Assembly (NCBI GenBank): GCA_964436005.1 | Contig: CAYTBK010000001.1 | Location: forward strand, 21,526 to 85,525 | DNA: 64,000 nucleotides | Source of the DNA: an uncultured Acidobacteriota bacterium | GTDB taxonomy: Bacteria; Acidobacteriota; JAAYUB01 | Reading direction: 5' to 3' | Shown: piece by piece, positions 1 to 64,000 of the stretch | Layout: each line of letters begins with the position of its first letter | How positions within the stretch are numbered: the first letter of the stretch is position 1 | Translations under genes and position numbers: made by a program | Notes under the pieces: model-generated | Database searches by the model: none | What the model was told of the DNA's origin: nothing | What the model saw: the letters and a program-made list of their open reading frames with translations, nothing else

Positions 1-3
1 TTT

Positions 4-390
4 TTACTCGGCGCCCGGCTTCTTTGCGGCGGGAGGAAGCGCCGGACGGACCCGCAGGCGGCTCTCGTTGCGGATGGAAACCGTGCCCCGCTTGGCGCCC
101 CGGGGCTTGGAAACGTCCTTGGCCCGGCACATGGACACGCTGACCTCGCCTCCCTCCCGCATTTTCGAAAAGTAGGCCGCCACGGCGGCCGCCTCCTTCA
201 GGTCGGCCTTGGCAGGCTCCTCCCCGTCGGGTTGGACGCGCAGCACCACGTGGGAGCCGGGAAACCCGTGAACGTGGAACCAGTAGTCGTTGGCAGCGGC
301 CAGGCGGAGGGACAGGTACTCGTTGCCCTCGTCGTCCTGCCCGGCCAGCACCGAAAATCCTCCCGAAGTCGTGAATTCCTTGTATTTCAT
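4..390 (-). CDS. NFACT-R (DUF814) domain small RNA-binding-like protein, 128 aa
   Basis: This is the C-terminal part of the long GC-frame ORF 4..1524. A Lys-rich start MKYKEF sits at 390. The motif DYWFHVHGFPGSHVVLR is typical of the NFACT-R/DUF814 domain. The upstream 1.1 kb of the same ORF is a frame artefact overlapping the 450..1430 gene. Confidence 0.55.
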   Translation of the reverse strand: MKYKEFTTSGGFSVLAGQDDEGNEYLSLRLAAANDYWFHVHGFPGSHVVLRVQPDGEEPAKADLKEAAAVAAYFSKMREGGEVSVSMCRAKDVSKPRGAKRGTVSIRNESRLRVRPALPPAAKKPGAE

Positions 391-449
391 GAAGTTTTCC
401 CTCACCTGCCAAAATCCGGCGCCGTCTGCCCTGCCGGGACGGCGCGGAA

Positions 450-1268
450 TCAGCCCGTTTCCTTCTGCCCCCATTGACGCCTGCCTTCCTCCCACTCCCG
501 GAAAGGGGAGGCATTCAGGGCGACTCCGTGCAGGGTCAGGGCGCCATCCGGAACCGGGAGCGACGGCACCAGGACGGTGCGCCCCATGTTCCGCTTCAGG
601 TGGCCTTGTTCCCTCAGCCAGCCGCCCAGCCGGAGCATCCCCGCGTACTCGGCCAGGACCCGCAACCGCCGCAGCACCGCCTCGCTGCCCAGTTCCAGGA
701 CAAACTGCAGCAGCAAGCGCTGGCGCAGCTTCTTGCGCTTTTCCCGGGCGAGGGCCGCCAGTTCCTCCAGGGCCAGGAAAAGCCCCGGAAACGCCAGGGC
801 GTCGAGGATGACCCGTTCCGGCAGCGCCACCCGGAAAAGGCGCCCGCCATCGACGAATTCCGCCAGCCCGAAAGGGTACCGCAGCAGGTCCACCTTGTGC
901 CGCCGGATGGAAAAGCCTTCCCACTCCAAATCCGCGCCAGAACGCTCCGGCGCCACCCGGTCGATCCGGTTCCACTCGTGTGGGAAGAGCCCGTGGTGCG
1001 CCAGGGCGCACTTCCCCGTGAAATACCCTTCCGGATTGGCCACCAGGGCGCGATGGTACACCAGGGCCATGCCCGGCCGCGGCGATCCGGTCCGGGTGTA
1101 GATTCCCCGCCCCTGCGGCCGGATCTCGCCCAGACTGGCCCAATCCGAGCAGAGGCGCCAGGCCGTGGTGACGGACAGTGAAAAACGCTCGCGCAATTCC
1201 GCCGGCGAAAAGCAGGCCGGCATCTGGGTCAGCCAGGAAAGTCTTTCCAAAGACAGCGGTTTTTTCAT
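450..1268 (-). CDS. winged-helix protein with AbiEi-antitoxin-like N-terminal domain (GEIRPQGRGIY motif); C-terminal domain unknown
   Basis: ORF 450..1430. The likely start is the internal MKKPLSLERL, preceded by a GAGGA Shine-Dalgarno. The N-terminal wHTH ends with an RG-I-Y turn as in the AbiEi_4 family. There is no nucleotidyltransferase (AbiEii) partner. Confidence 0.4.
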   Translation of the reverse strand: MKKPLSLERLSWLTQMPACFSPAELRERFSLSVTTAWRLCSDWASLGEIRPQGRGIYTRTGSPRPGMALVYHRALVANPEGYFTGKCALAHHGLFPHEWNRIDRVAPERSGADLEWEGFSIRRHKVDLLRYPFGLAEFVDGGRLFRVALPERVILDALAFPGLFLALEELAALAREKRKKLRQRLLLQFVLELGSEAVLRRLRVLAEYAGMLRLGGWLREQGHLKRNMGRTVLVPSLPVPDGALTLHGVALNASPFREWEEGRRQWGQKETG

Positions 1269-1505
1269 GCGTCCTCGCGACCCGGCGGGAAGTGCGCACG
1301 CCCCCCGCGCGTCCGGAAGGATTGGATCGTTCAGCATACCAGAAAAGCCCTCCTGTTCCCAGCCTCGCCCGGATTTCCGGGAACACTTGACTTTGCCCCG
1401 ACCATGGCGTAAAAAAGATCCGGAAACCATCGGGAGTCATGCCGGACCGGAAGTATGCACCGACGGTCGCGCCCAGCGAAATGCAACCCACAGGAGGACA
1501 ATTCA

Positions 1506-2000
1506 ATGGCACAAGCCGCCGCACAGACCACCAAGCGGGAACGGGAGGGCAAATACCTGATCTACACCCTCAACAAGGAGGATTACGGGATCCGCATCAC
1601 CCAGGTCAAGGAGATCATCGGCCTCATGACCATCACCCAGGTCCCGCAGACTCCTCCCTTCGTCAAGGGCGTCATCAACCTCCGGGGCAAGGTCATCCCG
1701 GTCATCGACCTGAGGCTCCGGTTCGGCATGCCCGAGGCGGAATACAACGAACGGACCTGCATCGTGGTGGTGGAAGTGCAGACTGCCGCCAAGCGCATCC
1801 TGATGGGACTGGTGGTGGATGCGGTCTCCGAAGTGCAGAACATCCGCGACGAGGAAATCGAGGAGACGCCTTCTTTCGGCACCGACCTGAGCACCGAGTA
1901 CATCCTCGGCATGGCCAAGAAAGACGGCGGCGTAAAAATCCTGCTCGATATCGACAAAGTCCTGACGGACAAGGAACTCGAGGTCCTGGCCAAGCACTGA
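1506..2000 (+). CDS. cheW: chemotaxis coupling protein CheW
   Basis: The sequence VKGVINLRGKVIPVIDLRLRFG is a classic CheW core. AGGAGG lies 9 nt upstream of the ATG at 1506. The 5' part of track ORF 1455..2000 is excluded. Confidence 0.85.
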   Translation: MAQAAAQTTKREREGKYLIYTLNKEDYGIRITQVKEIIGLMTITQVPQTPPFVKGVINLRGKVIPVIDLRLRFGMPEAEYNERTCIVVVEVQTAAKRILMGLVVDAVSEVQNIRDEEIEETPSFGTDLSTEYILGMAKKDGGVKILLDIDKVLTDKELEVLAKH

Positions 2001-2037
2001 TCGCGAAAAGGGGATTTTCTTCCCGGCCGTTTTAGTT

Positions 2038-2072
2038 CCGGTTCCCGGAGGAAGGACTCCTCCGGGAACCGG
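2038..2072. terminator. perfect 15-bp-arm hairpin (CCGGTTCCCGGAGGA / TCCTCCGGGAACCGG) between convergent cheW and glgP; likely bidirectional terminator
   Basis: The inverted repeat was read directly. T-rich runs flank both sides. Confidence 0.6.
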
Positions 2073-2080
2073 TTCTGTCT

Positions 2081-4567
2081 TCAGGGCAGCCTCTCCAGCG
2101 GCACCGGCATGGGCGCCGCCTTCCAGATATCCTCCACGTACTGGCGGATGGTGCGGTCCGATGAGAAGAAACCGCTGCGGGCCGTGTTGAGAATGGACAT
2201 GCGGGTCCAGCGGTCCTCGTCGCAGAATGCCGCCTCCACGTCCCGCTGGCAGGCCAGGTAAGCCGGGAAATCCACCAGCAGGAGGTACTCGTCCTTCTGG
2301 ACCAGGGATTCCACGATGGGGCGGAAAGCCATGGGATCCCCCTTGGAGAAGACGCCCGAGGCGATGGCGTCCAGCGCCTGCCGGAGCTCCGGGCAGCGTC
2401 CCAGCGGCTCCGCCGGGTTGTAGCCGATGCTCTTCAGGGCCATGACCTCCGGGGCCGTCAGGCCGAAGAGGAAGAAATTGTCGGCGCCCACTTGCTCGCG
2501 GATCTCGATGTTGGCGCCGTCCAGCGTCCCGATGGTGATGGCGCCGTTCATGGAGAACTTCATGTTGCCCGTCCCCGAGGCCTCCTTCCCGGCCAGCGAG
2601 ATCTGCTCGGACAGGTCCGCCCCCGGGTAGACGATCTCGCCCTGGATCACGTTGAAGTTGGGCAGGAAAGCCACCCGGAGCTTGCCGACCGTGGCCGGAT
2701 CGGCGTTGACGGTTTCCGCGATGCAGTTGATCAGGTGGATGATGGCCTTGGCCATCTGGTAGCCGGGGGCCGCCTTGGCACCGAACAGCACCGCCCGCGG
2801 CAGGAAATCGGCTTTGGGTTCCTCCTTGATCTTCAGGTACAGGTGAACGACATGCAGCGCTTTCAGCAGCTGCCGCTTGTATTCGTGCAAGCGCTTCACC
2901 ATGATGTCGTACAGGGCGTCGGGCATGATGCGCACGCCGGTCCTCTCCTGGACCAGGTCGGCCAGGTCGGCCTTGTTCTTCCGCTTGATTTCCCGCCAGC
3001 GGGCCCGGAATTCACGATTGTCCGCCCAGGGTTCCAGCTCCTTCAGCCTGTCCAAATCGGTGGCCCAGCCGCTGCCGATGGTCTCCGTGATCAGGTCCGA
3101 CAGCCGCGGGTTGGCCATGAGCAGGAACCGCCGGGGCGTGACACCGTTGGTCTTGTTGTTGAACTTCTCCGGCCACAGGTCGTAAAATTCTGACAACGTT
3201 TTTTGTTTCAGAAGGTTGGAGTGCAGTTCGGCCACCCCGTTCACCGAGAAGGAACCGACCGCGGCCAAGTTGGCCATGCGCACGCGGCGTTCCGGCCCTT
3301 CTTCAATGATCGACATGCGGCGCAGCCGCTCCTGGTCGCCGGGGAAGGCCTTCCTGACCTCGTCCAGGAAGCGGGAGTTGATTTCATAGACGATTTCCAG
3401 GTGTCGCGGCAGGATCCGGCCGAACAACCCCACGGGCCACTTCTCGAGGGATTCCGGCAACAGGGTGTGGCAGGTGTAGGCGAACGCGCGCCGCGTCAGG
3501 TTCCAGGCGTCGTCCCACCCCAGGTGCACCTCGTCCAGGAAGATGCGCATCAGTTCCGGGATGGCCACCACCGGGTGGGTATCGTTGAGCTGGATGACCA
3601 CCTTGTCGGCGAATTCCTCCCACCCTTTCCGGGAAAACTTGATGAACCGGGACACGATGTTGCGGATGGAGCAGGCGACGAAGAAGTACTGCTGCTTGAG
3701 GCGGAGTTCCCGGCCCTGCGGCATGTTGTCGTTGGGGTACAGCACCTTGGAGATGTTCTCCGACGCCGTCTTCTGCTCGACAGCCCGGGCGTAGTCACCC
3801 ACGTCGAAGAGCTGGAAGTCGAATTCCTGGCTGGCCCGGGCCCGCCACAGACGCAAAAGGTTCACCGTGCCCGTTCCGTACCCCGGCACCAGCGTGTGGC
3901 AGGGCTCGCCGAGGACGGTCTGGTCGGGCAGCCAGCGGACCCGGAAGCGCCCCTTCTCGTCGTGGAATTGTTCCGTGCGCCCGCCGAACCCCACTTCCAC
4001 CACGTCGTCGGTCTGGGGGAACTCCCAGGGGTTGCCGTGGAAAAGCCACTCGTCCGGGCTTTCCACCTGCCGCCCGTCCCGGAAAGACTGGCGGAAGATG
4101 CCGAATTCGTAACGGATGCCATACCCCACCGCCGGGATGTCGAGGGTGGCCAGGGAGTCCATGAAGCAGGAGGCCAGGCGACCGAGCCCACCGTTGCCGA
4201 GCCCCGGTTCCGGCTCCATCTCGATCAGTTTGTCAAGGTCGAGCCCCAGGCCGGCCAGCGCTTCGCGGGCAACCTCCTTGAGACCGGTGTATTCCAGGTT
4301 CTGGGTGATCTGGCGTCCCGGCAGGTACTCCGCGGACAGGTAGTACACGAACTTGGGCCGGTTCAGGTAGTATTTGTCCACGGTCTGCCGCCACTGCCAG
4401 ACCAGGTGGTGACGGATGGTCAAGGCCAGGGCCATGTAGCGGTCGATGTCCGAAGCCGTGTAGGCGGCCTGCCCCCGGATGTAATACAGGCTGTCCTGCA
4501 TGTGTTTGCGGAAAGTCTCCACGCTCCGGTCCATGGGCTGAACTTTCGACGGAAGTTCCTTTTCCAT
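2081..4567 (-). CDS. glgP: glycogen/alpha-glucan phosphorylase
   Basis: 828 aa. The PLP-site motif [15 protein letters not shown] is present, and the fold matches the phosphorylase family over its full length. Confidence 0.9.
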
Positions 4568-4702
4568 TCACTCCTCCTGGCTTCGTATTTCGTTGCCCCC
4601 GATGATAACGCAAACGGCAAGGAAAAGCCACCAGGGCCTCGTGCCGAAAAAGGCCGCGGCATGTTATAATTCCGCCTTTATGTTTCGGCGAGAGGATGTG
4701 CC

Positions 4703-5647
4703 ATGATGAAAGCGTGCAAAAAATCGATGGTGGCCCTGTTCGGGATCCTGATCTGCTGGTCGCCGGCCCTGCTCCGCGCGGCCGACCCGCTCCCCCTCGG
4801 GGACCTGGTGCGCAACCTGTCGCAGGCGCTGCACCGGGGCAGCTGGTTCCAGGACCGGTCCACCTACTATCAGCGCCTCTATATCGAGCGGTTCAAGAAC
4901 CGCCCGGTCGAGGGCCAGGCCCTGGCGGCCTTCTACCGCCGCCTCTCCGTGGCCGAAGTCAGCCCCACCGAGAAAGGCGAAGTGATCGCCCGCCTCGTTT
5001 ACGACACCGACGGCGACATGAAACCGAAGGATGTCAAACCCAGCAGCCGGAACGTGTTCGGTGCACCCGGCTTTCTGGAACTGGTCTTCTTCCCCTTGTA
5101 CCCCGAAAACGTGGAACTCTACGAGATCCTGGATCTGGGCGCCTCCTCCATCGACGGGGTGGAAACGCGCATGGTGCGCATCCTGCCCTGGCCCGGCGGC
5201 GAGAAGAAGCCCCTGGTGGAAGGCGTCTTCCACGTGGACCCGTACACCGGCCGGCCCATCCGCCTCTCCGTCACCCGGCTGCACAACTTCGACGCCCTGG
5301 ATTCCCGGCTGAAAAAGCTGCTGGAGTTCCGCTGCGAACTGGATTACCGGACCCTCCCCAACGAGGTTTCCGTGCCGTGGAAAGGCAAGGGGAACGGCAA
5401 CTCCGAGGTCATCCGCTGGAACGGGTTCTTCAATTTCACCTTCCATGAGTGGGACTTCCGCCCGAGCGCCCTCCCCAAGTACGCCGAGGTGAAGCCCTAC
5501 TACGAGAAAATGGAGGGGTTCCGCGACCCGGCTCCCCCCGACACCCCCGCGGTGGGCAATCGTTTGCCGGACGCGACCTCGGCCGAGCCGGCCGAAGGTT
5601 CCAATGGTCCGGTGGAAGAAGACCTGCCGGAAGGGGACCGCCGATGA
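4703..5647 (+). CDS. exported hypothetical protein (N-terminal signal peptide)
   Basis: 314 aa. The signal MMKACKKSMVALFGILICWSPALLRAADP was read directly. GAGAGG lies upstream. The stop overlaps the rsmD start (ATGA). Confidence 0.6.
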   Translation: MMKACKKSMVALFGILICWSPALLRAADPLPLGDLVRNLSQALHRGSWFQDRSTYYQRLYIERFKNRPVEGQALAAFYRRLSVAEVSPTEKGEVIARLVYDTDGDMKPKDVKPSSRNVFGAPGFLELVFFPLYPENVELYEILDLGASSIDGVETRMVRILPWPGGEKKPLVEGVFHVDPYTGRPIRLSVTRLHNFDALDSRLKKLLEFRCELDYRTLPNEVSVPWKGKGNGNSEVIRWNGFFNFTFHEWDFRPSALPKYAEVKPYYEKMEGFRDPAPPDTPAVGNRLPDATSAEPAEGSNGPVEEDLPEGDRR

Positions 5648-6234
5648 GGGTTTCGGGCGGCCGGTACAAGGGCCGCCGCCTCTTCGCCCCGGCAGACCTG
5701 GACATCCGTCCGACCATCGCCCGGCTGAAGGAGTGTTATTTCAACATCGTCCGGGAACGCGTGAGCGGGGCGCGCTTCCTGGACGTCTGCGCCGGCACCG
5801 GCAGCATGGGGATCGAGGCGCTGAGCCTGGGCGCGGCGGAAGTGGTTTTCGTGGACGCCTCGCCGCAATCCCGGGCCCTGGTGGGCAGGAACCTGGCCCA
5901 GTGCGGGATCCGGGACGGGTACCGCCAGGTCACCGGTGACCTTTTCAAGGAACTTCCGAAGCTGGAACGCGAAGGCCCCCCCTTCGACCTCGTCTACTTC
6001 GATCCGCCGTACTTCCAGGGCCTGTACGAGCGGGCGCTGACGCTGATGGGCAAGGGGCGCCTGCTGGCGGTGAACGGCCTGCTCTGCACCAACCACTTCA
6101 AGAAGACCGTCGTCCCCCCGGCCGCGGGTTCCCTGCGGCTTTCCCGGGAAGTGCGCCAGGGAGACTCGGTCCTGGCCTTCTACGAACACGTCAGGGATAC
6201 TCTTTCCGAACCGGCGGCCACGTCCGAAGCCTAA
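5644..6234 (+). CDS. rsmD: 16S rRNA (guanine966-N2)-methyltransferase RsmD
   Basis: Glycine-rich SAM motif VCAGTGSMGIEAL and the DPPY motif (VYFDPPYFQG) are present. Start is at MRVSGGRYKG inside ORF 5449..6234. Confidence 0.8.
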   Translation: MRVSGGRYKGRRLFAPADLDIRPTIARLKECYFNIVRERVSGARFLDVCAGTGSMGIEALSLGAAEVVFVDASPQSRALVGRNLAQCGIRDGYRQVTGDLFKELPKLEREGPPFDLVYFDPPYFQGLYERALTLMGKGRLLAVNGLLCTNHFKKTVVPPAAGSLRLSREVRQGDSVLAFYEHVRDTLSEPAATSEA

Positions 6235-6301
6235 GCATCACTTCCGATTCGATGCCACAAACCCTCTTCGCGCTCTCCGCGCCTTCGCGTGCGCGCGTCG
6301 A

Positions 6302-7990
6302 TCACTTCTTGCCCTTGAAAAGGGACTTCATGTCCATTTTCAGGAAATCCTTGAGCTGGGCGCTCTTCTTGGTCGCGATACCGAGGGCGTGCTTCGCGGT
6401 TTCGTTCTCGGGGTCGATCTCCAGCACCCTCTCCCAGTAACGCCGGGCCCTGGACTTGAGCTGAACCTTCTCGTAGAGGAGGGCCAGTTCCAGAAGGAAC
6501 TCGATGCGGTTGGGACTGAGCTCCTCGGCCTTCAGCAGCCGCTCCTCCGCCTCCTTCAGCTTCTGGGGGAGCATGCACAGCGTCTTGCCGAGCATGAACT
6601 GGAGTTCCGGCTTCTCCGGCTCCAGCCGCACCGCCTCGCGGAAGTGCTCCATGGCGTCGAAGAACTTCTTCTGCTTGAACGCTTCCTTGCCGTGGGTGAA
6701 GTGCTGCAGCGCCTTGTGCGCCTGGTTCTCGAAGGCGCGCTCCTTCTCCTTGGGCTCGGGCGGGGCTCCCGGCGCCGAGGCCGGGGCCGCCGCCAGCTTC
6801 GGCTGGGGAGGGTGGCGCTCGTCGTACGAGGCCCGCTTCACGGGGTCCTTGAGGGTCTCGTACGCCGTCGTGATGCCCACGAAGACCGCGTCGACCATCT
6901 TCAAAAACTCCGGGTCCTTGATGCTGTGGAACAGGTCGGGGTGGAACTTGCGCGTCCGGTCGAAATACGCCTTCTTGACTTCCTCCGGGGCGGCCCCGGC
7001 CGCCAGGTCCAACACGGCGTAGTAATCGTGCTTCTCCACCAGGATGGCCATGTCGAGGACGTCTTCGCGCACGTCCTGGGGCACGGTCCCCGCCGGGCTT
7101 TCCTTCGGCGGCTCGGCCGGCCGTCGCGGTGGCGGCGCCGGTGCCGGAGGGGGAGCGGGGGGCGCGCTTTCCTCTTTCCGTTCGGCCGGCCGCGGTTCGG
7201 TCCGCCGAGGCGGAGGAGACGGCTCCTCTTTCGAAAAGACCGTTTCCTTCCGCCCCGCTCCGGACGGCCGGGCGGAACTGGCGCCGAAAGGCGAAGGGCC
7301 GGCCGGCCGCGGAGAATCAGGCGCTGCGGACGGCGGGACTTTGATGATGCCAAAAAATTGCAGTAGCAATGCGGTGCGCAGGGTCAGGTCTTCCGGCAGG
7401 GCGCAGCTCAGGACCAGGTCGTGCAACGACAGGCCGTTCTGCAGACGCGTCAGGACGAACGCCTGCTGGGGCGTCAGTGGAATCCGCGAGGCCCTGGCCA
7501 TGAAATCGGCCGGGATGTCCAGTTTGCGGGCCAGGTTTCCCAACTGCGCCCGCACGGCCGATTCCGCCAGGCACTGGGAAAAATAGGCCGACAGGACGGC
7601 CGCAGCGGAAATCTTCCCCCCACCCTCCGCGGGTTCCACCGGCGAAATGAGGAACTGGATGGAAACGGATATTCCGGGCCGGGACAGGTCGGCCAGCGCG
7701 CCGGCCAAAAAGCCCACCACTGCGGCCATGGCTTCCCTGGTGCCGGGGAAGGAGGAGAGGGAGGCCCCCTCGGGAGATTCCCGCGGCAGGGGGCTTTCGC
7801 CCAGGGGAGTCACCCCGATGCGGCCCAGGATGTCCGTGTCGAGGGAGACGATCCGCCCTGAGGCCAGCCCCAGGTGCAACCGCCGATTCTCGAAAGGCAT
7901 CTCGAGGATTCCGGAGGCGTCGTCCTCGTAGACGTTCTTGACGACCTTCAGGATGCTCCCTTCCGCAATGTCACCGCTCATCTTTCCCAT
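6302..7990 (-). CDS. J-domain (DnaJ-like) protein with N-terminal DUF4388-like domain, Pro-rich linker and C-terminal TPR repeats
   Basis: 562 aa. The J-domain is DYYAVLDL...KKAYF...FHPDL. The N-terminal [28 protein letters not shown] resembles DUF4388. The C-terminus carries TPR-like repeats. Confidence 0.75.
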
Positions 7991-9002
7991 CCAAGGATTC
8001 CAGGCGTTTTTCCAGGCTCCGGATCCGCGCCTGCAGTTCCGGGAGCTTCGGGAAAAGGAGCATGGCCCGGATGTAGAGCTTGCGGTCCGTCGCCGCCCAA
8101 CCCCACAGCGAACTGCCGGGCGCCACGTCTCCGGGGATGCCGCTCTTGGGGTAGATCTTCGCCCCGTCGCCCACCTTGCGGTGCCCGACGATCCCGACCT
8201 GCCCGGCGATCATGCAGTGAGCGCCGACCTGGGTGCTGCCGGCGATTCCGGTCTGCGACGCGATGACGGTGTCTTCGCCGACCTGGACCCCGTGGCCGAT
8301 CTGGATCAGATTGTCGAGCTTCGCGCCCCGCCGGATGATGGTGTCGTCCAAAGCTCCGCGGTCCACGCAGGTGTTGGCCTGGATCTCCACGTCGTCTTCC
8401 AGCACCACTCGCCCCGCCTGCGGGATCTTGTGGAAAACGCCCTTCTCGTCCGGGGCGAAACCGAAACCGTCCGCCCCGATGATGCAGCCGTTCTGCAGGA
8501 TTACGCGGTTCCCGAGCACGCAATTCTCCCGGATGACGCAATTGGAGTGGACGAGCACGTCGTCGCCCGCCTCCACGCCCGGGTAGACCGTGGAGTTCGG
8601 CAGGATGCGGACGCGGTTCCCCAGGCGGGCACCGGCGCCGATGACGACGTGAGCGCCGATGTGGCACGCCTCGCCCAAGGTCGCCGTGGGGTCGATGACG
8701 GCGGACGGGTGGACGAAGGGGCCTTCGGGAAGGGGCTGCGAATAGAAGAGCGGCACGGCCCGCGCATAGGACAGGTAGGGGTTGTCGGAACGGATGAGGG
8801 GCCTTCCCCAGGACGGGGTTTTCCGGCCCACGATGAATGCCCCGGCCCCGGAAGCCTTGGCCTTGGCGATCTGCTGGTCCTCGACCAGGAAGGAGAGTTG
8901 CTCGCCGCCGGCGGATTCCAGGCTCCGGATTCCGCTCAGGTCGGGATCCTCCGGACCTTCGAACGTGCATCCCGCGGCCACGGCGATTTCGCTCAGTTTC
9001 AT
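7971..9002 (-). CDS. lpxD: UDP-3-O-acylglucosamine N-acyltransferase LpxD
   Basis: Left-handed beta-helix hexapeptide repeats and an N-terminal LpxD-type domain are present. The start [11 protein letters not shown] at 9002 has a strong AAGGAGG Shine-Dalgarno. Confidence 0.85.
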
Positions 9003-9045
9003 GCTCTGTCCTCCTTCCCCGGTGTCTGTGTGCGGCTGACTACGC

Positions 9046-9051
9046 ATTATA
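9046..9051 (-). promoter_or_regulatory. perfect TATAAT -10 hexamer upstream of lpxD (minus strand)
   Basis: The minus-sense sequence reads ccgtgTATAATgcg, 45 nt upstream of the lpxD ATG. The -35 is weak. Confidence 0.3.
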
Positions 9052-9182
9052 CACGGAGAGAGAAATCTTGCGGGATGAGAAAAGAAGGCCTTCCTCCTCC
9101 GAAATGGAAATCGCCGCCCTGCGCGGTCCTGCGCAAGACGGCGATTCGGGACCTCCCGCCGGCCATCCGACGGCCGGAAGGC

Positions 9183-9344
9183 TCAGTCCGCCGGTTCGAA
9201 GTCGCCTTTCCCGACGCCGCACTCGGGGCAAACCCAGTCGTCCGGCAGGTCTTCGAACGACGTGCCCGGGGGGATGCTGGAGTCAGGATCGCCCACGGCC
9301 GGGTCATACACGTAACCACAGATCGAACACACGTACTTCTTCAT
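9183..9344 (-). CDS. rubredoxin
   Basis: 53 aa starting [15 protein letters not shown], with two CxxC pairs (CSIC...CPEC). A GAGGAGG Shine-Dalgarno is present. Confidence 0.85.
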
Positions 9345-9453
9345 CGGGCCTCCTCGCGATTGGTTTGTGCTCAAAGGATCCCCAAGGATCCCGGGGAAAA
9401 TGTTTCGATGACCCGGACGGGGAAAAGATTCATCCCCGCCCCGGTGTTCCGGC

Positions 9454-10659
9454 TCAGGCCGGGGACCCCGTCAACCGCCGGGCGATCATCCGTCCCAGCT
9501 CGACGCAGGGGAGGAGCGCCTCGGCCGAAGGAACGTACTGGACCTGTATGCCTTCCCCCACCAGCTCGACGCCCATGGCCTTCAACTGCTCGTCCAGCTG
9601 CTGGACGGTCTTCCCGGACCACCCGTAAGAGCCGAAGGAGGCCCCCACCAGGCCCTTCCGCTTCAGCCCCCTGAGGTAGCACAGGACGTCCGCCACGGTG
9701 GGGAACATCTGGTTGTTGAGGGTGGGCGACCCGACGACGAGGGCGCCCGCCTCCAGGATCTCGGTGGCCACATCGCTCCGGTGGCTCCCGGACAGCGGCA
9801 TGAGCCTGGGCAGCGCCCCGCCGGCGGCCAGGCCCTCCTCGACGGCCCGGGCCATCTTCTCGGTGCTCCCCCACATGGTGTCGTACACCACGACGGCCTT
9901 GCGGGTGGGCTTCTGGCTGGCCCACCCCACGTAAAGGTCCAGGATGCGCCCGGTGTCCTGCCGCCAGATCGGCCCATGGTCGGGCGCGATGACGTCCAAC
10001 CGCAGCCCGCTGGCGACCACCTTCTCGGCCAGCTTGAGCACCAGCGGCGAGTAGGGCAGCAGGATGTTCCCGTAGTAGCGGGCGGCCTCCTCGCGCAGCA
10101 GTTTCTCGTCCATCTCGTCGGCGAAGCGTTGGGCGGAGGCCAGGTGCATGCCGAACCCGTCCTGGGAGAAGAGCAGGTTCCGCTCGGGGAGGTAGGAGAA
10201 CATGCTGTCCGGCCAGTGGAGCATCCGCGTTTCCATGAAGTGGAACGTGAACCCGCCGGCGTCGAAGACGGAACCTTCCGCCACCGCCTCGAGCCCCGGG
10301 ATGGCCCCGAAGTGCATGGTCAGGGCCTTCACGCCCTGCTCCGAGGCCAGGATCCGCTCGGGCCGGATCGCCGCCGCCGCTTCGGGCAGGCAGCCCGAGT
10401 GGTCCATTTCCGCGTGGTGCGAAATGATGACGTCGATGGAGGCCGGGTCCACCACCGAGGCCACCCGGGCCATCATCTCGCCGAAGAAGGGTTTCTTCAC
10501 CGTGTCGATGAGGACCGTCTTCTTGCCCTGGACGAGGAAGGCGTTGTAGGTGGTGCCGCGCTTGGTGGCGTAGCCGTGGAAGTCGCGAACGCCCCAGTCC
10601 ACCGCGCCCACCCAGTGGATCCCCTCGACCACCTTCACCGCGTTGAAAACATTGGCCAT
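9454..10659 (-). CDS. flavodiiron protein (rubredoxin:oxygen/NO oxidoreductase, FprA/ROO-like)
   Basis: It has a metallo-beta-lactamase-like domain with the di-iron motif HHAEMDH plus a C-terminal flavodoxin domain. The start [11 protein letters not shown] is at 10659. Confidence 0.85.
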
Positions 10660-10687
10660 GACTCGAATCTCCCCCTTGTTGACGTTG

Positions 10688-10699
10688 GGCACCGGTGCC
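10688..10699. promoter_or_regulatory. 12-bp perfect palindrome GGCACCGGTGCC in the FDP leader
   Basis: It lies between the -10 and the FDP start codon, and is a candidate operator. Confidence 0.3.
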
Positions 10700-10711
10700 G
10701 TTCGAAAGGGG

Positions 10712-10740
10712 ATTATACCCGCGGCGGCGCCCCGCCGCAA
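10712..10740 (-). promoter_or_regulatory. putative sigma70-type promoter for FDP-rubredoxin (-35 TTGCGG, 17-nt spacer, -10 TATAAT)
   Basis: Read on the minus strand: TTGCGG-N17-TATAAT, roughly 50 nt upstream of the ATG. Confidence 0.4.
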
Positions 10741-10988
10741 CAGGGCGCCGCGCGAATGGGGGCCGTCGGCCGTACCGCCGGCCCGCCTTGATGCAATGCG
10801 CGCCCAGGCTGGTGGTCCGGTTCCCTTTGATGTGTCTGTGTCTTGGTGGCAAAGTGGCCCGGGTACCCCCGAAACGCCGCCCCGTCGCCCTACCCTGAAA
10901 AAAAGCGAAAAAGCGAAATGAATTGCATTGCACGGAGAAATCCGCTTATACTTCGTGTTTGATTTTGTTTGAGCGAGGTTTTAGCACC

Positions 10989-11990
10989 GTGAACGAACCA
11001 AAAGTCAAGATTTCCGCCATCGAGATGTTCATCCCCGAAAAAGTCCTCAACAACAAGGACTTCGAGCGGATGGTGGACACGACCGACGAATGGATCATGG
11101 AGCGCACCGGCATCCGGGAGCGCCACGTGGTGGACCGGGAGAAAGGCGAGACGAACTCCGACCTGGCCGCCGGCGCCATCCGCAAACTCTGCGAAAAGCG
11201 CGGCATCTCCCCGCTGGACATCGACATGATCATCATCTGCTCGGTCACCCCGGACATGTTCTTCCCCTGCACCGCCTGCCTGGTCCAGGAGAAGATCGGG
11301 GCCAAGAACGCCTGGGGCTTCGACCTTTCCGGCGCCTGCTCCGGCTTCCTCTTCGGCCTGGCCGTCGGCGAGAAGTTCGTCCGCACCGGGACGCACCGCA
11401 AGGTGGTGGTGGTCGGGTCGGAAGTCATGTCCTCCATCATCGACTACACGGACCGCGCCACATGCGTGCTGTTCGGCGACGCGGCCGGCGCCGCCCTGCT
11501 GGAACCGGCCGAGGACGGCGAGGTCGGGATCGTGGACACCATGCAGCGCTGCAACGGGGCCGGCGGCAAGTTCCTCTACATGCCGGCCGGCGGCAGCATG
11601 AACCCCTCCTCCCACGAAACCGTGGACAAGAAGATGCACTACGTCCACCAGGAAGGCCGCCAGGTGTTCAAGGCCGCCGTGGTGGAAATGGCCGACATCA
11701 CGGAAAAGATCATCAAGAAACACAACCTGACCCCGGCCGACATCAAGCTGTTCGTCCCCCACCAGGCGAACCTGCGCATCATCGCCTCCTGCCAGGAAAA
11801 GCTCGGCCTGCGCGACGACCAGGTCATCACCAACATCGACCGTTACGGCAACACGACCTCCGCCACCATCCCCATCTGCCTGGTGGAAGCCTCCCGCGAC
11901 GGCCGTATCCAGAAGGGCGACTGGGTTGTCCTGGCGGCCTTCGGCGCCGGCTTCACCTGGGCCAGCGTCCTGCTGCGCTGGGAAATTTAG
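10989..11990 (+). CDS. fabH: 3-oxoacyl-ACP synthase III FabH
   Basis: It aligns over its length to FabH (...MVDTTDEWIMERTGIRERH..., Cys-His-Asn triad context). The likely GTG start is at 10989 (VNEPKVKISAIEMF). The upstream ATG at 10923 would add an implausible 22 residues. Confidence 0.85.
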   Translation: MNEPKVKISAIEMFIPEKVLNNKDFERMVDTTDEWIMERTGIRERHVVDREKGETNSDLAAGAIRKLCEKRGISPLDIDMIIICSVTPDMFFPCTACLVQEKIGAKNAWGFDLSGACSGFLFGLAVGEKFVRTGTHRKVVVVGSEVMSSIIDYTDRATCVLFGDAAGAALLEPAEDGEVGIVDTMQRCNGAGGKFLYMPAGGSMNPSSHETVDKKMHYVHQEGRQVFKAAVVEMADITEKIIKKHNLTPADIKLFVPHQANLRIIASCQEKLGLRDDQVITNIDRYGNTTSATIPICLVEASRDGRIQKGDWVVLAAFGAGFTWASVLLRWEI

Positions 11991-12012
11991 TTACATCAAT
12001 TATTTAAAGCAC

Positions 12013-12050
12013 AAAGAAAGCGTCGCCCGAGCGACGCTTTCTTTCTTTTG
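12013..12050 (+). terminator. rho-independent terminator after fabH
   Basis: Perfect 14-bp stem AAAGAAAGCGTCGC / GCGACGCTTTCTTT with a CCGA loop, followed by CTTTTG. Confidence 0.65.
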
Positions 12051-12184
12051 CACGCCAGAAGGTAAAGAAGCGGGTAGACAAAGACGCAAGACCCACATCG
12101 CAACCGGGTCATTACTTCCGAGGCGATGGCCAGGCGGGGCAACGGGACGGGAATCTCTCGTTTCGACGCTGTAAGTCTTTTGTC

Positions 12185-12213
12185 TTGACAGTAAACAGCA
12201 GAACGCTTAGAGT
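12185..12213 (+). promoter_or_regulatory. sigma70-type promoter for the polysaccharide locus (-35 TTGACA, 17-nt spacer, -10 TAGAGT)
   Basis: Read directly. It lies about 105 nt upstream of the first glycosyltransferase gene. Confidence 0.5.
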
Positions 12214-12317
12214 GCGCCTTTGCAGTCAACGGATCCCCATGGAAGACCAGGCCGCTAGGATATGGGCGATTCGAGCCGGTTAGCGGCGGTTCCTGTTTTT
12301 CTGGAAGCAACCCGACC

Positions 12318-13490
12318 ATGCCAAGCGACAATCCAGCCAAAGTCTGCCATTTTTCCAGTGTTCACAACAATATGGACACTCGCCTGTTTCATCGCGAGTG
12401 CGTCAGCCTGGCCCGCTGGTACAACGTGACCGCCATCGGCCTGGGAACGGGAGAAGAAACCTGCCATGGAGTGCGCCTGGTCGGTCTCTGCAAACCGCGC
12501 AACCGCCTGTTCCGGATGATTCGGACCACGCATCAGGCATACCTCCAGGCCCGGCGGATGGAAGCAGACCTGTACCATTTCCACGACCCGGAACTGATCC
12601 CCTGGGCCTGGCGCCTGCACCGGAGCGGGAAACCGGTCGTGTACGACATTCACGAAAACATGTTCGAAAGCCTCAAAAGCAAAGACTGGCTCCCGTTCAA
12701 GACATTCTTTTCCTGGTGCTATGCGCGCATGGAAGCCTGGGCCGCCCGGCGTTTCCATTTCGTTCTGGCGGAGCGTTCCTACCAGGATGTTTACAAAATA
12801 AAATACCCGTGGAAGGGTTGCACCTTGGTCCAAAATTTCACCCCCCCGGGTTTCCTACATCATTACCAAAAGACCAAACGTCCGGTAGACCCCCTGCAGA
12901 TCTTCTACATGGGGAGTCTTGACTCGTCCTACTGCCTCGAACCCATGCTGGACTCCATCCGAGAACTCCGTCGCCGGCACCGTCCCGTCCGGTTGATATT
13001 GGTGGGGCGTTTGGAGAATCCTCTGCGTGCAGCAATGGAGCAACGATGTTGCCAACATGGGATCGGGGACCTCGTCGAGTTCTGCGGGCACCTCGATTTC
13101 CAACAAGGCTACGCCAGGTCCGTGGACTGCGCCTGCGGCTACTGTTTTGTTGGAGACAACGCCAACATGACGGAATCGGTCCCCCGCAAACTCTACGAGT
13201 ACCTGCAAGTCGGATTGCCGGTCATCAGTTCAGGCTTCCCCTTGTATCGGTCGATCGTGGAGTCCAACAACCTGGGCGTCTGCATACCGGAATGCACGGG
13301 CAACGCCATCGCCGATGCCGTGGAGCAGTTGGTGAGCGACCCGGATGAACTGAACCGGAAAGCCGCCAATGCAGTGTGGACCAGTGAAAACCGATACGAT
13401 TGGGAGACCCAGGCCCAAAAGCTGCGGGACTTGTACCAGGCGATCCTGACCGTTCGCAGGCGTGAGCATCCCGCCGGAACATGCCGGTAG
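12318..13490 (+). CDS. glycosyltransferase family 4 (GT-B, retaining)
   Basis: 390 aa with the GT4 architecture. The C-terminal EX7E-like region (ESVPRKLYEY) is present. Confidence 0.8.
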   Translation: MPSDNPAKVCHFSSVHNNMDTRLFHRECVSLARWYNVTAIGLGTGEETCHGVRLVGLCKPRNRLFRMIRTTHQAYLQARRMEADLYHFHDPELIPWAWRLHRSGKPVVYDIHENMFESLKSKDWLPFKTFFSWCYARMEAWAARRFHFVLAERSYQDVYKIKYPWKGCTLVQNFTPPGFLHHYQKTKRPVDPLQIFYMGSLDSSYCLEPMLDSIRELRRRHRPVRLILVGRLENPLRAAMEQRCCQHGIGDLVEFCGHLDFQQGYARSVDCACGYCFVGDNANMTESVPRKLYEYLQVGLPVISSGFPLYRSIVESNNLGVCIPECTGNAIADAVEQLVSDPDELNRKAANAVWTSENRYDWETQAQKLRDLYQAILTVRRREHPAGTCR

Positions 13491-13530
13491 GGCCGCTGGA
13501 TCAACCGATGGGATCCTCTCGCAACACGAC

Positions 13531-15036
13531 ATGAACACGGAAATAGCCGGTTTTGCGGGAATGATGAAGGCCAGTGGCTTGACGGGCGCGGGCAAGCTGG
13601 CAGATACATTTCTCCGGTATCTGACGCTGCTCGCCATGGCCCGCATGCTGGGCGCCGAGGCTTTGGGGATATTCATTCTGGCACGCACCACAGCCATGTC
13701 GCTCAGTACCGTGGGAAGCCTGGGAATGGGCTACGGCGCGGTGCAGCAGATCGCCTTCCATTCGGCCCGGAAAGACGAGGACAGCGTCCAACAGTGCCTC
13801 CGGATCGTCCTGTTGCTTCCCCTGCTGTGCAGCGTGGCCGTCGCCCTGGCCTTGTATGGATGCTCCGGCACCATCGCCCAGACTCTGTTCCACAAGCCCG
13901 CCCTGGCGATTCCGCTGCGTTTCCTGGCTGTTTCTGTGCCCCTCATGACCTTTGCGTACATCCTCCTGGAAGCTTTGCGCGGTTTCCATTCAATCGCCCA
14001 GCGGGTGGTCCTGGAGTTCTACCTCCTCCCCCTCTCGAATCTCGCCTTCCTGTTTCTGTTCTATGCTTTTGGTTGGCGTCTCGAAGCGGCCGTGATGTCG
14101 TTCACCCTTTCATACTTCGTCACCGCTCTGGCCGCCTGGCGCCATTTCCGACCGATGTTTCGGCGGAAAAGTCCGCACGCCCTTTTCAAAAAGGATTTTT
14201 TCTGGAGCTTTTTCCGTTTTTCCCTTCCCCTCACCTTCCTGAACCTTTTTCTGGAGATCAGGCTGCGAATCGATGTGCTCCTGCTGGGCATGCTGCGCAC
14301 GGCGGCCGACACCAGCGTGTATTTCGTCGGGGTGCGCCTCGGGTATTTTCTCTCCATCCCGCTACAAGCCTCACACATGGTTTTCGCGCCCATGATTTCC
14401 AGCGACTACGCCCGGGGAGACGTCTCTCGCATCGAATCCAACTACAAGAACATCACCAAGATGTTATTCATCGGAAGCATGTTCTGCGGAGGTTTCGTTT
14501 TACTTTTCTCCCGGGAATTCCTGACCCTGTTCGGAGAAGACTTCATCCGGGGCCTGGACGTCGTGGTGCTGGTCTGCTTAGGGCAGATCGTGAAAACCGC
14601 CATTGGCAACGCGGGCCCGATGCTGGTCATGATCGGGAAGTCCACCGCCAACCTGGCGGTCATGATTTTCACCTTGACCCTCCTGGTCCTGCTGAACCTG
14701 CTTCTCATCCCATGGTTGGGGCTGACGGGGGCCGGCATCGCCAATTTCACCGCCGTGACCTTTTCCAGCGTGCTGGAAGTCTGCCTCGTCTACCATTACC
14801 TGCACATCCATCCTTTCCGCCGGGATTTTCTGAAACCGGTGGCCGCGGCAGTCACGTCGGCCGCCCTGGTGTTCGCCGTCAAACAAGCCCTTCCATCCGG
14901 CAATTTCTGGACGGTCGCTTCGATGGCACTGTTTTGCCTCCTGTACGCCACCAGCCTCGCTCTGCTACAATTCACGCCTCAGGAACGCGACCTGCTGGCA
15001 GCGTTGAAGCGCAAAGCGCTCAAATGGACGAGGTGA
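13531..15036 (+). CDS. Wzx-type polysaccharide flippase (MOP superfamily, polysaccharide biosynthesis protein family)
   Basis: About 500 aa and polytopic (12 or more predicted TM segments). The start MNTEIAGFAG lies inside ORF 13462..15036. Confidence 0.75.
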   Translation: MNTEIAGFAGMMKASGLTGAGKLADTFLRYLTLLAMARMLGAEALGIFILARTTAMSLSTVGSLGMGYGAVQQIAFHSARKDEDSVQQCLRIVLLLPLLCSVAVALALYGCSGTIAQTLFHKPALAIPLRFLAVSVPLMTFAYILLEALRGFHSIAQRVVLEFYLLPLSNLAFLFLFYAFGWRLEAAVMSFTLSYFVTALAAWRHFRPMFRRKSPHALFKKDFFWSFFRFSLPLTFLNLFLEIRLRIDVLLLGMLRTAADTSVYFVGVRLGYFLSIPLQASHMVFAPMISSDYARGDVSRIESNYKNITKMLFIGSMFCGGFVLLFSREFLTLFGEDFIRGLDVVVLVCLGQIVKTAIGNAGPMLVMIGKSTANLAVMIFTLTLLVLLNLLLIPWLGLTGAGIANFTAVTFSSVLEVCLVYHYLHIHPFRRDFLKPVAAAVTSAALVFAVKQALPSGNFWTVASMALFCLLYATSLALLQFTPQERDLLAALKRKALKWTR

Positions 15037-15037
15037 C

Positions 15038-16042
15038 ATGATCAGGTTCTGGTTCAGCAAGGAAGCCTTGACGGGGGGGAACATATACAACCGCATGGCC
15101 ATGGACGTGCTGCGAGCGCGGGGGGTCGAAATCCGGGAGGAACTGGGCTACACCTCCTATCGGGGGAAAGGGTTCTCCTACGTCAACGGCATGTACTTGC
15201 ACTGCTGCAAGTCTAGCGGTTTGCATGACATTGACATCATGGACTATGGCACTTCCACCTGGTCCTCGCGCAGGTTCAAGGGAAGGAGAATCATCACTCT
15301 TTTTCACTACGACCCGGACGAGCAAGGCAAAGCCTGGCGTTACCGCTTTTTTTTCAAACGTTTTCTGCGCGCGGCAAAAAACGCGAAAATCGTCGTCATC
15401 TCCAGGCATTGGAAGCGGTACCTCGAAGAGCAGGGCATTGCGAATCTCGCTTTGATCCCCTGCGCCTTCGACACGTCCAGGTACCAGGCTTCCTGTCAGC
15501 GGGAGGAACTTCTTCAGCGTTTCGGATTGCCCGACCTCCCCATCGTCTACTTGGGAAAGAACTCGCGCCCCAAGACGCTATCTGCCTACCGGAGCCTGCA
15601 ACATCTGTCGGGCGAATGCCTTCTCGTGACGTCGGGACCAACCCGGGAGTTCAGCGGGCCCGTGCATCTCTCCCTGGATTTTCCGGACTACGTTTCCCTC
15701 CTGCACCATGCCTGCGTGACGGTTGTGATGCCCGACTTCGCGGAAGGGTGGAGCCGGATTGCGCACGAGAGCGTGCTGTGCGGCACACCCGTTCTGGGGA
15801 ACGGACGTGGAGGAATGGGGGAACTGCTGGAGACACTGAACCAGACCCGCATCACGCCGAGCGATTCCGCCACCCTGGTCGCCGCCGTTCGGTCAGCCAT
15901 CGCCAACGCGGGGAGGGTGCCCGAACCCGATCGGCAACGAGCCGGCGACTACGACCTCAAGGCCTTCGGCGACCGTTGGCTGGACGTGGTCTGCGAAGTC
16001 GCCGAGGGTCTGCCGGCCGGAGCGAAGGGGAAAACCCGGTGA
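15038..16042 (+). CDS. glycosyltransferase (GT-B, GT4-like)
   Basis: 334 aa. The ATG is 1 nt after the wzx stop. The C-terminal GT-B half carries an acidic motif. Confidence 0.6.
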   Translation: MIRFWFSKEALTGGNIYNRMAMDVLRARGVEIREELGYTSYRGKGFSYVNGMYLHCCKSSGLHDIDIMDYGTSTWSSRRFKGRRIITLFHYDPDEQGKAWRYRFFFKRFLRAAKNAKIVVISRHWKRYLEEQGIANLALIPCAFDTSRYQASCQREELLQRFGLPDLPIVYLGKNSRPKTLSAYRSLQHLSGECLLVTSGPTREFSGPVHLSLDFPDYVSLLHHACVTVVMPDFAEGWSRIAHESVLCGTPVLGNGRGGMGELLETLNQTRITPSDSATLVAAVRSAIANAGRVPEPDRQRAGDYDLKAFGDRWLDVVCEVAEGLPAGAKGKTR

Positions 16043-17349
16043 CAGCCCATCTATTCAAAGAAGGCCGCCTTCCCGACCAGGCCGCCTGGATCCTTTTTTC
16101 CCTCCTTCTCAACACGCTGCTGTTTAATTGCCGGTTTTCCTCAACGGTCAACCTGTACCTGTCCGACATTTTCCTCGTGGGCCTGCTCGGGCTGGCGGCC
16201 CTCCGTTGGAGATCTGTGCTGGAGCCGTCGAACCGGGTTTGGGGTTTTCTGTTCGGCAGCCTGCTCCTCTACTATTCAATCCTGAGCGTCTATGCCTGTT
16301 TCGCCCCGGGATACAAAGGCACCCTGATCGTGGGTCACTTTCGCTACCTTTTCTTCTACCCGCTGGCTTTTTTCGCCGGTCTGAGCTTCACGATCTCCGC
16401 CGCCGCCAGGGAACGATATGTGCTGTTCATCCAAGTACACGTTCTGCTGGCCATGGTTTCCGGAATGATCGGAATATCGTTCCCGGGCTTGGCCCTGACC
16501 AGCGTGTACGAGGGAGGAAGAATCGTCCCGCCGCAATATTTCATGCTGGTAACGCCGGAGACTGCGCTCCTGTGCTGCTTCCTCTTCGCCCATGCGGCCC
16601 TTTCCCTCGCGACGGGGCGCGGGGCCCGGCCCCGGCACGTCTTTTTTCTGGCGGCCAGTCTGGCCGGCATCCTCGGAACCCAGAACCGAAGCGTGCTGAT
16701 CACGTTGCTTCTGACGACCGGCCTCCTTTTCTGGGCCGGGCGCAAGGCGGGACCGGAAACGCGGACACGCCTGAAGGGGCCGCTGCTCGCCATGGCGCTC
16801 CTGCTGGGGTGTTTCAGCCTGGTCGGTTTCCTGTCCCCCCTGAGGGAAAAATTCCAGAAAAGGTTCGACGACACGATCAGTTTTTTTACCAACGAAAAGC
16901 CCTTTTTCCGCACCATCCCGGGAATACGCCTGGCGCGGAGCCTGGAGACAATCAGGGTGTGGAAAGAATCGCCCCTTCTGGGACAACGCTGGGGGGAAAC
17001 GCCACCTGTTTTCCCGATCCGGGACTGGTCCGGCAAGGTGCTTAAAACCCTCGGGGGGACATCGCACAACTACTACCTGGTTCTCCTGTACAGCACTGGC
17101 CTTGTCGGCTTCGCCCTGGTGATGCTCCTGCACTGGATACTGGGCGGGAAAGTCCGGCCAACCTCAGGGCTGGATGGTCCCAACGTCATTTCCTACGCCC
17201 TGTACCTGTTCTATGCAGGCGTCATGGTGCATGCCGTCGCTAACGTCCAATTGTACGGCCACCCGGTGTTCATCCCCGTCTTCTTCTTCCTCCTGGGTGC
17301 AGCCGCCGCTCGCTTCCCGGCCGTTGCGGAGCAGGAGGCGCAACCGTGA
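16039..17349 (+). CDS. O-antigen polymerase/ligase family protein (Wzy-like), copy 1
   Basis: GTG start overlaps the previous stop (GTGA). It is polytopic, with the Wzy_C-like motif GTSHNYYLVLLYSTGLVGFALVML. The GC-rich 5' part of track ORF 15409..17349 is excluded. Confidence 0.65.
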   Translation: MTAHLFKEGRLPDQAAWILFSLLLNTLLFNCRFSSTVNLYLSDIFLVGLLGLAALRWRSVLEPSNRVWGFLFGSLLLYYSILSVYACFAPGYKGTLIVGHFRYLFFYPLAFFAGLSFTISAAARERYVLFIQVHVLLAMVSGMIGISFPGLALTSVYEGGRIVPPQYFMLVTPETALLCCFLFAHAALSLATGRGARPRHVFFLAASLAGILGTQNRSVLITLLLTTGLLFWAGRKAGPETRTRLKGPLLAMALLLGCFSLVGFLSPLREKFQKRFDDTISFFTNEKPFFRTIPGIRLARSLETIRVWKESPLLGQRWGETPPVFPIRDWSGKVLKTLGGTSHNYYLVLLYSTGLVGFALVMLLHWILGGKVRPTSGLDGPNVISYALYLFYAGVMVHAVANVQLYGHPVFIPVFFFLLGAAAARFPAVAEQEAQP

Positions 17350-18398
17350 AGAGCTTGTTGCTGTTCGACGCGGAAGTGCAGCCATATCGCCAGCCCATCT
17401 ACGAATGGCTGGCCGGGGAGTTTGCCCGGCATGGGTACCGTCTCCACATCGTCTACGACACCCGAAGAAACCACTTGGCGGGCGGGTTGTACACCGGCGT
17501 CCGCTTCAGTTTCCGCTCTTTTCGGAGAATTGCCGCCGAACACGATTGCCGTGTGATGATCCTGTTCGTCTGGCTCCGGTACAAATTTTTGCTCCCCTTC
17601 ATGATGTACGCCCGGTGGAAGGGGATTCGCATGGTATCCTGGTGCCACGGAATTAATTTACAGAAGAAAGATCAATTTTGGGTGAACAAGCTTTACTATA
17701 TCCGGCAGAAGCTGGCCCATGCCGTTCTCCTGTACTCGGAAAGCGAGAGGAAACATGTGCGCACCAAGGCTGCCAAGGTTTTCGTCGCGAACAACACCCT
17801 GAATTTCGAGGCAATCCCGTCCATCCTGTCCTCCCGAGAGGAGTTGAAGGAAAAGTACGGTCTCGCGGGAAAGAAGGTGGTGCTGTGCGTAGGTCGGATG
17901 GACGTCAACAACCGCAAACCCCAGTACCTGGTTGACGGCTTCGAGCGGTTCCCTTTTCCGGGAGGCTTCCTCCTGCTGGTCGGGCCGGGACTTGACCCAG
18001 TCCTGGTTCGCCGAATGGAGAACCGGGAAAACATGCGCGCGGTTGGACCCATTTACGATCCCATCCCCGTCAACGAATTGTTTCGGCTAGCGGACGTGTT
18101 CTGCATGCCGGGCGCCATCGGCCTGGCGATAAACCAGGCGTTTTATCATGGGCTACCCGTTGTGCTGGAAAACGTGAATCACGGGCCGGAAGGCATCTAT
18201 TTCCAGGAAGGGCGAAATGGCCTGCTTTTCCGCGAAGGGGATGTTGAAGACATGATGGCAAAGCTGAAACAGCTTTGCAGCGATGAAGCCCTTCAGCAGT
18301 CCTTTTCCGCCCAGGCGAAAAAAACGGTGGGCCGGCAGGCCCGGATGGATCTGATGCTGGCCGGGTTTCTCCAGGCGGTCCGTTATGCAGAACACTGA
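17346..18398 (+). CDS. glycosyltransferase family 4
   Basis: 350 aa. GTG start overlaps the upstream stop. It has a GT4 C-terminal domain. Confidence 0.8.
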   Translation: MKSLLLFDAEVQPYRQPIYEWLAGEFARHGYRLHIVYDTRRNHLAGGLYTGVRFSFRSFRRIAAEHDCRVMILFVWLRYKFLLPFMMYARWKGIRMVSWCHGINLQKKDQFWVNKLYYIRQKLAHAVLLYSESERKHVRTKAAKVFVANNTLNFEAIPSILSSREELKEKYGLAGKKVVLCVGRMDVNNRKPQYLVDGFERFPFPGGFLLLVGPGLDPVLVRRMENRENMRAVGPIYDPIPVNELFRLADVFCMPGAIGLAINQAFYHGLPVVLENVNHGPEGIYFQEGRNGLLFREGDVEDMMAKLKQLCSDEALQQSFSAQAKKTVGRQARMDLMLAGFLQAVRYAEH

Positions 18399-19620
18399 CG
18401 ACGCCGATCGGATCGAGAACACGGTAAACCGGTTCGTCGGCTGGTTGCGCAGTTACGGTTACACCTCATACGACCAATTCGACTTCTGGGGATCCGCGCT
18501 CGGGGTGTTCGGGAAACGACTGTTTCTCAAGAACAAGATGGCAGCGGCCCCCCTCGTGCTGGGGTTGCAGTTGCTGGAGAGCTTCCTGCCCCGGGCCAGG
18601 TGCCTTTTCGCCACGAAGAAACGTTTCGCCATCGGTGACGCACATTTCGCCCTGGGTTTCCAGAACCGCTTCCGACTCCGGCAAAGGCCGAAGGACCTGG
18701 AAGAATCCCGGCGGCTCCTGCAGGCCCTGCTCTCTTGCGCCACCCCCACGCCCGGAGGGATGGGCTGGGGATACCCATACACCTGGGTCACCGCCTCGGT
18801 GGAATACCCGCCCGGAACCCCCTTCGTCACGGTCACCCCTTACGGCTATGATGCCCTCGTAGGAATGCACGATTTGACCGGCGAAGATCAGTGGCTGGCG
18901 GCAGCCCGGAGCGTCGCCGGTTTCGTGGCAGACGACCTGGCGGAAACCGTCCTTCCCGACGGGGCAGTAGCCGCAGGGTACGGGTTAGGGGACCACAAGC
19001 AGGTGGTCAACGCCAACGCCTACCGGGCCGCCCTCCTGCTGGACGCGCACCACCGTTTCGGCGAAACGCCCTGGCGCGACAAGGCTCTGGGCAACCTGCG
19101 CTTCGTCCTCGGGCAACAGCGTCCAGACGGGTCATGGCCCTATGCGCCTGACGAGCCGTTCATCGACCACTTCCACACCTGTTTCGTTCTCAAGAATCTC
19201 TACCGCAGCTACCAGGTCATGAAAGACCCCGACCTCTTGGCCGCGGTGAACCACGGGTACGCCTACTATCGCCGGCGCCTGTTCCGAAGCGATGGATCGC
19301 CTCGTCACTTCGCTCGGTCCACCCGGCCCAAGTTCCGCCGGATCGAGATGTACGACTACGCGGAAAGCATCCTGCTGGGCGTCCTGCTGCGGGACGAGAT
19401 CAAGAATGCCCTCCCCTTCTCCTTGGCGTTGGCAGGGCAGCTCGTCGGAAAATACCAAATGTCCGCCGGGTATTTCGTCACCAGGGTCACCCCGCTGCGC
19501 ACCCGCAATACGGTCCCCTACCTCCGCTGGCCCCAGGCCCAGTTGTTCCACGCCCTGACCGCCCTGCTCCTGGCCCTCTCCCCCAGTTGCCCCAAGATAC
19601 CGGACCAGACTGAACGCTGA
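18385..19620 (+). CDS. conserved hypothetical protein (possibly alpha/alpha-toroid, lyase/hydrolase-like)
   Basis: 411 aa. It has no TM segments and no recognisable catalytic motifs. It is Trp/Tyr-rich. Confidence 0.6.
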   Translation: MQNTDDADRIENTVNRFVGWLRSYGYTSYDQFDFWGSALGVFGKRLFLKNKMAAAPLVLGLQLLESFLPRARCLFATKKRFAIGDAHFALGFQNRFRLRQRPKDLEESRRLLQALLSCATPTPGGMGWGYPYTWVTASVEYPPGTPFVTVTPYGYDALVGMHDLTGEDQWLAAARSVAGFVADDLAETVLPDGAVAAGYGLGDHKQVVNANAYRAALLLDAHHRFGETPWRDKALGNLRFVLGQQRPDGSWPYAPDEPFIDHFHTCFVLKNLYRSYQVMKDPDLLAAVNHGYAYYRRRLFRSDGSPRHFARSTRPKFRRIEMYDYAESILLGVLLRDEIKNALPFSLALAGQLVGKYQMSAGYFVTRVTPLRTRNTVPYLRWPQAQLFHALTALLLALSPSCPKIPDQTER

Positions 19621-19629
19621 GGAGGGACC

Positions 19630-21492
19630 ATGTGCGGAATCTGCGGAATCGTCCATACGACAGGCCAACCGGTGGAAGCAATCGAAGTGCAGGGCATGAT
19701 GGACCGGCTCCGGCACCGCGGGCCTGACGGCCAGGGCCTTTTCCTGGACGGGAACACGGGCCTCGGGCACGTCCGGTTGAGCATCCTGGACCTCACCCCC
19801 AACGGTCGTCAGCCCATGTTCAGCCCTGATGGCCGCCACTGCCTGATCTACAACGGCGAAGTCTACAACGCGCCGGAACTGCGGGAGGAACTTAAGCACC
19901 GACACGACTTCCGAACCCGCACCGACACGGAGGTGGTCCTCCAAACCTTCCTGGCCTGGGGCCCCGATTGCCTCCCGAAGCTCGACGGCATGTTCGCCTT
20001 CGCCCTGTACGACCGGCAGACACGGGACCTTTTCGTCGCCAGGGACCGGTTCGGGATCAAGCCGTTCTTCTATTTCCAAGATGACCGTCTCTTCGTTTTC
20101 GCCTCGGAGGAGCGGGCCCTGCTGCCGTTCCTCCGAGAGCGAAAACCCAATCCGCAGGCGGTGTACGAATACCTGGCCTTCAACCGGACGGGGCAGGGGA
20201 ACGACTCGTTCTTCCAGGGCGTGCGCCGGTTGCCCCACGGTTGCTGCGGCATGGTCCGGGACGGTCGCCTGGCGCAGCGCAAATGGTACCGGCTGGAGGA
20301 TTCCCGCCAGGCCCCCTTCCGGGAACCCCGGGAATTCTACGAGGCCTTCGCCGGATCGGTGCGCCGCCAGTTGCGCAGCGATGTGCCCGTCGGTGTATGC
20401 CTGAGCGGCGGCCTCGACTCCTCCAGCATTGTTTCCGTCATCCTGAAGGAGGAAAACCGACGCGATCTGAGCACGTTCTCCGCGGTCTACGAGAAGGGAG
20501 ACGCCGCGGACGAGAGCGGGTTCATCCAGGAATACGGGAAAGATCTGGAGAACATGTTCTTTACCAATCCCGATGCGGACGGTCTCCTCGCTGACCTTGA
20601 CCGTTTCGTAGCCTGCCACGCCGAACCGGTGGCGACGCTGGGGCCTTACGCCCAGTTCAAAGTCATGGAACTGGCGGGTCGGCACGTCAAAGTCACCCTG
20701 GATGGCCAGGGGGCCGACGAAATGTTGGCAGGTTACCACTACTTCTTCGGCAGCTACTTCAAGGAACTGTTCACGAACTTCCGCTGGGTGCGGTTGGGGC
20801 GGGAAATGGCTGCCTATTTCCGGAAGCACCGCTCCCTCTATGCACTCCGTTACTTCGCCCTTTACCTGGCCCCCCGAAGCACGAAAGACGCCCTGAGCAG
20901 ATTCCACCACAGTCACATCACCCGGGATTTCTACCAGTCCGGAAAAAATATTTCCCGGATCGGGGCGGACCTGTACGCCCCACGCACGCTCAACGAATCG
21001 CTGCGCCAGCATTTCGAACACAAGCTGGAACACCTGCTGAAATGGGAGGACCACAACAGCATGGCACATTCGGTGGAATCCCGCGTCCCCTTCCTGGACC
21101 ACTCTTTGGTGGAACGAACCTTGGCCCTCCCCGCCGGATGGAAGATACATCAGGCCACCACCAAGTACTTTCTGCGTGAAGCCATGAAAGACATCCTCCC
21201 GGAGCGGATACGGACACGGGCGGACAAGATCGGGTTTGCCACCCCGTGGGCCCGCTGGTTCCGCGCACCCGCCTTCCGGGACAGGATTCTGGATGTTCTC
21301 CACTCCCGCACCTTCCGGGAGCGGGGGTACCTCGAACCGGAACGGTGCCTTCGGGACTACCGCCACCATTTGGAAGGGAAAACAGACATCGCCAAGGAGA
21401 TCTGGAAATGGGTGAATCTGGAACTCTGGTTCGCCGCGTTTATCGACGGCCAAGACACCCCGCAATGCCCGACCGGTCCCGCAGGGCCATGA
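19630..21492 (+). CDS. asnB: asparagine synthase (glutamine-hydrolysing) family amidotransferase, WbpG/WbpS-like
   Basis: The start MCGICGIV has the class-II glutamine amidotransferase Cys2. The synthetase domain motif is SGGLDSS. The SD is GAGGAGG. Confidence 0.85.
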   Translation: MCGICGIVHTTGQPVEAIEVQGMMDRLRHRGPDGQGLFLDGNTGLGHVRLSILDLTPNGRQPMFSPDGRHCLIYNGEVYNAPELREELKHRHDFRTRTDTEVVLQTFLAWGPDCLPKLDGMFAFALYDRQTRDLFVARDRFGIKPFFYFQDDRLFVFASEERALLPFLRERKPNPQAVYEYLAFNRTGQGNDSFFQGVRRLPHGCCGMVRDGRLAQRKWYRLEDSRQAPFREPREFYEAFAGSVRRQLRSDVPVGVCLSGGLDSSSIVSVILKEENRRDLSTFSAVYEKGDAADESGFIQEYGKDLENMFFTNPDADGLLADLDRFVACHAEPVATLGPYAQFKVMELAGRHVKVTLDGQGADEMLAGYHYFFGSYFKELFTNFRWVRLGREMAAYFRKHRSLYALRYFALYLAPRSTKDALSRFHHSHITRDFYQSGKNISRIGADLYAPRTLNESLRQHFEHKLEHLLKWEDHNSMAHSVESRVPFLDHSLVERTLALPAGWKIHQATTKYFLREAMKDILPERIRTRADKIGFATPWARWFRAPAFRDRILDVLHSRTFRERGYLEPERCLRDYRHHLEGKTDIAKEIWKWVNLELWFAAFIDGQDTPQCPTGPAGP

Positions 21493-21504
21493 CCCGCCTG
21501 GCCC

Positions 21505-21541
21505 GGAAACCGGAAGCGGGCTGCCATGGCAGGGTGTTTCC
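21505..21541 (+). promoter_or_regulatory. stem-loop (GGAAAC...CTGCCATGGCAG...GTTTCC) abutting the GTG start of the DUF354 gene
   Basis: A 12-bp perfect palindrome sits inside a 6-bp outer stem and ends 1 nt before the start codon. It could occlude the RBS. Confidence 0.25.
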
Positions 21542-22717
21542 GTGAAAAAGAGAATACTGGTCGACATCAACCACCCGGCCCATGTCCACTATTTCCGGAA
21601 CTGCATCCGGCTTCTGCGCGAACAAGGGCACCAGGTGGCCATCGTCTCGCGAGACCGGTACCCGGCTCGGGAACTCCTGGAGGCCTACGGTGAGCCTTTC
21701 GTGGACCGGGGCCGGGGGGGCGGGTCCCTGGCGGGCAAGCTCCTGTACCTGCCCCGGGCGGAGTGGAAGATTTTCTCGACCGCCCTGCGATTCAGGGCAA
21801 ACCTGTTCCTTAGTTTCGGGACCCCATATCCCAACCACGTGGCCTGGCTGCTGCGCAAACCGTCCATCAACTTCCACGACACGGAAAACGCGGGGTTGGC
21901 CCTCGCCTTCACCCGGCCTTTCGCTCGGGCTTTCTGCACCCCGGCTTGCTTCGGCCGGGACTTGGGCCGCAAACACTTCCGGTTCCGGGGATACATGGAG
22001 CTGGCTTACCTGCACCCCAATCAATTTGTCCCCGACCCGACAGCCTGCCAGGACCTCGGCCTCGCACCGGCAGAACCGTATGTGATTCTTCGATTCGTCT
22101 CCTGGCAGGCCACCCACGACATCGGGCACCCAGGCCTGTCCCTGGCCGTCAAGCGCGAGGCCTTGCGGCGACTTTCTCCCTACGCCAGGGTCTTTGTTTC
22201 CTCCGAAAAAGAACTTCCCCCGGACCTGGAACCATACCGGATCCGCATCCGCCCGGAGCGAATGCACCACGTTCTTGCCGGCGCCGCCTTGCTCTACGGC
22301 GAGAGCGCCACCATGGCCTCCGAATGCGCCGTCTTGGGAACACCCGCCATCTACCTGGACAATGACGGCCGCGGCTACACCCGGGAGGAGGAAGAGCGAT
22401 ACGGGTTGGTGTTCAATTTCAAGGAAACGCCGGCGGAGCAAGCCCGGTCTTTGGACAAGGCCGAGGAACTGCTCCGGACCCCGAACCGGCCCGAGGAATG
22501 GCAGCGACGCAGGTCGCGCCTTCTGGCAGACTCAATCGATGTCACCGCCTTCATGACCTGGTTCCTGAACGAATACCCCCGAAGCGCAGAAACGCTTCGC
22601 GCCGATCCCGGGTACGCGGATGCGTTCCGGACCGGCCCTTTCAGCAGCCCGGGCCCGGAGACGTGGCCGACTCCGTTCCGGAGAGCGCAGCCCCCAATTC
22701 CACCGCCACCCGCATGA
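21542..22717 (+). CDS. DUF354 family protein (GT-B/UDP-GlcNAc-2-epimerase-like fold)
   Basis: MKKRILVDINHPAHVHYFRNCIRLL is characteristic of DUF354. The start is GTG. The Pro-rich C-terminal tail overlaps the convergent aminotransferase gene by about 77 nt. Confidence 0.7.
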   Translation: MKKRILVDINHPAHVHYFRNCIRLLREQGHQVAIVSRDRYPARELLEAYGEPFVDRGRGGGSLAGKLLYLPRAEWKIFSTALRFRANLFLSFGTPYPNHVAWLLRKPSINFHDTENAGLALAFTRPFARAFCTPACFGRDLGRKHFRFRGYMELAYLHPNQFVPDPTACQDLGLAPAEPYVILRFVSWQATHDIGHPGLSLAVKREALRRLSPYARVFVSSEKELPPDLEPYRIRIRPERMHHVLAGAALLYGESATMASECAVLGTPAIYLDNDGRGYTREEEERYGLVFNFKETPAEQARSLDKAEELLRTPNRPEEWQRRRSRLLADSIDVTAFMTWFLNEYPRSAETLRADPGYADAFRTGPFSSPGPETWPTPFRRAQPPIPPPPA

Positions 22718-23807
22718 TTTCATCCTCCCGGATGGTTCCGTCCAGGGGTAAGCTGAGCACGCCGTCCGAGAGCGTTGCGGCGACGGGGAAGGCATCGGAA
22801 TCGTAGCCCAGAAAGGCGCAGGCGGGTTGCCGATGGATAGGGACAGGGTAATGGATTCCGCAGCCGATTCCCTGCGACTGCAAGTGCCGCCGTCGGCAGT
22901 CCCGCTCGGTGGCCCGCACAACGAAGAGATGGAAGGCGGAAGACGCCAGAGCGTCCTCCTGCTCGATGACGGCGATGCCCGGCAGAGGCGCCAGCACCCT
23001 CCGGTAGAGTGCCGCCATCTCCTTGCGGTGGGCGTTCCACGCTTCCAGCCAGGGAAGCTTCACCAGCAGGACGGCTGCCTGGATCGTGTCCAGGCGACTG
23101 TTGCCCCCCAGGATCTGATGACGATACTTCTCCGTCCGGCCATGGTCCCGAAGCAGCCGGATCCGTTCCGCCAGGGCGAGGTCAGCGCAAGCGACGGCTC
23201 CCGCATCGCCGAGCGCCCCCAGATTTTTACCGGGGAAAAAGCTGAAGCAGGTGATGTCGGCGAAGTGCACGATGCTCCGCCCCCCTACCGTCGCCCCGTG
23301 GGCCTGGGCCGCGTCGCAGATCAGCGGCAGTCCGTATTCCCGGCAGATCCCGGAAATCTCCGGCAGGTAACGGGGAGAGCCGTACAGGGCCACGTAGATC
23401 ACAGCCTTGACGGCCCGGCACCCGGTACCGGACAGGGCGGCTTTCAGGAGAGCAGGGTCAAGGATGCCGGAACCAGCCTCCACGTCCAGCAGGACAGGCC
23501 GGGCGCCAGCCAGCGCGACAGCCTCGGCGGTGGCCAGGAAAGTCATGTCCGGCAGGATCACCTGATGGCCCCTCCCGATGCCCAGGGCCTTGAGCGCCAG
23601 GGTGAGCGCATCGGTGCCCGAACTCACGCCCACCACTTGGGGAACGTCCAGAAAGGCCCCGAAGGCGCTTTCGAATTCTCCGACCTCCCGGCCGTTGATG
23701 TAGCGGTTGTGGTCGAGGCAGTCCGCCAGTGCACGGTCCAGGGCCGGCCGGAGAGGCTTGTGCATCCTTTCCAGGTTCACCAGGGGAATGGAATCAGCTC
23801 TGTTCAC
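22641..23807 (-). CDS. DegT/DnrJ/EryC1/StrS-family PLP-dependent sugar aminotransferase (WbpE-like)
   Basis: 388 aa with the family fold. The conserved region around GDAGAVA is typical of sugar aminotransferases. Confidence 0.85.
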   Translation of the reverse strand: MNRADSIPLVNLERMHKPLRPALDRALADCLDHNRYINGREVGEFESAFGAFLDVPQVVGVSSGTDALTLALKALGIGRGHQVILPDMTFLATAEAVALAGARPVLLDVEAGSGILDPALLKAALSGTGCRAVKAVIYVALYGSPRYLPEISGICREYGLPLICDAAQAHGATVGGRSIVHFADITCFSFFPGKNLGALGDAGAVACADLALAERIRLLRDHGRTEKYRHQILGGNSRLDTIQAAVLLVKLPWLEAWNAHRKEMAALYRRVLAPLPGIAVIEQEDALASSAFHLFVVRATERDCRRRHLQSQGIGCGIHYPVPIHRQPACAFLGYDSDAFPVAATLSDGVLSLPLDGTIREDEIMRVAVELGAALSGTESATSPGPGC

Positions 23808-23837
23808 GATATCTATCTCGTTTAGAAATTTATATTT

Positions 23838-24371
23838 TCAAGAGAAATCCGGACAACCACCGCGAATGGGCGCAGCGGGCACATCGGCCGGTTTCGGAAG
23901 GAGACGCAGGAGACGAGCGGGGTTGCCGGCCCAAACCCCCGGTTGCGCGATGTCCCTGGTCACTACTGACCCGGCCCCGATGACCACCCCGTCGCAAACT
24001 GTGACCGGGAGCAATGTCGCGTTGGATCCGATGGAGACCCTGTTGCCGATACGGGTTGCCCGCCAGAGGGCGCGATCGCCTCCGGCCGGCCCCCCGCGGG
24101 AGAAGAGATCGTTGACGAACATCACCCCGTGCGCGATGAAGCAATCTTCCCCCACCTGTACACCTTCGCAAAGAAAGCTGTGGCTTTGTATCCGGGTCCG
24201 CGCACCGACGACAACGTTCCGCTGGATCTCCACGAAAGGCCCGACGAAGGCCCCGTCTCCTAGTGTACATTCGTAGAGATTGACAGGTTCCACCAGGGTG
24301 ACCCCTTCCCCGAACATGACGCCGCGTATGCCGCTGGAGATGATTCTAGGGTTTCCGCCGTTCTTGTCCAT
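23838..24371 (-). CDS. hexapeptide-repeat sugar N-acetyltransferase (WbpD/PglD-like)
   Basis: LbH repeats are present (VGEDCFIAHGVMF..., IGNRVSIGSNATLLP). The start is MDKNGGNPR. Confidence 0.8.
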   Translation of the reverse strand: MDKNGGNPRIISSGIRGVMFGEGVTLVEPVNLYECTLGDGAFVGPFVEIQRNVVVGARTRIQSHSFLCEGVQVGEDCFIAHGVMFVNDLFSRGGPAGGDRALWRATRIGNRVSIGSNATLLPVTVCDGVVIGAGSVVTRDIAQPGVWAGNPARLLRLLPKPADVPAAPIRGGCPDFS

Positions 24372-24376
24372 GTTCG

Positions 24377-25444
24377 TCAACCTCTCACGCCCAGACGGCA
24401 CAGCCTGGGTCGGAATGCCAGCGCGATCTCCTGCCCCGTTTCGATGGATTCGTAGATCGCGTTGATGAGGGCCAGGGATTTTCGGCCCTCCAGGCCGTCC
24501 ACCAGGGCGGGAGCGTTATTGCGCAGGCTCTCCACTACATTCCGGAGGAAGCTGAGATGGCCGAACCCATAAACGTCGGGCGGATTCTGATTGTAGCAGG
24601 TCCTGATTTCCTCGTCTTCAGGAAGAGCGGGGAAGAAGGACCAGGTCCGGATCTCGTTGACGGCGAAACCGGATATTTCCACCGTGCCGTTTTCGCCCAG
24701 GATGGAGATGGATCCTTCCAGGTCCGCGGGCCGGGTGGCCGTGGTGGCCTCCACGACGCCGAGGGCGCCACTGGCGAAAGAGATGACGGCCACACCGGTG
24801 TCCTCAGTCTCGATGTTGGCCAGCGCGGTGCGGCTCCGCGCGAAAACGGACACCGGTTCGCCCAGCATCCACTCCAGCAGGTCGATGTGGTGGCTGGCCT
24901 GATTTGTGAAAACGCCGCCGTCCATGGCCCAGGTCCCCCGCCAGGCATCGTGGTCGTAATATTCCTGCCGCCGGCACCACCGCACGCGGACGGTCCCCAT
25001 GACGATCTTTCCGAACCGTCCCCGAACCAGGGCCTCCTTCAGCTTGACCACAGGCAGATTGTAGCGGTTCTGCTTGACTACGAACAGTTTGACCCCGGCA
25101 CGGTCGCAGGCTTCGATGAGGCGGTCGGCATCCTCCAGTCGCAGGGCCAGGGGCTTTTCCACCACGACATGCCTTCCCAGCGACGCCACATCCATGGCGA
25201 TGGCAGCGTGGCTCCCGCTCTCGGTGAGGATGTTCACCGCCTCGACTTCCGGGTGCCGACCGAGCATCTCCCGATAGTCGGTGAACCATGGCACGAGATG
25301 CTTCTCGCCGAAAGCCCGGGCGCGGTCCGGCATCAGGTCGCACACGGCCGCGAGCCGGGCGCCTGGCACCGCACCGCTCAGGAGCGCGGCGTGTTTGGAT
25401 GCAATACGTCCGCAACCGACGATAGCAAAAGGGATGTCGTTCAT
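24377..25444 (-). CDS. Gfo/Idh/MocA-family NAD-dependent sugar oxidoreductase (WbpB-like)
   Basis: N-terminal Rossmann motif AIVGCGRIASKHA and the EKPLA motif are present. Confidence 0.85.
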   Translation of the reverse strand: MNDIPFAIVGCGRIASKHAALLSGAVPGARLAAVCDLMPDRARAFGEKHLVPWFTDYREMLGRHPEVEAVNILTESGSHAAIAMDVASLGRHVVVEKPLALRLEDADRLIEACDRAGVKLFVVKQNRYNLPVVKLKEALVRGRFGKIVMGTVRVRWCRRQEYYDHDAWRGTWAMDGGVFTNQASHHIDLLEWMLGEPVSVFARSRTALANIETEDTGVAVISFASGALGVVEATTATRPADLEGSISILGENGTVEISGFAVNEIRTWSFFPALPEDEEIRTCYNQNPPDVYGFGHLSFLRNVVESLRNNAPALVDGLEGRKSLALINAIYESIETGQEIALAFRPRLCRLGVRG

Positions 25445-25523
25445 CTTTATCCTTCCTTGACCCTGCTTGGGGCGGCCCCTGGTTTTCGCAGCGGATCCTG
25501 GGGCGTAGAATCTGCCCTCAGTC

Positions 25524-27527
25524 CTACTCGCTGCGGATCCGGTTGAAGAGAATGTTGTACAAACCCCAAAATAGAACCCGAATATCCGTCAGGATGGGAT
25601 GCGCTTTCTTTTCTTGAAGATAACGGATTTCCGAATCGATGTATTCCTCTACCCTTTGCGTGCGGTACGCCACATAAGGGGGGATGCATCCAGGCTTTCG
25701 CTTTTGTCTCTCTGCCCGCAACCACTCCGGATAATTCGCCAGGAAGCGGTTGCTGAGAGGGCGCACCCCCACCAGGGCCATGTCCCCTTTCAGCAGGTTC
25801 ACCACTTGAGGGATCTCGTCAAGCCAGAACCGGCGTAAGAACCGCCCCCAGGCGGTCACCCGGATATCCTCCTTGACCTTGCCCAATTCACCATATCCGA
25901 ACAAGGAGGTCACGTAACCTTGCAGGTATTCCGAGTATGGGTGCATGGTGCGGATTTTGTAGACATAAATGAGTTTCCCGCCCTTGCCCGTGCGCTGCAT
26001 CTTGAAGAGCAGGCCCGAGGCGGGTTGTCGCCCCAATTCGGGCTCCCCGGTACGGCGGGCGCAGAAATGTACCGCACTGTCGTGGAATTCGATCCCGACG
26101 ATGGAAAACCCGCAATAACTGAGCCGGCCGAAGCCCTCGGCCAGGGAGAAGACCCGGGTTCTGCCCGGCGGGAACAATTGCCGTACTCTCCGGAGTAAGA
26201 TTATTTTCGGCAACAGACGGAACCAAATGAAATCCAAGAAGTAAAGGAAATTGGCCACTGCTCGCGGATAATGCTGGACATAGTGGAGGCGGCGCAGTTC
26301 GCAAGGCTGGAAATTGCCCAGGAAAACTCCTCCGGGAACAAGCTTCCGATGGACTTCCCGCAAGTACCGGTTGAGATCCCGCTGGGTATTGAGGCGGTGC
26401 CGGTTCATGAAGAACTCCATGGTCCCGTCAGGCATTACCTCGACATTGTAGGGATTGCTGGAGTCAAGAACCTCGGCCCGTACGATATCTACGGATTCGA
26501 TGTCCACCGTTCGTTGCACAAAGGCCATGATCTCGGGACAATCCTTCAGGTAAATATGTTTCATCTTTTCGGCAAACTGGGGGGAGGCTGAATCACGTTT
26601 CTCGAAGCGGACGGGGCCGGCGAAGGCTGCCATATGCTGGGTGACAAGCACATCTACCTTCGCCGCTTCCGCCAGCTCCGGTACGCGGAAAATAGAGCCG
26701 AGCTTCTCGCCTGGTTTCCCGAAAACGTAATAAAGGGTGACGAAGGCGAGTTCCAACACAGCCACGACGAACAAGGGCAGAAGATATCTCCTGGGTGAGG
26801 AACCGGTCAGCTTGAAGATATACAAAACTGCAACGCTGCAGCAAAGCACAACGGCCAAACTCTTCACATGGGGATATATCATTTTCAGGCAACTGGATTG
26901 CCATTCCAGCCGGAAGTGATGGATCAACAAGCCAGCAAGAAGCCATATGAAATAAACATAAAAAAATGGGATGGCTGAGGGGTGCTCCTCGCCGTTCAGT
27001 CCGAATTGGTTGATGTAAGCCAAAGTGTAAAGAGCAGCGAGCGATGACAACTCAAGGCCAAAAAAAGCAAAAGAGAGAAGCCGTTCCCTCCGGCTGACGC
27101 CTTCACTGAAAAAAGGGAGGTAATCCCCAGAAAGAAAAAGGATTTCCAACAGCAGATACAGAGAGAGTGCCCCATAGATGATGAAACGTGAAAGATCGAA
27201 GAGATCCGCCACATACAGAAACAGAGAGATCAGGCCCGCCATGTACAGACAACTGGTGACAAAGGGCGCCAGTTTGTGGCTCTGGCGGCGTTCTTGATCC
27301 AAGCGACGGAATTTGTCGCATGCCAGACTGACACTGGCCCAAGCGACAATGTAGACCAACATCAACTGTAAATAAGTGAGATCGATGGCTAATTTCTTTT
27401 TCTTGAGGCAATGAGTGGCCAGGAAAGCAACGAGGAGAAGGCAGAGGTCCACCAGATACCTTCGGGCAACCGTTCTGGGTCGGCCTGATGATTGAATGGG
27501 TGCCCACGATGGTCGGAGACCCGGCAT
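25524..27527 (-). CDS. initiating polyprenyl-phosphate sugar phosphotransferase (bacterial sugar transferase family) with atypical N-terminal architecture
   Basis: The C-terminal catalytic domain reads GKGGKLIYVYKIRTM...WLDEIPQVVNLLKGDMALVGVRP (KFRTM-type motif). It is preceded by about 8 predicted TM helices and a ~190-aa soluble region of unknown function. A good SD (AAGGGAGAAAG) is present. Confidence 0.75.
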   Translation of the reverse strand: MPGLRPSWAPIQSSGRPRTVARRYLVDLCLLLVAFLATHCLKKKKLAIDLTYLQLMLVYIVAWASVSLACDKFRRLDQERRQSHKLAPFVTSCLYMAGLISLFLYVADLFDLSRFIIYGALSLYLLLEILFLSGDYLPFFSEGVSRRERLLSFAFFGLELSSLAALYTLAYINQFGLNGEEHPSAIPFFYVYFIWLLAGLLIHHFRLEWQSSCLKMIYPHVKSLAVVLCCSVAVLYIFKLTGSSPRRYLLPLFVVAVLELAFVTLYYVFGKPGEKLGSIFRVPELAEAAKVDVLVTQHMAAFAGPVRFEKRDSASPQFAEKMKHIYLKDCPEIMAFVQRTVDIESVDIVRAEVLDSSNPYNVEVMPDGTMEFFMNRHRLNTQRDLNRYLREVHRKLVPGGVFLGNFQPCELRRLHYVQHYPRAVANFLYFLDFIWFRLLPKIILLRRVRQLFPPGRTRVFSLAEGFGRLSYCGFSIVGIEFHDSAVHFCARRTGEPELGRQPASGLLFKMQRTGKGGKLIYVYKIRTMHPYSEYLQGYVTSLFGYGELGKVKEDIRVTAWGRFLRRFWLDEIPQVVNLLKGDMALVGVRPLSNRFLANYPEWLRAERQKRKPGCIPPYVAYRTQRVEEYIDSEIRYLQEKKAHPILTDIRVLFWGLYNILFNRIRSE

Positions 27528-27578
27528 GCTATACTTTCTCCCTTTTCATTGACAGATTGGATGCGGAAATCTGCTCAC

Positions 27579-28907
27579 TCAGTTGCTGGCCTGCGCAGCG
27601 GAACAAGCCTGGCCTTCGTCCCGGGAAGCGTCTTTTCCCGCCCAGACTGCATGGGAAACGGCAGCACCCAAAAGCATAAAGAATATCGGCACGGTGACGG
27701 GGTTCGAATCCATCAGGGTATTCGCACCATTGAATACCAGCAGACCGATCAGAAAAATGAAAAAACTGAAAACTGTGTCCTTGCCCATTGCCAACTTTCC
27801 ACGCGGCCAAGAGCACTGCAGGATTTTCCCAAAAAATACCATCATGACAGCAAACCCTATGATTCCTGTCTGATAAAGAATGGTCACGTAATAGTTATGC
27901 GATGTTCCATAGACGGAACGCACATAGTGCCCCTTCAGGTCGTATATCTTGAACTCCTTCATCTGCCTACCCCACCCACAACCAAGGATGGGGTATTTCG
28001 ACCACTCCCGCAGGGTAGCCACGGTGCGTCCGACACGTATTCCCAAATTGGTGTTAAAGAACGATCTTCTTCCGGATACTGTGTCTTTCGTCTCAGCGAT
28101 CCTCTTCTTGTAAAGTTGGTTCACCGAAGGTAAGAACATCGCAAGGGAAATGGCAGTCACCAGCAGTAGGGTCAGACCCGCACCGTAAAGAACCCGTTTG
28201 CGAACGGCCTTTTCCGCCCGGATACCATATCCACAGACCAGAAGGATCATGATACCGAAAACGACAATGGTGCTCCTATGCTGGCTTCCGATAATTCCCG
28301 CCAGGGAAGCGGCGAGAAATGGGGACGCGCTGAGGAAGCGGCGGCGGCGTACCGCCACGGAGACGAACTCGAAGACGAAGACCAGGCAGCAGAGAACCGC
28401 GGTGCCATGATTCACGAGCATGAAGTAGGAGGCGGGAATGCTGACCCCCCGGAAATAGACGGTGGCAGGATTGGTTCCGGCCAAAGCGAGGCAGAACAGG
28501 CCGTAAAGCACAGAGATCAGGACATGGAACCGCACGGCCCAAACCAGCCATTTCACATCCTCTCGTTCGATGACACACACCAACCCAGCCAAAAAGAGGA
28601 GTGGGTAGATGAAAAGGTTGCGGAAACGGTCCAGGATAGCCAACAGGCTACTTTCTTGGATATAACGAGCGCATAGCATCAGGAAAGTGTAATAGACCAG
28701 AAGGACGGCAAAGACGAGCAACCAGGGCCTGGCCCGGTCCCTAGTTTCCTTCTGTCGCAAGCAGACCGCGGCAAAGCCCAGGAGGGCCAGGACAAAAAAA
28801 TCCGAAAGATAGAGTTTGATTCCGACTTCAAACAGGCAGTTGCTCAGAAGGGTATTGAGCAAAAGAAAAAAAACAAGGAAGAAGCCTGCCCGCTGCATTG
28901 GCCGCAT
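27579..28907 (-). CDS. O-antigen polymerase/ligase family protein (Wzy-like), copy 2
   Basis: It is a paralogue of the 16039..17349 product (LLNTLLSNCLF, GTSHNYYVTILYQTGIIGFAVMMV) and is polytopic. Confidence 0.65.
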   Translation of the reverse strand: MRPMQRAGFFLVFFLLLNTLLSNCLFEVGIKLYLSDFFVLALLGFAAVCLRQKETRDRARPWLLVFAVLLVYYTFLMLCARYIQESSLLAILDRFRNLFIYPLLFLAGLVCVIEREDVKWLVWAVRFHVLISVLYGLFCLALAGTNPATVYFRGVSIPASYFMLVNHGTAVLCCLVFVFEFVSVAVRRRRFLSASPFLAASLAGIIGSQHRSTIVVFGIMILLVCGYGIRAEKAVRKRVLYGAGLTLLLVTAISLAMFLPSVNQLYKKRIAETKDTVSGRRSFFNTNLGIRVGRTVATLREWSKYPILGCGWGRQMKEFKIYDLKGHYVRSVYGTSHNYYVTILYQTGIIGFAVMMVFFGKILQCSWPRGKLAMGKDTVFSFFIFLIGLLVFNGANTLMDSNPVTVPIFFMLLGAAVSHAVWAGKDASRDEGQACSAAQASN

Positions 28908-29303
28908 GTTTCCCGCCGTTAAAATGACTGGTCGCTTCCGGAGCTTTCACCGACCCGCCGGCGCCGCTCACTTCAGATAATCGGAATGCTACACGAAACC
29001 GATACCATGTTCAAGATCAGTATTGAGAATGGGTAAGGTTCATTTTCCATGAGAGGCCTGGCTGGCGAGCCAATGGGCTTTCACCGGGCTTCCCAGCTCA
29101 ACCCCACACGCCCCGAAACTCCAACCTGAATTGTCCCCGCTTGCACGTCCCCCCGCCACCGAGACGCCCGCAACGCGCAATTCCCTTGCGTTTTCAGCCA
29201 GGTCTTCGTAGTCTTCCAATGCTGTCGAATGAACGCTCCGAATGTTCTTTTCTCAAGAAAACCTGTGTTTCCGACCCTCTATTTCCGCCCGAAGGTAGAA
29301 GTG

Positions 29304-31781
29304 ATGACCCGTTGCCCGGCCCGATTTTTCCGACGAAAACGTTTCCCTCGGCCCGATACCGCGAAATCCGCCCTGTCCCATGTCCTCCGGCCATCGCAGC
29401 GTTGGTCGGCGCGGATATTGATAGGCCCGCTTTACTTCTGGCTGTTATTGCTGTCCAGCGACTCGCCCCTGGCGCAAAGCCTGTTCAACGTGAAGGCGCA
29501 AAAGCAGTTGTTCCCCCCGGAGAACCAGGCGGTGACCGTGACGCCACCCGCATTTTCCTGGGTTCCCGGGAGCGGGGTCGGGGAGTACACGCTGCAACTC
29601 TCTCCCTCGCCGGATTTCCTTCCGAAGCGGACGGAAACCTGGACTGGGATCAGACGGCCGGCTTTTGTCCCCAGCCATCCACTGGCCTCGGGAAAATGGT
29701 ACTGGAGGGTCGGCGTTCAAGGAGAAAACCGCTTCGGCCCAACCCACTCTTTCATTGTTCCCAAGAACACAAAGCCGTTCCCTTTCCCCGATTGGGAAAA
29801 AGTCATCCGCAGGACTCCCCGCCGACACCCGCGGCTGTTTTTTCCCGGGGCTCGGCTGGCTCAAGCCAAGCGGTGGGCGAAAACTGACTGGAAAACCGAC
29901 CTGGACAAGCTGGAATCCCGCTGTCTCAAGGAAATGGGGAGCCCCCTCCCCCCCGAACCCGGGCCCCCGCCCCCACCAATAGCGTTAGGGCCATGGTCTG
30001 TCCAGGTGATCCAAACGACACGCCCCCCCCTGGACCTCATGGAGAACTGCGCGCTCCTCTACCTGCTTCGCGGGAACCAGAGGCTGGGGCTTGAAGCTCG
30101 GCGCATACTGCTGCACTTCTTCTCGTGGGACCCGGACGGACCCACGAGCCAATCGTCTTTCGACGAGCCCGGCATGTGGATGATGATGCGCGGGGTACGG
30201 ACCTATGACTGGACCTTCGACCTGTTCTCGCCAACAGAAAGGGACCGGATCGAAAAAGTGATGAAAAGGAGGGCTCGCCAGTTTCTGGAACGCTTGCAGG
30301 CCCTCCCTTTCGAAACCAATCCATTCAGCAGCCATGCCGGACGGCTGCCTGGATTCCTGGGCGAATGCGCCCTGGCCTTCGCCGGCGAATGGCCTGAAGC
30401 GCGCCCCTGGTTGGAGTACGCAACACTCCTGTTTTTCACATCGTATCCGGCCTGGGGCGGGGACGAGGGGGGCTGGCAGGAAGGCCCCCACTACTGGAAC
30501 GCTTATATGTCCTTTGCGTTGCACTACATTGTCGCCCTGCGCAATGCGACCGGCGTCAACCTGGCCAGAAAACCGTTCTTTGCCCAAACGCCCTTCTATG
30601 CGTTGTACACGGCCCCCCCCTACCGCCAGTTCAGCCCTTTCGGCGACACTTCGGAACGAACGTCCTTCGGCAGCGTAATGTACGCATTTTCCTCTCTTCT
30701 CCGAAACCCACACTTACGTTGGTACGCTGAACACGAGCATACGGCTTTCGGGTCGGACCTGTTGAGTCTGGCCACCTGGAATCCAGGTTTAACCGCTCGC
30801 ACACCGATAGAGTTGCCACCGGCCCGGTTGTTTTCGGACGTGGGTCTCGCTTCGATCCACACGGCTCTGGGCGATGGAGAGCAAGACATCCACTTCCTGT
30901 TGCGCAGCAGCCCCTACGGCAGCGTAAGCCACGGACACGCGGATCAGAACGCCTTTGCCCTGGAAGCCTTCGGCCGCGGCCTGGCGATTGCCACCGGATA
31001 TTACCCATGGTATGGGTCCCCGCACCACGACCGATGGACCCGCTCCACCCGGGCCGTCAACAGTCTGCTGGTCGACGGGGAAGGGCAAGCAGCCAGGAGT
31101 TGGAAAGCCCAGGGCCGGATCACGGCCTTCGCGTCGACGGACGGCTACGATTATGTGGCCGGCGAGGCGGCCTCGGCGTATGCAGGGAAGCTGAAGCGTT
31201 TCCGACGGCAAGTGGTTCACCTCCGTCCTGGTGTGTTCGTCCTCCTGGACGAGGTCCAGGCCAAGGAGCCCGCCCGTTTCCAGTGGCTGTTGCATGCCTG
31301 CCACGAGATGCAGGTGCGGGAAGGCGAAAGGAGGATTCTCGTCCGCAACGACCCGGCAGCGATGGAAGTGATCCTTCTGGAGCCTGGAGAACTGACGTTC
31401 ACGCAGACCAACCGCTATATGCCGGAACCGGAATTGCCTCCTGGCAGCTGGGAAAACACCTGGCACCTTCAGGCGGAAACCGTCCCCCGCTCTTCGACAG
31501 GGCGGTTCCTGGCGGTGCTGCTCGTCCACCGCGTAGGGGAAGAACAGAATATGCCCCAGGTTTCGCCCCTGATTGCGACCGGCGGCAGTGGCGCCATCCT
31601 GCGTTATCCATCCGGGAAAACGGACCTGGTTCTATTTCGAACAGGACCGGAAGTTCGCGGAATCCAGCATGAGGGCATCCAGACTTCGGCGGAGGTTTAC
31701 GCGGAGGGAAGGGATGAAACGGGCGCCCTCTGTCGAAAGTTCACCTTCCCGCAAAACGAAGGACGCGATGAAACCCGGTAA
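29304..31781 (+). CDS. heparinase II/III-family polysaccharide lyase-like protein, exported
   Basis: The motif HGHADQNAFALEAFG and the family architecture are present. The signal-like segment is ARILIGPLYFWLLLLSSDSPLAQS. I chose the ATG at 29304 (GAAGG SD) rather than the track start 29229. Confidence 0.75.
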   Translation: MTRCPARFFRRKRFPRPDTAKSALSHVLRPSQRWSARILIGPLYFWLLLLSSDSPLAQSLFNVKAQKQLFPPENQAVTVTPPAFSWVPGSGVGEYTLQLSPSPDFLPKRTETWTGIRRPAFVPSHPLASGKWYWRVGVQGENRFGPTHSFIVPKNTKPFPFPDWEKVIRRTPRRHPRLFFPGARLAQAKRWAKTDWKTDLDKLESRCLKEMGSPLPPEPGPPPPPIALGPWSVQVIQTTRPPLDLMENCALLYLLRGNQRLGLEARRILLHFFSWDPDGPTSQSSFDEPGMWMMMRGVRTYDWTFDLFSPTERDRIEKVMKRRARQFLERLQALPFETNPFSSHAGRLPGFLGECALAFAGEWPEARPWLEYATLLFFTSYPAWGGDEGGWQEGPHYWNAYMSFALHYIVALRNATGVNLARKPFFAQTPFYALYTAPPYRQFSPFGDTSERTSFGSVMYAFSSLLRNPHLRWYAEHEHTAFGSDLLSLATWNPGLTARTPIELPPARLFSDVGLASIHTALGDGEQDIHFLLRSSPYGSVSHGHADQNAFALEAFGRGLAIATGYYPWYGSPHHDRWTRSTRAVNSLLVDGEGQAARSWKAQGRITAFASTDGYDYVAGEAASAYAGKLKRFRRQVVHLRPGVFVLLDEVQAKEPARFQWLLHACHEMQVREGERRILVRNDPAAMEVILLEPGELTFTQTNRYMPEPELPPGSWENTWHLQAETVPRSSTGRFLAVLLVHRVGEEQNMPQVSPLIATGGSGAILRYPSGKTDLVLFRTGPEVRGIQHEGIQTSAEVYAEGRDETGALCRKFTFPQNEGRDETR

Positions 31782-32529
31782 AAATACCGTCTGGAACCGA
31801 ATCAGGCGCAAGTTGTCACGGTGGATCGCTTGCGATCCCCGCGTGGAGCAGTTTTTCACCCTGCCGTTTCGGTTCTTCGATCAACGCGGCTATATTGTCA
31901 ACGAAAGAATCATCGAGATGCCGTTCATCTTCTCGGAATTGGGCGCCAGGCCAGGGAAACTCAAGATTCTGGATGTCGGTTGCACGAACAGTTGGTTGTC
32001 CATCTCCCTGGCTTCTTTGGGTCACGAGGTCTACGGAGTCGATATGCGCTCATATTCGTTTTCTCACCCGAATCTGGTGTTCTTTCAAGGGGATGTGCTG
32101 AATCTGAAAGAAACCGGCTTCGACGCCGTTGTCGCCCTGTCGACCCTGGAACATGTGGGCCTGGGCGCCTATGGTGAAGAAAAAGGAAACGCGACGCTGG
32201 AACTTGTGCTGGACAAACTCCACCATGCGCTTCTGCCTTCCGGAAGATTGCTGATCACCGTCCCGGCTGGGCAGCCGGAGTCGGACTCATTCCAGAGGAC
32301 CTTCGCCCCGGAGGAGATCGAGGGGATCGTTAGCGCTCACAACTTTCATCTCCTGACCGGACGGTACTTCCGCAGGCACGAGAATGTCCGGTGGACCCCC
32401 TGCACTGCTGACGAAATCCTCTGCATGTCCAACCGCAGGAAGCCAGGGCAGACGGAAAGCATCGGGTCCAACGGGGTCGCCTGTTTAATGTTCCAGAAAA
32501 AGGCCTCCCACCCGGACGTCCAGACCTGA
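31768..32529 (+). CDS. class I SAM-dependent methyltransferase
   Basis: Motif I is ILDVGCTNSW and motif II/III is VVALSTLEHVG...LLPSGRLLI. The start MKPGKNTVW overlaps the end of the lyase gene. Confidence 0.75.
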   Translation: MKPGKNTVWNRIRRKLSRWIACDPRVEQFFTLPFRFFDQRGYIVNERIIEMPFIFSELGARPGKLKILDVGCTNSWLSISLASLGHEVYGVDMRSYSFSHPNLVFFQGDVLNLKETGFDAVVALSTLEHVGLGAYGEEKGNATLELVLDKLHHALLPSGRLLITVPAGQPESDSFQRTFAPEEIEGIVSAHNFHLLTGRYFRRHENVRWTPCTADEILCMSNRRKPGQTESIGSNGVACLMFQKKASHPDVQT

Positions 32530-32570
32530 GAACATCTTGAATACTGCTGTAAACAAGCCCTGGGGCCGGC

Positions 32571-33242
32571 TCAGCGCCAGACCAGCAGCCAGACGAAGCG
32601 CACGATCAACCAGGCGCTCAGCAGGGTGATGGCCAGGTTGGTCAGCCGGGCCCGGAGGGTCTTGTCCCGGGTCAGGCCGTACGAGGAGTAGGAGGCCACG
32701 ATCTCGTCCACGGAGCGGCGCCCCGCGAAGACGTCGTAGAACACCTTCGCGTAGACGAGGAAGGACACGACGACGAAGAACGTCAGCGCGACGAGGGCCT
32801 CCGCCTTGGCCGCCTCCACCCGGAAGGCGTAGAAGACGAACACGCCCATCTCCACGGCCAGGGTCGCCTTGCCCCAGTAGTTCGGGGTGATGGGCAGGCG
32901 GGCCCGCCGCGTGATGGCCACGCCCCCGGCGGCGATGAGGACGTCCTTGGCCAGCAGCATGGCCAGGGCCCAGGCCGGGAAGCCGCTGTAGACCACCAGG
33001 GCCACGCTGAGCGCGAGCACGCATACTTTGTCCGCCGCCGGGTCGAGCAGTTTGCCCACGTCCGACTGGGCGTGGAGGAGCCGGGCCAGGAACCCGTCCA
33101 GGAAGTCGCTCAGGGCGATGACGACGAGCCAGACCGCCAGAATGGTGTCCTGCCGGGCGGCCATGGCGTGGATGACGAAGGGGATGGCGGCGATGCGGAC
33201 GAGCGTCACCGCGTTGGGCAGGGTGAACAGGTTCCCGCTCAC
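32571..33242 (-). CDS. CDP-alcohol phosphatidyltransferase (PgsA-like)
   Basis: The signature is DGFLARLLHAQSDVGKLLDPAADK, i.e. DG-x2-AR-x8-G-x3-D-x3-D. The GTG start overlaps the upstream stop (GTGA). The upstream part of track ORF 32571..33986 is a GC-frame artefact. Confidence 0.7.
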   Translation of the reverse strand: MSGNLFTLPNAVTLVRIAAIPFVIHAMAARQDTILAVWLVVIALSDFLDGFLARLLHAQSDVGKLLDPAADKVCVLALSVALVVYSGFPAWALAMLLAKDVLIAAGGVAITRRARLPITPNYWGKATLAVEMGVFVFYAFRVEAAKAEALVALTFFVVVSFLVYAKVFYDVFAGRRSVDEIVASYSSYGLTRDKTLRARLTNLAITLLSAWLIVRFVWLLVWR

Positions 33243-34225
33243 CGGATCAACCCCTTGTCGCGCATGGTCTTCAGCATGCTGAGCACGACGTAGGAACACC
33301 GCGGGACCTCTTCCAGGAGGGTCCGCAAGGTTGCCCCCTCCCCGATCTTCATCCAGATCATGAGCGCGATGTCCAGGGTCTTTTCGTCCGGCCATTTCAG
33401 GGTGTTCCGGCACGGCTGGAACACGTAGGAGGGGTCGGCGATCTCCTTGAGGATGACCTTGCACTCGTCCTTCAGCCGCATGGCCTCCAGGAGCAGGTTC
33501 ATGGGCGACCGCTCGATGGGGCAGGTGCAGGCCTCCTCGTTCACGTCCTCCCCGCGGAAGGTGAAGACCCCGGAAATGTCGTCGTGGAAGATCTGGTAGA
33601 AGGCGTCTTCCCCTTCCAGCTTGCCCATGCGCGCCGTCAGGACGCGCCCCTCGGAGAAGACCACCTCCGACTGCGGCCCTTCGGGCATCTCGATGAGCAT
33701 GATGCCGCTCTGGCCCGTGTTGATGAGGGTCTGCATAACCGTGGCCAGGTCGAAGAAGTGCAGGCTGCCCTGGAGTTCCTTGCGGTGCTCCTCCACGACG
33801 ATCTGCCGGTCGGCGTGCTCGAGCCGGAACGCCAGGATCTCGCAGAGCCGACGCAGGAACAGCGGGTTTTCCTGCAGCAGCTCCTCGTACAGCTCGGCCG
33901 GGATCTCCAGCACCTCGGCGGCCTGCGGGACGCGCACCGACGCCGAGCGCGGCCGCCCCGTGATCAGGGCCATCTCGCCGAAACACTCCCCCTTGGACAG
34001 GTAAGCCACGATGGACGGCTGCCGGATCTCCTTCTTGTGTTTCTGGATCTCCACCACCCCGGTGCGGATGATGTAGAACTGGAAGGAAGTCTCCCCGTCG
34101 TGGAAGATGAACTCGCCCGGGCCGTAGCTCTTCAGCAGGCCCTCGTCGTAGACCCGCTGGATGAGTGAGTCCGGCATCCCCTTGAACAGTTCCGACTCCT
34201 TGAGAAAGCGGGTTTCTTCGGGCAT
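33239..34225 (-). CDS. cyclic-nucleotide-binding (CAP/Crp-type) domain protein with C-terminal DUF4388-like domain
   Basis: The N-terminal cNMP domain reads FGEMALITGRPRSASVRV. The C-terminal LHFFDLATVMQTLINTGQSGIMLIEM resembles DUF4388. Confidence 0.75.
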   Translation of the reverse strand: MPEETRFLKESELFKGMPDSLIQRVYDEGLLKSYGPGEFIFHDGETSFQFYIIRTGVVEIQKHKKEIRQPSIVAYLSKGECFGEMALITGRPRSASVRVPQAAEVLEIPAELYEELLQENPLFLRRLCEILAFRLEHADRQIVVEEHRKELQGSLHFFDLATVMQTLINTGQSGIMLIEMPEGPQSEVVFSEGRVLTARMGKLEGEDAFYQIFHDDISGVFTFRGEDVNEEACTCPIERSPMNLLLEAMRLKDECKVILKEIADPSYVFQPCRNTLKWPDEKTLDIALMIWMKIGEGATLRTLLEEVPRCSYVVLSMLKTMRDKGLIR

Positions 34226-34229
34226 TTTC

Positions 34230-35972
34230 CTACTCCATGCGAAGGTGCAGTTCCTTGAGCTGGCGTCCGGACACCTCGGAAGGGGCCCCCGAAAGCAGGC
34301 ACATGGCCGAGGTGGTCTTCGGGAAGGCGATAACGTCGCGGATCGAGGTTTCGCCCGCCAGCAGCATCACCAGCCTGTCGAGCCCCAGGGCGATGCCGCC
34401 GTGCGGGGGCGCGCCGTAGCGCAGGGCGTCGAGGAAGAAGCCGAACTTTTCCCGCGCTTCCTCCGGGGTGAAGCCCAGGGCGCCGAAGACCTTCTCCTGC
34501 AGGTCGGTGCGGTGGATCCGGACGGACCCGCCGCCGAGCTCCAGGCCGTTGAGGATCACGTCGTAAGCCAGGGCCTTGGCGGCGCCCGGATCGTCGAAGT
34601 CGGGGTCGGCCGGGGCGGTGAAGGGGTGGTGGCAGGCCACGTAACGCCCCTCCTCCTCGCTGAACTCGAACATGGGGAAGTCCGTCACCCACAGGAAGTC
34701 GAAGCGCGCGGGGTCCATGAGGCCCTCGCGGCGCCCCAGGTGCAGGCGCAGGCCGCCCAGCGCGGCCAGGACGGTCTTCTCCGGCCCGGCCACCATCAGC
34801 AGGGCGTCGCCCACGGCCCCGTTCACCGCGCCCACCAGGGCGCGCTTTTCGTCGTCGGTGACGGCGGCGGGCAGCGAGGAGCGCAGGGCCCCCTCCTCCG
34901 ACTTCACCCAGGCCAGGCCGCCGGCGCCGAGGTGCTTGACCACGTCCTGGAAGCCGTCCAGGTCCTTCCGGCTGTACTTGGCGCCGCCCGGGACCAGGAT
35001 GCCCCGGATCGTCCCGCCCTCCTCCACGATCTTCCGGAACACCCCGAAGGCCGACTCGCGGAAGTGCCCGGACACGTCCTGCAGCTCCAGGCCGAAGCGG
35101 GTGTCGGGCCGGTCGGACCCGAAACGCGACATGGCCTCGGCGTACGGCAGGCGCGGGAACGGGACGGGGATCTCCTTCCCGATCAGCCGGCACAGCCGCA
35201 CCAGCAGGCCTTCGATCAGCGAGTAGATGTCCTCCGGAGCGATGAAGCTCATCTCGATGTCGATCTGGGTGAACTCCGGCTGCCGGTCGGCCCGCAAATC
35301 CTCGTCCCGGAAGCAGCGGGCGACCTGGTAGTACCGGTCCATGCCCGAGACCATGAGCATCTGCTTGAAGAGCTGGGGGCTCTGGGGCAACGCATAGAAG
35401 CGGCCCTTGTGGATGCGGCTGGGCACCAGGTAGTCGCGGGCGCCTTCCGGCGTGGAGTGGGTGAGGAAGGGCGTCTCGATTTCCAGGAAGGCGTTTTCGT
35501 CCAGGTAGCGGCGCGTTTCGCCGGTCACCCGGTGGCGCAGCACGAGATTCCGCACCATGGGTGCGCGCCGGAGGTCCAGGTAGCGGTACTTCATGCGCAG
35601 TTCCTCCGAGGCCCGGACCTCGTCCTGGATCTCGAAGGGGGGCAGTTCGGAGGGGCTCAGGATCTCCACGGCCTTCCCCACCACCTCGACGCGGCCGGTG
35701 GCCAGCTCCGGGTTGACGTTCTCCGCCTCGCGCTCCCGGACGACGCCGGCCGCGCGGACCACGTACTCGCTCTTGATTTCCTCCGCCGAGGCGAACAGGC
35801 CCGGATCGTCCTCCTTGCAGAACGTGACCTGGGTCAGGCCGTGCCGGTCCCGGATCTGCAGGAACAGCAGCCCGCCCAGGTTGCGCACGGCGTGGGCCCA
35901 GCCGGTCAGGGTCACCGACCGCCCCACGTCGGCCACCGTCAATTCTCCGCAGTGATGGGTTCTCATGCTCAT
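34230..35972 (-). CDS. aspS: aspartate--tRNA ligase
   Basis: 580 aa starting [12 protein letters not shown]. Class II aaRS motifs are present ([18 protein letters not shown]; GGSVRIHR; GLDRLVMLL). The 5' extension of track ORF 34230..36821 is rejected. Confidence 0.9.
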
Positions 35973-36127
35973 GAAGTCCTCGCGCTTGCAGGTTGGGTCT
36001 GGAGGCCTCCCCCGGCGCCGGACCGGCCGAAGGCCGGGCCCCGCCCGCGGAATGCGTCCGAAAGCGGCATTGTACCACAACTGGACGGCGCATTCCGTAC
36101 ACGCTGGATTCCTTGGCCGCCCGGGAG

Positions 36128-36133
36128 TATAAT
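36128..36133 (+). promoter_or_regulatory. perfect TATAAT -10 hexamer 32 nt upstream of the 36165 gene
   Basis: Read directly as gggagTATAATccg. No clear -35 is present. Confidence 0.3.
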
Positions 36134-36164
36134 CCGTCCAAACTTCATTTTTTCTGGAGGAACC

Positions 36165-36659
36165 ATGAGACATCTGAGAACCGTTCTTCTGGCCGCCGTC
36201 CTGGCCATGCTGGGCGCCCAACTGCTGGCCGGCGACCAACCCCTGCCCAACCCCACCGCCACCCAGCCGTCCTATCCGCAGAAACTGGAATGGGACCTGA
36301 AGATCGCCCCCGACACCCTCTTCTACACCCTCTGCACGGCGCAGCGCGTCACGGACAAGAACGCCGTTTCCTGGACCGTCCCCACCCAGGGCTTCCGGGA
36401 CTTCCGGGTGGTGGTCTTCACCGCCGGCGCCGAACGGACGTCCAAGGTGGTCGCCACGCAGTTGAAAGTCACCTGCTCCGTCAAGAACGGCGAGAAGAAG
36501 TTCGACTACTTCAAGCGCGACGTGGCCATCGACACGAACTCGCCGAGAACCGACGGGGAAGCCATGCTGGTGCCCGTCTACGGGCAGGAGACCACCCTCG
36601 AGATCGAGCCCCGCAACATGAACACCGACCTGTTCGTCACCGTGTACCTGCTGAAGTAG
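36165..36659 (+). CDS. secreted hypothetical protein (signal peptide [23 protein letters not shown])
   Basis: 164 aa with a GGAGG Shine-Dalgarno. It is the C-terminal part of track ORF 34161..36659. Confidence 0.65.
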
Positions 36660-36679
36660 ACGGTTTCCGGAAATCCCCG

Positions 36680-36716
36680 GCGCCGGGCGGGGCAGCCCCC
36701 CTCCCGGCGCTTTTCC
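36680..36716 (+). terminator. GC-rich hairpin followed by CTTTTCC; putative intrinsic terminator
   Basis: GCGCCGGGCGGGG cagcc CCCCTCCCGGCGC, then TTTTCC. Confidence 0.5.
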
Positions 36717-37071
36717 TTCCTGCGTCGCTTCCCCGTTTCCGAGGCCGCCGCTAGGCGAGAGGCGGCGTACCGCGGCCCGTTGGGCGCATCCCCGTGTGCC
36801 GCGGGATAATTGCCGGCGCAACCGAGCATCGGCCCGGCAGGGCCGACGGAAAGTAGCCCGGGCGCCAGTCCCCGATTCTCTATCACCTCACCGGCGGGCC
36901 TCCTGCCGGCTACTGGGTAGGATTAACCACGAAACCACGAAGCGGCGCCGTCGGCGCCGGATCCCTGAGCCCGGGCCGCAGGCCCGGGGCGAAAGCGCCC
37001 GGAATCGCCCAGGCGGCCTGCCGGGCCGCGACCGGCCCGACCCGGGCGGAGAAACGGTCCTGGCCATGGAA

Positions 37072-37147
37072 ATCCATGCCCTCCGGGCAAAAGGCCCGGT
37101 CTCCCGTTCGTGGCCTTTGCGACCTTCGTGTTGCGGACAAACACGAA
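37072..37147 (+). repeat. imperfect direct repeat unit, copy A (~76 nt; ATCCATGCCCTCCGGGCAAAA ... GTTCGTG ... CCTTTG ... GTGTTG ... AAACACGAAG)
   Basis: It aligns block-by-block with copy B at 37467..37553, at roughly 75% identity. Confidence 0.6.
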
Positions 37148-37394
37148 GCGCACGACCAGCCACGAAGGGGGACGGCGAGGCTTGCGTTAAGATTTGCGGA
37201 CGGGAAACCGGTTGCGGGAATTGCCATGAGGCCGGGGCGCGCCTCTCCGCGTTCGGCGCTCCGGCGGCCTGCGCGCCGCACTCCTGGTTGCGCGCGGCGC
37301 GAGGCTTCACCTGCCGGCTTTTTCTCCGGCCGTCCCGGCCAGCTCGGGGGCGTGTGCGCGCATCGGCGATTCGCCACCGACGATGGATCTGGAT

Positions 37395-37458
37395 GCCCTC
37401 CGGGCAAGGATCCATCGGGGCAAACGCGCGGGCTATGGACATTCATGCCCTACGGGCA
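37395..37458 (+). repeat. two additional copies of the 13-bp dyad TGCCCT(C/A)CGGGCA (37395..37407 and 37446..37458), each preceded by AT
   Basis: Read directly. Together with 37077..37089 and 37472..37484 this gives four dyads in about 400 bp. Confidence 0.6.
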
Positions 37459-37466
37459 AAGATTCG

Positions 37467-37553
37467 ATCCATGCCCTACAGGCAAAACCCGGTTTCACCT
37501 CGTTCGTGTCCTTGGTGGCCTTTGTGTTGAGAAAAAACACGAGGCTCGCGGTG
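37467..37553 (+). repeat. imperfect direct repeat unit, copy B (~87 nt)
   Basis: ATCCATGCCCTACAGGCAAAA ... GTTCGTG ... CCTTTG ... GTGTTG ... AAACACGAGG. It contains a hairpin TGTGTT-gagaaaa-AACACA. Confidence 0.6.
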
Positions 37554-37653
37554 TTAGGCGGTGCCTGACACATTTGCCCACTTCCCCTTGCCCGGATATC
37601 GCATTCCTCAATAACTCATTTTTTATCTGTCGTTTATTTCATGCCGAACTTTT

Positions 37654-37671
37654 TTGCTAATTTTTTAGCAA
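37654..37671. promoter_or_regulatory. perfect 7-4-7 inverted repeat TTGCTAAttttTTAGCAA; candidate operator of the BlaI-family repressor
   Basis: It lies 66 nt upstream of the repressor ATG, in an AT-rich promoter region. A half-site-like TTTTAGCAG follows at 37682. Confidence 0.45.
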
Positions 37672-37736
37672 GGTGCTGAACTTTTAGCAGCGACCTGTCG
37701 TATCATATGCCGAAAACGAATGAACGGAGGTTCGGA

Positions 37737-38126
37737 ATGGCTCCCAAAGACGTGGAAACCCTGAGCCGGAGGGAACGGCAGATCATGGACGTCCTGTATG
37801 CCCGCGGCGAGGGCACCGTGGCGGAGGTCATGGAAAACCTGCCCGAAGCGCCCGGCTACTCCGCCGTCCGGGCCCTGCTCCGGATCCTGGAGGAAAAGGG
37901 GCGGGTGGTGCACCGCCAGGACGGCGCCCGCTACATCTACATGCCGGCCACCGACCGGGAAACCGCCGGCCGCACCGCCGCCAAGCGGCTGATGGCCACG
38001 TTTTTCGGGGGTTCCCCGGCCGAAGCCGCCGCCGCCCTCATCGGCGCCGCCGAGCGCCCTTTGACCGAAGAGGAATACGAATCTCTTCACCGCCTCATCG
38101 AGGAGGCGCGCAAGGAGGGAAGATGA
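37737..38126 (+). CDS. BlaI/MecI/CopY-family transcriptional repressor
   Basis: About 129 aa. The winged-helix region is RERQIMDVLYARGEGTVAEVMENLPE...RALLRILEEKGRV. The SD is GGAGG and the start is MAPKDVETLS. Confidence 0.85.
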   Translation: MAPKDVETLSRRERQIMDVLYARGEGTVAEVMENLPEAPGYSAVRALLRILEEKGRVVHRQDGARYIYMPATDRETAGRTAAKRLMATFFGGSPAEAAAALIGAAERPLTEEEYESLHRLIEEARKEGR

Positions 38127-40246
38127 CCGACGCAGCGCTCTTCATTCCCCTGGCGGAGTTCGCCTTCCGGAGTTTTCTCCTGTACGGCCTGGCCTGGGTC
38201 CTCTGGATCCGGATCCGCAAGACGGCGCCCCGGACGCGGACCATGTTCTGGACCGCCGCGGCCGTGGCGTCCCTGCTCCTCCCCGCCGCCGGACTGGCCG
38301 GGGGCGAAGGGAAGCTGGGCCTGCTGGTCACCCCCTCCTGGACGAAAGCCATCGGCGACACCCCCGCGGCGCCGGAAACGGTGCGGGCCATCCCCCACCG
38401 CAACGCGGAAGTCGCCCCCCCGGCCCGGCCCGCCATCTCGCCGGTCCAGCCGGAGGCGGTCGCCACGAAGACGCGGGGCCCCGTCCGGAAAGCCCACCGG
38501 GAAACGGCCCCGCGCCTCCTGTCGGCAGACGCGCGCAGCCTGGCGCCCCGCCCCGCCCCGGCGGTGTCTTCCGCCCCGGCCTCGTTGCCTCCGGCCCCGG
38601 CCGTCCAACCCGCGCCTGCGCCCGTGCCCGCACCCGTCCAGACCATGTCCGCCGAGTCCGTCGAATTCCTCTTGTGCTGTCTGCCCCTGATTTGGCTGGC
38701 CGGCGTCCTTTTTGCCCTGGGGCGCTGCGTGTACGCGCACATCCGCTTGAAATGCCTCATCCGCAAAACCATCGAGGCGGATGAGTTCCCCGCCGGTTCC
38801 CCCGTCGGCATCGTGCTGCGCCTGGCGGAGGCCGTCGGCGTGAAGATTCGGTTCGGCGAAAAGGTGCAGACGCCCCTGGCCGTCGGTTGGCGCCGCCCCC
38901 TGATCCTCCTCCCGACCGAGGCCCTCCTGTGGCCCCCCGAGGAGCTCCGCAGCGTCATTCTGCACGAGACGGCCCACATCCGGAACCTGGACATGCTAAC
39001 CCGACTGGCCGGAAAAGCCTCCTGCATTCTGGCCTGGTTCAACCCCCTGACCTGGAAGTCCCAGCAGGAAATGATCGCCGCCCAGGAAGAAGCTGCTGAT
39101 CACAGCGTCTTGCAGGGCGGGATCCGCCCCTCTGACTATGCACGCCAGCTCGTCTCCCTGGCCCGGGGCATGCGCACCGCCTGTTTCGCCGGCGCGGCGG
39201 CGCTCGGCATCGCCCCCCGCACACGTTTCGAGCGCCGTGTACGGCGATTGCTGCAACCCACCCATTCTCACAAGGAGCAAGTCATGAAGAGAAAATCCAT
39301 AGTCGTCATAGCGGCCGCCGTGGTCCTGGCCTTCGGCCTGGCCTGGCTCTCGCCCTTCTCGCCCCTGTCGGCCGCCTCCGCGCCCGCCAAGGCACTTTCG
39401 ACGGACACCGCATCCCTGCACCCGGAAACGCCCGGAAAACCGCCGGCCCCTCCCGCCCCGCCAACTCCCCCGGCCCCTCCGAGAGACGTCGACGATAACG
39501 ACGGCGAAGGGGACGTGAGCGAGATAGACGAACCCGACGAGCCCGAAGAACCCGAGGAAAACGATTCGGAAGAAGCTCGTCACCGGGAAGCCGAGGCCGA
39601 ACACCTGGAAGCCCAGGCCAAACAGTGGGAAGCCCAGGCCAGGAACTGGGACGCCAACGCCGAGCGCATCGCCGAATCCGTCTCCCGCTCCCTCGAGCAC
39701 CTGAAGGACCTCGGCCCCCGGATCCAGGAGCACGTCCGGCAGGCCTGCGCCCACATCCCCGACCAGGCCGCCCTGCGCGCCCAGATCGAGGAAAACATGA
39801 AGCATGTCCGGACGAAGCTCAACGACCCCGCCTTCCGGGAAAAGCTGAGACTCCAGATGGAGAAGGTGCGCCGGGAATTCCGGGACGTCTCCAAGGTGCG
39901 CGAGAAAATCCGCCAGGAGATGGAAGAGACCCTGGCCAAGCTGGAGAAGAAGGAAGCCGCCGCCTCGGCGTCGGCCAAGCCCGGGATCGCCATGGCCAAG
40001 AAGCAGGTGCGCGAAGTCATGGAGGGCCTCCTGGCCAACCCGGACTTCCCCCTGAGCGAGGTCCAGATCGACGCCCTGGAGAAATCCGTCACCGAAAGCA
40101 TCGAGTCCGCCCTGTCCGCGGCTTCCTGCTGGACGGCCCCCCCCGTGCCGCCGGCGCCCCCGGCCCTGCCGAAAACCGTGACGCCGAAGGCCAAGCCGGT
40201 TCCGCCGGCCCCTCCGGTTCCCCCGGTCCCACCGGCCAGGAATTGA
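38123..40246 (+). CDS. M56-family (BlaR1/MecR1-like) membrane zinc metalloprotease signal transducer with non-PBP C-terminal domain
   Basis: The start overlaps the repressor stop (ATGA). HETAH (HEXXH) follows TM3. After the last TM the C-terminal roughly 300 aa are Pro-rich, acidic and coiled-coil, with a PPAPP-repeat tail. No penicillin-binding motifs are present. Confidence 0.8.
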   Translation: MTDAALFIPLAEFAFRSFLLYGLAWVLWIRIRKTAPRTRTMFWTAAAVASLLLPAAGLAGGEGKLGLLVTPSWTKAIGDTPAAPETVRAIPHRNAEVAPPARPAISPVQPEAVATKTRGPVRKAHRETAPRLLSADARSLAPRPAPAVSSAPASLPPAPAVQPAPAPVPAPVQTMSAESVEFLLCCLPLIWLAGVLFALGRCVYAHIRLKCLIRKTIEADEFPAGSPVGIVLRLAEAVGVKIRFGEKVQTPLAVGWRRPLILLPTEALLWPPEELRSVILHETAHIRNLDMLTRLAGKASCILAWFNPLTWKSQQEMIAAQEEAADHSVLQGGIRPSDYARQLVSLARGMRTACFAGAAALGIAPRTRFERRVRRLLQPTHSHKEQVMKRKSIVVIAAAVVLAFGLAWLSPFSPLSAASAPAKALSTDTASLHPETPGKPPAPPAPPTPPAPPRDVDDNDGEGDVSEIDEPDEPEEPEENDSEEARHREAEAEHLEAQAKQWEAQARNWDANAERIAESVSRSLEHLKDLGPRIQEHVRQACAHIPDQAALRAQIEENMKHVRTKLNDPAFREKLRLQMEKVRREFRDVSKVREKIRQEMEETLAKLEKKEAAASASAKPGIAMAKKQVREVMEGLLANPDFPLSEVQIDALEKSVTESIESALSAASCWTAPPVPPAPPALPKTVTPKAKPVPPAPPVPPVPPARN

Positions 40247-40504
40247 TTCTGCCCCGGCGCCCCGGGCCCCGGCCCGGCGGCGCCGCCCCGAAGCCCGTCA
40301 CAAACCTTGCCTGAGCGGCGTGTTGGAATACCAACACGCCGTTTTTTCATCTTGGTGTTTTGGTGGTGAAAGGAACCCGGGCGACGGAGTCGTACTCCAG
40401 GGCGGCCTGGAGGACGGCGTCGCCGGAACTGAAGCATTCCGCTTGTGCGCTTTGTGCCTTCTGTGGTTGACTTTGACTTCCGGGCCCGCCGCGGCCCCGG
40501 AAAC

Positions 40505-40888
40505 TCACTGCTTTTCCATGACGAATTTCTGGCTGCTGGTGCCGAATTCGAAATTCATCCGGTTACCTTCGATCCGGAACCGGGCGTTGAATTTGAAATT
40601 CTCGCCCTTCTGCCAGTTCACCACGTCGCCGTCCACGGTGTAGGTGAACTCGTTCGACAGGCTCATCTTCGCGACCCGCAGTTTGCCGTCGGCCGTGAAC
40701 TCGTAAACGGTGTCCATGTTCGTGTCCGCTCCGGGGCCGCTGGCCTGGACGATCTTCCACTTGCCCACCAGCGGCGAGGCGGGGGCGGGACCGCCGCCGG
40801 CGGGGCCGGAGCCGGGTTCGCCCCTGCCGCAGGCGGGAAGGAGAACGAGAAGGGCGCACAGCGCAACGACCGCAGACAACCTGTTCAT
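40505..40888 (-). CDS. small secreted/lipoprotein-like protein
   Basis: 127 aa. The signal MNRLSAVVALCALLVLLPAC has a Cys at +1 after LPA. The SD is GGAGG. Confidence 0.65.
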   Translation of the reverse strand: MNRLSAVVALCALLVLLPACGRGEPGSGPAGGGPAPASPLVGKWKIVQASGPGADTNMDTVYEFTADGKLRVAKMSLSNEFTYTVDGDVVNWQKGENFKFNARFRIEGNRMNFEFGTSSQKFVMEKQ

Positions 40889-40899
40889 TGTTCCTCCAG

Positions 40900-41490
40900 T
40901 TACGGGAATTTCGGAATCCTGTTCCCATGGTAATGCGCCTCGACGGCGCGGGCGACGGTTTCCGGGTCCGGCAGCAGACCCCGCAGCCAGACGGGAACAA
41001 ACCGCCCGTCGTACTGCAGCAGCAAGGCATCAGGGCGGACGGAAAGGGCCCCGACCCGCCCCCACTCGTACCGCGTATCGTGCAGCCCGAATGGCTCCGC
41101 TTCGGACAGGACCAGGGCGTCGGCGTCGACCCGCAGCCCGACCCGCTCGCCGCACACGCACCCCACCAAAGCGGTCCAGAAAGAGGCGAAGAAAGGCAGC
41201 CAGACCGCCAGGCAGAGGGCGGTGGTCAACGCATCGAAGGGCGGCAGCGAGAGCAGGTCCAATGCATACGCTCCGAAAGCCAGCGAGACGAACCCGGAGA
41301 TCAGGCAGCGCGGAAAGGGCCTCTGGCGACGGAAAAACACGCCGGCCGGAACAGCGGCGACGGGCAGGACCGGGGCCTCGTCTTCCAGCGGCGCCGGGGC
41401 TTCGCTTTCCGGCGGTTCCAGTTGGCCGGCGGCCGGGGACAGGGCCGGGGCGACTTCATCCACATTGTGCGTATTCCATTCATCCTGCAT
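40900..41490 (-). CDS. hypothetical membrane protein (2 TM, C-terminal soluble domain)
   Basis: 196 aa with an acidic/Pro-rich N-terminus. It lies 11 nt upstream of the lipoprotein gene. Confidence 0.55.
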   Translation of the reverse strand: MQDEWNTHNVDEVAPALSPAAGQLEPPESEAPAPLEDEAPVLPVAAVPAGVFFRRQRPFPRCLISGFVSLAFGAYALDLLSLPPFDALTTALCLAVWLPFFASFWTALVGCVCGERVGLRVDADALVLSEAEPFGLHDTRYEWGRVGALSVRPDALLLQYDGRFVPVWLRGLLPDPETVARAVEAHYHGNRIPKFP

Positions 41491-41511
41491 ACTGTGGCCT
41501 CCTCGAGGAGG

Positions 41512-42585
41512 TTAACGCGGCTGGATGCTGCCGGTCAAGGGGATGCGGATTTCGCGTTGGCGCGGGCTGTCGGTGGCGATCACCAGTTCCCCGCTCCAGG
41601 GGCCCGGCGGGGCATCCTCCCCGACGCGCAAGGCGATTTCCAGCCCGGCCGCTTCCGGCGGGCCGCCGGCCGGCCTGGTCTCCTCCGGCTTCTCCCGTCT
41701 CGATACGCTCACCTGCAACCAGGGTGCCGTGGTTTTGGCAGAGGAAACCGAAACCGCCGGGTTGGCCACCAGGACGTAGACGCTGCGGGGAAAAGCCTGG
41801 CCCGGCGCCAGGGTGCCGAAGGACAGCGACGGGGGGTACGCGGCCACGTCCTCCAGCAGTTGGCCCTTGACGGGGATGGTCAGGGAGGGGAATTCCGGGC
41901 TGTCGAAAACGATCTTGATTGCGCCGCGGAGACCGCCGGCCGGCGCGCCCGCCAGGAGGCGCAGCTCGAGGGCAAGGGCGTCCGGCGACGTTTCCGGCAG
42001 CCGGTTCACCGCGAGGAAGGGGCTCCCCTCCACGCCGATGGAGGCCGCTTTCGGCAGCGGCCCGGCGTTGCACCGGACTTCCGCCTGCAGGGCCGGGTGG
42101 GCGAAGCGGCTCACCCGCCGGAAATCGATTTCCTTCGGCTCGCAAGCGTAGGGCGGGAGGACGGTCCCGTGCAGCTCCAGCAGGTACTCGGGCCGCCCCG
42201 GGTCGTCGCTCTGCACGTTGATGAGCTTGTTCACCGCCCCTTCGAACTCGGTGGAATCGAAAATGACGTTCACCACCGCCACGCCCCCCGGCTCGATGAC
42301 CTGCTTGGAAATGGGAGCGGCCGTGCACTCGCAGCCGGGCACCACGGCCAGGATCCGCAGGTCCGCCTCCCCCCGGTTTTCCAGGACGAAAGCGTGGCCG
42401 ATCTTGCGTCCGCGGATGACTTTGCCGAAGGCGTACTCCGGCGCCTCGCAGAAGATGGCGGGTTTGGCCGCCGGTTGCGGCGCAGCCGGGACGGCGGTTT
42501 TCTCCTGCCCGAAACAGGGGAGCGGAAGGAACATCAGGGCGGGCAGGACTCGGAACAACGATCGGAGGGAAGAAAGGGTTCTCAC
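41512..42585 (-). CDS. DUF1573 domain-containing secreted protein
   Basis: The GTG start gives the signal VRTLSSLRSLFRVLPALMFLPLPCFG. The DUF1573 core is FGKVIRGRKIGHAFVLENRGEADLRILAVVPGCECT. The 5' part of track ORF 41512..42777 is excluded. Confidence 0.7.
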   Translation of the reverse strand: MRTLSSLRSLFRVLPALMFLPLPCFGQEKTAVPAAPQPAAKPAIFCEAPEYAFGKVIRGRKIGHAFVLENRGEADLRILAVVPGCECTAAPISKQVIEPGGVAVVNVIFDSTEFEGAVNKLINVQSDDPGRPEYLLELHGTVLPPYACEPKEIDFRRVSRFAHPALQAEVRCNAGPLPKAASIGVEGSPFLAVNRLPETSPDALALELRLLAGAPAGGLRGAIKIVFDSPEFPSLTIPVKGQLLEDVAAYPPSLSFGTLAPGQAFPRSVYVLVANPAVSVSSAKTTAPWLQVSVSRREKPEETRPAGGPPEAAGLEIALRVGEDAPPGPWSGELVIATDSPRQREIRIPLTGSIQPR

Positions 42586-42815
42586 TTGTGTCTCCCAGGT
42601 CAGAGGAACTCCGCCGCCGGATGGACAGGGGAACCGCCAGTCCAGGGCTCTCGCCCTCGCGGTCCCGCCTTCCCGACAGACCTCCCGGCGGCGCTCGGCA
42701 CGGCTCCGCGGTTTCCGGCTGCTGGCGCCGCCATCATACCGGAAACGCTCCGGGAAAAAAAGAGAGCGGGGACACAAGCCCCGCTCTCGGTTCGTTCACG
42801 TGCCGACTCTTGCGC

Positions 42816-43889
42816 TTACGGCTGATTCTCGGCGAAGTACTCGTGGTTGTCGGCGTTGTCGATGGCCTGGCTGGGATTGCTCACGGCCAGGTTGTGGGCG
42901 CCGGAAGAACCGTAGACATAGTCGTCGGTGCCGCAGGTGACGTTGAAGTGGGTCATCTCATGCACCAGCGTGCCGGCCTTGCAGTCCGTACCCAGGGCGG
43001 GGGCGCTCCAGAACGCCTTGCAGACGTAGATCTTGTAGGGCTGCGTGGGGTACACGTAGGCGTAGTAGCTCTTCTTGCAGCTGCAGTCGTAGGTCACCGA
43101 CTTGTTGGTGAAAGCGTCGATGATGGAGTTGTAGTGGGTCACGACGGTGTTGAACCGGCTGGACTGGTAGGTGCCGAACCAGTAGGTGTACAGGGTGCTC
43201 CCGCTGGGGTTGGCCGCCAGGTGGTTCTTCGCCTTGGTGGCAATGGAGATCGCGTTGTTGTGCGCCGTGACCAGCGTGGACTGCTGGGCGGTGGTGCACT
43301 TGGTGTAGCCGCCGATCTTGAAGAGGGATTCGGCAGCCGGCGTCAGCTCGTCCGGCACGTTGGCGTCTTCCGGCAGGCCTTCGAACCAGAAGGTGGCCGC
43401 TTCGCCCTGGGGCATGGCCATACGGGTCACGCGTTCGGCATCGGCACCCTCGGCCCCCGCCATTTTCCCGAAGAGACCGGCCAGGCGGAAGCGGATGGAA
43501 TACTGCCCCTGCTTGGTCATGTCGTACACGTTGGAGGGGTCGAAGTCCACGGAGTAGACGCCGCCGGGAGCGATTTCCAGGTAGTCTTCCTCGGTGGGGG
43601 CGGCGCGCTTGACCAGCGGGCCGGTGTAGGTCACGGCCCCGCCGTTGCGCTGGACGGACAGGATGTTGGAATCGATGTCGTCAGAAGGCAGCTGCCACTT
43701 CAGGATATACAGGGTCTCGCTGCTGTTGTTCTGCAGCGTGAACCGCATGGTCAGCGGCTCATCGGGAGAATACCAGGGAAGTGCCTCGATTCTGCTGGAA
43801 AGGACAGGGCCGCGACCAGCCCCGAACGCCAGGCCAGCCATGGCCAGAACGAGAATCGACAACACGATGGCGGCAACCGAACGCTTCAT
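42816..43889 (-). CDS. M35-family (aspzincin, deuterolysin/peptidyl-Lys metalloendopeptidase-like) secreted zinc protease with N-terminal propeptide
   Basis: The signal peptide is MKRSVAAIVLSILVLAMAGLAFG. HEMTHF (HExxH) plus GTDDYVYG (GTxDxxYG) give the aspzincin signature, with Cys pairs. Confidence 0.75.
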   Translation of the reverse strand: MKRSVAAIVLSILVLAMAGLAFGAGRGPVLSSRIEALPWYSPDEPLTMRFTLQNNSSETLYILKWQLPSDDIDSNILSVQRNGGAVTYTGPLVKRAAPTEEDYLEIAPGGVYSVDFDPSNVYDMTKQGQYSIRFRLAGLFGKMAGAEGADAERVTRMAMPQGEAATFWFEGLPEDANVPDELTPAAESLFKIGGYTKCTTAQQSTLVTAHNNAISIATKAKNHLAANPSGSTLYTYWFGTYQSSRFNTVVTHYNSIIDAFTNKSVTYDCSCKKSYYAYVYPTQPYKIYVCKAFWSAPALGTDCKAGTLVHEMTHFNVTCGTDDYVYGSSGAHNLAVSNPSQAIDNADNHEYFAENQP

Positions 43890-44064
43890 GACGCATACCT
43901 CCTCGGACAGATTTTGTGGGTCAACTCTACGCCCCGCCTGACAAGGCTGTCAATGCCGAAAATGTATCATCCATAAAAAAAGCGCCGTCCTGTTCTGAAA
44001 CCAGGCGACCGGATGGATTGACCCTCCGCCCTCTCCCTGCTAAGATGAACGCCACACTGGAAGG

Positions 44065-45051
44065 ATGGTGCGGAGTTTGAGCGAGCCCTTCGAACTGGAA
44101 CCCAGGAGCGTCGAATTCCTTCTTGCCCGCCAGAAAGAGGGCGTCAAGCTGCTGGAATCCCTGCACAACGTGGACATCCACCTGCGCGGGAACGTGCTGA
44201 CCGTGCAGGGGGAAAGCGCCGACGTGTCGGCGGTCCGGCGCATCCTGGAGGACTTTTCCCGCCTCGCCGCCGAGGGCCACGACTTCGACCCCGACACCGT
44301 GCGCAACGCCTTCCGGGAAGTGACCGAGAACAGCAACCTCACCGTGCGCGACTTCCTGCTGCGGAAGACCTCGATCCGGGCCGGCCACCGGGTGATCGTG
44401 CCGAAAACGGGCAACCAGATCGCCTATGTCAGGGACATGCTGGCCCACGACCTGGTCTTCGCCATCGGGCCGGCCGGAACCGGCAAGACGTTCCTGGCCG
44501 TGGCCGCGGCGGTGTCGCACCTGCTGGAAAAGAAGGTCTACAAGATCATCCTGACCCGTCCCGCCGTGGAAGCCGGCGAGAAGCTGGGCTTCCTGCCGGG
44601 GGACATGCAGGAGAAGGTCAACCCCTACCTCCGCCCGCTCTACGACGCCCTCCACCACATGCTCGACTACGAGAAGGTGCAGCGGTTGCTGGAAAAGGAC
44701 GTCATCGAGATCGCCCCGCTGGCCTTCATGCGCGGCCGGACCCTGGGGGACGCCTTCATCATCCTGGACGAGGCCCAGAACACCACGCCCGAGCAGATGA
44801 AGATGTTCCTGACCCGCATCGGCCCCGGTTCCAAGGTGGTGGTGACGGGCGACATCACCCAGATCGACCTCCCCCTGGGCAAGAATTCCGGGCTGATCCA
44901 GGCGCGGGAGATCCTGCAGGAGACGGAAGGGATACGGTTCTGCTACTTCGACGACCGGGACGTGGTGCGCCACTCCCTGGTCCGCCTCATCGTCAACGCA
45001 TACAACCGATACGAAAGGTCGAGAGGGGGGGATGATGAATCTCGGGGCTGA
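44065..45051 (+). CDS. phoH: PhoH-like ATPase (PhoH/YbeZ family)
   Basis: A Walker A motif GPAGTGKT and the PhoH family core are present. Confidence 0.85.
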   Translation: MVRSLSEPFELEPRSVEFLLARQKEGVKLLESLHNVDIHLRGNVLTVQGESADVSAVRRILEDFSRLAAEGHDFDPDTVRNAFREVTENSNLTVRDFLLRKTSIRAGHRVIVPKTGNQIAYVRDMLAHDLVFAIGPAGTGKTFLAVAAAVSHLLEKKVYKIILTRPAVEAGEKLGFLPGDMQEKVNPYLRPLYDALHHMLDYEKVQRLLEKDVIEIAPLAFMRGRTLGDAFIILDEAQNTTPEQMKMFLTRIGPGSKVVVTGDITQIDLPLGKNSGLIQAREILQETEGIRFCYFDDRDVVRHSLVRLIVNAYNRYERSRGGDDESRG

Positions 45052-46141
45052 GGTCCGCAACATCGGGGTGTTTTTCGGCGGCAAGTCGGGGGAACACGAG
45101 GTGTCCGTCGTTTCGGGCGCCACCATCCTGGCCCACCTGGACCAGGCGAAGTACCGGGTGCACGCCATCGGCCTGCGCCCGGACGGTTCGCTGGCCTCGC
45201 CCGAAGAAGCCAGGGCCATGCTGCCGGAGCCTATTCCCGGCGTGCTGTTCCCGGCCGTCGACATCCGCCCCGCCCCGTCGGGGCGACTGCTGGAACTCAC
45301 CGGCACCCTGCCCGGCGGCGAAACCGTCCGCTTCGACGCCTTTTTCCCGGTCCTGCACGGCACTTTCGGCGAGGACGGGACCATGCAGGGCCTGCTGGAG
45401 ATGGCGGAGACCCCGTACGTCGGCTGCGGCGTGCTCGGCTCTTCCGCCGGCATGGACAAGGAGATCCTGAAGTCCCTGTTCCGCGACGCGGGGCTGGACG
45501 TCGTCCCCTGGAAGTGCGCTTTCCGGCCGGAGTACGAGCGGGACAAGCCCGCTTTCGAGCGGGCGGTGGAACAGGAGATCGGCTTTCCCTGCTTCGTCAA
45601 GCCCTGCCGGCTAGGCTCCAGCGTGGGCATCGCCAAGGCGCACGACCGCGCGGAACTGGGCGCCTGCCTGGAGGAAGCCTTCCGCTACGACTACAAGGTC
45701 CTGGCCGAAAAAGGCATCGACGCAAGGGAAATCGAGTGCTCCGTCATGGGCAACGCCGACGTGCAAGCGTCCCTGCCGGGGGAGATCGTCCCGTCCCGGG
45801 AGTTCTACGACTACGAAGCCAAGTACCTGGATTCCGACTCCCGCCTGCTGATGCCGGCCGACCTTTCGGCGGAGCAGACGGAGAGAATCCGCGCGCTGGC
45901 CGTCAAGGCCTTCCGGTCCGCCGGGGCGGAAGGCTACGCCCGGGTGGACTTCCTCCTGGACAAGCGCGACGGGACATTCTACGCCAACGAAATCAACACG
46001 ATCCCCGGCTTCACCGCCATCAGCATGTTCCCCAAGCTCTGGAACCTGACCGGCCTGTCGCTTCCGGCCCTGCTGGACGCGCTCATCGGGCTGGCGCTGG
46101 AACGCAACGCCTGGAAAAAGGGGCTGAAAACCACCCGATGA
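45032..46141 (+). CDS. ddl: D-alanine--D-alanine ligase
   Basis: The N-terminus IGVFFGGKSGEHEVS and an ATP-grasp fold are present. It overlaps the phoH end by 20 nt. Confidence 0.85.
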   Translation: MMNLGAEVRNIGVFFGGKSGEHEVSVVSGATILAHLDQAKYRVHAIGLRPDGSLASPEEARAMLPEPIPGVLFPAVDIRPAPSGRLLELTGTLPGGETVRFDAFFPVLHGTFGEDGTMQGLLEMAETPYVGCGVLGSSAGMDKEILKSLFRDAGLDVVPWKCAFRPEYERDKPAFERAVEQEIGFPCFVKPCRLGSSVGIAKAHDRAELGACLEEAFRYDYKVLAEKGIDAREIECSVMGNADVQASLPGEIVPSREFYDYEAKYLDSDSRLLMPADLSAEQTERIRALAVKAFRSAGAEGYARVDFLLDKRDGTFYANEINTIPGFTAISMFPKLWNLTGLSLPALLDALIGLALERNAWKKGLKTTR

Positions 46142-47640
46142 CCCAACCGCTCACGCCAGAAGACCGGGCCAGCCTGCCGCCCCCCCCCGCCGGCAACGCG
46201 TTCTGCGCCGGCTGCCGGGAGGATCTGCCCTCGCACGCCTCGCGCGTGTCCTGCCCCACTTGCGGTGCACCTTTCCACATCGCCTGCTGGCGCGCCGCCG
46301 CCCCAAAGGGGACGGAGCCGCCAGGGGAAGAGGCAGGGCCCGAAGAAGGCGCCGAAACCGGAGAAACCGTCGCCGGAACCGCCGTCCCCCCGCCCCTGCC
46401 CGGAACCGGTCCCGTTTCTCCGGCCGCCGCCCGGCCCGGGGAACCGAACGGGGAGAACGGACGGGCCGGCACCGCCTGGCCCTCGGGCCGGCTGGCGGCC
46501 ACCCGGAACGCCATCGCCACGGGCGGCTGGAAAGAGCTCTGGTACTTCATCAAGAAAAACGAAACGCTCCTCTGGTGGCTGCACAGCGGCTGGGCCCTCC
46601 TCTTCGGCATCGGTGTCATGTGGCTGGGGGCCAAGAATTTCGAATACCTGCGGATCGCCGGGTTGTACATCGTCTTCATCTGGTTCAGCAGCATCATCCT
46701 GCCCTTCGTGCTGAACCGGCTGAAGACCAGCGAGAAGTGGAAAGAACGCGTCCGGCTCGTCATCAACTACTTCAACCGCAACTTCACCCAACAGATCATC
46801 TTTTTCATCATCCCCATCTACTGGAAGAGCGCCACCGGCAACTCGCGGAACATGCTGTTCATCCTCCTGCTCGTCATCTCGGCCATCCTCTCCTCCCTGG
46901 ACATCGTGTACGACCGCTACCTCTCCGTCAAGTGGGCCTTCTTCAACACCTTCTTCGCTTTCAACATCTTCTCGGGCACCTACCTGCTCTTCACCCTCAT
47001 CTGGGGCCTGAGCAACACCATGGCGATCTACTTCAGCGCGGGGCTGGCCATTTTCGGCTTCGCCTCCCTGACCTACCGCATGTCCGGGTACTCCCGCCTG
47101 CTCAAGTGGGTGGTCATCGTCATCTCGTCCACCTGCCTCTTCCTCGCCGCCCACTTCGGGCGATTCATCATTCCCCCGGCCCCCCTGCACTTCGGCCGGG
47201 TGATCTTCGCCGAGGAGATTTTCGTGGAGAAGAACCTCGACGCCGTCGTGCGGTCGGCCCTCTCCGACCTCCCCCCCGCCAAGGAAGGCGGCGAACCCAC
47301 CAAGGTGTTCACCCTCATCCCCATCAAGGCCCCTTTGGGGCTGCGCGAAAATCTGGTCCAGTCCTACTATTTGAATGGGAAACAGATCCCGAACGTCGAT
47401 TTCGTGAAGCCGCCCAAAGACAGCGAAGCGGCGGTGAACATCCACCCCATCGGCATGGTCAACGGCGAAGTCCTTTGGAAAGTGCGCCCCCGCCCCGTGC
47501 TGGACAACCGGACAGAGCAGTACATGCTCATCAGTTTCGTCAGCCTGTACCACATCCCCCCCAAGTCCGTCCTCCAGGTGGACGTGGAAACCGAGTCGGG
47601 GCAGCTCATCGGGCGCGACGAACTGGTGGTCGAGGAGTGA
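46138..47640 (+). CDS. hypothetical polytopic membrane protein with N-terminal zinc-ribbon (CxxC...CxxC) and C-terminal soluble domain
   Basis: The start overlaps the ddl stop (ATGA). The N-terminus reads FCAGCREDL...CPTCGAPFHIAC. There is a Pro/Gly/Glu-rich linker, about 6-7 TM helices encoded in a markedly AT-richer stretch, and a ~170-aa C-terminal domain. The upstream part of track ORF 45514..47640 is rejected. Confidence 0.6.
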   Translation: MTQPLTPEDRASLPPPPAGNAFCAGCREDLPSHASRVSCPTCGAPFHIACWRAAAPKGTEPPGEEAGPEEGAETGETVAGTAVPPPLPGTGPVSPAAARPGEPNGENGRAGTAWPSGRLAATRNAIATGGWKELWYFIKKNETLLWWLHSGWALLFGIGVMWLGAKNFEYLRIAGLYIVFIWFSSIILPFVLNRLKTSEKWKERVRLVINYFNRNFTQQIIFFIIPIYWKSATGNSRNMLFILLLVISAILSSLDIVYDRYLSVKWAFFNTFFAFNIFSGTYLLFTLIWGLSNTMAIYFSAGLAIFGFASLTYRMSGYSRLLKWVVIVISSTCLFLAAHFGRFIIPPAPLHFGRVIFAEEIFVEKNLDAVVRSALSDLPPAKEGGEPTKVFTLIPIKAPLGLRENLVQSYYLNGKQIPNVDFVKPPKDSEAAVNIHPIGMVNGEVLWKVRPRPVLDNRTEQYMLISFVSLYHIPPKSVLQVDVETESGQLIGRDELVVEE

Positions 47641-47726
47641 CGCCGGCGTTGACAACCGGCCTCCTTTCTGGTAAAAGACTGCTCTTCCCGCCCGCCGGGA
47701 AACCACAAGAGACAAGGAGAGACGAC

Positions 47727-47840
47727 ATGGGCAAAGGCGATTTGAGAACCCGCCGCGGCAAGATCTACCGGGGAACCAACGGCAAGACCCGTCCGACCAC
47801 CGAGAAGAAACCCGCCCCGCAGCCGAAGAAATCCAAGTAA
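47727..47840 (+). CDS. 30S ribosomal protein THX (bTHX)
   Basis: The 37-aa product MGKGDLRTRRGKIYRGTNGKTRPTTEKKPAPQPKKSK matches the Thx consensus (GKGD.RTRRGKI.RGT.GK.RP). The SD is AAGGAGAG. It was missed as a stand-alone ORF because it lies inside the tail of frame ORF 46260..47840. Confidence 0.7.
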   Translation: MGKGDLRTRRGKIYRGTNGKTRPTTEKKPAPQPKKSK

Positions 47841-47882
47841 CCCCCGCCGGACGCAATCCCGGACAAGGACTGGACCCGCTTC

Positions 47883-47935
47883 CCCCGCTTTCGCCAGGCG
47901 GCCGCTCGCTCGGCCGGCCGGGGGCGAAAGCGGGG
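47883..47935. terminator. large GC-rich stem-loop (13-bp arms CCCCGCTTTCGCC / GGCGAAAGCGGGG around a structured spacer) between convergent THX and TonB-receptor genes
   Basis: The inverted repeat was read directly. There is no U-run, so it may be a bidirectional terminator or an RNA-stability element. Confidence 0.45.
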
Positions 47936-47947
47936 AGGCCGTCTATA

Positions 47948-50149
47948 TCAATATTTCAGCATGACCGAAACCAGGAACTGCCGCCCCTCCTGCCGGTAGT
48001 CGAAGGGGAAGGCCATGTTCTTGATCAGGTAGCACTCCTTGTCGAACAGGTTCTTGATGTTGAGCCCCACCTCGAGATAGCTGGTGATCTCGTACTTCAC
48101 GTTGGCGTCCAGGGTGAACCAGCTGGCCACCGACCGGTTCCGGTACAGGTCGAGGTCCAGGGTGACGCCCACGCCGAGGGGCAGCGTCTGCACCCCCACC
48201 TCGCTGGCCCGCCGGTTGACCTCCCCCTGGACGTGGCCACTGACGCTCCCGGTAAAGTGGTGCTTCTTGAAGACCACCCCGAAGTTGACCTTGTGGGCGG
48301 GGTCCCAGGTCAGCTTGTCCTCGCTGGCGGCGATGGTCTCGTCGAGGATGGTCTCGTCGAGGCGCTTGGCATAGGAATAGTTGAAGAAGCCGGAGAGGGG
48401 ACCGTAGGAGAAGAGCAGCTCGGTCTCCAGCCCCATGGTGGTCAGGGTGTAGATGTTGCTGCTCAGGTTGTAGTTCTGGGCGCTGTAGGCGATCAGGTTC
48501 TCGAACTTGGTGTGGAAGACGTTGAGCCGCCAGTTGAGCCGCTTGCTGATGATCCAGTCCATGGCCCCCTCGATGGTCGTGACGACCTCGGGCTGCAGCT
48601 GCTCGATGTTCGAGGCCAGGGTGTAGGTGTGGGCCCCGGCCAGTTCGGTGGGCGAAGGGGAGCGGAACGCCTTCCCGACCATGAATTTCACGGCGAAGTT
48701 CTCTTTGGGCAGGAAGACCACGGCCAGGCGCGGGCTGGCCTGCGAGAAGGTGCGGTGCTTCCGGGGCCGGTCCGGCTCGTAGACCAGCTCGTAGTCGAAC
48801 GAGTTGCGGTCGTAGCGCAGGCCGGCCGTCACCTTGAGGTGCTTGCCCAGCAGGTCGCCGGACGTGAACTGGGTGTAGAAGCCCAGGTTCGTCATGGGGT
48901 GCTTGTACAGGTAGTCCAGCCAGGGGGCCAGGGGGATGAAATGCCCGTCGGGGATGGGCGCCGCCCAGTTGTCGATGTCGACATTGGCGTTGTGCAGCCG
49001 GTCGCCGTTGTAGGTGAACCGGTCGCCCTCGAAGCCGAAGAGGATGTTGGCGTTCTTCGGCAGGTTGACGCCGACCTGGGCCCGCCAGAAGATGTCGTCG
49101 GTGTGCGTTTCCAGGTTCTCGGTCATCCCGGCCGGGTAGTACCCTCCGAAGGCGTTGTCCGGGTAGAAGCGGACGCACCAGTTCTCGTTGTGGCGCTGCC
49201 AGCGCACGAGGTACTCCTGCGTGAAGCGGCCGAGGTCCTTCGGCCGGTACTGGGCCGAGAGGATGGTCCGGCTCTCCTCCATGTCGCCGTCCCAGTCCGG
49301 GATCCACCAGAGCCAGCCGTGGGTCGTGTCGTACTGCCAGTGCTGCTGGTGGAACTGGACGGTCAGGCCCTTCAGCTTGTCCTCCCCCTCCACCTTGCCC
49401 CAGAAGTAGTAGTTCTTGCGGCGGTCCGACGTGGTGAACTTCGTCAGGTTGCCCAGGTCGTCCATCCGCCCCGAGCCGTCGTACGACAGGTAGCCGTTCC
49501 CGTCGGTCTCGTACATGTTGAACGCCATCACCCCCGACAGCCAGTTCCCCTTGCGGCCGATGAGGAAGTCGTAGATGCGGTTCCCGTTGTCCCCGATGCG
49601 GAAGCGGGCCTCCCCCAACTGGTCGACGTCCCCCGCCGACACACTGTTGATCTGGACGACCCCGCTCATGGCGTTGGACCCGTACAGGGCCGAGCCGGGG
49701 CCGCGGATGATCTCCAGGTTCCGGACGAAGGTCAGGGGGGTGATTTCCCAGGTGTACGCCGTGCCGTACTGGTTGTCGTTGACGGGTACCCCGTCCACCA
49801 GCAGGAGGATGTGGTTGTTGTTCCACCCCTCGGCGATCCCCCGGGAACTCACCGTCCGGCGGTCGTAGTCCATGCACGGCCCGAAGCCCGGCTGCCGGTA
49901 GAGGACCTCGTTGATGCTGTTCCAGCCGTAGTCGGAGATCTGCTCGCGCGTCACCAGGCTGATCACGCTCGGCGCCTCGATGGTGCGCGTCTCCAGCTTG
50001 GAGGCGCTCGTCACCTTGGTGTTCAGCAGTTCATCCAGATCGACATTCTGGATATCCTTGACCGTTTCTTCCTGCCCGAACAGAAAGAAACCTCCGGCTA
50101 GGCACAAAACGGCGACAAAAAACAGGTTGAATCTGGCAGTGTTCATCAT
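47948..50149 (-). CDS. TonB-dependent outer-membrane receptor
   Basis: The signal is MMNTARFNLFFVAVLCLAGGFFLFGQE. A plug domain and a long beta-barrel are present. The SD is AGGGAGG. Confidence 0.85.
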   Translation of the reverse strand: MMNTARFNLFFVAVLCLAGGFFLFGQEETVKDIQNVDLDELLNTKVTSASKLETRTIEAPSVISLVTREQISDYGWNSINEVLYRQPGFGPCMDYDRRTVSSRGIAEGWNNNHILLLVDGVPVNDNQYGTAYTWEITPLTFVRNLEIIRGPGSALYGSNAMSGVVQINSVSAGDVDQLGEARFRIGDNGNRIYDFLIGRKGNWLSGVMAFNMYETDGNGYLSYDGSGRMDDLGNLTKFTTSDRRKNYYFWGKVEGEDKLKGLTVQFHQQHWQYDTTHGWLWWIPDWDGDMEESRTILSAQYRPKDLGRFTQEYLVRWQRHNENWCVRFYPDNAFGGYYPAGMTENLETHTDDIFWRAQVGVNLPKNANILFGFEGDRFTYNGDRLHNANVDIDNWAAPIPDGHFIPLAPWLDYLYKHPMTNLGFYTQFTSGDLLGKHLKVTAGLRYDRNSFDYELVYEPDRPRKHRTFSQASPRLAVVFLPKENFAVKFMVGKAFRSPSPTELAGAHTYTLASNIEQLQPEVVTTIEGAMDWIISKRLNWRLNVFHTKFENLIAYSAQNYNLSSNIYTLTTMGLETELLFSYGPLSGFFNYSYAKRLDETILDETIAASEDKLTWDPAHKVNFGVVFKKHHFTGSVSGHVQGEVNRRASEVGVQTLPLGVGVTLDLDLYRNRSVASWFTLDANVKYEITSYLEVGLNIKNLFDKECYLIKNMAFPFDYRQEGRQFLVSVMLKY

Positions 50150-50263
50150 GTCCCTCCCTGACAGAATTCGTCCGGCCGGCATCGCATGCCACGACCATGA
50201 TTCTCGGCGACGGGATCAACCAGCCTGCTTCCGTTCCCGACGCCGGCCCGATCCGGGATTACA

Positions 50264-50277
50264 GTTTTGCAAAACTA
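50264..50277. promoter_or_regulatory. 14-bp perfect palindrome AGTTTTGCAAAACT in the 5' leader of the TonB-dependent receptor gene
   Basis: It lies about 35 nt downstream of the -10 and about 115 nt upstream of the start codon. It is a candidate repressor operator. Confidence 0.35.
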
Positions 50278-50312
50278 TTCAATTCTTTGCATATCAACGA
50301 AATGTGACTACA

Positions 50313-50318
50313 TTATAC
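50313..50318 (-). promoter_or_regulatory. perfect TATAAT -10 (minus strand) for the TonB-dependent receptor gene, with upstream TTGAAA
   Basis: The minus-sense sequence reads TTGAAAacgcttttccccggTATAAT. The spacer is a short 14 nt if TTGAAA is the -35. Confidence 0.4.
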
Positions 50319-50464
50319 CCCGGGGAAAAGCGTTTTCAACCAGGATGTACGCCTCACCGGGAAAATATTCTGCGTTTGAGGATTTGCCCGAAGACAACCC
50401 AGCCCCCGTTTTCCGGCTGTTCCGGAATCCGGGGGCCGTTGCGGCGGTCTGGAGCCGGCCGGGA

Positions 50465-51196
50465 TCAGGATTCGTTAGCGGGCGAACTCGGGCGGGAAGC
50501 GGGGCAGGCACGCCCCGGAGAGCAGAAAGAAGGGGGCTGGACGCCGATCTCCACGGCGACGGCCCGCGGGTCCGGGCAACTGCGCACGCCGGCCGGGAAG
50601 ACATCGTTCTTCCCGAACCCCCACGAACAGGCGACAAACTGCGTCCCGGCCTCCCGGGCCGCCTCCACGTCGAAGCAGCGGTCCCCGAAGTAGACGGCTT
50701 CCTCCGGACGGCAGGAGGACGAGGTCACCAGCATGGTCAGCAGGTCGGCCTTGTCCCCGTGCGGCATGTCGTCGTTGCAGCGGGCGTCGCTCATCCAGCG
50801 GTCCAACCCGAACCGCGAGAAGATGGCCTGCAGGTAGAGCCGGCCGCAGTTGCTGGCCACGACGCAGGGGATGCCCGCATTCCGCAACTGGTCCAGGAGG
50901 GGGAAAATCCCGTCGTAGATCCGGCCCTGACCCTCCAGGATCAGTTCCACCTCGCTCTCCTCCACCCAGACCTTGAGCAGGCCCCACTGCTCCGGCGTGA
51001 GGTCGTAGCCCAGGGCCTGGACGTACCGGCTGTTGGGCAGGCCGAGCAGGCCGAACACTTCCTCCGCATCGGGCCGCCGGAGCGACAGGCCGGGCGTCCG
51101 GGCCTCCAGGCGGGCCAGGGCCCGCCAGATGGCCGGCGCCACCAGGGCGGAGGAGTCGAAAACCGTCCCATCCAGGTCGAAAATCGCCAATTTCAC
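50465..51196 (-). CDS. HAD-superfamily hydrolase (phosphoglycolate-phosphatase-like)
   Basis: The start is GTG. Motif I is FDLDGTVFDS. The true C-terminus may be shorter than the ORF. Confidence 0.75.
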   Translation of the reverse strand: MKLAIFDLDGTVFDSSALVAPAIWRALARLEARTPGLSLRRPDAEEVFGLLGLPNSRYVQALGYDLTPEQWGLLKVWVEESEVELILEGQGRIYDGIFPLLDQLRNAGIPCVVASNCGRLYLQAIFSRFGLDRWMSDARCNDDMPHGDKADLLTMLVTSSSCRPEEAVYFGDRCFDVEAAREAGTQFVACSWGFGKNDVFPAGVRSCPDPRAVAVEIGVQPPSFCSPGRACPASRPSSPANES

Positions 51197-51257
51197 GATC
51201 GGAAACTCCAGGGTGCCGGCCGTTCGGCGCCGCCGCCGCCAGCCGGCCGGAAAGGAA

Positions 51258-52565
51258 TCAGGCCTTGCCCTTGCGGTTGCAGAAGGCCTGCTGGGCGGCC
51301 GTGTCGGCCTTCACCGCGCAGAAGTCGCCGCACATGGTGCAGACGTCGGCGGTCTTCGGCAGGCTCGACTGGCGGAAATTCTTGGCCAGGCCGGGGTCCA
51401 GGACGTGCCGGAACTGCCCTTCCCAATCCAGGTTTTTCCGGGCCTTCGACAGTTCGATGTCCGGGATCATGGCGCCGGGGAAGCCCTTGGCGATGTCGGC
51501 GGCGTGGGCCGCGATGCGCGAGGCCATCACGCCCGTCCGCACGTCGTCCAGCGTGGGAAGCCGGAGATGCTCGGCAGGGGTCACATAGCAGAGGAAGTCG
51601 GCGCCGTGCATGGCCGCCAAGGCCCCGCCGATGGCGCTGGTGATGTGGTCGTAGCCGGGGGCGATGTCCGTGACGAGCGGGCCGAGAACGTAGAACGGGG
51701 CCCCGTCGCACACGGACTTCTGAAGCTTGATGTTCTCCTCGATCTGGTGGAGCGGCACGTGCCCCGGCCCTTCGATCATGCACTGGACCCCGGCGGCCTT
51801 GGCCCGGCGGGCCAGGTCGCCGAGGATGAGCAGTTCCGAGAACTGCGCCCGGTCCGAGGCGTCGGCCAGGCAGCCGGGCCGGAACCCGTCGCCCAGCGAG
51901 AGGGTCATGTCGTACCGCCCGGCGATCTCCAGCAGGCGGTCGTAGTTCTCGAAGAGCGGGTTCTCGCGCTCGTTCCGCACCATCCACTCCACCAGGAGGG
52001 CCCCGCCGCGGCTGACCATCCCGAGGATGCGGCCCTGGTTGTGCATGGTCTCCACGACGGACATCGTCGCGCCGCAATGGACCGTGATGAAGTCCACGCC
52101 GTCCTGGCCGTGGTCCTCGATCACCTGGAACAGGTCGTCGGCCGTCATGGACAGGTGGGTGCCGTACTTTTCCCGGGAGCGAACCGCCGCCTCGTACATG
52201 GGGACGGTCCCGAGGGCGATGGACGAGTGCTCGATCATCCGGCGGCGGGTGCCCCGGATGTCGCTCCCGGTGGACAGGTCCATGACCGCGTCGGCGCCGT
52301 ATTCGATGCAGACGCGAAGCTTTTCGAGCTCCTCCGCCAGGTTGTCGTGATCGGGGGAAGTTCCGATGTTGGCGTTGATCTTCGTGCGCAGCCCTCTGCC
52401 GACGGCCAGGGGCCGCCCCAGGGAGCGGCCGGCATTCCGCGGGGCCACGACCGTGCCCGACTGGACTCCGTCCACAAGATGGCCCAGGGAAACGCCTTCC
52501 CGTTTCGCCAGATCCTCGAACCAGCCAGGGACGTCGCCCCGGCGAACTTCCTGCATAACGGTCAT
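51258..52565 (-). CDS. thiC: phosphomethylpyrimidine synthase ThiC
   Basis: It shows full-length ThiC similarity, including the C-terminal CxxCxxxxC radical-SAM-like cluster CTMCGDFC. The start is MTVMQEVRRGDV, with an AAGGAG Shine-Dalgarno. Confidence 0.9.
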   Translation of the reverse strand: MTVMQEVRRGDVPGWFEDLAKREGVSLGHLVDGVQSGTVVAPRNAGRSLGRPLAVGRGLRTKINANIGTSPDHDNLAEELEKLRVCIEYGADAVMDLSTGSDIRGTRRRMIEHSSIALGTVPMYEAAVRSREKYGTHLSMTADDLFQVIEDHGQDGVDFITVHCGATMSVVETMHNQGRILGMVSRGGALLVEWMVRNERENPLFENYDRLLEIAGRYDMTLSLGDGFRPGCLADASDRAQFSELLILGDLARRAKAAGVQCMIEGPGHVPLHQIEENIKLQKSVCDGAPFYVLGPLVTDIAPGYDHITSAIGGALAAMHGADFLCYVTPAEHLRLPTLDDVRTGVMASRIAAHAADIAKGFPGAMIPDIELSKARKNLDWEGQFRHVLDPGLAKNFRQSSLPKTADVCTMCGDFCAVKADTAAQQAFCNRKGKA

Positions 52566-53191
52566 GATCCTGCTCCTTTGCACAAATCCAGGATTTTATC
52601 CAGCTCGTCCTCGGCATGGAAAAACGTGATGCCCGCCAAGCCGGCAATCTGACAAGATAGCACGCTTTCCGCGTTGCGTGCATCAATTCCGCCAAGGGCG
52701 AACACGGGAACCGGGGACCGGGCCACCACGGCGCGGAGGCCGTCGAGCCCCAGCGTCTTGAAATCCCCCGCTTTGCAGCGCGGGGGGAAAACCGGGGAGG
52801 CCAGCACGTAATCCGCCCCGGAGGCCAGGGCGTGATCCAGTTCACGTTCGTCGTGGACCGACATGCCGATCAGGGAACCCGGCGGCAGCACGCCGCGCAG
52901 CTCGGCAGCCCCCCGGCCCATGGCGCCGAGATGAACCCCGTCGAAGCCCTCCGCAACCGCTCCGGGCGGGCCGGCATTCCACAGCAGGCGAAGTCCCTCT
53001 CCCGCCCCGCCGCCGAACAGGGCGGCCCGGGTCACGTCAAATGGCACTGCGAAAGGAGCTTTCCTCCGCAACTGAAACCAGGTGACGCCCCGCCGGGCCA
53101 AACGGGCGAAGCAGGGGAGGGGGCAACCCGCTCGGTCGGCCTCAGCCGATATGTGGTAGAGAACCGGGCCTGCCAATGCGAATCTGCCCAT
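52562..53191 (-). CDS. thiE: thiamine-phosphate synthase ThiE
   Basis: 209 aa of the TMP-TENI family (VHLG...GADYVLASPVF...GGI). Confidence 0.85.
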   Translation of the reverse strand: MGRFALAGPVLYHISAEADRAGCPLPCFARLARRGVTWFQLRRKAPFAVPFDVTRAALFGGGAGEGLRLLWNAGPPGAVAEGFDGVHLGAMGRGAAELRGVLPPGSLIGMSVHDERELDHALASGADYVLASPVFPPRCKAGDFKTLGLDGLRAVVARSPVPVFALGGIDARNAESVLSCQIAGLAGITFFHAEDELDKILDLCKGAGS

Positions 53192-53200
53192 GGCTGGCCC

Positions 53201-53494
53201 TTACTGACGGCGTCTTCCGGCCAGCAGGTACAGCGCGATGAGGATGTTCACGAGGCCCAGGCCGGTCACCGCACCCTTCAGGAAGGGATTGGCCATGACG
53301 GCGGCGACGCCCGTGTAACGCACGGCAAAGTAGTTGTTGTCCCAAATGCCTTGCCACACGGCGGACAGGAAGGGGACATGGATGTCCCAGGGCGCCATCG
53401 CCAGGAACAAACCCGCCAGCAGACCGAACGCGACGGTCACGATCTCGGCGGCCTCTCTCCACAGCAACGGGTGCTTGCTCCACCAGAAACTCAT
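53201..53494 (-). CDS. small hypothetical membrane protein (2-3 TM)
   Basis: 97 aa, hydrophobic. It is tightly packed between the TPR gene and thiE. Confidence 0.45.
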   Translation of the reverse strand: MSFWWSKHPLLWREAAEIVTVAFGLLAGLFLAMAPWDIHVPFLSAVWQGIWDNNYFAVRYTGVAAVMANPFLKGAVTGLGLVNILIALYLLAGRRRQ

Positions 53495-53500
53495 CGTGGA

Positions 53501-56500
53501 TCATCCCGCCTGGTTTTTGAGGTATTTCACTTTTTCCGCGACATCCCGGTAGCCGATGCTGATTTCCAGGATCTCGTTGCCCAGGTCCAGGGCCTTGCCC
53601 GCATCCCCCATCTTCTCGTACGCGTTCATCATGTCGTACTTCAGCGCCAGGTACTCGTGTTCCTGGTGGCCCGGGCTTTCCAGTCCGCGTTCGCACCACT
53701 TGATGGCCGACTTGTAGATGCCCTTCTCGAAGAAGCAGAGGCTGAGCATGTTGCAGGCCTGGATGAACGGGGAAGACCGGCTCTCGTCCTTCACCAGGTT
53801 GTAGGCTTTCTGGAATTCGCCGATGGCGTCGTCCGTCAGGCCCATCTCCTTGTAGGCGATGCCGAGGTTGTAATGCGTATCGAAATCCCCGTCCTCGTCC
53901 TCCCCGCTGGCCACGAAAATCTTGTTCGCTTCCTCCACCAGGTCGGCGAAGAGGCTCTGCATCCCCGCTCCGGCCTTCTGCGGACCGGCAGTGACGGCGC
54001 CCGGCAAGTCGGTCGACAGATCCGCCAGGTCGGCCCCGGGCTTCCCGCCTTCCATGTGCGGGCTGAAAATGTCGAAGTTGTCCTCGATTTCATCCGCCCC
54101 GATTCCAGCGAACATCCCCTCCGCCTCGGTCTCGCGTGCAGCCGACGCCCGCCCCTCGATGAAGGACAGGTCGGGGCTGAGCTTTCTCGCCTCGGCGCTG
54201 GGCAGGAGGATCTTCCCCTCTTCGGCGTACGGCTCCGGAGGGATGAAGTTGAACAAGTCGATGCTGACGTCGTCGGCGGAAATGTCCTGCATGAGAGCTT
54301 CATCGTCCAGATCGAGCGGCGCGGGTTCCTCCACCGGGGCCCGCGGCACGGCCGCCTTCGGGGGCGGGGCCACGGGGGAAGCGGGCCGGGTGACGGGCAG
54401 CGCCGGTTTCGGCTCCTGCAGGTCCTTCATGCCCAGAGCGCCCATGCGGGACAGCACTTCGGGGTGGTCGGGAAAAGACCGGTGCAGCTTTTTCAGTTCA
54501 TCGCGGGCGTTGTCCTGGAAACCGAGTTTCAGGTAGAAGTCCACTTCCTGCAGCCCGGTCTCCAGTTCCGGAACGAGCTGCGCGGAAGGAACCAGCGGCG
54601 CAGACGGTGGCTCCACCAGGCGTCCCCTTTCCTGGGCCCGGGGTTCCGGGCCGACGCCCAGCAGCGAAAGCAGGGAAGCGGCATCGGCGTCCTCCGAAAT
54701 CTCGCCCACCTGACGGGGGGGCGGGGAAGGTGCATTGCCGAACCCGAGCAAACTGGCATCCAGGCCGATGTCCTCCAGGGACTTGAGGGTCTGCTCCAGC
54801 CGGATGTTGATGTCGGTTTCCATCTGGGAATCCCGTTTTTTGGGCTTCACCGCCGGCGCTTCGTGCGGGATGCGGATCTCGGCCGGCTTTTCGGGAAAAG
54901 ACATGGGGGTGGTGACGGACGGTTCGGGGATCGGCGCTTCGAGGAGTTCGAACAGATCGGCTTCCGGTTCCTTCGAAGGTGCTTCCTGCCGTACGGCCCG
55001 GTTCTTCTCCGCGGCCTCCACCAGCATGGATGCATCGAAACCGTCGTCCTCCAGGGACTCCAGGACGATCTCTTCCTCTTCCGCGACCGCCCCTTCCTCC
55101 TTCGCGCCGGAAAGCTGGGAGATCGTGGCCCGCCCGGTGACCGCCGGGCCGGCTTTCCGCGGGGGAAGCTTGACCTCATCCGGCAGGTCTTCCATGCCGA
55201 GGATGTCGGAGAGGTCTTCGGACAGATCGGCGCCATCGTCCTCCAGGCCCATCCCGTGGAGGGCGCCGGTCGGCAGTTCCGCCTCCCCCCTTATCTCGAG
55301 CTTCCCCGTCAGCAGGCCGGTCGGCAGTTCCGACTCAAAACGGTTCGGATCGAGGTTCTTGCCCTCCTCGGCGCAAAACCCGGCCTTTTCGTGTTCGCCG
55401 TTCAAGGTGTAGGCGTTGACGAGTTCGAAGCAGACCGCCGCCGCCGCCTTGAGGTCCCCCTCCTCTTTCAGCAATTCCTTCAGCTTCTCGCGATACACGA
55501 CATCGCCAGGATCGGCCTGGATTTTCTCCTTGAGCTTGACTTTCGCCTTATCCCGAAGGCCGTAGCTCATCAGGAGCTCGATTTCGATGGCGGCGTCGGA
55601 TTCCTTCCGGCCGTCGAACGCCTGCCCGGAGGACAACTCGGCCGTATCCATCTGGAAAATGGACTGGCCCGGGATCTCGAAGCTCTCCTCCTCTTCCTGG
55701 GCTCCGAAAGGGGTGTACGGCTCGTCGGGGTACAGCTTCTGGAAGACTTGCCGGTGGTAGTTCTGGAACCTCTCGTTCTTCGGCTCGTACGTGAGCAGCG
55801 TCTCGAGCGTGGAGAGCGCCTTCATGTTCTCGTCCTTCTCCATGAGCGCCACGGACAGCATCTCCACCGTCACGATGTAGTTGTAGTTGTCTGAAACCTT
55901 GTGGTAGAAGTCGGCCAACCCTTCCAGAGCGGGGACGTGTTTCGGGAAAGACTTCAGGACCGACTGGTAGAAGGACTCGACTTTCCCGTTTTCCCTTTTC
56001 GAGAGGAGGTGGTTGGCCACCCGGGAAAAGACGCTCACCGCCAGGTCGGGGTCCTTCAGCCGGACGGCCGCATCGGCCAGGTCGCACATGAGACCGACTT
56101 TCGATTCGTCGGCGGCATACAGGACTTCGAAACAGCGAAGCGCGCCTTCGAGATTCTGCTCGAACAGACAGCTCTGCCCGAGCATCTCCCGCAGGGCGGC
56201 ATTGGACGGATCCTTGTGCAGGGCGCTCTCCAGCGCGTGTTTGAGGGCCCCGTATTCACGCAGCTCCATGGATATTTTAAACAGGAGCTTCAAGGCCGAG
56301 ATGCTGCCGGGATCGATCTCCAGGGCCTTGCCGATCGCGTCGTGGGCTTCGCGGAATTCCCCTTTCCGGCAGAGGATGGAAGCCGCCATCTGGAAAGAGT
56401 CGCGGGCGTTCTCACGCACGCCGATCTGGATGCTCAGGTTGGCCAGTTTCAGGTGAATGGCCGGGTCGTCGAGCGTCAGGTCGCCCAGCTTCTTGAACAC

Positions 56501-56905
56501 CTGATAGGCCTTGCTGAAATTCTGGGACTGCAGGTACGCCTTGCCGATCTCGGCGTAGTATTTTTTCGCATCGGACTGGAGACCCTCTTTCATGAAAAGG
56601 TCGGCCAGCACTTCCGTGTTCTCCATATTGCGCTGATCGCTCTTGACGATTTTCCGGTAAACGGCCAGGCCTTTTCCGTAAAAGGCTTCGTCGATGTATT
56701 TCTGGGCCGCGCGCTTGAAGTACTCCACGGCCGAAGAGGTTTTGCCCAGGGAAAGGTAGAGGTCGCCGACGGTGTTGAGAAGAGTCGGGTCGCGGGGGTC
56801 CTGCTCGAGGAGTTTCTCGTATTCCTTGACGGCCCGGTCGAGTTTGCCCGCGGCCACATAGCCTTGGGCGGTGCGCATGAGCTTTTCTCTATTGATTGCT
56901 GCCAT
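53501..56905 (-). CDS. large TPR-repeat protein (1134 aa) with long acidic/Pro-rich low-complexity central region
   Basis: TPR repeats are present at both ends (AVEYFKRAAQKY...; HYNLGIAYKEMGLTDDAIGEFQKA...). The middle roughly 500 aa are D/E/P-rich. Confidence 0.75.
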   Translation of the reverse strand: MAAINREKLMRTAQGYVAAGKLDRAVKEYEKLLEQDPRDPTLLNTVGDLYLSLGKTSSAVEYFKRAAQKYIDEAFYGKGLAVYRKIVKSDQRNMENTEVLADLFMKEGLQSDAKKYYAEIGKAYLQSQNFSKAYQVFKKLGDLTLDDPAIHLKLANLSIQIGVRENARDSFQMAASILCRKGEFREAHDAIGKALEIDPGSISALKLLFKISMELREYGALKHALESALHKDPSNAALREMLGQSCLFEQNLEGALRCFEVLYAADESKVGLMCDLADAAVRLKDPDLAVSVFSRVANHLLSKRENGKVESFYQSVLKSFPKHVPALEGLADFYHKVSDNYNYIVTVEMLSVALMEKDENMKALSTLETLLTYEPKNERFQNYHRQVFQKLYPDEPYTPFGAQEEEESFEIPGQSIFQMDTAELSSGQAFDGRKESDAAIEIELLMSYGLRDKAKVKLKEKIQADPGDVVYREKLKELLKEEGDLKAAAAVCFELVNAYTLNGEHEKAGFCAEEGKNLDPNRFESELPTGLLTGKLEIRGEAELPTGALHGMGLEDDGADLSEDLSDILGMEDLPDEVKLPPRKAGPAVTGRATISQLSGAKEEGAVAEEEEIVLESLEDDGFDASMLVEAAEKNRAVRQEAPSKEPEADLFELLEAPIPEPSVTTPMSFPEKPAEIRIPHEAPAVKPKKRDSQMETDINIRLEQTLKSLEDIGLDASLLGFGNAPSPPPRQVGEISEDADAASLLSLLGVGPEPRAQERGRLVEPPSAPLVPSAQLVPELETGLQEVDFYLKLGFQDNARDELKKLHRSFPDHPEVLSRMGALGMKDLQEPKPALPVTRPASPVAPPPKAAVPRAPVEEPAPLDLDDEALMQDISADDVSIDLFNFIPPEPYAEEGKILLPSAEARKLSPDLSFIEGRASAARETEAEGMFAGIGADEIEDNFDIFSPHMEGGKPGADLADLSTDLPGAVTAGPQKAGAGMQSLFADLVEEANKIFVASGEDEDGDFDTHYNLGIAYKEMGLTDDAIGEFQKAYNLVKDESRSSPFIQACNMLSLCFFEKGIYKSAIKWCERGLESPGHQEHEYLALKYDMMNAYEKMGDAGKALDLGNEILEISIGYRDVAEKVKYLKNQAG

Positions 56906-57527
56906 ACTTCATCATTCCTGAAACGGGCCTGAACGTTTTCCTGTGCAAGGGGCACGGTCCATGCTCTTCCAACGCTGCGAGGTGCCGTGCCGTGCCGTAT
57001 CCCTTGTGCTCCTCGAAGCCGTACTGGGGGTACCGCCCGGCCGCCTCTACCATCCACCTGTCCCGCGTGACCTTGGCCACGATGGAGGCAGCCCCGATGG
57101 CGAGAGAAAGCCGGTCTCCCCGGACGATGGGGACGCTGCGGACCCTCGACCGCAGCGACAGTGCATCCACCAGAACCACATCGGGTTCCACGGAAAGCGA
57201 TTCCAGGACCCGCTCCATGGACAACTTCGTCGCCTGGAGCACATTTATCTCATCGATGATTTCGTTTTCAACAAAATCCACACCCCAGGCCCGGGATTTC
57301 CCCGTGATTTCCGGAAAGAGCGCCTCCCGCTTGTCCGCCCGGACCCGTTTGGAATCATCGACTCCAGGCACGTGCCAATCTTTGTCCAGGACAACCACCG
57401 CCGTCACGACAGGACCGGCCAAGGCTCCCCGCCCGACCTCGTCGACTCCGGCCACCCAGCGGCATCCTTCCTCATAGAACTGATTCTCAACCGGATACGT
57501 CCAACCGCAATCAAACAAAGTGGTCAT
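56889..57527 (-). CDS. rnhB: ribonuclease HII
   Basis: AGVDEVGRGALAGPVV and DDSK are present. The start MTTLFD at 57527 has a GGAAGGAAAG Shine-Dalgarno. The track start at 57542 lacks one. Confidence 0.85.
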   Translation of the reverse strand: MTTLFDCGWTYPVENQFYEEGCRWVAGVDEVGRGALAGPVVTAVVVLDKDWHVPGVDDSKRVRADKREALFPEITGKSRAWGVDFVENEIIDEINVLQATKLSMERVLESLSVEPDVVLVDALSLRSRVRSVPIVRGDRLSLAIGAASIVAKVTRDRWMVEAAGRYPQYGFEEHKGYGTARHLAALEEHGPCPLHRKTFRPVSGMMKYGSNQ

Positions 57528-57623
57528 GGGCTTTCCTTCCATGCCTATGATACATCACTTCGAAGTAACCGAATACAAAAAAACCCGGTCGAAGCCGGGT
57601 TTACGTCAGTCCTGCGGGATTGT

Positions 57624-57974
57624 TCACTTTTCGCGGTGAACTTCCTTCAACCGGGAGGCTTTTCCTCTCAACTCTCTGAGATAATAGAGCTTCGCCCTTC
57701 TGACCTTGGCCGAGCGGATGACGTCCACTTTCTCGATGGTGGGGGTGTGCAAGGGGAAAACCCTCTCCACACCGTACCCGAAGGACTGCTTCCGAACGGT
57801 GAAAGTCTCGCTTACGCCGCCGTGCTTGCGGGCAATGACCACGCCCTCGAAGATCTGGATACGATACTTGTCGCCTTCCGGAATCTTGACGTGCACGCGT
57901 ACGGTATCGCCGATCCGGAAATCGGAAATATCGTTCCGCAGGAATTCCTGTTCAATGAAATCGAGCTTCTGCAT
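57624..57974 (-). CDS. rplS: 50S ribosomal protein L19
   Basis: It matches the bL19 family over its full length ([16 protein letters not shown]). Confidence 0.9.
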
Positions 57975-57994
57975 GTTCTAACCTCGTCGATGAA

Positions 57995-58681
57995 TTATCC
58001 TCTTTCATTTCGTATCAGATCAGGCCTTCTGGCCTGGGTCGCTTCCAGTGCCCTGGCCTCCCGCCAGGCTTTGATCCGTTTGTGGTCGCCGGAAAGAAGC
58101 ACCTCCGGAACCGCCGCCCCTTCGAACTCTGCCGGACGCGTATAGACCGGATAGTCCAGCAGGCCGTTCTCGAACGATTCGTTGACGATCGAATCGGGAT
58201 GGCCCACTACGCCCGGAACCAAACGCACGATGGCATCCGTCAGCATCATCGCGCCGAACTCGCCGCCGCTCAGGACGAGGTCTCCGACGGAGATTTCCTC
58301 ATCGACGAACGCATCGACGATGCGCTGATCAACCCCCTCGTAACGGCCGCAAAGCAGAACCATCGCCTTTTTTTCGGAAAGACGGCGGACCACCTTCTGG
58401 TCGACCCGACGCCCCTGGGGCGTGAGATAGACCACCCAGGCGCCCCCGCTTTTCTCCCGCAAGGCCCGGATGGCGGCCGCCAGGGGTTCCGGCTTGAAAA
58501 CCATTCCTTCCCCCCCCCCGAACGGCCGATCGTCCACCGTCCGATGGACGTCCGTCGCAAAATCCCGCAGGTTGACGACGTCGACCTGGACCAGGCCCGA
58601 CTTCCTTGCTTTGCCCAGCACGCCCCACGCAAAGACGCCGTCGAACATGCCGGGGAAAATGGTCAGGATGGAAATCCGCAT
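57995..58681 (-). CDS. trmD: tRNA (guanine37-N1)-methyltransferase TrmD
   Basis: SPOUT-class motifs are present (MRISILTIFPGMF; LLCGRYEGVDQR; LSGGE). Confidence 0.9.
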   Translation of the reverse strand: MRISILTIFPGMFDGVFAWGVLGKARKSGLVQVDVVNLRDFATDVHRTVDDRPFGGGEGMVFKPEPLAAAIRALREKSGGAWVVYLTPQGRRVDQKVVRRLSEKKAMVLLCGRYEGVDQRIVDAFVDEEISVGDLVLSGGEFGAMMLTDAIVRLVPGVVGHPDSIVNESFENGLLDYPVYTRPAEFEGAAVPEVLLSGDHKRIKAWREARALEATQARRPDLIRNERG

Positions 58682-58682
58682 G

Positions 58683-59213
58683 TCAGTCGTTCAACCGCCG
58701 CAACTCGTCGTAGTTGGCCACCACCACCGTGGCGGGGTCGCCGCGCTTTACGCAGACCACGTATTTCTCCACGAACGGCAACAGGAACAAGTCGCGCCCG
58801 GAGCGGATTTCCAGCATTTCCACGGAAAGGTCGGGCCTTACGTTTTCGACGGTCCCCACTTCGGCGCCCGTCTCATCGACGACCCGGGCACCGACGAGTT
58901 CGTACTGGTAGAACTCGCCGTCAGCGGGGGGAGCAAGCTTCTCTTTCTCAAAGAACAGATCGACGCGGCGAAGGCCTTCCGCCGCATCCCGGTCCCCGAC
59001 GCCTTCAAACTCCACGATCAGCATGCCCCGATGGCCTCGGAGCCGAAGGATTGTCCGACTCCCCAGGTCCACGGATTCCTGCCGGCAAGACAGCGTCACG
59101 CCAGGTTCAAAAACCCCTTCGACATCGCAGTGTACCATGACCATCACTTCGCCGCGAATTCCGTGGGGCTTTACGATTGTACCGACATGCACAAGGTCAG
59201 CCGAAACCATCAC
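58683..59213 (-). CDS. rimM: 16S rRNA processing protein RimM
   Basis: VGTIVKPHGIRGEV and a PRC barrel are present. Confidence 0.85.
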   Translation of the reverse strand: MMVSADLVHVGTIVKPHGIRGEVMVMVHCDVEGVFEPGVTLSCRQESVDLGSRTILRLRGHRGMLIVEFEGVGDRDAAEGLRRVDLFFEKEKLAPPADGEFYQYELVGARVVDETGAEVGTVENVRPDLSVEMLEIRSGRDLFLLPFVEKYVVCVKRGDPATVVVANYDELRRLND

Positions 59214-59217
59214 CAGC

Positions 59218-59448
59218 TTATTCCAGGATTTCCAAAACGAAACGCTTGTGCATCTTCATTCCGGCGGCCCCCAGAATCGTACGGACGGCGCGGGCCGTTC
59301 GCCCCTGTTTTCCGATGACCTTGCCAAGATCGGCCTGAGCGACGCGCAGTTCGAGCACCGTGGTCTGCTCACCTTCGACCTCGGTGACATTCACCTGTTC
59401 CGGATTATCCACAAGCACCTTGGCGATCATCTCCAGCAGTTCTTTCAT
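59218..59448 (-). CDS. KH-domain RNA-binding protein (UPF0109/YlqC-like)
   Basis: The GxxG loop is [14 protein letters not shown]. The start MKELLEM has an AGGAGGA Shine-Dalgarno. The track start at 59463 is a GTG. Confidence 0.7.
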
Positions 59449-59507
59449 CGCTTCCTCCTGCACGCTTGATCCACGTTGTGCCGGAAGCGCTCCGGCACAC
59501 TTCCTCC

Positions 59508-59750
59508 TCAGGCTTTTTCGGAGGATTTCTCAATCAGGTGGCTGACGGTCTCGCTAGGCTTGGCACCCTGGCTCTTCCAGTAGTTGATGCGGTCCATATC
59601 GAGGGAAAACTCCGTCTTTTCCGGCATGGGGTTATAATGACCGACGATTTCCAGGAAACGACCGTCGCGGGCCCTGGACTTTTCGATCACGACGACGCGG
59701 TAAAAAGGGCTTTTCTTAGAGCCCTTTCTTGTCAATCGGATAGCTAACAA
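59508..59750 (-). CDS. rpsP: 30S ribosomal protein S16
   Basis: [20 protein letters not shown] is present. The likely TTG start is 6 nt after GGAGG. The track start at 59756 would be 0 nt from the SD. Confidence 0.8.
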
Positions 59751-59923
59751 GGACAACCTCCAGTCAAAAATATCGGCCGGTTATCTAACCACAGGATGGG
59801 CCCGAAAGCAAGCAGTATTTCACGTCGAATTCCCTTTCTCGCTTGAGAAAGAATTTGACAGTGCAACCGGGACTGTGATATCAAAAGACCCTGCAAATAA
59901 TTCTAAGTGCGAAGGAGGAACGC

Positions 59924-60262
59924 ATGCAAATCAGTGAAAAGCAAGTCGGCGCCGTGCTGGTGCTTCAAATTCACGGGAAAATCCTGATGGGTGAAGGCAA
60001 TGTCGCCATCAAGAAGAAGATCCAGGAAAAGGTCGCCGCCGGCGTGAAGGACATCGTTCTGGATCTCGCGGAAGTTCCGTATATCGACAGCTCCGGTCTC
60101 GGCGAACTGATCAGCAGCTACACCACCATCCAGAAAGCCGGTGGCAAGCTCAAGCTGGCCAACCTGACCAACAAGATCGTCGACCTGCTCTCCATCACCA
60201 AGCTCGTCACCGTTTTCGAGTATTTCGGCTCGGTCGAGGAAGCGGTCGCCTCGTTCAAGTAG
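59924..60262 (+). CDS. STAS-domain anti-sigma-factor antagonist (SpoIIAA-like)
   Basis: 112 aa. A conserved Ser context DSSGLGEL is present. The SD is GAAGGAGGA. Confidence 0.8.
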   Translation: MQISEKQVGAVLVLQIHGKILMGEGNVAIKKKIQEKVAAGVKDIVLDLAEVPYIDSSGLGELISSYTTIQKAGGKLKLANLTNKIVDLLSITKLVTVFEYFGSVEEAVASFK

Positions 60263-60289
60263 AACGAACGGCTCTTCAACCTGCCTGCC

Positions 60290-60322
60290 AATAGCCCGGC
60301 CGCGCCGGGCTATTGTTTTTTC
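60290..60322 (+). terminator. rho-independent terminator (AATAGCCCGGC cgc GCCGGGCTATT followed by GTTTTTTC)
   Basis: Read directly. It overlaps the stop codon of the convergent TPR gene. Confidence 0.7.
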
Positions 60323-61269
60323 AGGCTGAGGTTGGTGTTCACGCGGTTCAAGGAATCCCGCGACTCCGCGTTGTCTTCCCTGCTCAGGGCCCGCTGGTAG
60401 AAGCATCTGGCGGCCTCCAGCCTCTTCAGCCGCTCCGCGACGTGGCCGCGATAGTACCAGTAGCGATACGAATCCTGAAAATGGGATTCCAGACCCTCCA
60501 GCAGCATGTCGGCCGCTTCCCACTTCTTCAGCCCGATTTCCGCCAGGGCCAGGTTGAACCTGGCTCCGGCGTAGGTCGGATACTGCCGGCCGATCAGGGT
60601 GTACAGCTTTTCGGCCTCGTCGTAGCGCTTCTCCTTCAAGGCGGTTGCCGCCTCGTCTTCCTGCAGCGCGGCCAGGAACCGCCGCGCGACGGTGGCCGTC
60701 GCCGAGGCGGCCGCCGCCCGCAGGTAGGGGAGGCCGTCGTCCACCATCCCCATCCGGATCAGGCTCATGCCCAGGCACTCGTAATCCCGCGGGAGTCCCT
60801 TGCCGTCCTGGACCACTTCCTTGAGTTCCCTGGCCGCCAGGCTGAACTTTTCCTGGAGGAAGAGCAACCAACCGCGCAACCGGTGGCAGGTCAGGACATC
60901 TTCCTTTTCCACCAGGCGGGAGGAAACCGCGTCGAGGTCGGCCAGGGCGGCTTCGTACTGGCCCAGGCGGTACCGGGCCTCGGCGGAGGCCAGGAACAGC
61001 ACGACGTCCAGGCATTGCAGAGATTTGGCCCGATCCAGCGCCCGCAGCGCCATGGAGAAATCCTCCATCCGCAGGAAGCACAACCCGGCCAGCAGGTGCC
61101 CCTCCTTCCACCCGGGATCCCGCTGAATGCCGGGTTGGAGTTCGCGAAGCGCTTCCTGGTACCGGCCGTCGCGGTACAGCTGCAAGGCCGCCTCGGCATC
61201 GGCCAGGCAACAGCCTGCACCCACGGCCGCGGCCAGGCAGAGAACGAGCATCATCCTTTGAATGGACAT
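60310..61269 (-). CDS. secreted TPR-repeat protein
   Basis: The start MSIQRMMLVLCLAAAVGAGCCLA (signal peptide) lies inside ORF 60310..61353. TPR-like helical repeats follow. Confidence 0.7.
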   Translation of the reverse strand: MSIQRMMLVLCLAAAVGAGCCLADAEAALQLYRDGRYQEALRELQPGIQRDPGWKEGHLLAGLCFLRMEDFSMALRALDRAKSLQCLDVVLFLASAEARYRLGQYEAALADLDAVSSRLVEKEDVLTCHRLRGWLLFLQEKFSLAARELKEVVQDGKGLPRDYECLGMSLIRMGMVDDGLPYLRAAAASATATVARRFLAALQEDEAATALKEKRYDEAEKLYTLIGRQYPTYAGARFNLALAEIGLKKWEAADMLLEGLESHFQDSYRYWYYRGHVAERLKRLEAARCFYQRALSREDNAESRDSLNRVNTNLSLKKQ

Positions 61270-61282
61270 GTTGACACCAGAA

Positions 61283-63571
<2,289 letters not shown>

Positions 63572-63574
63572 CCG

Positions 63575-63970
63575 TCATTCCCCGGCTATCCAGGCCTGCA
63601 GGCCTGCGCCTTCGAAACGGTTGGACAGGTCGGCCGGCCGGCCGGCCGGCAGGCCCTCGGTGGTGATGAGCTCCGGCAGTCCCATGACGTAGTCGCCGGT
63701 CGTGTCCATCTGGTTGAGAACGTTTCCGACGAACATGTTGACCGCCTCCTGGACCGTGCCCAGGACCATCTCCTCCTGCTGCTCCGGAACATCCACGCCC
63801 AGGAAGTTCGTCGTCATCAGGTTGGCCAGCGCCTGCTCGAAAGAGAAGAAGAAAATGACCGGGTCCTGGCCCGGCGCCCCCAGCTTGAGTCGGTAGCAGA
63901 TTTCCGGGCCAGGCTTCTTTTCTTCCAGCCCCTCGTCGTAGTCGGGGAAAAGGAAGAACATTTCCGACAT
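63575..63970 (-). CDS. CheX/CheC-like chemotaxis phosphatase-like protein (tentative)
   Basis: 131 aa and acidic. It is adjacent to cheD and cheB with 3-nt spacing. A CheC-family-like segment EAVNMFVGNVLNQ is present. It lies near the window edge. Confidence 0.45.
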   Translation of the reverse strand: MSEMFFLFPDYDEGLEEKKPGPEICYRLKLGAPGQDPVIFFFSFEQALANLMTTNFLGVDVPEQQEEMVLGTVQEAVNMFVGNVLNQMDTTGDYVMGLPELITTEGLPAGRPADLSNRFEGAGLQAWIAGE

Positions 63971-64000
63971 GACTTTAGAAATCGCATTCTCCAGAATCGG

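Follow-up and report, generated by a model that had tools for sequence, protein, structure and literature searches.

In the 64-kb window (the whole stretch of DNA analysed), profile searches with Pfam and NCBIfam identified 15 contiguous genes, with no gaps, between positions 12318 and 32529 (about 20 kb), and the block of polysaccharide genes that an earlier note had placed at 12185-32529, hereafter referred to as the island, was thus recovered. A plus-strand unit (12318-22717) encodes a GT4 glycosyltransferase, Wzx, a GT4-like protein, a Wzy_C protein, another GT4 enzyme, a 411-aa protein, an AsnB-type enzyme and a DUF354 protein. The minus-strand unit (22641-28907) encodes a DegT aminotransferase, a hexapeptide acetyltransferase, a GFO/IDH/MocA protein, a 667-aa phosphoglycosyl transferase (PGT) and a further Wzy_C protein, and a second plus-strand unit (29229-32529) encodes a lyase with DUF4962 and Hepar_II_III_C domains and a methyltransferase. 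The divergent intergenic region between the last two units (28908-29228; 321 bp without an ORF) contains a single weak promoter-like match (28898-28925). The left boundary is marked by the intrinsic terminator of fabH (12013-12049, plus strand), the hairpin of which (12013-12044) has a perfect 14-bp stem and a 4-nt loop followed by CUUUU, with a folding energy of -25.4 kcal/mol (z = -5.4 against shuffled sequences). It is followed by a sequence (12185-12213, plus strand; TTGACA-17-TAGAGT, 10/12 matches) that, by consensus match only, is a candidate sigma-70-like promoter of the plus-strand operon, so that both elements previously noted at 12013..12213 were found. The lpxD gene lies 3 kb to the left of the island. 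On the right, the methyltransferase gene (ending at 32529) is followed by pgsA, a cNMP-binding/DUF4388 gene and then aspS; aspS, which had been named as the right flank, is therefore the third gene out, and pgsA and the cNMP-binding/DUF4388 gene are the immediate neighbours.

The first gene of the plus-strand operon encodes a GT4 enzyme (GT4a; 12318-13490; Glycos_transf_1, E = 6e-16; GC3 0.72) that has no homologue in six related loci (designated here by L numbers) and is specific to this window. On the same strand, it is followed by a Wzx-type flippase (13462-15036; Polysacc_synt, E = 8.5e-17), with at least nine hydrophobic segments and 45-51% identity to the Wzx of L085, L087 and L098, and by a divergent GT4-like glycosyltransferase (GTb; 15038-16042), which yielded only sub-threshold GT4 matches (E = 6e-5 to 8e-4) and shares 46-50% identity with the gene at the corresponding position of four related loci. 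The GTG start codon of the next gene, encoding Wzy_C protein 1 (Wzy1; 16039-17349, plus strand; Wzy_C, E = 4e-10), overlaps the GTb stop codon. The position of Wzy1 matches that of the Wzy_C gene in related loci, and Wzy1 is probably the repeat-unit polymerase. The following GT4 glycosyltransferase (GT4c; 17346-18398, plus strand; Glyco_trans_1_4, E = 2e-16) is 43-56% identical in five related loci, and its gene overlaps that of the 411-aa protein by 14 nt. Four GT-B glycosyltransferases had been described in the earlier note; three enzymes of the GT4 type, one of them divergent, and the GT-B-like DUF354 protein were found. The initiating PGT (25524-27527, minus strand; 667 aa) is unusually long, with about eight N-terminal hydrophobic segments, a central part giving a weak methyltransferase-like match (19 bits, below the cut-off) and the Bac_transf domain at residues 505-659 (E = 6e-26). 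Full-length homologues were found at 36-39% identity, and L095 encodes both a long PGT and DUF354 along with Wza, Wzc and CpsB. Wzy_C protein 2 (Wzy2; 27579-28907, minus strand; Wzy_C, E = 3e-15) is 39-42% identical to the Wzy of L085, L087 and L098. The GC3 values of the PGT (0.65) and Wzy2 (0.64) are the lowest in the island.

The sugar-modification genes lie on the minus strand. The DegT-family sugar 3-aminotransferase (WbpE-like; 22641-23807; DegT_DnrJ_EryC1, E = 2e-96) had DesV, QdtB and WbpE as named sugar aminotransferases among its top PDB matches (E = 1e-64 to 6e-80), with DesV and QdtB, which are also C3 aminotransferases, scoring higher than the WbpE structures (E = 1.2e-64). The hexapeptide-repeat (left-handed beta-helix) sugar N-acetyltransferase (WbpD/WlbB-like; 23838-24401; Hexapep, E = 3e-18) matched sugar N-acetyltransferases in the PDB, among them 3MQG with an E value of about 5e-10, a score similar to those of generic hexapeptide enzymes. 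The GFO/IDH/MocA nucleotide-sugar 3-dehydrogenase (WlbA/WbpB-like; 24377-25444; GFO_IDH_MocA domains) matched 3Q2K (E = 1.9e-92) and 3Q2I (E = 1.1e-84), which we take to be the WlbA enzymes of B. pertussis and C. violaceum, but the WbpB-type 3O9Z with only 2.6e-11, and thus belongs to the B. pertussis/C. violaceum type and not to the WbpB type. The island therefore contains a 3-dehydrogenase (3Q2K/3Q2I match) and a 3-aminotransferase (WbpE match) of a Wbp/Wlb pathway. As in the P. aeruginosa O5 wbp and B. pertussis wlb clusters for ManNAc3NAcA glycans, these two enzymes, together with a candidate 3-N-acetyltransferase, would work on a UDP-GlcNAc(A) scaffold. This pathway has been described (PMC10622841), and in P. 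aeruginosa the trio lies within a Wzx/Wzy-dependent cluster, as in the island (PMC10622841). However, unlike wbp and wlb, the island has neither a WbpA 6-dehydrogenase nor a WbpI/Epimerase_2 gene, its glycosyltransferase set is unrelated, and it has a 411-aa (alpha/alpha)6-barrel protein, DUF354, a PL15 lyase and a second Wzy as extra components. In the 64-kb window, we found no protein of the UDP-glucose/GDP-mannose dehydrogenase family (WbpA, UDP-GlcNAc 6-dehydrogenase) and no Epimerase_2 match (WbpI, 2-epimerase), DUF354 being only a candidate substitute for the latter. The uronic acid assignment is therefore based on what the 3-dehydrogenase matches and on the presence of the amidotransferase and the lyase.

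The AsnB/WbpS-like glutamine-dependent amidotransferase (19630-21492, plus strand; Asn_synthase, E = 4e-70, plus GATase domains) is 59-67% identical in related loci. It resembles WbpS, WbqG and PGN_1234, which are AsnB-type and glutamine-dependent, in that its gene adjoins wbp-type genes and wzx. For AsnB-type WbpS adjoining wbpE and wzx, deletion has shown the need for the enzyme in producing the uronamide form of a linking sugar derived from 2,3-di-N-acetylglucuronic acid (PMC7468200), and PGN_1234 is likewise needed for the uronamide, as shown by deletion (PMC7468200). Orthology with these enzymes is only putative, since the island enzyme scored 369 bits against TIGR03108 (eps_aminotran_1; cut-off 816.9), with the best stretch confined to the first 376 (N-terminal) of the 628 positions of the model. 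The DUF354 protein (21542-22717, plus strand; DUF354, E = 7e-9; GT-B-like) is a candidate glycosyltransferase or nucleotide-sugar epimerase, with no PDB relative in sequence or profile searches. It is 44-64% identical in L085, L089, L095 and L098, and this copy has a unique 28-aa proline-rich C-terminal extension. At the right end of the island, the class I SAM-dependent methyltransferase (31768-32529, plus strand; Methyltransf_11, E = 7e-7; GC3 0.72) is 48-50% identical to methyltransferases adjoining Wzx or Wzz in L085, L087 and L097.

The PL15-like polysaccharide lyase (29229-31781, plus strand) contains the DUF4962 and Hepar_II_III_C domains and an N-terminal signal or anchor sequence, with a hydrophobic stretch at approximately residues 62-80. 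Residues 96-766 aligned with PDB 3A0O (E = 6.5e-80), Atu3025, the exolytic PL15 oligo-alginate lyase of Agrobacterium, and this full-length similarity to a characterised enzyme, including the conserved His and Tyr residues, places the lyase in PL15. The residues aligned with His311, Arg314, Tyr365 and His531 of Atu3025, presumably the catalytic residues, are all identical. Unlike Atu3025, the island lyase has about 95 additional N-terminal residues bearing the hydrophobic signal or anchor and is encoded in a biosynthetic rather than a catabolic locus. Its position resembles that of AlgL in the alginate operon; AlgL itself is a member of another lyase family.

The island is a Wzx/Wzy-type surface polysaccharide cluster, an ordinary, known kind of system. 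The Wzx, initiating PGT, nucleotide-sugar module, amidotransferase, lyase and methyltransferase proposed earlier were all recovered by domain or profile matches, and the hallmarks of a Wzx/Wzy-dependent locus are present: an initiating phosphoglycosyl transferase, a Wzx flippase and a Wzy polymerase, the last as Wzy_C proteins, for which polymerase and ligase are inseparable by sequence. As also claimed before, Wzz, Wza and Wzc were found by profile searches neither within the island nor elsewhere in the 64-kb window, which thus contains neither a chain-length regulator or co-polymerase with an export protein nor a WaaL ligase identified as such. If the pathway is complete, Wzz/Wzc/Wza or WaaL must therefore be encoded elsewhere in the genome. 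Alternatively, in an O-antigen locus, just one of the two Wzy_C proteins could polymerise while the other, a WaaL-type ligase, attaches the polymer to lipid A-core, so that Wza and Wzc would not be needed. Pfam Wzy_C spans both ligases and polymerases, the only solved structure matched by the Wzy profile is 7TPG (deposited as 'polymerase/ligase', and which we take to be a WaaL), the window has no export genes, and the nearby lpxD shows that the organism makes lipid A. However, the two Wzy-like proteins of the earlier note are full-length paralogues (36% identity, E = 1e-72), and each is 35-42% identical to a single Wzy_C gene between two GT genes, the expected Wzy position, in related loci that have a Wzx gene, among which two have Wzz as well. 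Ligases and polymerases usually have mutual identities far below 36%, so the identity of Wzy1 and Wzy2 is higher than is usual for such pairs, and we consider a polymerase-ligase pair unlikely. It is less likely still, and indeed very improbable, that the locus, instead of making a polysaccharide that is free or linked to LPS, is part of a PEP-CTERM/exosortase (XrtA) EPS system or glycosylates proteins or an S-layer. The best specific NCBIfam matches of GT4a, AsnB and the PGT were to families associated with XrtA/PEP-CTERM systems (TIGR04063, TIGR03108 and TIGR03025/TIGR03013), and Wbp/WbpS sugars have been tied to protein anchoring (PMC7468200), but none of the scores comes near its curated cut-off (46 vs 442, 369 vs 817 and 117 vs 296 bits, the last being that of the PGT against TIGR03025), so no equivalog above its cut-off was found. 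Nor does the window encode an exosortase, a PEP-CTERM protein or an oligosaccharyltransferase, and the Wzy_C genes argue for polymerisation.

The island proved to be compositionally distinct and AT-richer, as previously suggested, with a GC content of 0.594 versus 0.644 for the rest of the window, and of all 20.3-kb stretches in the window, the one with the lowest GC content starts at 11901 and coincides with the island. The GC3 of the island (0.74) was below that of the flanks (0.84; Mann-Whitney p = 6e-5), with sharp steps on the left (0.90 to 0.72, from fabH) and right (0.72 to 0.98, to pgsA), and third-position A+T was twice that of the flanks. Membrane-protein codon composition had been suggested as part of the cause. 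The drop nevertheless persisted in soluble proteins (0.746 vs 0.836, p = 4e-4; flanks 0.860 without the ribosomal operon), a comparison on which the proposal had been staked beforehand and which it survived, and membrane composition is not the cause, because pgsA, which encodes a flank membrane protein, has a GC3 of 0.98. The island is not alone in its low GC3, however, because the native ribosomal rpsP-rimM-trmD-rplS-rnhB operon (56.9-59.8 kb) is equally low (0.69-0.75), and the sugar-nucleotide trio has a GC content (0.639) close to that of the flanks.

A colinear core of seven to eight genes, Wzx-GT-Wzy-GT4-(alpha/alpha)6-AsnB-DUF354 (plus methyltransferase), recurs in the uncharacterised metagenomic loci L085, L087, L089, L097 and L098, at 35-67% amino-acid identity, with the same gene order and GT4/(alpha/alpha)6 overlap as in the island. 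These loci lie on contigs of 36-50% GC, versus 59% for the island, one of which carries a protein named by NCBI as that of an uncultured Desulfobacter. Depending on the locus, they also encode Wzz (L085 and L087), further methyltransferases, sulfotransferases or a PGT of 463-476 aa with a CoA_binding_3+Bac_transf architecture, whereas Wza/Wzc occur in another related locus, L095; the island instead has GT4a, the Wbp-like trio, the long PGT, the second Wzy and the lyase. For comparison, aspS is 67% identical to its counterpart in the nearest genome and 50-54% to those of other phyla, and the identity of the core is as high or higher. The occurrence of the core on contigs of 36-50% GC fits acquisition from donors of lower GC content. 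Furthermore, aspS-cNMP/DUF4388-pgsA is kept in four of four related contigs, L090 (aspS 75% identical), L093 (67%), L003 (67%) and L094 (64%), with no island genes in the 2.7-10 kb after pgsA. This comparison with relatives, proposed earlier, supports acquisition, with the limit that the four are distant (aspS 64-75%) and that synteny is lost on both sides of the three-gene block.

These data have to be weighed against a native, vertically inherited core LPS/EPS locus, in which the low GC3 would reflect weak expression or relaxed codon selection and the likeness to low-GC loci an ancient conserved pathway. Profile searches identified no recombinase family (integrase, transposase or IS element) among the island genes, there is no tRNA gene in the window, and no flanking direct repeats were seen by eye in the boundary sequences, so that, of the classical features of a mobile island, only atypical composition and absence from (distant) relatives were observed. 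The low GC3 of the ribosomal genes, the flank-like trio, the proximity of lpxD and the distance of the available relatives, too great for a clean synteny test, are also compatible with a native locus. However, the sharp GC3 steps, the doubled third-position A+T, the coincidence with the lowest-GC stretch, the absence from all four related contigs and the similarity of AsnB to its counterparts in low-GC loci, including that of Desulfobacter, at least as high as that of aspS to its nearest relatives, argue against vertical inheritance, which we regard as improbable. The horizontal acquisition proposed in the earlier note is supported by the GC3 drop, the low-GC colinear loci and the absence from four distant relatives, and the locus is most probably a mosaic that an uncultured, probably acidobacterial organism acquired horizontally and that directs the Wzx/Wzy-dependent synthesis of a heteropolysaccharide (of the O-antigen, capsule or EPS type), although few related loci have an assigned phylum.

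For this acquired locus, we infer a sugar structure, an order of steps and a role for the lyase from the gene content. The 667-aa PGT would prime undecaprenyl phosphate, and the three GT4 enzymes, possibly with DUF354, would extend a four-to-five-sugar repeat unit on the cytoplasmic face. The GFO/DegT/hexapeptide trio would supply UDP-2,3-diacetamido-2,3-dideoxy-hexuronic acid by Wbp/Wlb-type chemistry, the carboxyl of which may be converted to the amide by the WbpS-like AsnB enzyme, and further modification of the unit may come from the methyltransferase and from the (alpha/alpha)6 protein coupled to GT4. Wzx would then flip the unit and the Wzy_C protein(s) polymerise it, with chain-length control, export or ligation (Wzz/Wzc/Wza or WaaL) provided by genes elsewhere in the genome. 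Like AlgL in the case of alginate, the secreted PL15-like lyase may trim or clear the polymer that contains the uronic acid.

The most novel item of the locus is the (alpha/alpha)6 family. The earlier gene list was incomplete, as the uncharacterised 411-aa cytoplasmic (alpha/alpha)6-barrel protein (18385-19620, plus strand), which has no Pfam or NCBIfam family match, was missing. The family is widespread (723 clusters at E <= 1e-30) and is elsewhere found fused to GT4 domains; the overlap of the GT4 and (alpha/alpha)6 genes is also present in related loci. We tentatively suggest that this protein might be a cytoplasmic glycan-modifying enzyme partnering the GT4 on the lipid-linked repeat unit, for instance in uronate C5-epimerisation, and that, with DUF354 and AsnB, it might constitute an undescribed, horizontally mobile cross-phylum cassette. 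If this were the case, uronate C5-epimerisation would imply a glycosaminoglycan-like order of action, with a transferase, an epimerase and then a sulfotransferase or amidotransferase.

The polysaccharide island consists of 15 contiguous genes (12318-32529) in three transcription units, as defined by Pfam and NCBIfam scans of ORF candidates sifted by GC3, the raw ORF lists being crowded with shadow frames because of the GC content of the window (~65%). An eight-gene unit on the forward strand (12318-22717) encodes a GT4-type glycosyltransferase (GT4a), Wzx, a divergent GT4-like glycosyltransferase (GTb), the Wzy_C protein Wzy1, a further GT4-type glycosyltransferase (GT4c), a 411-aa protein, an AsnB-type amidotransferase and a DUF354 protein. 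A convergent five-gene unit on the reverse strand (28907 to 22641) encodes Wzy2, a 667-aa phosphoglycosyl transferase (PGT), a GFO/IDH/MocA oxidoreductase, a hexapeptide acetyltransferase and a DegT aminotransferase, and a divergent gene pair on the forward strand (29229-32529) encodes a DUF4962/heparinase II-III-like protein (hereafter the lyase) together with a methyltransferase. Apart from 11991-12317 and 28908-29228, there is no sizeable non-coding stretch, and hence no additional hidden gene. At 22641-22717, the DUF354 and DegT genes converge and share 77 nt at their 3' ends, because the DUF354 protein has a 28-aa proline-rich C-terminal extension, which is missing from its homologues in contigs L085, L089 and L095.

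An earlier note, made from the sequence alone, had described a polysaccharide gene block reaching the end of the methyltransferase gene at 32529, and the domain scans recovered this block; the gene families listed were also borne out, but the 411-aa protein had been left out. The promoter-like site and clean left-hand terminator described in the note were found in place, with a TTGACA-17-TAGAGT sequence at 12185-12213 and a perfect 14-bp hairpin downstream from fabH (-25.4 kcal/mol, z = -5.4). On the right, aspS (34230-35972) is present as claimed, but as the third gene out, behind pgsA (32571 to ~33230) and a cNMP-binding/DUF4388 gene (33239-34225). Gene-by-gene annotation agreed with the note in revealing no Wzz, Wza or Wzc genes in the island or in the remaining window. 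No integrase, tRNA, IS element or boundary repeat was found at the island, and the tRNA scan of the window was empty; such a lack of mobility markers is usual in polysaccharide loci exchanged by recombination. Rfam families had no matches across the whole window, and a candidate attenuator or riboswitch in the 5' leader (12220-12320) was dropped, as its folding was no better than that of shuffled sequences (z = +0.45).

The GC content of the island is 0.594, versus 0.644 for the remainder of the window; the lowest-GC 20.3-kb stretch of the window begins at 11901, and a turn in the cumulative GC curve falls at 32401. GC3 averages 0.74 across the island and 0.84 across the flanks within the window (Mann-Whitney p = 6e-5), with abrupt steps at the boundaries, from fabH (0.90) to GT4a (0.72) and from the methyltransferase (0.72) to pgsA (0.98). 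These values uphold the proposal that the island is compositionally distinct. The earlier note had attributed part of the AT-richness to membrane-protein codon composition, an explanation that we reject: the difference persists in soluble proteins alone (GC3 0.746 in the island versus 0.836 in the flanks, p = 4e-4; flanks 0.860 without the ribosomal operon), and pgsA encodes a membrane protein with a GC3 of 0.98, so membrane composition is not the cause of the drop. A+T accounts for 26% of third positions in the island, twice the 13% of the flanks, the most deviant part being the PGT and Wzy2 block (up to 35%), and the sugar-nucleotide trio (oxidoreductase, aminotransferase and acetyltransferase) has a flank-like total GC of 0.639. 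The native rpsP-(small ORF)-rimM-trmD-rplS-rnhB operon (56889-59756) has a GC3 of 0.69-0.75, most genes of the genome having values of 0.80-0.98, and low GC3 alone is therefore no proof of foreign origin. The highly expressed genes of this genome seem to prefer less GC-rich codons, a preference that complicates the detection of foreign DNA by GC3.

Exact matches to the window were confined to Logan metagenome fragments (runs SRR10083292, SRR10083294 and SRR10083296). The nearest genome by aspS was that of an uncultured Acidobacteriota MAG (67% identity), followed by Blastocatellia (56%) and other phyla (50-54%). Scans of genome and metagenome contigs with the cNMP/DUF4388 flank protein yielded no usable close relatives. 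This lineage-specific protein had only 24 homologues in a large protein search, from which closer relatives (75%) were obtained, on short contigs. Four contigs were informative (aspS identity: L090, 75%; L093, 67%; L003, 67%; L094, 64%). All four retained the order aspS-cNMP/DUF4388-pgsA, diverged immediately past pgsA and contained none of the island genes, which makes the island's right boundary a synteny breakpoint. None of these available relatives has the locus at this position. We consider this test supportive rather than decisive, because the four are only distantly related and, in addition, diverge upstream of aspS.

The 411-aa product has an (alpha/alpha)6 fold and hundreds of homologues. 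The five gene contexts inspected, L085 (GCA_964502145.1), L087, L089 (the protein of which carries the NCBI name of an uncultured Desulfobacter), L097 and L098, have a common gene order: Wzx, methyltransferase, GTb, Wzy_C, GT4c, (alpha/alpha)6, AsnB, DUF354 and PGT, sometimes with a sulfotransferase or methyltransferase between the (alpha/alpha)6 gene and AsnB. Identities to the window proteins were 45-51% for Wzx, 46-50% for GTb, 35-42% for Wzy (against either window copy), 43-56% for GT4c, 51-62% for the (alpha/alpha)6 protein, 59-67% for AsnB, 49-64% for DUF354 and 48-50% for the methyltransferase; such values are as high as that of aspS in the nearest relative, or higher. The GC content of these donor-like loci is lower (36-50%), which fits the direction of the compositional deviation of the island. 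GT4a, the trio, the long PGT, Wzy2 and the lyase were not found in these five loci. In L095, Wza, Wzc and CpsB adjoin the long PGT (39% identical) and DUF354 (44%), which occur there together, and the island is therefore a mosaic. Our results support a compositionally distinct, mosaic Wzx/Wzy-dependent locus partly common to distant, lower-GC bacteria. The horizontal acquisition suggested earlier is supported by the drop in GC and GC3, by the genes shared with loci of 36-50% GC and by their absence from the four relatives.

The related loci also showed differences. In L085, a 528-aa Schlafen/AlbA_2 + HATPase_c_4 + HTH gene (8469-10055) lies between the GT4c and (alpha/alpha)6 genes and breaks their otherwise conserved overlap. 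A sulfotransferase gene is found directly beside the (alpha/alpha)6 gene in L087 (11143-12144), L089 (9034-9963) and L097 (5812-6741), and none is present in the window locus.

In an all-against-all BLASTP comparison, the only paralogous pair among the island proteins was Wzy1/Wzy2; at the sequence level, the glycosyltransferases of the island are not recent duplicates. Wzy1 and Wzy2 are full-length paralogues (36% identical, E = 1e-72), and they differ from one another as much as from the Wzy proteins found in other loci, a pattern suggestive of separate origins, not of a recent duplication. A six-protein Wzy_C profile matched only PDB 7TPG, over the Wzy_C region (E = 1.3e-6), and PDB searches by sequence or profile identified no relative of Wzy2. 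As 7TPG was deposited as a 'polymerase/ligase', sequence cannot separate these two activities. The location of Wzy_C between two glycosyltransferase genes in related loci with a Wzx gene (two of them also with Wzz) favours polymerases. The PGT (25524-27527) has about eight hydrophobic segments in its N-terminal part and a catalytic domain at residues 505-659, and its soluble central region (residues ~270-505) gives a sub-threshold class I methyltransferase-like signal (Methyltransf_11, 19 bits). In the PGT, a candidate re-entrant helix is followed by ~45 additional residues before the catalytic core, and its 660-677-aa architecture is also found in L089, L095 and the proteins P0147 and P0148.

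The AlphaFold2 model of the (alpha/alpha)6 protein was confident (pLDDT 93.9, 55-sequence alignment), and its best structural matches were GH76 and AGE-family enzymes (9-16% identity). Sequence and profile searches identified no PDB relatives of this protein or of DUF354. Weak matches to the D-glucuronyl C5-epimerase C-terminal domain (PF06662) were obtained for 35 of 55 family members, and GH127 and GH88 matches for about as many; the window protein itself matched none of the three. Membership of the C5-epimerase family was therefore not adopted, and uronate C5-epimerisation is put forward as one candidate reaction. Among 1.84 billion representatives, 723 clusters belong to the family at E <= 1e-30. 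The protein has no signal peptide, its gene start overlaps the GT4c stop by 14 nt, and natural fusions preserve the gene order (GT4 and barrel in P0159 and P0167; barrel and GT2 in P0117). It may be a cytoplasmic enzyme working with GT4c on the lipid-linked unit. P0281 is a further fusion of this kind, with TPR, GT4, barrel and sulfotransferase in that order, which, together with the sulfotransferase neighbours, hints at sulfated, glycosaminoglycan-like bacterial polymers.

The oxidoreductase matched PDB 3Q2K (E = 1.9e-92) and 3Q2I (E = 1.1e-84), which we take to be the B. pertussis and C. violaceum WlbA enzymes (UDP-GlcNAcA 3-dehydrogenases). The C3 aminotransferases DesV, QdtB and WbpE were among the best PDB matches of the DegT aminotransferase; the acetyltransferase matched sugar N-acetyltransferases, including WlbB, with generic hexapeptide enzymes scoring about as well. 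The trio would cover the second to fourth of the five enzymatic steps to UDP-ManNAc3NAcA (PMC10622841); no gene for step one (WbpA) or step five (WbpI) was recognised in the window. The AsnB protein resembles the eps_aminotran_1/WbpS group, and in another system such an enzyme, the gene of which adjoins wbpE and wzx, forms the uronamide of a 2,3-di-N-acetyl-glucuronic acid (PMC7468200). Residues 96-766 of the 850-aa lyase align with the PL15 oligo-alginate lyase Atu3025 (E = 6.5e-80), with identical residues at His311, Arg314, Tyr365 and His531; an extra N-terminal hydrophobic segment indicates that it probably acts outside the cytoplasm. The uronate-specific lyase, the carboxyl-requiring amidotransferase and the WlbA-type dehydrogenase together point to a uronic-acid-containing polymer. 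The product may be an O-antigen, a capsule or an EPS, the genes for chain-length control, export and ligation being located outside the window.

Elsewhere in the window, ~1 kb without a convincing ORF (36660-37700) separates a small secreted-protein ORF from a blaI/blaR1-like pair (37707-40246), and contains four copies of the direct repeat ATCCATGCCCTCCGGGCAAAA and its variants (21-44 nt; at 37047, 37364, 37416 and 37467). The genes thiC (51258-52583) and thiE (52562-53191) lie in one operon within 51258-53494, with no TPP riboswitch at the Rfam gathering threshold anywhere in the window. Chemotaxis genes are present at both ends (cheW, 1455-2000; cheB and cheD, 62032-63571), and lpxD lies at 7971-9047; the organism probably makes lipid A and is probably motile or chemotactic.

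To our knowledge, surface-polysaccharide loci in uncultured Acidobacteriota are almost unstudied. The island is of a well-known kind and leaves the general picture unchanged; it indicates that such loci are assembled from cassettes common to distant, lower-GC bacteria, and it yields a testable prediction, a polymer with 2,3-diacetamido-uronamide. One lead goes beyond the ordinary, the GT4-coupled (alpha/alpha)6 family with DUF354; a literature search for DUF354 retrieved only unrelated DUF354x families. The practical value of the locus rests with these two families of no assigned function, whose conserved gene neighbours offer a good basis for enzymology; for the (alpha/alpha)6 barrel, the domain fusions offer a further one.

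Follow-up and report, generated by a model that had tools for sequence, protein, structure and literature searches.

A WlbA-type gene cassette for a predicted diacetamido uronic acid sugar next to an AsnB-like/DUF354 module in a putative acidobacterial surface-polysaccharide locus

Introduction

Which sugar is made by the group of genes found in the 64-kb stretch of uncultured Acidobacteriota DNA analysed here (the window), and which of these genes take part in its synthesis? An earlier note on this DNA assigned five genes to a route resembling the WbpA-B-E-D-I pathway of Pseudomonas aeruginosa: counterparts of WbpB, WbpE and WbpD, an asparagine synthase-like amidotransferase, and a DUF354 protein proposed to stand in for the 2-epimerase WbpI. 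All five genes are where the note placed them and belong to the families that it named, as follows from Pfam matches and from the high third-position GC of their reading frames (0.71-0.79). The explanation that we consider the best, and fairly probable as a whole, is that three of these genes form a cassette for UDP-GlcNAc3NAcA, that the AsnB-like and DUF354 genes constitute a separate module, and that DUF354 is unlikely to replace WbpI. The chemistry of the three genes would then be an ordinary, already known pathway, and the accessory module is the interesting addition.

Layout of the Locus

The region at about 12.3-32.5 kb is best explained as a Wzx/Wzy-dependent surface-polysaccharide locus consisting of two convergent operons. 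The minus-strand operon opens with the gene of a Wzy_C-family membrane protein of the polymerase or ligase type (27579..28907, minus strand; Pfam Wzy_C, E 2.9e-15), and its predicted order continues with a priming enzyme, the WlbA-like dehydrogenase, the hexapeptide acyltransferase and the DegT aminotransferase. The priming enzyme, a Bac_transf polyprenyl-phosphate phosphoglycosyl transferase (25524..27527, minus strand; Pfam Bac_transf and TIGR03025), is encoded immediately upstream of the three-gene cassette.

The plus strand carries a block of assembly genes (12318..18398; Pfam) coding for a GT4 enzyme (12318-13490), a Wzx flippase (13462-15036), a glycosyltransferase (15038-16042), a second Wzy_C-like membrane protein (about 16039-17349) and a second GT4 enzyme (17346-18398). 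An ORF at 16128-17045 was judged spurious by frame analysis. The last three genes of the putative plus-strand operon would be those of an uncharacterised (α/α)6-barrel protein (18385..19620, plus strand), the AsnB-like amidotransferase and DUF354. The 3' ends of the DUF354 and DegT genes overlap by 77 bp. A DUF4962 and heparinase II/III-like protein with a uronate lyase or epimerase-type fold (29229..31781, plus strand; Pfam DUF4962 and Hepar_II_III_C) is compatible with a uronic-acid polymer.

The Three-Gene Cassette

The Gfo/Idh/MocA dehydrogenase (24377..25444, minus strand; Pfam GFO_IDH_MocA N- and C-terminal domains) is a predicted UDP-GlcNAcA 3-dehydrogenase of the WlbA type. Among solved structures it is closest to WlbA of Bordetella pertussis (3Q2K; 46% identity over 339 residues, E 1.9e-92, 313 bits) and of Chromobacterium violaceum (3Q2I; E 1.1e-84), both crystallised with UDP-GlcNAcA, and the EKP and NQASH..D motifs are kept in the alignment with WlbA. 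Relatives at 60-78% identity number in the thousands, and some of them carry the JGI name UDP-N-acetyl-2-amino-2-deoxyglucuronate dehydrogenase. The WbpB class of P. aeruginosa and Thermus thermophilus, in contrast, is matched with merely E 2.6e-11 (3O9Z). Since the window enzyme falls into the WlbA class and not into the 3O9Z class, it is predicted to work without the alpha-ketoglutarate ping-pong mechanism; sequential mechanisms are reported for the enzymes from B. pertussis and C. violaceum (PMC10622841).

The second gene codes for a left-handed beta-helix (hexapeptide) N-acyltransferase, a predicted 3-N-acetyltransferase in the WlbB/WbpD role (23838..24371, minus strand; Pfam Hexapep). We place its start at the ATG at 24371, which has GAGAGG upstream, and an identical 177-aa product is called on an independent assembly; the longest mechanical ORF extends to 24401. 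Its best solved relatives include 7S43, which ranks first, the FdtD-like 4MZU, WlbB (3MQG, E 4.7e-10) and QdtC, all sugar 3-amino N-acetyltransferases, but these scores are weak, and LpxD, GlmU and further hexapeptide transferases match about equally well. The third gene codes for a DegT-family PLP aminotransferase, a predicted C3 aminotransferase in the WlbC/WbpE role (22641..23807, minus strand; Pfam DegT_DnrJ_EryC1, E 2e-96), in which the PLP lysine motif SF.P.KNLGA is kept. Among its solved relatives, 7B0D, whose glutamine--scyllo-inositol transaminase annotation is a label only, is followed by DesV, QdtB and WbpE (E 1.2e-64), which we take to be sugar C3 aminotransferases.

DesV, QdtB and 7S43 presumably act on dTDP-sugars, as QdtC and the FdtD-like enzyme also would, and WbpE ranks below DesV and QdtB just as WlbB ranks below 7S43. 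These rankings would fit the synthesis of a dTDP-3-acetamido-3,6-dideoxyhexose of the Quip3NAc or Fucp3NAc type by the aminotransferase and the acyltransferase instead of a UDP-uronic sugar. We regard such a product as very improbable: an RmlB-type 4,6-dehydratase was not found in the window (tblastn with RffG, best E 0.013), nor was a cupin-type 3,4-ketoisomerase among the window ORFs scanned, and the dTDP route needs no Gfo/Idh/MocA dehydrogenase, yet here both genes follow a WlbA relative within a conserved cassette.

The conservation of this cassette was surveyed across 82 loci, each with a WlbA relative at 59% identity or more, counting only those loci in which the relevant position is visible. 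In 53 of 63 loci the next gene downstream of the WlbA relative codes for a hexapeptide transferase homologue (at least 55% identical in 40 of the 53), a DegT gene is present within 2.5 kb downstream in 45 of 51, and the order dehydrogenase, acetyltransferase, aminotransferase is kept in more than 80% of the related loci. The closest relative (L008, 78% identity) has a 667-aa priming transferase followed by WlbA, hexapeptide transferase and DegT genes, as in the window. The proposed core of WbpB, WbpE and WbpD equivalents is thus supported both by the match to WlbA and by the gene order.

The most likely product of the cassette is UDP-2,3-diacetamido-2,3-dideoxy-glucuronic acid, which would be made from UDP-GlcNAcA in three steps. 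The WlbA-type enzyme would oxidise C3 of UDP-GlcNAcA in an NAD-dependent reaction with the sequential mechanism of its class, a PLP-dependent transamination at C3 would follow, and acetyl-CoA-dependent N-acetylation would complete the sugar. The substrate and product that we infer at each step have parallels in two known systems. In the Bordetella wlb locus, the order of genes is dehydrogenase, acetyltransferase, aminotransferase. The window cassette shares this order with wlbA-wlbB-wlbC of the B. pertussis band A LPS trisaccharide locus, where the UDP-GlcNAc3NAcA core belongs to a ManNAc3NAcA pathway; the dehydrogenases are of the same sequence class, whereas the acyltransferase is only a distant relative of WlbB, in the window the cassette is not followed by an Epimerase_2 gene of the WlbD type, and the window cassette is joined to an operon with a Bac_transf priming transferase and Wzy. 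With the B-band O5 pathway of P. aeruginosa the cassette shares the three central chemical steps and a clearly homologous aminotransferase (WbpE), but the dehydrogenase class differs, and wbpA and wbpI have no counterpart in the 64-kb window.

The Source of the Carboxylate

The earlier note had correctly reported that a WbpA-type 6-dehydrogenase is absent from the window: neither UDPG_MGDP_dh nor Epimerase_2 has a Pfam match among its about 40 main ORFs, and when the 64 kb were searched by six-frame tblastn, with WecC and WecB of E. coli and an Epimerase_2 protein from a metagenome as queries, no match had an E below 0.009. The note went on to reason that, if no WbpA exists, the product would be non-uronic. 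In such a case the dehydrogenase would act on UDP-GlcNAc and the cassette would yield UDP-GlcNAc3NAc, either as the final sugar or as a precursor oxidised at C6 later. Such late oxidation has been proposed for methanogens. The logic is sound, and the dehydrogenase does match in part the model of archaeal UDP-GlcNAc 3-dehydrogenases (NF040723, E 7.7e-32); like the window, nine of the 12 related loci with 8 kb or more in view on either side have no 6-dehydrogenase nearby. Nevertheless, we find this outcome unlikely. Lack of a linked 6-dehydrogenase is frequent among the related loci, and the NF040723 match fails, its 111 bits being far under the cut-off of 450 and well below the score against the UDP-GlcNAcA-using WlbA. 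Moreover, in 17 of 56 loci (about 30%) the WlbA relative has a WecC/WbpA-like gene immediately upstream, and in a neighbour-joining tree with B. pertussis WlbA as the root these loci are spread over three or more clades, which lie to either side of the clade of the window. The AsnB-like amidotransferase and the heparinase II/III-like protein of the locus each point to a carboxylate or a uronate as well. For the uronic route, UDP-GlcNAcA would be supplied by a 6-dehydrogenase encoded outside the window.

The AsnB-like Amidotransferase

The AsnB-like glutamine-dependent amidotransferase (19630..21492, plus strand; Pfam Asn_synthase and GATase_6/7) is a candidate WbpS-like uronamide-forming enzyme. 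It passes TIGR01536 with 427 bits, stays below the cut-off of TIGR03108 (369 against 816.9 bits), and has intact catalytic motifs, the N-terminal MCGICG with the Cys2 nucleophile and the SGGLDSS PP-loop. It is of the WbpS type, which gives an amide, and not of the acetamidino-forming WbpG type. Most likely it acts like WbpS, turning a sugar carboxylate into the amide by way of an adenylate. In Porphyromonas gingivalis, the uronamide of a Wbp-pathway sugar is lost when the AsnB homologue PGN_1234 (WbpS) is deleted, and in E. coli O121 uronamides require WbqG (PMC7468200).

The participation of the amidotransferase in the pathway, as originally proposed, is thus in line with its intact catalytic residues and with the WbpS precedent, and elsewhere AsnB-like genes come directly after WlbA, hexapeptide transferase and DegT genes (loci L010, L123 and L161). 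What does not fit is that these genes are merely 28-36% identical to the window gene, whereas its closer relatives (47-63% identity) occur in 15 of 80 DUF354 loci, mostly away from the three genes, so the substrate may be another carboxylate. The same difference separates the window from the P. gingivalis Wbp/Vim system: both have an AsnB-like gene near the wbp-type genes, but the closest relatives of the window AsnB are linked to DUF354 instead, and no vimA or vimE was identified in the window. Formation of the amide of the cassette sugar by this enzyme is plausible but unproven.

The P. gingivalis product, a gluco-configured 2,3-diacylamido uronamide, is made without WbpI (PMC7468200). Because such gluco-configured uronamides are known, a 2-epimerase is not needed, and since none is encoded in the 64-kb window, the default configuration of the predicted sugar is gluco.

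The DUF354 Protein

The remaining protein, DUF354 (21542..22717, plus strand; PF04007, 35.6 bits, cut-off 22), has a GT-B fold, and the best structural neighbours of its model, whose C-terminal ~30 residues are unconserved and of low confidence, are the non-hydrolysing UDP-sugar 2-epimerases (Epimerase_2: WecB, WbpI/WlbD, T. thermophilus 8SXW). Both groups are GT-B proteins built from two Rossmann domains, and they resemble each other in a C-terminal motif for nucleotide binding, GESATMASE.A.LG.P...GRGYT.EEE of DUF354 aligning with DSGG.QEEA..LG.P...R..TER.E of the epimerases in the full-length profile alignment. DUF354 might accordingly be a non-canonical epimerase that takes the place of WbpI/WlbD and gives UDP-GlcNAc3NAcA, or the amide of this sugar, the manno configuration, with ManNAc3NAcA(N) as the product. 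The fold resemblance is real, but the proposed substitution for WbpI is unsupported. DUF354 has no Pfam Epimerase_2 match, neither sequence nor profile searches link it to a solved epimerase, the profile-profile comparison is weak (76% probability in global mode, 11% in local mode), and epimerases and GT1 transferases are not told apart by Foldseek with the DUF354 model. The one profile alignment that spans the full length has Thr, Ser or another residue, never Asp, in the column of the catalytic Asp95, and His in place of Arg10 and Lys15 (for the roles of these epimerase residues, see PMC10622841). A published analysis likewise found few conserved catalytic residues in DUF354 and called its function "obscure" (PMC4520260).

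The gene neighbourhoods of 80 DUF354 loci bear on the same point. A true Epimerase_2 gene directly adjoins DUF354 in six of them, so that DUF354 co-occurs with such enzymes rather than replacing them, and a WlbA relative is present in only one. DUF354 and the three genes are found together in five loci (the window, L070, L099, L101 and L131), and no Epimerase_2 gene is in view in any of these, which leaves room for an epimerase role; in L008, moreover, an Epimerase_2 gene lies about 3 kb downstream of the three genes, whereas in the window it is DUF354 that abuts them. Weighing both sides, we hold an epimerase function of DUF354 to be quite unlikely.

The better explanation is that the (α/α)6 protein, AsnB and DUF354 form a separate, recurrent module, which need not complete the cassette pathway. 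The (α/α)6 protein is a conserved neighbour of DUF354 and adjoins it in seven of the 80 loci, and the order (α/α)6 protein, AsnB, methyltransferase, DUF354, priming transferase is found in loci that lack the three genes. It is more likely that DUF354 is a glycosyltransferase-like or nucleotide-sugar-handling enzyme that goes with the priming transferase than a replacement for WbpI; a priming transferase gene lies within 2.6 kb downstream of DUF354 in 24 of the 80 loci.

Organization of the polysaccharide locus

The earlier note, which had proposed a Wbp-type pathway for a 2,3-diacetamido sugar, correctly identified the core of a known sugar pathway in a new organism; of the steps placed around this core, amidation is plausible and epimerization by the DUF354 protein is unsupported. 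The five genes that it named were all confirmed in position and family by Pfam matches and by the high third-position GC content, which marks the chosen frame in each of them. The plus strand carries the genes of an AsnB-like amidotransferase (19630-21492; Pfam Asn_synthase and GATase_6/7) and of a DUF354 protein (21542-22717; PF04007, 35.6 bits against a cut-off of 22), and the minus strand those of a DegT_DnrJ_EryC1 aminotransferase (22641-23807; Pfam E-value 2e-96), a hexapeptide transferase (23838-24371; Pfam Hexapep) and a Gfo/Idh/MocA oxidoreductase (24377-25444; both N- and C-terminal Pfam domains). The hexapeptide transferase gene starts at 24371 with an ATG preceded by GAGAGG, and the same 177-aa product is called on an independent assembly.

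These genes are part of a Wzx/Wzy-type polysaccharide locus, which consists of two convergent operons. The plus-strand operon contains genes for a GT4 protein (12318), Wzx (13462), a glycosyltransferase (15038), a Wzy_C-like protein (~16039-17349) and a second GT4 protein (17346), and ends with a 411-aa protein without a family match (18385-19620, referred to below as the (α/α)6 protein for its barrel fold), the AsnB-like enzyme and DUF354. The minus-strand operon encodes, in this order, a Wzy_C protein (28907-27579), a Bac_transf priming phosphoglycosyl transferase (27527-25524), the oxidoreductase, the hexapeptide transferase and the DegT enzyme, with intergenic gaps of 51, 79, 5 and 30 bp. 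Where the operons converge, the DUF354 gene shares its last 77 bp (22641-22717) with the 3' end of the DegT gene; the last ~30 residues of DUF354, which include those encoded in the overlap, are proline-rich, unconserved and modeled with pLDDT below 50. The next genes on the plus strand encode a DUF4962/heparinase II/III-like protein and a methyltransferase.

Several observations concern gene calls and composition in and around the locus. The ORF at 16128-17045 was ruled out as a gene, its translation being out of frame and rich in Arg, Pro and Gly; the real gene at this place, in another frame and inside the mechanical ORF 15409-17349, is that of the Wzy_C-like polytopic membrane protein at ~16039-17349, and with this second Wzy_C-like protein the locus has two Wzy/ligase-type proteins. 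The stretch 25524-28907, which holds the priming transferase and Wzy genes, has a GC content of 52-57% against ~64% elsewhere, which suggests a mosaic locus or a partial horizontal acquisition. The gene that immediately precedes the first glycosyltransferase gene of the locus encodes a FabH-like ketoacyl-ACP synthase III (10923-11990, plus strand), for which a role in the locus, e.g., in acyl decoration, is only a candidate. On the other side, the longest-ORF reading of the aspartyl-tRNA synthetase gene (34230-36821, minus strand) places ~300 residues before the OB-fold domain, and the true start is probably further downstream.

A conserved three-gene cassette

[quoted passage not shown] Judged by its sequence, the oxidoreductase is a WlbA-class enzyme, since the WlbA structures outscore all others and the match to the WbpB class is weak. 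It aligns with Bordetella pertussis WlbA (3Q2K) with an E-value of 1.9e-92 (313 bits, 46% identity over 339 residues) and with Chromobacterium violaceum WlbA (3Q2I) with an E-value of 1.1e-84, while the best solved structure outside of the WlbA class reaches only 99.5 bits and the Pseudomonas aeruginosa/Thermus thermophilus WbpB class (3O9Z) an E-value of 2.6e-11. The two-domain Gfo/Idh/MocA fold is present, and the EKP and NQASH..D motifs are kept in the alignment with 3Q2K. Enzymes of the WlbA class are reported to use a sequential mechanism, unlike the α-ketoglutarate-dependent ping-pong mechanism of P. aeruginosa WbpB (PMC10622841).

The DegT enzyme belongs to the fold-type I PLP family and retains the Schiff-base lysine motif. 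Its best solved relatives are, by rank, 7B0D, DesV, QdtB and, in fourth place, WbpE (E-value 1.2e-64); DesV, QdtB and WbpE are sugar C3 aminotransferases, the first two acting on dTDP-sugars. The enzyme is predicted to be a C3 aminotransferase in the role of WbpE/WlbC, for which the substrate would be UDP-3-keto-GlcNAcA. The acyltransferase has the Hexapep repeats of a left-handed beta-helix and matches 3-amino-sugar N-acetyltransferases weakly (7S43, an FdtD-like enzyme, WlbB 3MQG with an E-value of 4.7e-10, and QdtC), WlbB not being the top match. Its steady position behind WlbA relatives supports a WbpD/WlbB role.

The comparative context is the strongest evidence for the three-gene core. 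We compared 82 loci containing relatives of the dehydrogenase with at least 59% identity, 80 of them from a metagenome scan and two added to these (L008 and L010). A hexapeptide transferase gene lies directly downstream of the WlbA relative in 53 of the 63 loci where this position is visible, and in 40 its product is at least 55% identical to that of the window; 45 of 51 loci have a DegT gene no more than 2.5 kb downstream. The closest relative (L008, 78% identity) encodes a 667-aa priming transferase, the dehydrogenase, the hexapeptide transferase and the DegT enzyme in the same order as the window, with an Epimerase_2 gene two genes past DegT. The Bordetella wlb locus has the order dehydrogenase, acetyltransferase, aminotransferase, which matches that of the three genes in the window. 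We assign the three genes to a conserved cassette of the WlbA/B/C type, with UDP-GlcNAc3NAcA as the predicted product. Sugars of this class, the 2,3-diacetamido-2,3-dideoxy-hexuronic acids, have been described before in Pseudomonas, Bordetella, Thermus and Porphyromonas, and the core finding is routine annotation.

Uronic or non-uronic product

The absence of a WbpA-type 6-dehydrogenase from the window, stated in the earlier note, was confirmed: Pfam searches of its ~40 main ORFs found neither a UDP-sugar 6-dehydrogenase nor an Epimerase_2 protein, and six-frame tblastn of the window with Escherichia coli WecC, E. coli WecB and a metagenomic Epimerase_2 protein gave nothing significant. This absence does not argue strongly for the non-uronic product that the note had offered as an alternative. 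Of the 12 related loci with 8 kb or more in view on either side, only 3 have a WecC-like gene nearby, and 17 of 56 loci have a WecC/WbpA-like 6-dehydrogenase gene directly upstream of the WlbA relative and in the same orientation. In a neighbor-joining tree rooted with B. pertussis WlbA, the loci with this linkage are distributed over three or more clades, which lie to either side of the clade of the window; this spread is suggestive only, the tree having no support values. The dehydrogenase scores 111 bits with the model of archaeal UDP-GlcNAc 3-dehydrogenases (NF040723), below the cut-off of 450. The AsnB-like amidotransferase, which needs a carboxylate, and the heparinase II/III-like protein, from a fold class with uronate substrates, would both fit an acidic sugar. 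The uncultured bacterium is predicted to decorate its surface polysaccharide with a 2,3-diacetamido-2,3-dideoxy-hexuronic acid, possibly in the form of an amide.

The heparinase II/III-like protein itself, an 850-aa polypeptide with DUF4962 and a heparinase II/III C-terminal domain (29229-31781, plus strand), flanks the locus and may act as a lyase or as a uronate C5-epimerase-type enzyme. In an Acidobacteria MAG, DUF354 is adjoined by a fragment of a homologue (positions 1-630 of locus L013, 40% identity over 210 aa).

The AsnB-like amidotransferase

The AsnB-like enzyme is complete and, from its sequence, looks catalytically competent: it has MCGICG at residues 1-6, an SGGLDSS PP-loop and both the glutaminase and synthetase Pfam domains. 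It passes TIGR01536 and stays below the cut-off of eps_aminotran_1 (TIGR03108; 369 against 816.9 bits), matching only positions 1-376 of the 628 in that profile. AsnB-like proteins linked to the three genes elsewhere miss the TIGR03108 cut-off too, and the NCBIfam models are thus of no use in telling three-gene-linked from DUF354-linked AsnB proteins, because both groups give the same pattern.

There is a direct precedent for a uronamide step. In Porphyromonas gingivalis the AsnB homologue PGN_1234 (WbpS), encoded beside wbpE, is needed for the conversion of the 2,3-diacylamido glucuronic acid of the Wbp pathway to the uronamide, and the uronamides of E. coli O121 require WbqG (PMC7468200). 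Of the two modifications considered in the earlier note, the amide stands as plausible, given this precedent and the intact Cys and PP-loop; the enzyme is of the WbpS type, associated with the amide, and not of the WbpG type, associated with the acetamidino form. AsnB-like genes directly follow the three genes in three loci (L010 from Geomonas, L123 and L161) and are present in 5 of 12 fully visible loci; the products of the AsnB genes that stand behind the three genes in other loci share only 28-36% identity with the window enzyme. The closer relatives (47-63% identity) are instead found with DUF354, in 15 of the 80 DUF354 loci, nearly all of these 15 being devoid of the three genes; in 7 loci the two lie less than 1 kb apart. 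L002 and L007, which do not have the three genes either, encode the (α/α)6 protein, AsnB, a methyltransferase, DUF354 and a priming transferase in this order. The role of the enzyme as an amide former is plausible; since its relatives mostly travel with DUF354 and not with the three genes, the carboxylate that it would act on may be a different one.

DUF354 and the 2-epimerase question

It had been suggested that DUF354 may substitute for WbpI, and this was not borne out. The family is large (more than 4,700 matches at 42-68% identity in bacteria and archaea), and its invariant residues include H16, D113, R184, W188, H192, D193, E254 and E261. The model of the protein has an epimerase-type GT-B fold. 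Its sequence is a different matter: PF04007 is the sole Pfam match, with no match to PF02350; phmmer and profile searches against the PDB returned chance matches and no solved epimerase; and tblastn with WecB and the epimerase of L008 did not match the DUF354 gene. The proposed profile comparison with the epimerase family (hhalign, 14 Epimerase_2 sequences) came out weak, with a probability of 76% in global mode and 11% in local mode. The catalytic and binding residues of the epimerase were considered as Arg10, Lys15, Asp95, Glu117, Glu131 and His213 in E. coli numbering (roles according to PMC10622841). Over the full length of the two profiles, Asp95 falls in a variable Thr/Ser column, and His11 and His16 stand opposite Arg10 and Lys15; because of the local probability of 11%, these conclusions at the level of residues rest on a weak alignment.

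Genomic context points the same way. Among 80 species-level DUF354 loci, 6 have an Epimerase_2 gene directly adjoining DUF354 and 12 have one nearby; only 1 contains a WlbA relative, and 24 have a Bac_transf priming transferase gene within 2.6 kb downstream. Thus DUF354 co-occurs with Epimerase_2 and tracks the three genes little, which argues against its behaving as an Epimerase_2 replacement. The observation in favor of an epimerase is that none of the five loci in which DUF354 and the three genes occur together (the window, L070, L099, L101 and L131) shows an Epimerase_2 gene. An epimerase is not obligatory, because the P. gingivalis sugar stays gluco-configured without WbpI. With no match to PF02350 or to a solved epimerase, a weak profile alignment, catalytic residues that are not kept in it and this context, DUF354 is not a member of the epimerase family, and we give its action as an epimerase a low probability.

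This negative result is the more useful one: the fold alone does not justify annotating DUF354 as a WbpI substitute. A published survey predicted a glycosyltransferase-like fold with few conserved catalytic residues for DUF354 and termed its function obscure (PMC4520260), and our search of the literature found no assigned function.

In six loci (L019, L020, L036, L041, L067 and L077) DUF354 and a true Epimerase_2 gene are direct neighbors separated by 7-113 bp, and in four of these (L019, L020, L041 and L067) a Bac_transf priming transferase gene follows further downstream; DUF354, Epimerase_2 and the priming transferase possibly form a three-gene unit.

A recurrent module next to priming transferases

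What the comparison provides for DUF354 is a context, namely a tight link to the priming transferase, often together with the AsnB-like and (α/α)6 proteins and sometimes with a true 2-epimerase. In all of this work, real novelty potential lies only in the way that the (α/α)6 protein, AsnB and DUF354 recur beside priming transferases. A speculative reading, which we hold to be rather unlikely, is that these three proteins (18385-22717) constitute a previously uncharacterized sugar-modifying module found beside priming phosphoglycosyl transferases in several bacterial phyla, in which DUF354 would derive from the UDP-GlcNAc 2-epimerase lineage and use a different, His-rich active site for a new nucleotide-sugar reaction. 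This reaction may be a non-canonical epimerization of the 2,3-diacetamido uronic sugar or of its amide, or it may be a new glycosyl transfer. DUF354 itself also occurs in archaea.

Two of the combined loci, L070 and L101, share a run of genes that encode, one after the other, the (α/α)6 protein, DUF354, the priming transferase, WlbA, the hexapeptide transferase and DegT. Upstream of this run and in the same orientation, both encode a 707-710-aa fusion of a zinc-ADH-type and a Gfo/Idh/MocA domain (3466-5589 in L070, 2901-5033 in L101). The fusion gene directly adjoins the run in L101 and is two genes off in L070, these being two unrelated metagenomic lineages; L070 also has genes for a sulfotransferase and an Ldh_2-family dehydrogenase.

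Follow-up and report, generated by a model that had tools for sequence, protein, structure and literature searches.

The question raised by the gene described here, which lies in a 64,000-nucleotide stretch of DNA (the window), is what has been placed in front of its phosphoglycosyl transferase (PGT) catalytic core and how that core is coupled to the membrane. From the N- to the C-terminus, the product consists of eight transmembrane (TM) helices, a soluble middle region, and a Bac_transf catalytic core (Table 1). An AF2 model of the full-length protein, computed with a 113-sequence family alignment, has a mean pLDDT of 88.7 and a pTM of 0.85. Among the known proteins with a comparable layout is WbaP, which forms dimers and combines a 4-TM bundle with a UMP-binding regulatory DUF (PF13727) and a core anchored by a re-entrant membrane helix, or RMH (PMC10942596). 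The RMH has been described as characteristic of the monoPGT superfamily in a 2024 survey (PMC11626204).

Table 1. Coordinates of the PGT gene, its parts and its neighbours in the window (res, residues of the PGT)
Feature	Position	Strand	Basis or remark
Phosphoglycosyl transferase (PGT), subfamily with methyltransferase-like domain	25524..27527	minus	complete ORF with ATG start (ORF call), 667 aa
First 4-TM module, WbaP-type 4-TMH bundle, copy 1 (res 18-136)	27120..27476	minus	AF2 helices, hhalign
Second 4-TM module, copy 2 (res 153-270)	26718..27071	minus	AF2 helices, hhalign
Truncated class I methyltransferase-fold domain (res 308-495)	26043..26606	minus	AF2/DSSP: five strands, without motif I and β2/β3
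Amphipathic helix-break-helix insertion between β5 and αE (res 422-452)	26172..26264	minus	DSSP, hydropathy, hydrophobic moment, conservation
monoPGT catalytic core (res 505-667), Bac_transf profile positions 34-177 of 179	25527..26015	minus	Pfam
Catalytic dyad Asp570-Glu571 (DEIPQ)	25815..25820	minus	invariant in 113 family members
Wzy_C / O-antigen-ligase-like polymerase, upstream, 51 bp from PGT start	27579..28907	minus	low GC like PGT
Gfo/Idh/MocA oxidoreductase (WbpB-like), downstream, 79 bp after PGT stop	24377..25444	minus	
DegT/DnrJ/EryC1 sugar aminotransferase, next after the Gfo/Idh/MocA gene	22641..23807	minus	

PF02397 (Bac_transf) matches residues 505-659 with a score of 91.5 bits (cutoff, 27; E 5.9e-26), and the segments YKIRTM (residues 523-528) and DEIPQ...GVRP (residues 570-590) are present. 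These results bear out an earlier reading of the sequence, made without database searches, that had assigned a PglC/WbaP-type catalytic domain to the C-terminus; its length had been put at about 200 aa, but the PF02397 core covers ∼163 aa. The fold of the core superposes on the solved PglC and WbaP structures, and with the PglC-type Sm-PGTs (Campylobacter concisus PglC, PDB 8E37/8G1N) it shares the KxRTM motif, the Asp-Glu dyad, and the RP motif as well. Among the 113 family sequences, Lys524, Met528, Asp570, Glu571, and Pro573 are invariant, and Arg526, Thr527, Arg589, and Pro590 are invariant or near-invariant. Since the catalytic residues are retained, the enzyme is probably active. The family nevertheless differs from the WbaP/WcaJ-type Lg-PGTs in its core, where the canonical '(R/S)PG(I/L/M)TxLWQ' motif reads 'KPG(L/C)IPPY(Y/V)A'. 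The NCBIfam models for EPS_sugtrans, WcaJ, and WbaP (TIGR03025, TIGR03023, and TIGR03022) match the catalytic part only, with scores (116.9, 85.4, and 72.2, respectively) that fall far below their cutoffs (295.55, 410.75, and 403).

The presence of about eight TM helices had also been predicted, and both methods applied to the N-terminal region agree with this number. Kyte-Doolittle analysis finds eight hydrophobic segments within residues 19-270 and one more at residues 427-445, and the AF2 model contains TM helices at residues 18-43, 50-70, 82-106, 114-136, 153-175, 186-203, 213-237, and 246-270. When the two halves of this region were compared by profile-profile alignment (hhalign), residues 15-145 (copy 1) matched residues 146-280 (copy 2) with a probability of 99.6% (E 5.6e-25), which indicates that the eight helices arose when a WbaP-type 4-TM bundle was duplicated in tandem. 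Copy 1 matches the N-terminal 4-TM bundle of canonical Lg-PGTs with a probability of 93% (E 2.7e-7) and copy 2 does so with a probability of 79%. The bundle at the N-terminus of WbaP/WcaJ-type Lg-PGTs (S. enterica WbaP, PDB 8T53) is thus common to the present protein, where it occurs twice. Family members with four TM helices align to copy 2, over residues 153-270. The 4-TM modules are an optional add-on to the unit formed by the middle domain and the core, since there are members in which that unit comes with only four TM helices or with none. With its even number of TM helices and its basic N-terminus, the protein would have the middle domain and the core on the cytoplasmic side of the membrane.

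A soluble region following the TM helices had been recognized beforehand and given a length of ∼190 aa; it is present, but extends from about residue 283 to residue 503 and thus measures ∼220 aa. The middle domain, for which AF2 gives a pLDDT of 91.1 when it is modeled alone, has a Rossmann-like methyltransferase fold in the predicted structure; strands (DSSP of the full-length model) are limited to β1 at residues 351-354, β4 at 370-378, β5 at 396-406, β6 at 474-482, and β7 at 485-492. Only ∼15 residues separate β1 from β4. The sequence-only reading had remarked that this region ends in a motif resembling the C-terminal part of class I methyltransferases and that it lacks the G-x-G motif I, and its interpretation is supported in part: the predicted fold is that of a truncated methyltransferase, and no GxGxG is found within residues 283-503. 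Neither this motif nor the β2-αB-β3 adenosine-binding half is present in any of the 113 aligned members. Residues 355-369, where motif I would follow β1, read DSSNPYNVEVMPDGT, and with β2 and β3 missing there is no acidic SAM-ribose-binding residue at the end of β2. By the lack of GxGxG, β2/β3, and a SAM pocket, the domain is set apart from the class I methyltransferases TleD (5GM1), YcgJ (1XXL), BioC (8X8I), and GPP C-MT (4F84); it further differs from methyltransferases of the Methyltransf_11/23/25-like kind in that, among complete sequences, it occurs only fused to a PGT.

The sequence likeness of the middle domain to methyltransferases is confined to β4-αD-β5 and remains below threshold. 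Methyltransf_11 provides the only Pfam signal in the middle region, at residues 365-403 (E 0.02, or 0.0018 when the isolated domain is searched), with scores of 15.9-19.3 bits against a cutoff of 21.2 and covering profile positions 56-94 only. Searches of the PDB with middle-domain profiles returned nothing significant (E 0.056-0.2). With motif I and β2/β3 lost, the domain as modeled very probably cannot bind SAM, and it would best be described as a methyltransferase remnant devoid of its SAM site. Its near-invariant residues (Asn375, Asn380, Asn386, Gly400, Ser461, Glu464, Gly467, Arg468, Cys472, Gly473, Phe474, and Lys492) show that it is strongly constrained. Of these, the polar residues Asn375, Asn380, and Asn386 sit at the methyltransferase active-site loop and could have a ligand-binding or even a catalytic role. 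The middle region and the catalytic core are also the best conserved parts in an alignment with three full-length clusters (see below). An origin of the domain by local duplication was rejected, as hhalign gave a probability of 0.1% against the methyltransferase gene at 31573-32529 of the window.

The first β-hairpin of the core is immediately preceded, in canonical monoPGTs, by a strongly hydrophobic helix-break-helix, as exemplified by 'LIKRMIALVLAVLGVIVLSPVFLLVAFLIKF' in the canonical control P0006. No hydrophobic RMH with a helix-breaking (Ser-)Pro directly precedes the core of the present protein, and the canonical RMH position is taken by β7 of the methyltransferase-like domain and the polar loop 'HFCARRTGEPELGRQPASG'. 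The Bac_transf match begins at profile position 34 in this protein and at positions 30-37 in all eight complete members tested, as compared with position 1 in the canonical control. Moreover, hhalign of the canonical RMH plus hairpin against the family aligned only residues 498-530, and a counterpart of the RMH was not found. The family differs in this respect from PglC, whose N-terminal re-entrant helix contains a Ser-Pro break and has a best 19-residue hydropathy of 2.95, and likewise from the WbaP/WcaJ-type Lg-PGTs, which have a hydrophobic re-entrant helix before the core. The absence of the RMH had gone unnoticed in the sequence-only reading.

The one hydrophobic element left outside the TM region, and hence the sole candidate for an RMH substitute, is helix 422-452, which in the AF2 model is composed of helices at residues 422-441 and 443-449 (DSSP). 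Its family consensus is Y..DF.W.RV.PKLP..K.IYF, with Phe433, Arg437, Pro440, and Lys441 near-invariant. Family means are 1.0 for the best 19-residue hydropathy and 1.3-1.5 for the hydrophobic moment, and the first helix mostly contains 3-5 charges; the corresponding values for four canonical RMHs are 2.6-3.0 and ∼0.5. In the present protein the helix is more hydrophobic than the family mean (KD 1.67 over 19 residues), and residues 449-454 read RQLFPP as against YFxLTK in the family consensus. Because members without TM helices lack any further hydrophobic element yet have to gain access to a lipid in the membrane, we infer that helix 422-452 serves as an interfacial membrane anchor in place of the RMH; where it sits relative to the active site and to the plane of the membrane is likewise a deduction. 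The present protein, with its eight TM helices, may need no extra anchor. Whereas PglC is an RMH-anchored core alone, the core described here is preceded by a ∼190-aa methyltransferase-like domain carrying an amphipathic helix-Pro-Lys-helix.

A word-indexed search of 5.8 billion clusters with the whole protein identified only three other full-length clusters, with 36-39% identity and lengths of 670-677 aa. The extreme rarity of the architecture that this search suggested was overturned once a profile built from the middle region alone was run exhaustively with HMMER: 651 cluster representatives were retrieved at E<=1e-3, of which 460 reach E<=1e-10 and 137 reach E<=1e-30. Each representative stands for a cluster at 50% identity, and architectures were counted for the 150 listed: 67 have ∼8 TM helices, 28 have ∼4, 11 have few or none, 3 fall in between, and the remaining 41 are incomplete sequences. 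The middle domain directly precedes the PGT core in all complete sequences of these 150 of the 651 representatives, with the exception of P0163, which runs on into unrelated sequence and looks chimeric; the short proteins among the matches listed are contig-truncated fragments running into PGT motifs. Some members have additional domains fused upstream, namely a receiver domain (P0191) and a weak PilZ domain (P0099). A second search with a deeper profile retrieved 203 proteins, and 107 of the 119 best matches added by it are ∼344-aa proteins that, like PglC, have no TM helices. Named sources of these shorter proteins are Bacteroidales, Bacteroidota, Balneolales, and Saprospiraceae MAGs. Family members with source names are mostly from Bacteroidota, others being from a Clostridia MAG and from the GC-rich Gram-negative genome studied here, and a scan of a genome collection with middle-domain patterns found one locus, which does not belong to the genome of the window. 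We conclude that the present protein is the 8-TM form of a sizeable, unnamed PGT subfamily, whose annotated members go under 'sugar transferase', some generic glycosyltransferase label, or 'hypothetical protein'. No paper linking PGTs with a methyltransferase-like domain was found in a literature search that did not take in O'Toole et al. (2021, PNAS), where the subfamily may already figure.

The PGT gene lies in a Wzx/Wzy-type polysaccharide locus. In addition to the neighbours listed in Table 1, the wider locus encodes GT4 glycosyltransferases, a Wzx flippase, a second Wzy, an AsnB-like amidotransferase, a DUF354 protein, and a heparinase II/III-like protein. Searches of the window for rRNA, tRNA, and Rfam families gave no matches. 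An LpxD gene at 7971-9047 of the window indicates that the host is Gram-negative. A polysaccharide context is found at six of the seven informative related loci (L001, L003, L004, L006, L008, and L009), and polysaccharide-biosynthesis neighbours were not seen at L007. Over the eight member loci made up of these seven and the window, the AsnB-like amidotransferase recurs in six, DUF354 in five, and the Gfo/Idh/MocA oxidoreductase in four, and the window shares the gene order PGT-GFO-DegT with the Bacteroidota locus L004. WbpB/WbpE-type systems are pathways for 3-amino or 2,3-diacetamido (uronic) sugars. By analogy, the Gfo/Idh/MocA, DegT, AsnB-like, and DUF354 genes in the neighbourhood weakly suggest that the donor might be a UDP-2-acetamido-3-amino or 2,3-diacetamido (uronic) sugar.

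The fusion of an extra globular enzyme-fold domain to a PGT core is a feature shared with the Bi-PGTs, in which the PGT is joined to an active domain of sugar-modifying or glycosyltransferase type and whose partner domains are functional according to the summary given in PMC10942596. The present protein would be bifunctional in the same sense if its middle domain were an active SAM-dependent methyltransferase acting on the sugar or the lipid-linked product. However, the loss of motif I and the β2-αB-β3 half throughout the 113 aligned members, the restriction of the sub-threshold Methyltransf_11 match to profile positions 56-94, and the E-values of 0.056-0.2 in the PDB profile search make this very unlikely. 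Unlike the partner domains of Bi-PGTs, the middle domain appears to have lost its cofactor site, and it would replace part of the membrane-association apparatus of the PGT. In WbaP, the CoA_binding_3 DUF fills the same slot, with a 4-TM bundle ahead of it and the catalytic core behind it, and both domains are Rossmann-like; a diverged DUF of this type, within an ordinary large PGT that has gained extra TM helices, was the outcome against which the sequence-only reading had set its own proposal. That outcome did not materialize, as PF13727 has no Pfam match in the present protein (E 2.5e-18 in the canonical control P0006) and the WbaP DUF is not among the fold matches of the middle domain. We regard a diverged DUF as extremely unlikely, and a methyltransferase-fold domain as standing where WbaP/WcaJ-type Lg-PGTs have the CoA_binding_3 DUF. 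The unusual-looking architecture and the GC content of the gene, which is below that of its neighbours (0.53 versus 0.63), might instead point to a mis-called or chimeric ORF, e.g., a frameshift fusion of a membrane protein, a methyltransferase fragment, and a PGT. Against this, independent metagenomes encode the full-length architecture at 36-39% identity, it recurs in 67 of the 150 representatives listed (50% identity), a Clostridia MAG has it as well, and the AF2 model is confident throughout (pTM 0.85). With the architecture conserved to this extent, an artefact is effectively refuted.

Helical insertions between β5 and αE are present in many class I methyltransferases, and helix 422-452 could accordingly be the lid of a pocket in a domain that is chiefly a ligand-sensing regulatory or dimerisation module, with membrane contact made through the TM helices and the amphipathic helices of the core. 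Such a module would have a precedent in the WbaP DUF, a UMP-binding domain that is inhibitory to the enzyme and through which it dimerises (PMC10942596). The conserved polar cluster of Asn375, Asn380, Asn386, Glu464, Arg468, and Lys492 fits a pocket, and the receiver (P0191) or weak PilZ (P0099) fusions upstream point to regulatory wiring. A role as lid only is nevertheless difficult to reconcile with the ∼344-aa members without TM helices, which have neither an RMH nor another hydrophobic element and must still reach a membrane lipid, or with the helix itself, which is strongly amphipathic and carries a conserved basic/Pro motif typical of interfacial anchors. We consider a chiefly sensory domain unlikely. 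Anchor and sensor roles of the methyltransferase-like domain are not mutually exclusive.

Taken together, the explanation that we find best, and hold to be probable as a whole, is that of an initiating PGT in which a SAM-less methyltransferase-fold scaffold with an anchor helix replaces both the RMH and the DUF, and in which the TM bundle is duplicated. The gene product would be the initiating polyprenyl-phosphate PGT of the Wzx/Wzy-type polysaccharide locus. Judging from the PglC/WbaP family, its core (residues 505-667) would transfer sugar-1-phosphate from a UDP-sugar to undecaprenyl phosphate by means of Asp570-Glu571. The methyltransferase-like domain would function as a non-catalytic scaffold, and its helix-Pro-Lys-helix (Arg437, Pro440, and Lys441) would dock on the cytoplasmic membrane surface beside the core, so that anchoring and access to the lipid, otherwise the task of the RMH, would fall to this element. 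The remainder of the domain may serve in regulation or oligomerisation, in the manner of the WbaP DUF. A more tentative extension, which we regard as plausible without favouring it, is that a widespread monoPGT clade dropped the RMH and reaches its lipid by way of the amphipathic helix-Pro-Lys-helix in the SAM-site-less methyltransferase-fold domain. Members without TM helices would then be peripheral and not re-entrant, those with eight would reproduce within one chain the pair of 4-TM bundles brought together in the WbaP dimer, and the domain may also bind polyprenyl phosphate or a regulatory ligand.

MonoPGTs control entry into O-antigen, capsule, and protein-glycan synthesis and are pursued as antibacterial targets. 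Their mechanism and membrane topology have been defined by the re-entrant helix of PglC and WbaP (PMC10942596, PMC11626204). The catalytic function proposed here is conventional; what appears to be new is an accessory and, as deduced from the properties of helix 422-452, putative anchoring solution that is undescribed in the PGT family. Current annotation, where members are named, hides the architecture of the subfamily. The methyltransferase-like domain would represent a clean case in which a membrane enzyme has co-opted a pseudo-enzyme domain for a structural task, and the forms with zero, four, and eight TM helices provide a natural series for probing what the accessory TM bundles contribute in large PGTs. 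A second way of coupling the core to the membrane, and probably a second mode of regulation, would be shown by a clade whose cluster representatives number in the hundreds and have a degenerate methyltransferase fold in place of the RMH and the WbaP DUF.

In the amphipathic insertion, a candidate interfacial membrane anchor, the PGT of the window departs from its family at query residues 449-454 (window 26166-26179), which lie in the second helix. These residues read R-Q-L-F-P-P, whereas the family consensus at this otherwise strongly conserved position is Y-F-x-L-T-K, and pLDDT drops to 77-86 over the same residues in the AF2 model.

Some family members from metagenomes carry an additional N-terminal signalling domain ahead of the methyltransferase-like domain. 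Precomputed annotation places a response-regulator receiver (PF00072) upstream of this domain in P0191, P0147 has an additional N-terminal region of ∼130 aa, and P0099 gives a weak match to PilZ (E 0.007). The PGT EpsZ is reported to be activated by a single-domain response regulator (PMC12802240), a mode of activation that is echoed by the signalling domains fused in some members of the family.

The locus contains two Wzy_C/O-antigen-ligase-type genes, one of which adjoins the PGT, with a heparinase II/III-like gene immediately alongside. In the longest ORF with aspartyl-tRNA synthetase domains, the first Pfam domain begins only at residue ∼303, and the actual start codon probably lies within the ORF. 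A large opposite-strand ORF overlapping it (34161-36659) had no family match.

Additional features of the locus (window coordinates)
Feature	Position	Strand	Remarks
Wzy_C/O-antigen-ligase-type gene	15409-17349	+	
Wzy_C/O-antigen-ligase-type gene	27579-28907	-	adjoins PGT
Heparinase II/III-like gene	29229-31781		DUF4962 + Hepar_II_III_C
Aspartyl-tRNA synthetase ORF	34230-36821	-	863 aa; TTG start; domains from Pfam

The PGT and adjoining Wzy_C-like gene (window 25524-28907) have a GC content of 0.53 and a GC3 of ∼0.64, below the 0.63 GC of the whole window and the GC3 of 0.79-0.89 in the neighbouring genes; the pair looks to have been acquired horizontally from a lower-GC donor.

Genes for an AsnB-like amidotransferase, a DUF354 protein and a Gfo/Idh/MocA oxidoreductase, with or without a DegT sugar aminotransferase, recur beside PGTs of the subfamily, both in the window (19630-25444) and at loci L001, L003, L004, L006 and L008, and this recurrence covers distant taxa. 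The window shares its PGT-GFO-DegT gene order with a Bacteroidota genome. Together, the recurring neighbours and the shared order suggest that the PGT type with the methyltransferase-like domain is linked to a conserved sugar-nucleotide pathway.

Follow-up and report, generated by a model that had tools for sequence, protein, structure and literature searches.

Probable REP-like hairpin repeats of a Y1 transposase system beside blaI-blaR1 in an uncultured Acidobacteriota bacterium

The region at positions 36660–37700 of the window (the whole 64-kb stretch of DNA analyzed here) lies beside blaI-blaR1 and carries repeated dyads, for which an initial annotation had weighed an array of binding sites for a dimeric protein, two paralogous small RNAs and a degenerate repeat family. 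We asked which of these, if any, the dyads represent. The description of the region as non-coding and repeat-rich proved correct, and the absence of a credible ORF was borne out in several ways: GC3 was ~0.7 and flat across 36660–37700 (0.84–0.94 in flanking and other real genes of the window), every ORF in 36660–37560 had a GC content of 0.58–0.72 at all three codon positions, a frame plot showed no periodicity over 36660–37740, all long ORFs of the region were without a match in Pfam, and a protein search with the 61-aa ORF at 37383–37568 gave no homologue even at E <= 10. A tRNA/tmRNA scan detected nothing. The product of blaI is a Penicillinase_R protein (E = 1.8e-23); on the other side lies a gene for a 155-aa protein, for which an exact-sequence look-up returned no record; the following feature is assigned to that gene.

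36680–36716, + strand: hairpin resembling a terminator, belonging to the upstream 155-aa gene, an inverted repeat GCGCCGGGCGGGG-N5-CCCCTCCCGGCGC followed by TTTTCC (context)

The closest relative (L109; 97% AspRS identity) is 92% identical to the window over 35913–36712 and unrelated past 36712, and in a 75% relative (L110) the neighbours differ from those of the window. The hairpin cluster described below is thus located at a strain-variable junction where gene order departs from that of the closest relative, beside blaI-blaR1. Two independent Logan contigs bearing exactly the same blaI share a start within the cluster (window position 37413), an indirect hint of repetition or polymorphism of the hairpin unit in the community of origin.

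The pattern ATGCCCTMCRGGCA has four matches, each on the + strand (37076, 37393, 37445 and 37471), against 0.11 expected by chance, and none of 100 shuffles reached four. The four dyad copies noticed earlier are therefore real, although the coordinates given for them were off by 1–2 nt; the statement that the copies differ only in the dyad spacer or outside the dyad does not hold for the fourth, TGCCC-TAC-AGGCA, which differs inside the right arm. The four units are listed here with E values from a motif HMM that was built from Bacteroidota (foreign) copies only and then run on the window.

37066–37092, + strand: putative REP-like unit 1, ATGGAAATCCA-TGCCC-TCC-GGGCA-AAA, hairpin at 37077–37089; exact pattern match, HMM E = 1.4e-6
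37381–37408, + strand: putative REP-like unit 2, ATGGATCTGGA-TGCCC-TCC-GGGCA-AGG, hairpin at 37394–37406; HMM E = 1.1e-7
37433–37460, + strand: putative REP-like unit 3, ATGGACATTCA-TGCCC-TAC-GGGCA-AAG, hairpin at 37446–37458; HMM E = 1e-9
37461–37487, + strand: putative REP-like unit 4, decayed, TCCA-TGCCC-TAC-AGGCA-AAA; pattern match, innermost pair broken

The architecture consists of a conserved 5′ flank of ~11 nt, ATGGAnnTnnA, followed by the stem TGCCC/GGGCA with a C-G closing pair and a T-N-C loop. With a length of ~26–28 nt and a 5-bp stem, and lying in DNA that has no coding signal, each unit in the window is a short extragenic imperfect palindrome. The hairpin of unit 2 (37394–37406) is lengthened in the predicted fold by an outer stem, GATGGATC/GATCCATC. 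Unit 4 gives only a weak match to the motif HMM (37470–37486, E = 0.09); its AGGCA variant recurs three times elsewhere in the family, twice with a TAC loop and once with TGC. Unit 3 starts 52 nt after unit 2, and unit 4 starts 26 nt after unit 3. Neither blastn nor the motif HMM found further copies in the 64-kb window. A marginal match at 18186–18205 lacks the hairpin and was judged to be due to chance, and two GC-rich hairpins on the minus strand at 36831 and 36973 satisfy a generic hairpin definition (given below) and were not counted, as the family flank is missing.

Units 1 and 4 are each part of a longer direct repeat (37072–37154 and 37467–37550), and the ~75% identity of these ~80–90-nt repeats seen earlier was reproduced (76.7% identity over 86 columns, E = 1e-12). 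Of the terminal hairpins ascribed to them, the first is a perfect 9-bp stem (CTTCGTGTT/AACACGAAG, 37124–37132/37140–37148), whereas the second is weaker, TGTGTT...AACACG containing a G-T pair. The DNA fold of 37060–37175, which covers long repeat 1 and its tail palindrome, gave z = -5.7, and long repeat 2 was not significantly structured (z = -0.6). The stretches following the units, and the other local structures to their left, are as follows.

36925–36944, + strand: two tandem AACCACGA units (TRF period 8, 2.1 copies) with the short motif CACGAA(G), as in the tail
36943–37039, no strand assigned: three short GC-rich hairpins, CGGCGCCG twice at 36943–36959, CCCGGGCC/GGCCCGGG at 36970–36988 and CGGGCCG/CGGCCCG at 37022–37039
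37103–37170, no strand assigned: imperfect palindrome of 68 nt that forms the tail of long repeat 1, with an outer 12-bp stem CCCGTTCGTGGC/GCCACGAAGGGG and the inner 9-bp stem CTTCGTGTT/AACACGAAG
37488–37550, + strand: partial copy of the tail in long repeat 2, with the left arm and a weak inner hairpin; outer right arm absent

The tail palindrome of long repeat 1 is assembled from short motifs resembling CTTCGTG/CACGAAG, and 5 of the 20 matches to MCACGAAR in the 64-kb window fall in 36927–37167. When compared with all fetched loci by nhmmer and blastn, the tail gave only marginal low-complexity matches to heptamer arrays of Bacteroidales (E = 0.03–0.1), and an exact-pattern scan of viral contigs gave 0 matches. 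A similarity of the tail to the flank of a Y1 transposase gene in one locus (L092) was not significant, since 8 of 300 shuffles scored equally well. From these comparisons the tail palindrome appears lineage-specific, and it was probably duplicated jointly with one unit, which would account for the two long repeats. The GC-rich hairpins that had been placed at 36880–37060 do exist as stems, but they are not significantly more structured than shuffled DNA (fold of 36920–37065: z = -1.7, 13 of 200 same-composition shuffles as good); the motif HMM found no match in those at 36943–37039, which probably reflect base composition and stand outside the repeat family.

The unit itself has a wide distribution. 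ATGGAnnTnnA-TGCCC-TnC-GGGCA-A recurs near-exactly in many Bacteroidota MAGs, often in multiple copies and sometimes beside a Y1 gene. A 25-nt pattern derived from the window has 26 matching stretches in GTDB species-representative genomes, against an estimate of ~1 chance match that assumes uniform base composition. Almost all of them are in Bacteroidota MAGs and one is in Opitutae (L005, Verrucomicrobiota), which is probably a genuine family member but could be a chance match. The matches are mostly intergenic, often with several per genome or locus (chromosome OZ223471 has 6 strict-pattern matches spread over 4 loci and OY781436 has 4 over 3 loci, each with extra degenerate copies), and the context shared by the foreign matches exceeds the pattern, including ttttctATGGATATTGATGCCCTACGGGCAAa and a second hairpin ~50 nt upstream. 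The family consensus of the motif HMM is TTTTCTATGGATATTGA-TGCCC-TAC-GGGCA-AGAG, conservation stops directly after GGGCAA, and the orientation to adjacent genes differs from member to member. A motif scan of viral contigs gave 0 matches, and no description of the hairpin repeat was found in the literature on the sequence itself or on REPs in Bacteroides or Acidobacteria. The search beyond this locus that the initial annotation had proposed thus located the unit in other genomes, though not elsewhere in the window, and its fallback of a degenerate repeat family came nearest to the evidence.

The stem varies by lineage (TGCCC, AGCCC, TGTCC, TTCCC, GTCCC, GCCCC, GCGCC, GCACC, TTCAC and others) and is complementary throughout. 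In units chosen by sequence alone, 96.6% of cells were paired, with 22 double-sided changes against 2.2 expected, a value equalled in none of 500 shuffles. The covariation that had been suggested as a test is therefore present among the units of the family, whereas orthologous intergenic regions for the window are lacking, as L109 diverges and the neighbours of L110 differ. Spacings between hairpins on the same strand have a main peak at 48–53 nt and a second peak at 25 nt, with which the 52 and 26 nt of the window agree. Inverted unit pairs occur only around Y1 genes and in one further locus (L025); the arrays of the family are otherwise direct repeats.

The link to Y1 genes was seen from both directions. 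A Y1 gene or gene fragment lies <=300 nt away in 4 of 24 real loci selected by the motif. The partner protein of such loci matches Pfam Y1_Tnp (E = 1e-26); partner proteins pass the NCBIfam model transpos_IS200 (71 and 73 bits, cutoff 55) and fail the RAYT model REP_Tyr_transpos (27.3 and 25.7 bits, cutoff 80), and the closest solved relatives are TnpA proteins of IS200/IS605 (2F4F, E = 2e-8; 2XM3, E = 4e-6; 2A6M, E = 0.09). In the reverse test, 80 metagenome loci were picked solely by their Y1 protein, and the motif HMM matched 20 of the 24 with a Y1 identity to the L018 protein of 56.8% or higher, versus 1 of the 56 more distant ones. These matches were arranged around the gene in a strand-specific manner (upstream: 31 minus, 1 plus; downstream: 20 plus, then 23 minus). 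When any hairpin with a perfect 5-bp stem, a C-G closing pair and a T-N(1–2)-C loop was counted, 300 were found within 300 nt of Y1 genes (44.5 kb), versus 11 in 124 kb at distances above 1 kb; the Y1 coding sequence (36.6 kb) contained 3. Those generic hairpins again had opposite prevailing orientations on the two sides of the gene, inverted upstream and forward downstream (125 minus and 26 plus upstream, 112 plus and 37 minus downstream), and at least one was present in 70 of the 74 loci with both Y1 flanks available. The signature Y...Q..HH was present in 78 and DH[ILVF]H in all of the 80 Y1 proteins; both are signatures of TnpA-Y1 subclass 1.2, a subclass listed as having no REPs (Quentin et al. 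2018, PMC6006769). The 64-kb window itself yielded neither a Y1 gene nor a trace of one by tblastn or by a profile search of its six-frame translation, no Y1 locus from Acidobacteriota was found, and the documented Y1 associations all come from other phyla.

These comparisons establish, at the level of sequence, the hairpin unit as the cognate repeat of an IS200-like subclass-1.2 Y1 (HUH) gene in Bacteroidota and probably in Verrucomicrobiota, where inverted copies and tandem arrays of the unit lie on either side of the gene. Because of the reverse test, the inverted bracketing of Y1 genes, the covarying stems and the matching 52- and 26-nt spacings, we consider it likely that the dyads of the window are a REP-like hairpin cluster of this subclass-1.2 system, present here as an orphan array. 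If it behaves like IS608 TnpA and E. coli TnpA-REP, a Y1 dimer would recognize the hairpin in single-stranded DNA and cut and rejoin the strand beside it, and such action would spread and amplify the units into intergenic DNA; we infer mobilization of the units by the Y1 protein from this analogy. The cluster in the window, with the Y1 gene absent within 64 kb, would then be an array left without its gene and combined with a lineage-specific palindromic tail. It looks like a set of parasitic or domesticated repeats, and neither like an operator for BlaI nor like a gene for a small RNA or peptide. A local effect of the cluster, such as stabilization of RNA ends or a recombination hot spot, is speculative.

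The REP-like reading leaves the tails and the cluster of CACGAAG motifs unexplained, and likewise ~600 nt of GC-rich spacer (36713–37065 and 37171–37380). The latter would suit a decayed pseudogene or rearrangement scar, in which the repeats are local duplications and the likeness to Bacteroidota arose by chance or convergence, and so would the presence of a single cluster in 64 kb and the start of the region exactly at the synteny break with the closest relative. We nevertheless regard decay as an unlikely account of the repeats: an HMM built on foreign copies matches three clustered units with E = 1e-9 to 1e-6, their spacings fit the array periods of the family, and residual protein similarity and coding periodicity are both absent. 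Decay can still be true of the remainder of the region, away from the repeats.

Little credence can be given to the proposal that the long repeats or the single units are small structured RNA genes or processing signals. Covariation of the stem would also be expected of an RNA hairpin, and long repeat 1 is much more structured than shuffled DNA (z = -5.7), but long repeat 2 is not significantly so (z = -0.6), and the tails are without a homologue elsewhere. Rfam 15 gave no match, either at the gathering score in the window and 12 related loci or, at E <= 1, in 36600–37760. Promoter-like sites and + strand terminators were both absent from a scan of the region, whose sole terminator-like match, at 37550–37538 on the minus strand, is fewer than the 1.9 expected from shuffles, and what follows the hairpin is a run of A rather than of T. 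Moreover, the units have mixed orientation relative to their neighbours, and inverted copies flank Y1 genes, a symmetry at the DNA level. The two paralogous small RNAs of the initial annotation are thus unsupported.

The dyads could also be a double-stranded operator array for a dimeric regulator, BlaI-like or other, that controls blaI-blaR1. Four dyads of the form 5-N3-5 do lie on one strand 250–670 nt upstream of blaI, and proteins of the BlaI family bind dyads as dimers. This we judge very improbable. In other phyla, dozens of unrelated intergenic loci without a neighbouring blaI carry the unit complete with the asymmetric 5′ flank, and the unit brackets Y1 genes specifically. One locus (L029) carries TTCCC, TGTCC and TGCCC stems together, each self-complementary. 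Since the stem covaries with complementarity kept, and different stems stand side by side, the pattern favours a hairpin over a dyad recognized by its bases. The units are also distant from the blaI promoter region, whereas the following palindromes lie at a typical operator distance.

37654–37689, no strand assigned: palindromes TTGCTAA-N4-TTAGCAA (37654–37671) and TGCTGAA-CT-TTTAGCA (37674–37689), outside the repeat family (context)

They are located in an AT-rich stretch (GC 0.45), 50–80 nt upstream of the blaI start, and, as TGCTAA-N4-TTAGCA palindromes, are better candidates for BlaI-like operators than the TGCCC units. The proposed connection of the dyads with BlaI therefore finds no support, as the unit is found without blaI, its stem covaries and its consistent partner is a Y1 gene; a dedicated role of the cluster in regulating blaI is unlikely. 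Recognition by a dimeric protein survives in altered form, in that the hairpins are probably bound by a Y1 transposase dimer on single-stranded DNA, if the analogy to the solved relatives holds.

Translated, copies 1, 2 and 3 read MEIHALRAK, MDLDALRAR and MDIHALRAK and copy 4 only IHALQAK with no ATG, so that the second long repeat (copy 4) does not encode M(E/D)IHALRAK as had been stated. A short peptide M(E/D)(I/L)(H/D)ALRA(K/R), for instance a leader peptide, already rated unlikely at the outset, is effectively refuted: copies 1–3 begin with ATG and differ mostly at third codon positions, but family members found without requiring ATG often have ATT or ACT in its place (e.g. ATTGATATTGATGCCC and ACTGATATAGATGCCC), conservation ends at GGGCAA, GC3 is flat where genes of the window have 0.84–0.94, and neither a homologue nor a Pfam match was found.

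Returning to the REP-like reading of the cluster, we propose tentatively, at somewhat less than even chances, that the hairpin and the subclass-1.2 Y1 gene form a large undescribed REP-RAYT-like system of Bacteroidota and Verrucomicrobiota that extends, via the window, to Acidobacteriota. It would be characterized by a minimal 5-bp hairpin, a fixed T-N-C loop and direct tandem arrays of ~50 and 25 nt, and the window would be an outpost at, and perhaps involved in, the strain-specific rearrangement that brought blaI-blaR1. For the locus, the analysis speaks against a regulatory story that was tempting but is probably wrong: the repeats are unlikely to be BlaI operators, small RNAs or peptide-coding, and annotation pipelines should mask them. 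It also suggests that a subclass of IS200-like Y1 proteins catalogued as REP-less, and very abundant in Bacteroidota and Verrucomicrobiae, has cognate hairpin repeats with a distinctive architecture and covarying, lineage-specific stems. The units offer a simple testable substrate for the biochemistry of an uncharacterized group of HUH enzymes, a new comparison point for the evolution of domesticated transposase systems of the REP-RAYT type, and, as arrays, a practical explanation of the frequent assembly breaks beside Y1 genes.

Among known systems, the REP/RAYT elements of Proteobacteria (TnpA-REP; REPtrons, REPINs, BIMEs) resemble the family in their short extragenic hairpin repeats, both dispersed and clustered, in a cognate Y1 HUH gene of single or low copy number between inverted repeat copies (in the related loci, not in the window), in the co-variation of repeat sequence with protein lineage, and in clusters that, like BIMEs, are mosaics containing further short motifs. 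They differ in several respects. The GTAG/CGTC tag at the foot of classical REP hairpins is missing from the family, where GTAG appears only as the loop complement of TAC-loop copies and not at all in TCC-loop copies; the family stem is only 5 bp with a conserved T-N-C loop; and the arrays are direct and tandem (48–53 or 25 nt; in the window, all on the + strand) instead of the inverted doublets of REPINs. Unlike a RAYT, the partner protein is IS200-like by the two NCBIfam models, and while classical REPs are genus- or species-specific, the unit is near-identical over several Bacteroidota orders and reaches other phyla.

IS200/IS605 elements (IS200, IS608, ISDra2) supply, with TnpA, the closest solved relatives of the partner protein, and their TnpA enzymes recognize small imperfect hairpins in single-stranded DNA. 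The end hairpins of these elements have the same orientation and the whole IS occurs in near-identical copies, whereas the flanking hairpins of the family are inverted, form long arrays and are also found at numerous sites that lack the gene; tnpA is absent from the window. Known operators of BlaI/MecI/CopY are dyads of the TACA/TGTA type that overlap the promoter; they share with the window units a dyad symmetry near a gene for a Penicillinase_R-family repressor, but the window units lie 250–670 nt upstream and recur genome-wide where blaI is not nearby. A CRISPR-like array is distinguished by its variable spacers, since in arrays of the family such as L043 repetition extends over the entire 52 nt of the unit and takes in the stretch between hairpins. 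The nearest counterpart is subclass 1.2 itself (Quentin et al. 2018, PMC6006769), which shares the motifs DH[IV]H, WQ and Y---Q--HH, a length of ~150 aa and occurrence in Bacteroidetes; the loci examined here add flanking hairpins in 70 of 74 cases to a subclass for which no REPs are listed, and a distribution that reaches strongly into Verrucomicrobiae.

The repeat region lies between a gene for a 155-aa protein and a blaI/blaR1-like pair, and the interval contains the following features.

36192–36659, + strand: 155-aa gene
36680–36710: terminator-like hairpin at the end of the 155-aa gene, with TTTTCC directly after it
37072–37154 and 37467–37550: two long direct repeats
37076, 37393, 37445 and 37471, + strand: copies 1–4 of a REP-like hairpin unit
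37654–37689: palindromes TTGCTAA-N4-TTAGCAA and TGCTGAA-CT-TTTAGCA, in a 45%-GC stretch 50–80 nt upstream of the blaI start
37737–38126: blaI homologue (Penicillinase_R, E = 1.8e-23)
38123–40246: blaR1 homologue (Peptidase_M56, E = 1.7e-21)

The initial annotation took this interval to be non-coding, and our analysis agreed: GC3 is 0.84–0.94 in this genome's genes, ORFs in 36660–37560 have a flat 0.58–0.72 GC at all three codon positions, periodicity in the frame plot is gone from 36660 and back at ~37740, no ORF of the interval has a Pfam match, and a search of 5.8 billion proteins gave no homologue of a 61-aa ORF. Scans of the interval for tRNAs and Rfam families gave no match. The BlaR1-like protein has 707 aa with the M56 peptidase domain at residues 166–352; its C-terminal half is long, Pro/Ala-rich, charged and coiled-coil-like, and contains no Pfam-recognisable sensor domain.

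The four dyads described initially were recovered as four same-strand copies of ATGCCCTMCRGGCA (0.11 expected by chance). Copies 1–3 have in common a longer unit, ATGGAnnTnnA-TGCCC-TnC-GGGCA-A, and copy 4 is a decayed version with AGGCA. The two long repeats are indeed imperfect copies of each other (76.7% identity), and the terminal hairpin attributed to both holds for the first, which terminates in a perfect 9-bp hairpin at the core of an imperfect 68-nt palindrome (37103–37170; DNA fold of the unit, z = −5.7), and is weaker in the second, a partial copy only (z = −0.6). The GC-rich hairpins at 36943–37039 are likewise present, but the stretch folds no better than same-composition shuffles (z = −1.7). 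An 8-nt motif, MCACGAAR, is clustered, with 5 of its 20 window matches inside 240 nt. None of these repeats has a further copy within the 64-kb window. No fetched sequence matches the palindromic tails of the long repeats, the cluster of CACGAAG motifs or ~600 nt of GC-rich spacer; together with the REP-like units, these parts make up a BIME-like mosaic.

By sequence, the unit itself is a member of a widespread family; a degenerate repeat family had been a fallback reading of the initial annotation. A pattern built from copies 1–3, ATGGANNTNSATGCCCTNCRGGCAA, matched 26 stretches in a database of one genome per GTDB species, where ~1 match would be expected by chance (19 fixed and 2 two-fold positions, 1.2e12 positions, uniform base composition assumed). 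Two matches (loci L011 and L016) lie inside genes, look like chance and were set aside; the remainder are intergenic, in Bacteroidota MAGs (Bacteroidales, Prolixibacteraceae, Lentimicrobiaceae and others) and probably one Opitutae MAG, with more than one copy in several genomes and loci. They share ttttct 5' of ATGGA and a second similar hairpin (aatGTCCtaacGGACaat or aaTTCCCtaacGGGAAaa) ~50 nt upstream of the matched unit, and none of the 12 related loci scanned has an Rfam match. An HMM made from foreign copies only found the window units at E = 1e-9, 1e-7 and 1e-6. Since these E-values are accompanied by matching array spacings (52 and 26 nt in the window cluster, 48–53 and 25 nt in the family), the units are unlikely to be just a relic or to resemble the family by chance; outside the units, the region may still be explained in that way.

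Several of the matched loci have additional structure. Many dispersed doublets on two chromosomes of Bacteroidales, OY781436 and OZ223471 (L010, L020, L021, L023 and L003), are trailed ~40–130 nt downstream by heptamer-like sequences in tandem: (CTTGTCC)n, (CTTGTCA)n and (CTTAGTCA)n. G-quadruplexes could form in their complement, (GGGACAA)n. The arrays may belong to the mobile unit or correspond to the CTTCGTG-type tails of the window, to which their similarity is marginal only (E = 0.03). At 7189–7854 of locus L028 (Bacteroidales OZ223471), at least four 214-nt units stand head to tail, each with a REP-like doublet, a GGCGCAAGC-N-GCTTGTGCC hairpin and then a T-rich run of terminator-like look, which may represent either a composite element or a small-RNA-like array. 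At 4090–4244 of L025 (Bacteroides sp. MAG), two divergent (inverted) units lie 105 nt apart between divergent genes, an 'empty bracket' arranged like the units around the Y1 genes described next, with no gene inside.

In four motif-selected loci (L013, L018, L026 and, as a fragment, L022), the motif has a ~155-aa ORF starting MANTY.Q no more than 300 nt away. Its product matches Y1_Tnp (E = 1e-26), exceeds the cutoff of the NCBI IS200 model (71 bits vs 55) but not that of the model for RAYTs, the REP-associated tyrosine transposases (27 bits vs 80), and has IS200/IS605 TnpA as the nearest solved proteins. The motifs DH[LV]H, WQ and YIENQQxHH fit 'subclass 1.2', described as low-copy, not IS-like and without REPs, in Cyanobacteria and Bacteroidetes (Quentin et al. 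2018, PMC6006769). To avoid circularity, we then chose 80 metagenome loci with the Y1 protein as the sole criterion, taking the best 80 among 531 confirmed relatives; 78 of the 80 Y1 proteins have Y...Q..HH. Of the 24 loci with a Y1 sharing at least 56.8% identity with the L018 protein, 20 had a match to the motif HMM, as did 1 of the 56 with a more distant Y1. Upstream of the Y1 gene these matches were 31 '−' against 1 '+'; downstream there were 20 '+' adjoining the stop codon, then 23 '−'. With a sequence-independent definition (a perfect 5-bp stem with C-G as its innermost pair, and a T-N(1-2)-C loop), the 44.5 kb within 300 nt of Y1 genes had 300 hairpins; 124 kb of background >1 kb away had 11, and coding sequences had 3. 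The hairpins near the genes were present at 70 of the 74 Y1 loci having both flanks, and were oriented (upstream, 125 '−' vs 26 '+'; downstream, 112 '+' vs 37 '−'). Stems are lineage-dependent yet complementary (for example TGCCC, AGCCC, TGTCC, TTCCC, GTCCC, GCCCC, GCGCC, GCACC and TTCAC): when units were chosen on sequence only, 96.6% of the cells in the stem were paired, with 22 double-sided changes (2.2 expected; as many in 0 of 500 shuffles). The units are arrayed in direct tandem, up to ~20 at a time, with a period of 48–53 nt and a second peak at 25 nt.

A GC-rich branch of these proteins is abundant in Verrucomicrobiae and is automatically annotated as 'RayT' by JGI and as IS200/IS605 by NCBI. 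The proteins make up a very large family, with 7671 cluster representatives reached by one Verrucomicrobiae-type query at E ≤ 1e-40. Many subclass-1.2 contigs, among L029–L108 and in the Verrucomicrobiae-type search, are just 1–3 kb and end near the gene, which is consistent with assemblies breaking in flanking hairpin arrays.

The other proposals fare worse. Two paralogous small RNAs, as suggested initially, have no positive support: there is no Rfam match, the promoter/terminator scan detected neither a promoter-like site nor a terminator on the + strand, either orientation towards the adjacent genes occurs among family members, and the arrangement around Y1 genes is a symmetry of the DNA. 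The repeats may nevertheless be transcribed. An operator array for BlaI or another dimeric transcription factor is unlikely, because the family occurs independently of blaI, different stems coexist at single loci, and the palindromes at 37654–37689 are better placed. The latter are likely the real operator/promoter region of the BlaI-like repressor, as a candidate that differs in sequence from the classical TACA/TGTA-type bla/mec operators. A peptide, already rated unlikely, is refuted by the variable ATG (ATT and ACT are common in the family), the end of conservation after GGGCAA and the flat GC3.

Returning to the hairpin-repeat reading, the window cluster is an orphan array, since no Y1 gene or remnant was found within the 64 kb; its partner may be elsewhere in the genome, or lost. 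The host is probably an acidobacterium, as the named relatives with the best AspRS matches are Acidobacteriota MAGs (75%, 65% and 60% identity). In a close relative (L109, ENA ERZ28614311 scaffold_16300, 97% AspRS identity), the DNA is 92% identical as far as 36712, directly beyond the terminator that follows the 155-aa gene, and then unrelated, with a convergent gene in place of the repeat region and blaI-blaR1. From this comparison, the cluster and blaI-blaR1 lie in a strain-variable segment, and the lower GC3 of blaI and blaR1 (0.84–0.85 vs 0.93–0.94 in neighbouring genes) suggests that it was more recently acquired. Two independent short-read Logan contigs with identical blaI (L001, SRR10083293; L002, SRR10083296) share 37413 as their first position, within the cluster between units 2 and 3, which hints at a graph branch from a repeat or a strain polymorphism.

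The anatomy is that of a REP-RAYT-type system: inverted hairpin repeats on either side of a low-copy Y1 HUH gene, and dispersed, amplified copies of the repeat elsewhere. In the models of IS608 TnpA and E. coli TnpA-REP, a Y1 dimer recognises a single-stranded DNA hairpin, and cuts and rejoins beside it; by analogy, the Y1 dimer here would recognise the hairpin of the unit in single-stranded DNA, and would cut and rejoin the DNA next to it. Unlike classical REPs, however, the units have no GTAG or CGTC tag, their stem is just 5 bp with a fixed T-N-C loop, they stand in direct arrays rather than REPIN doublets, their partner protein is IS200-like, and conservation of the unit extends over different orders and phyla; for these reasons, we do not place this system in the RAYT/REPIN family.
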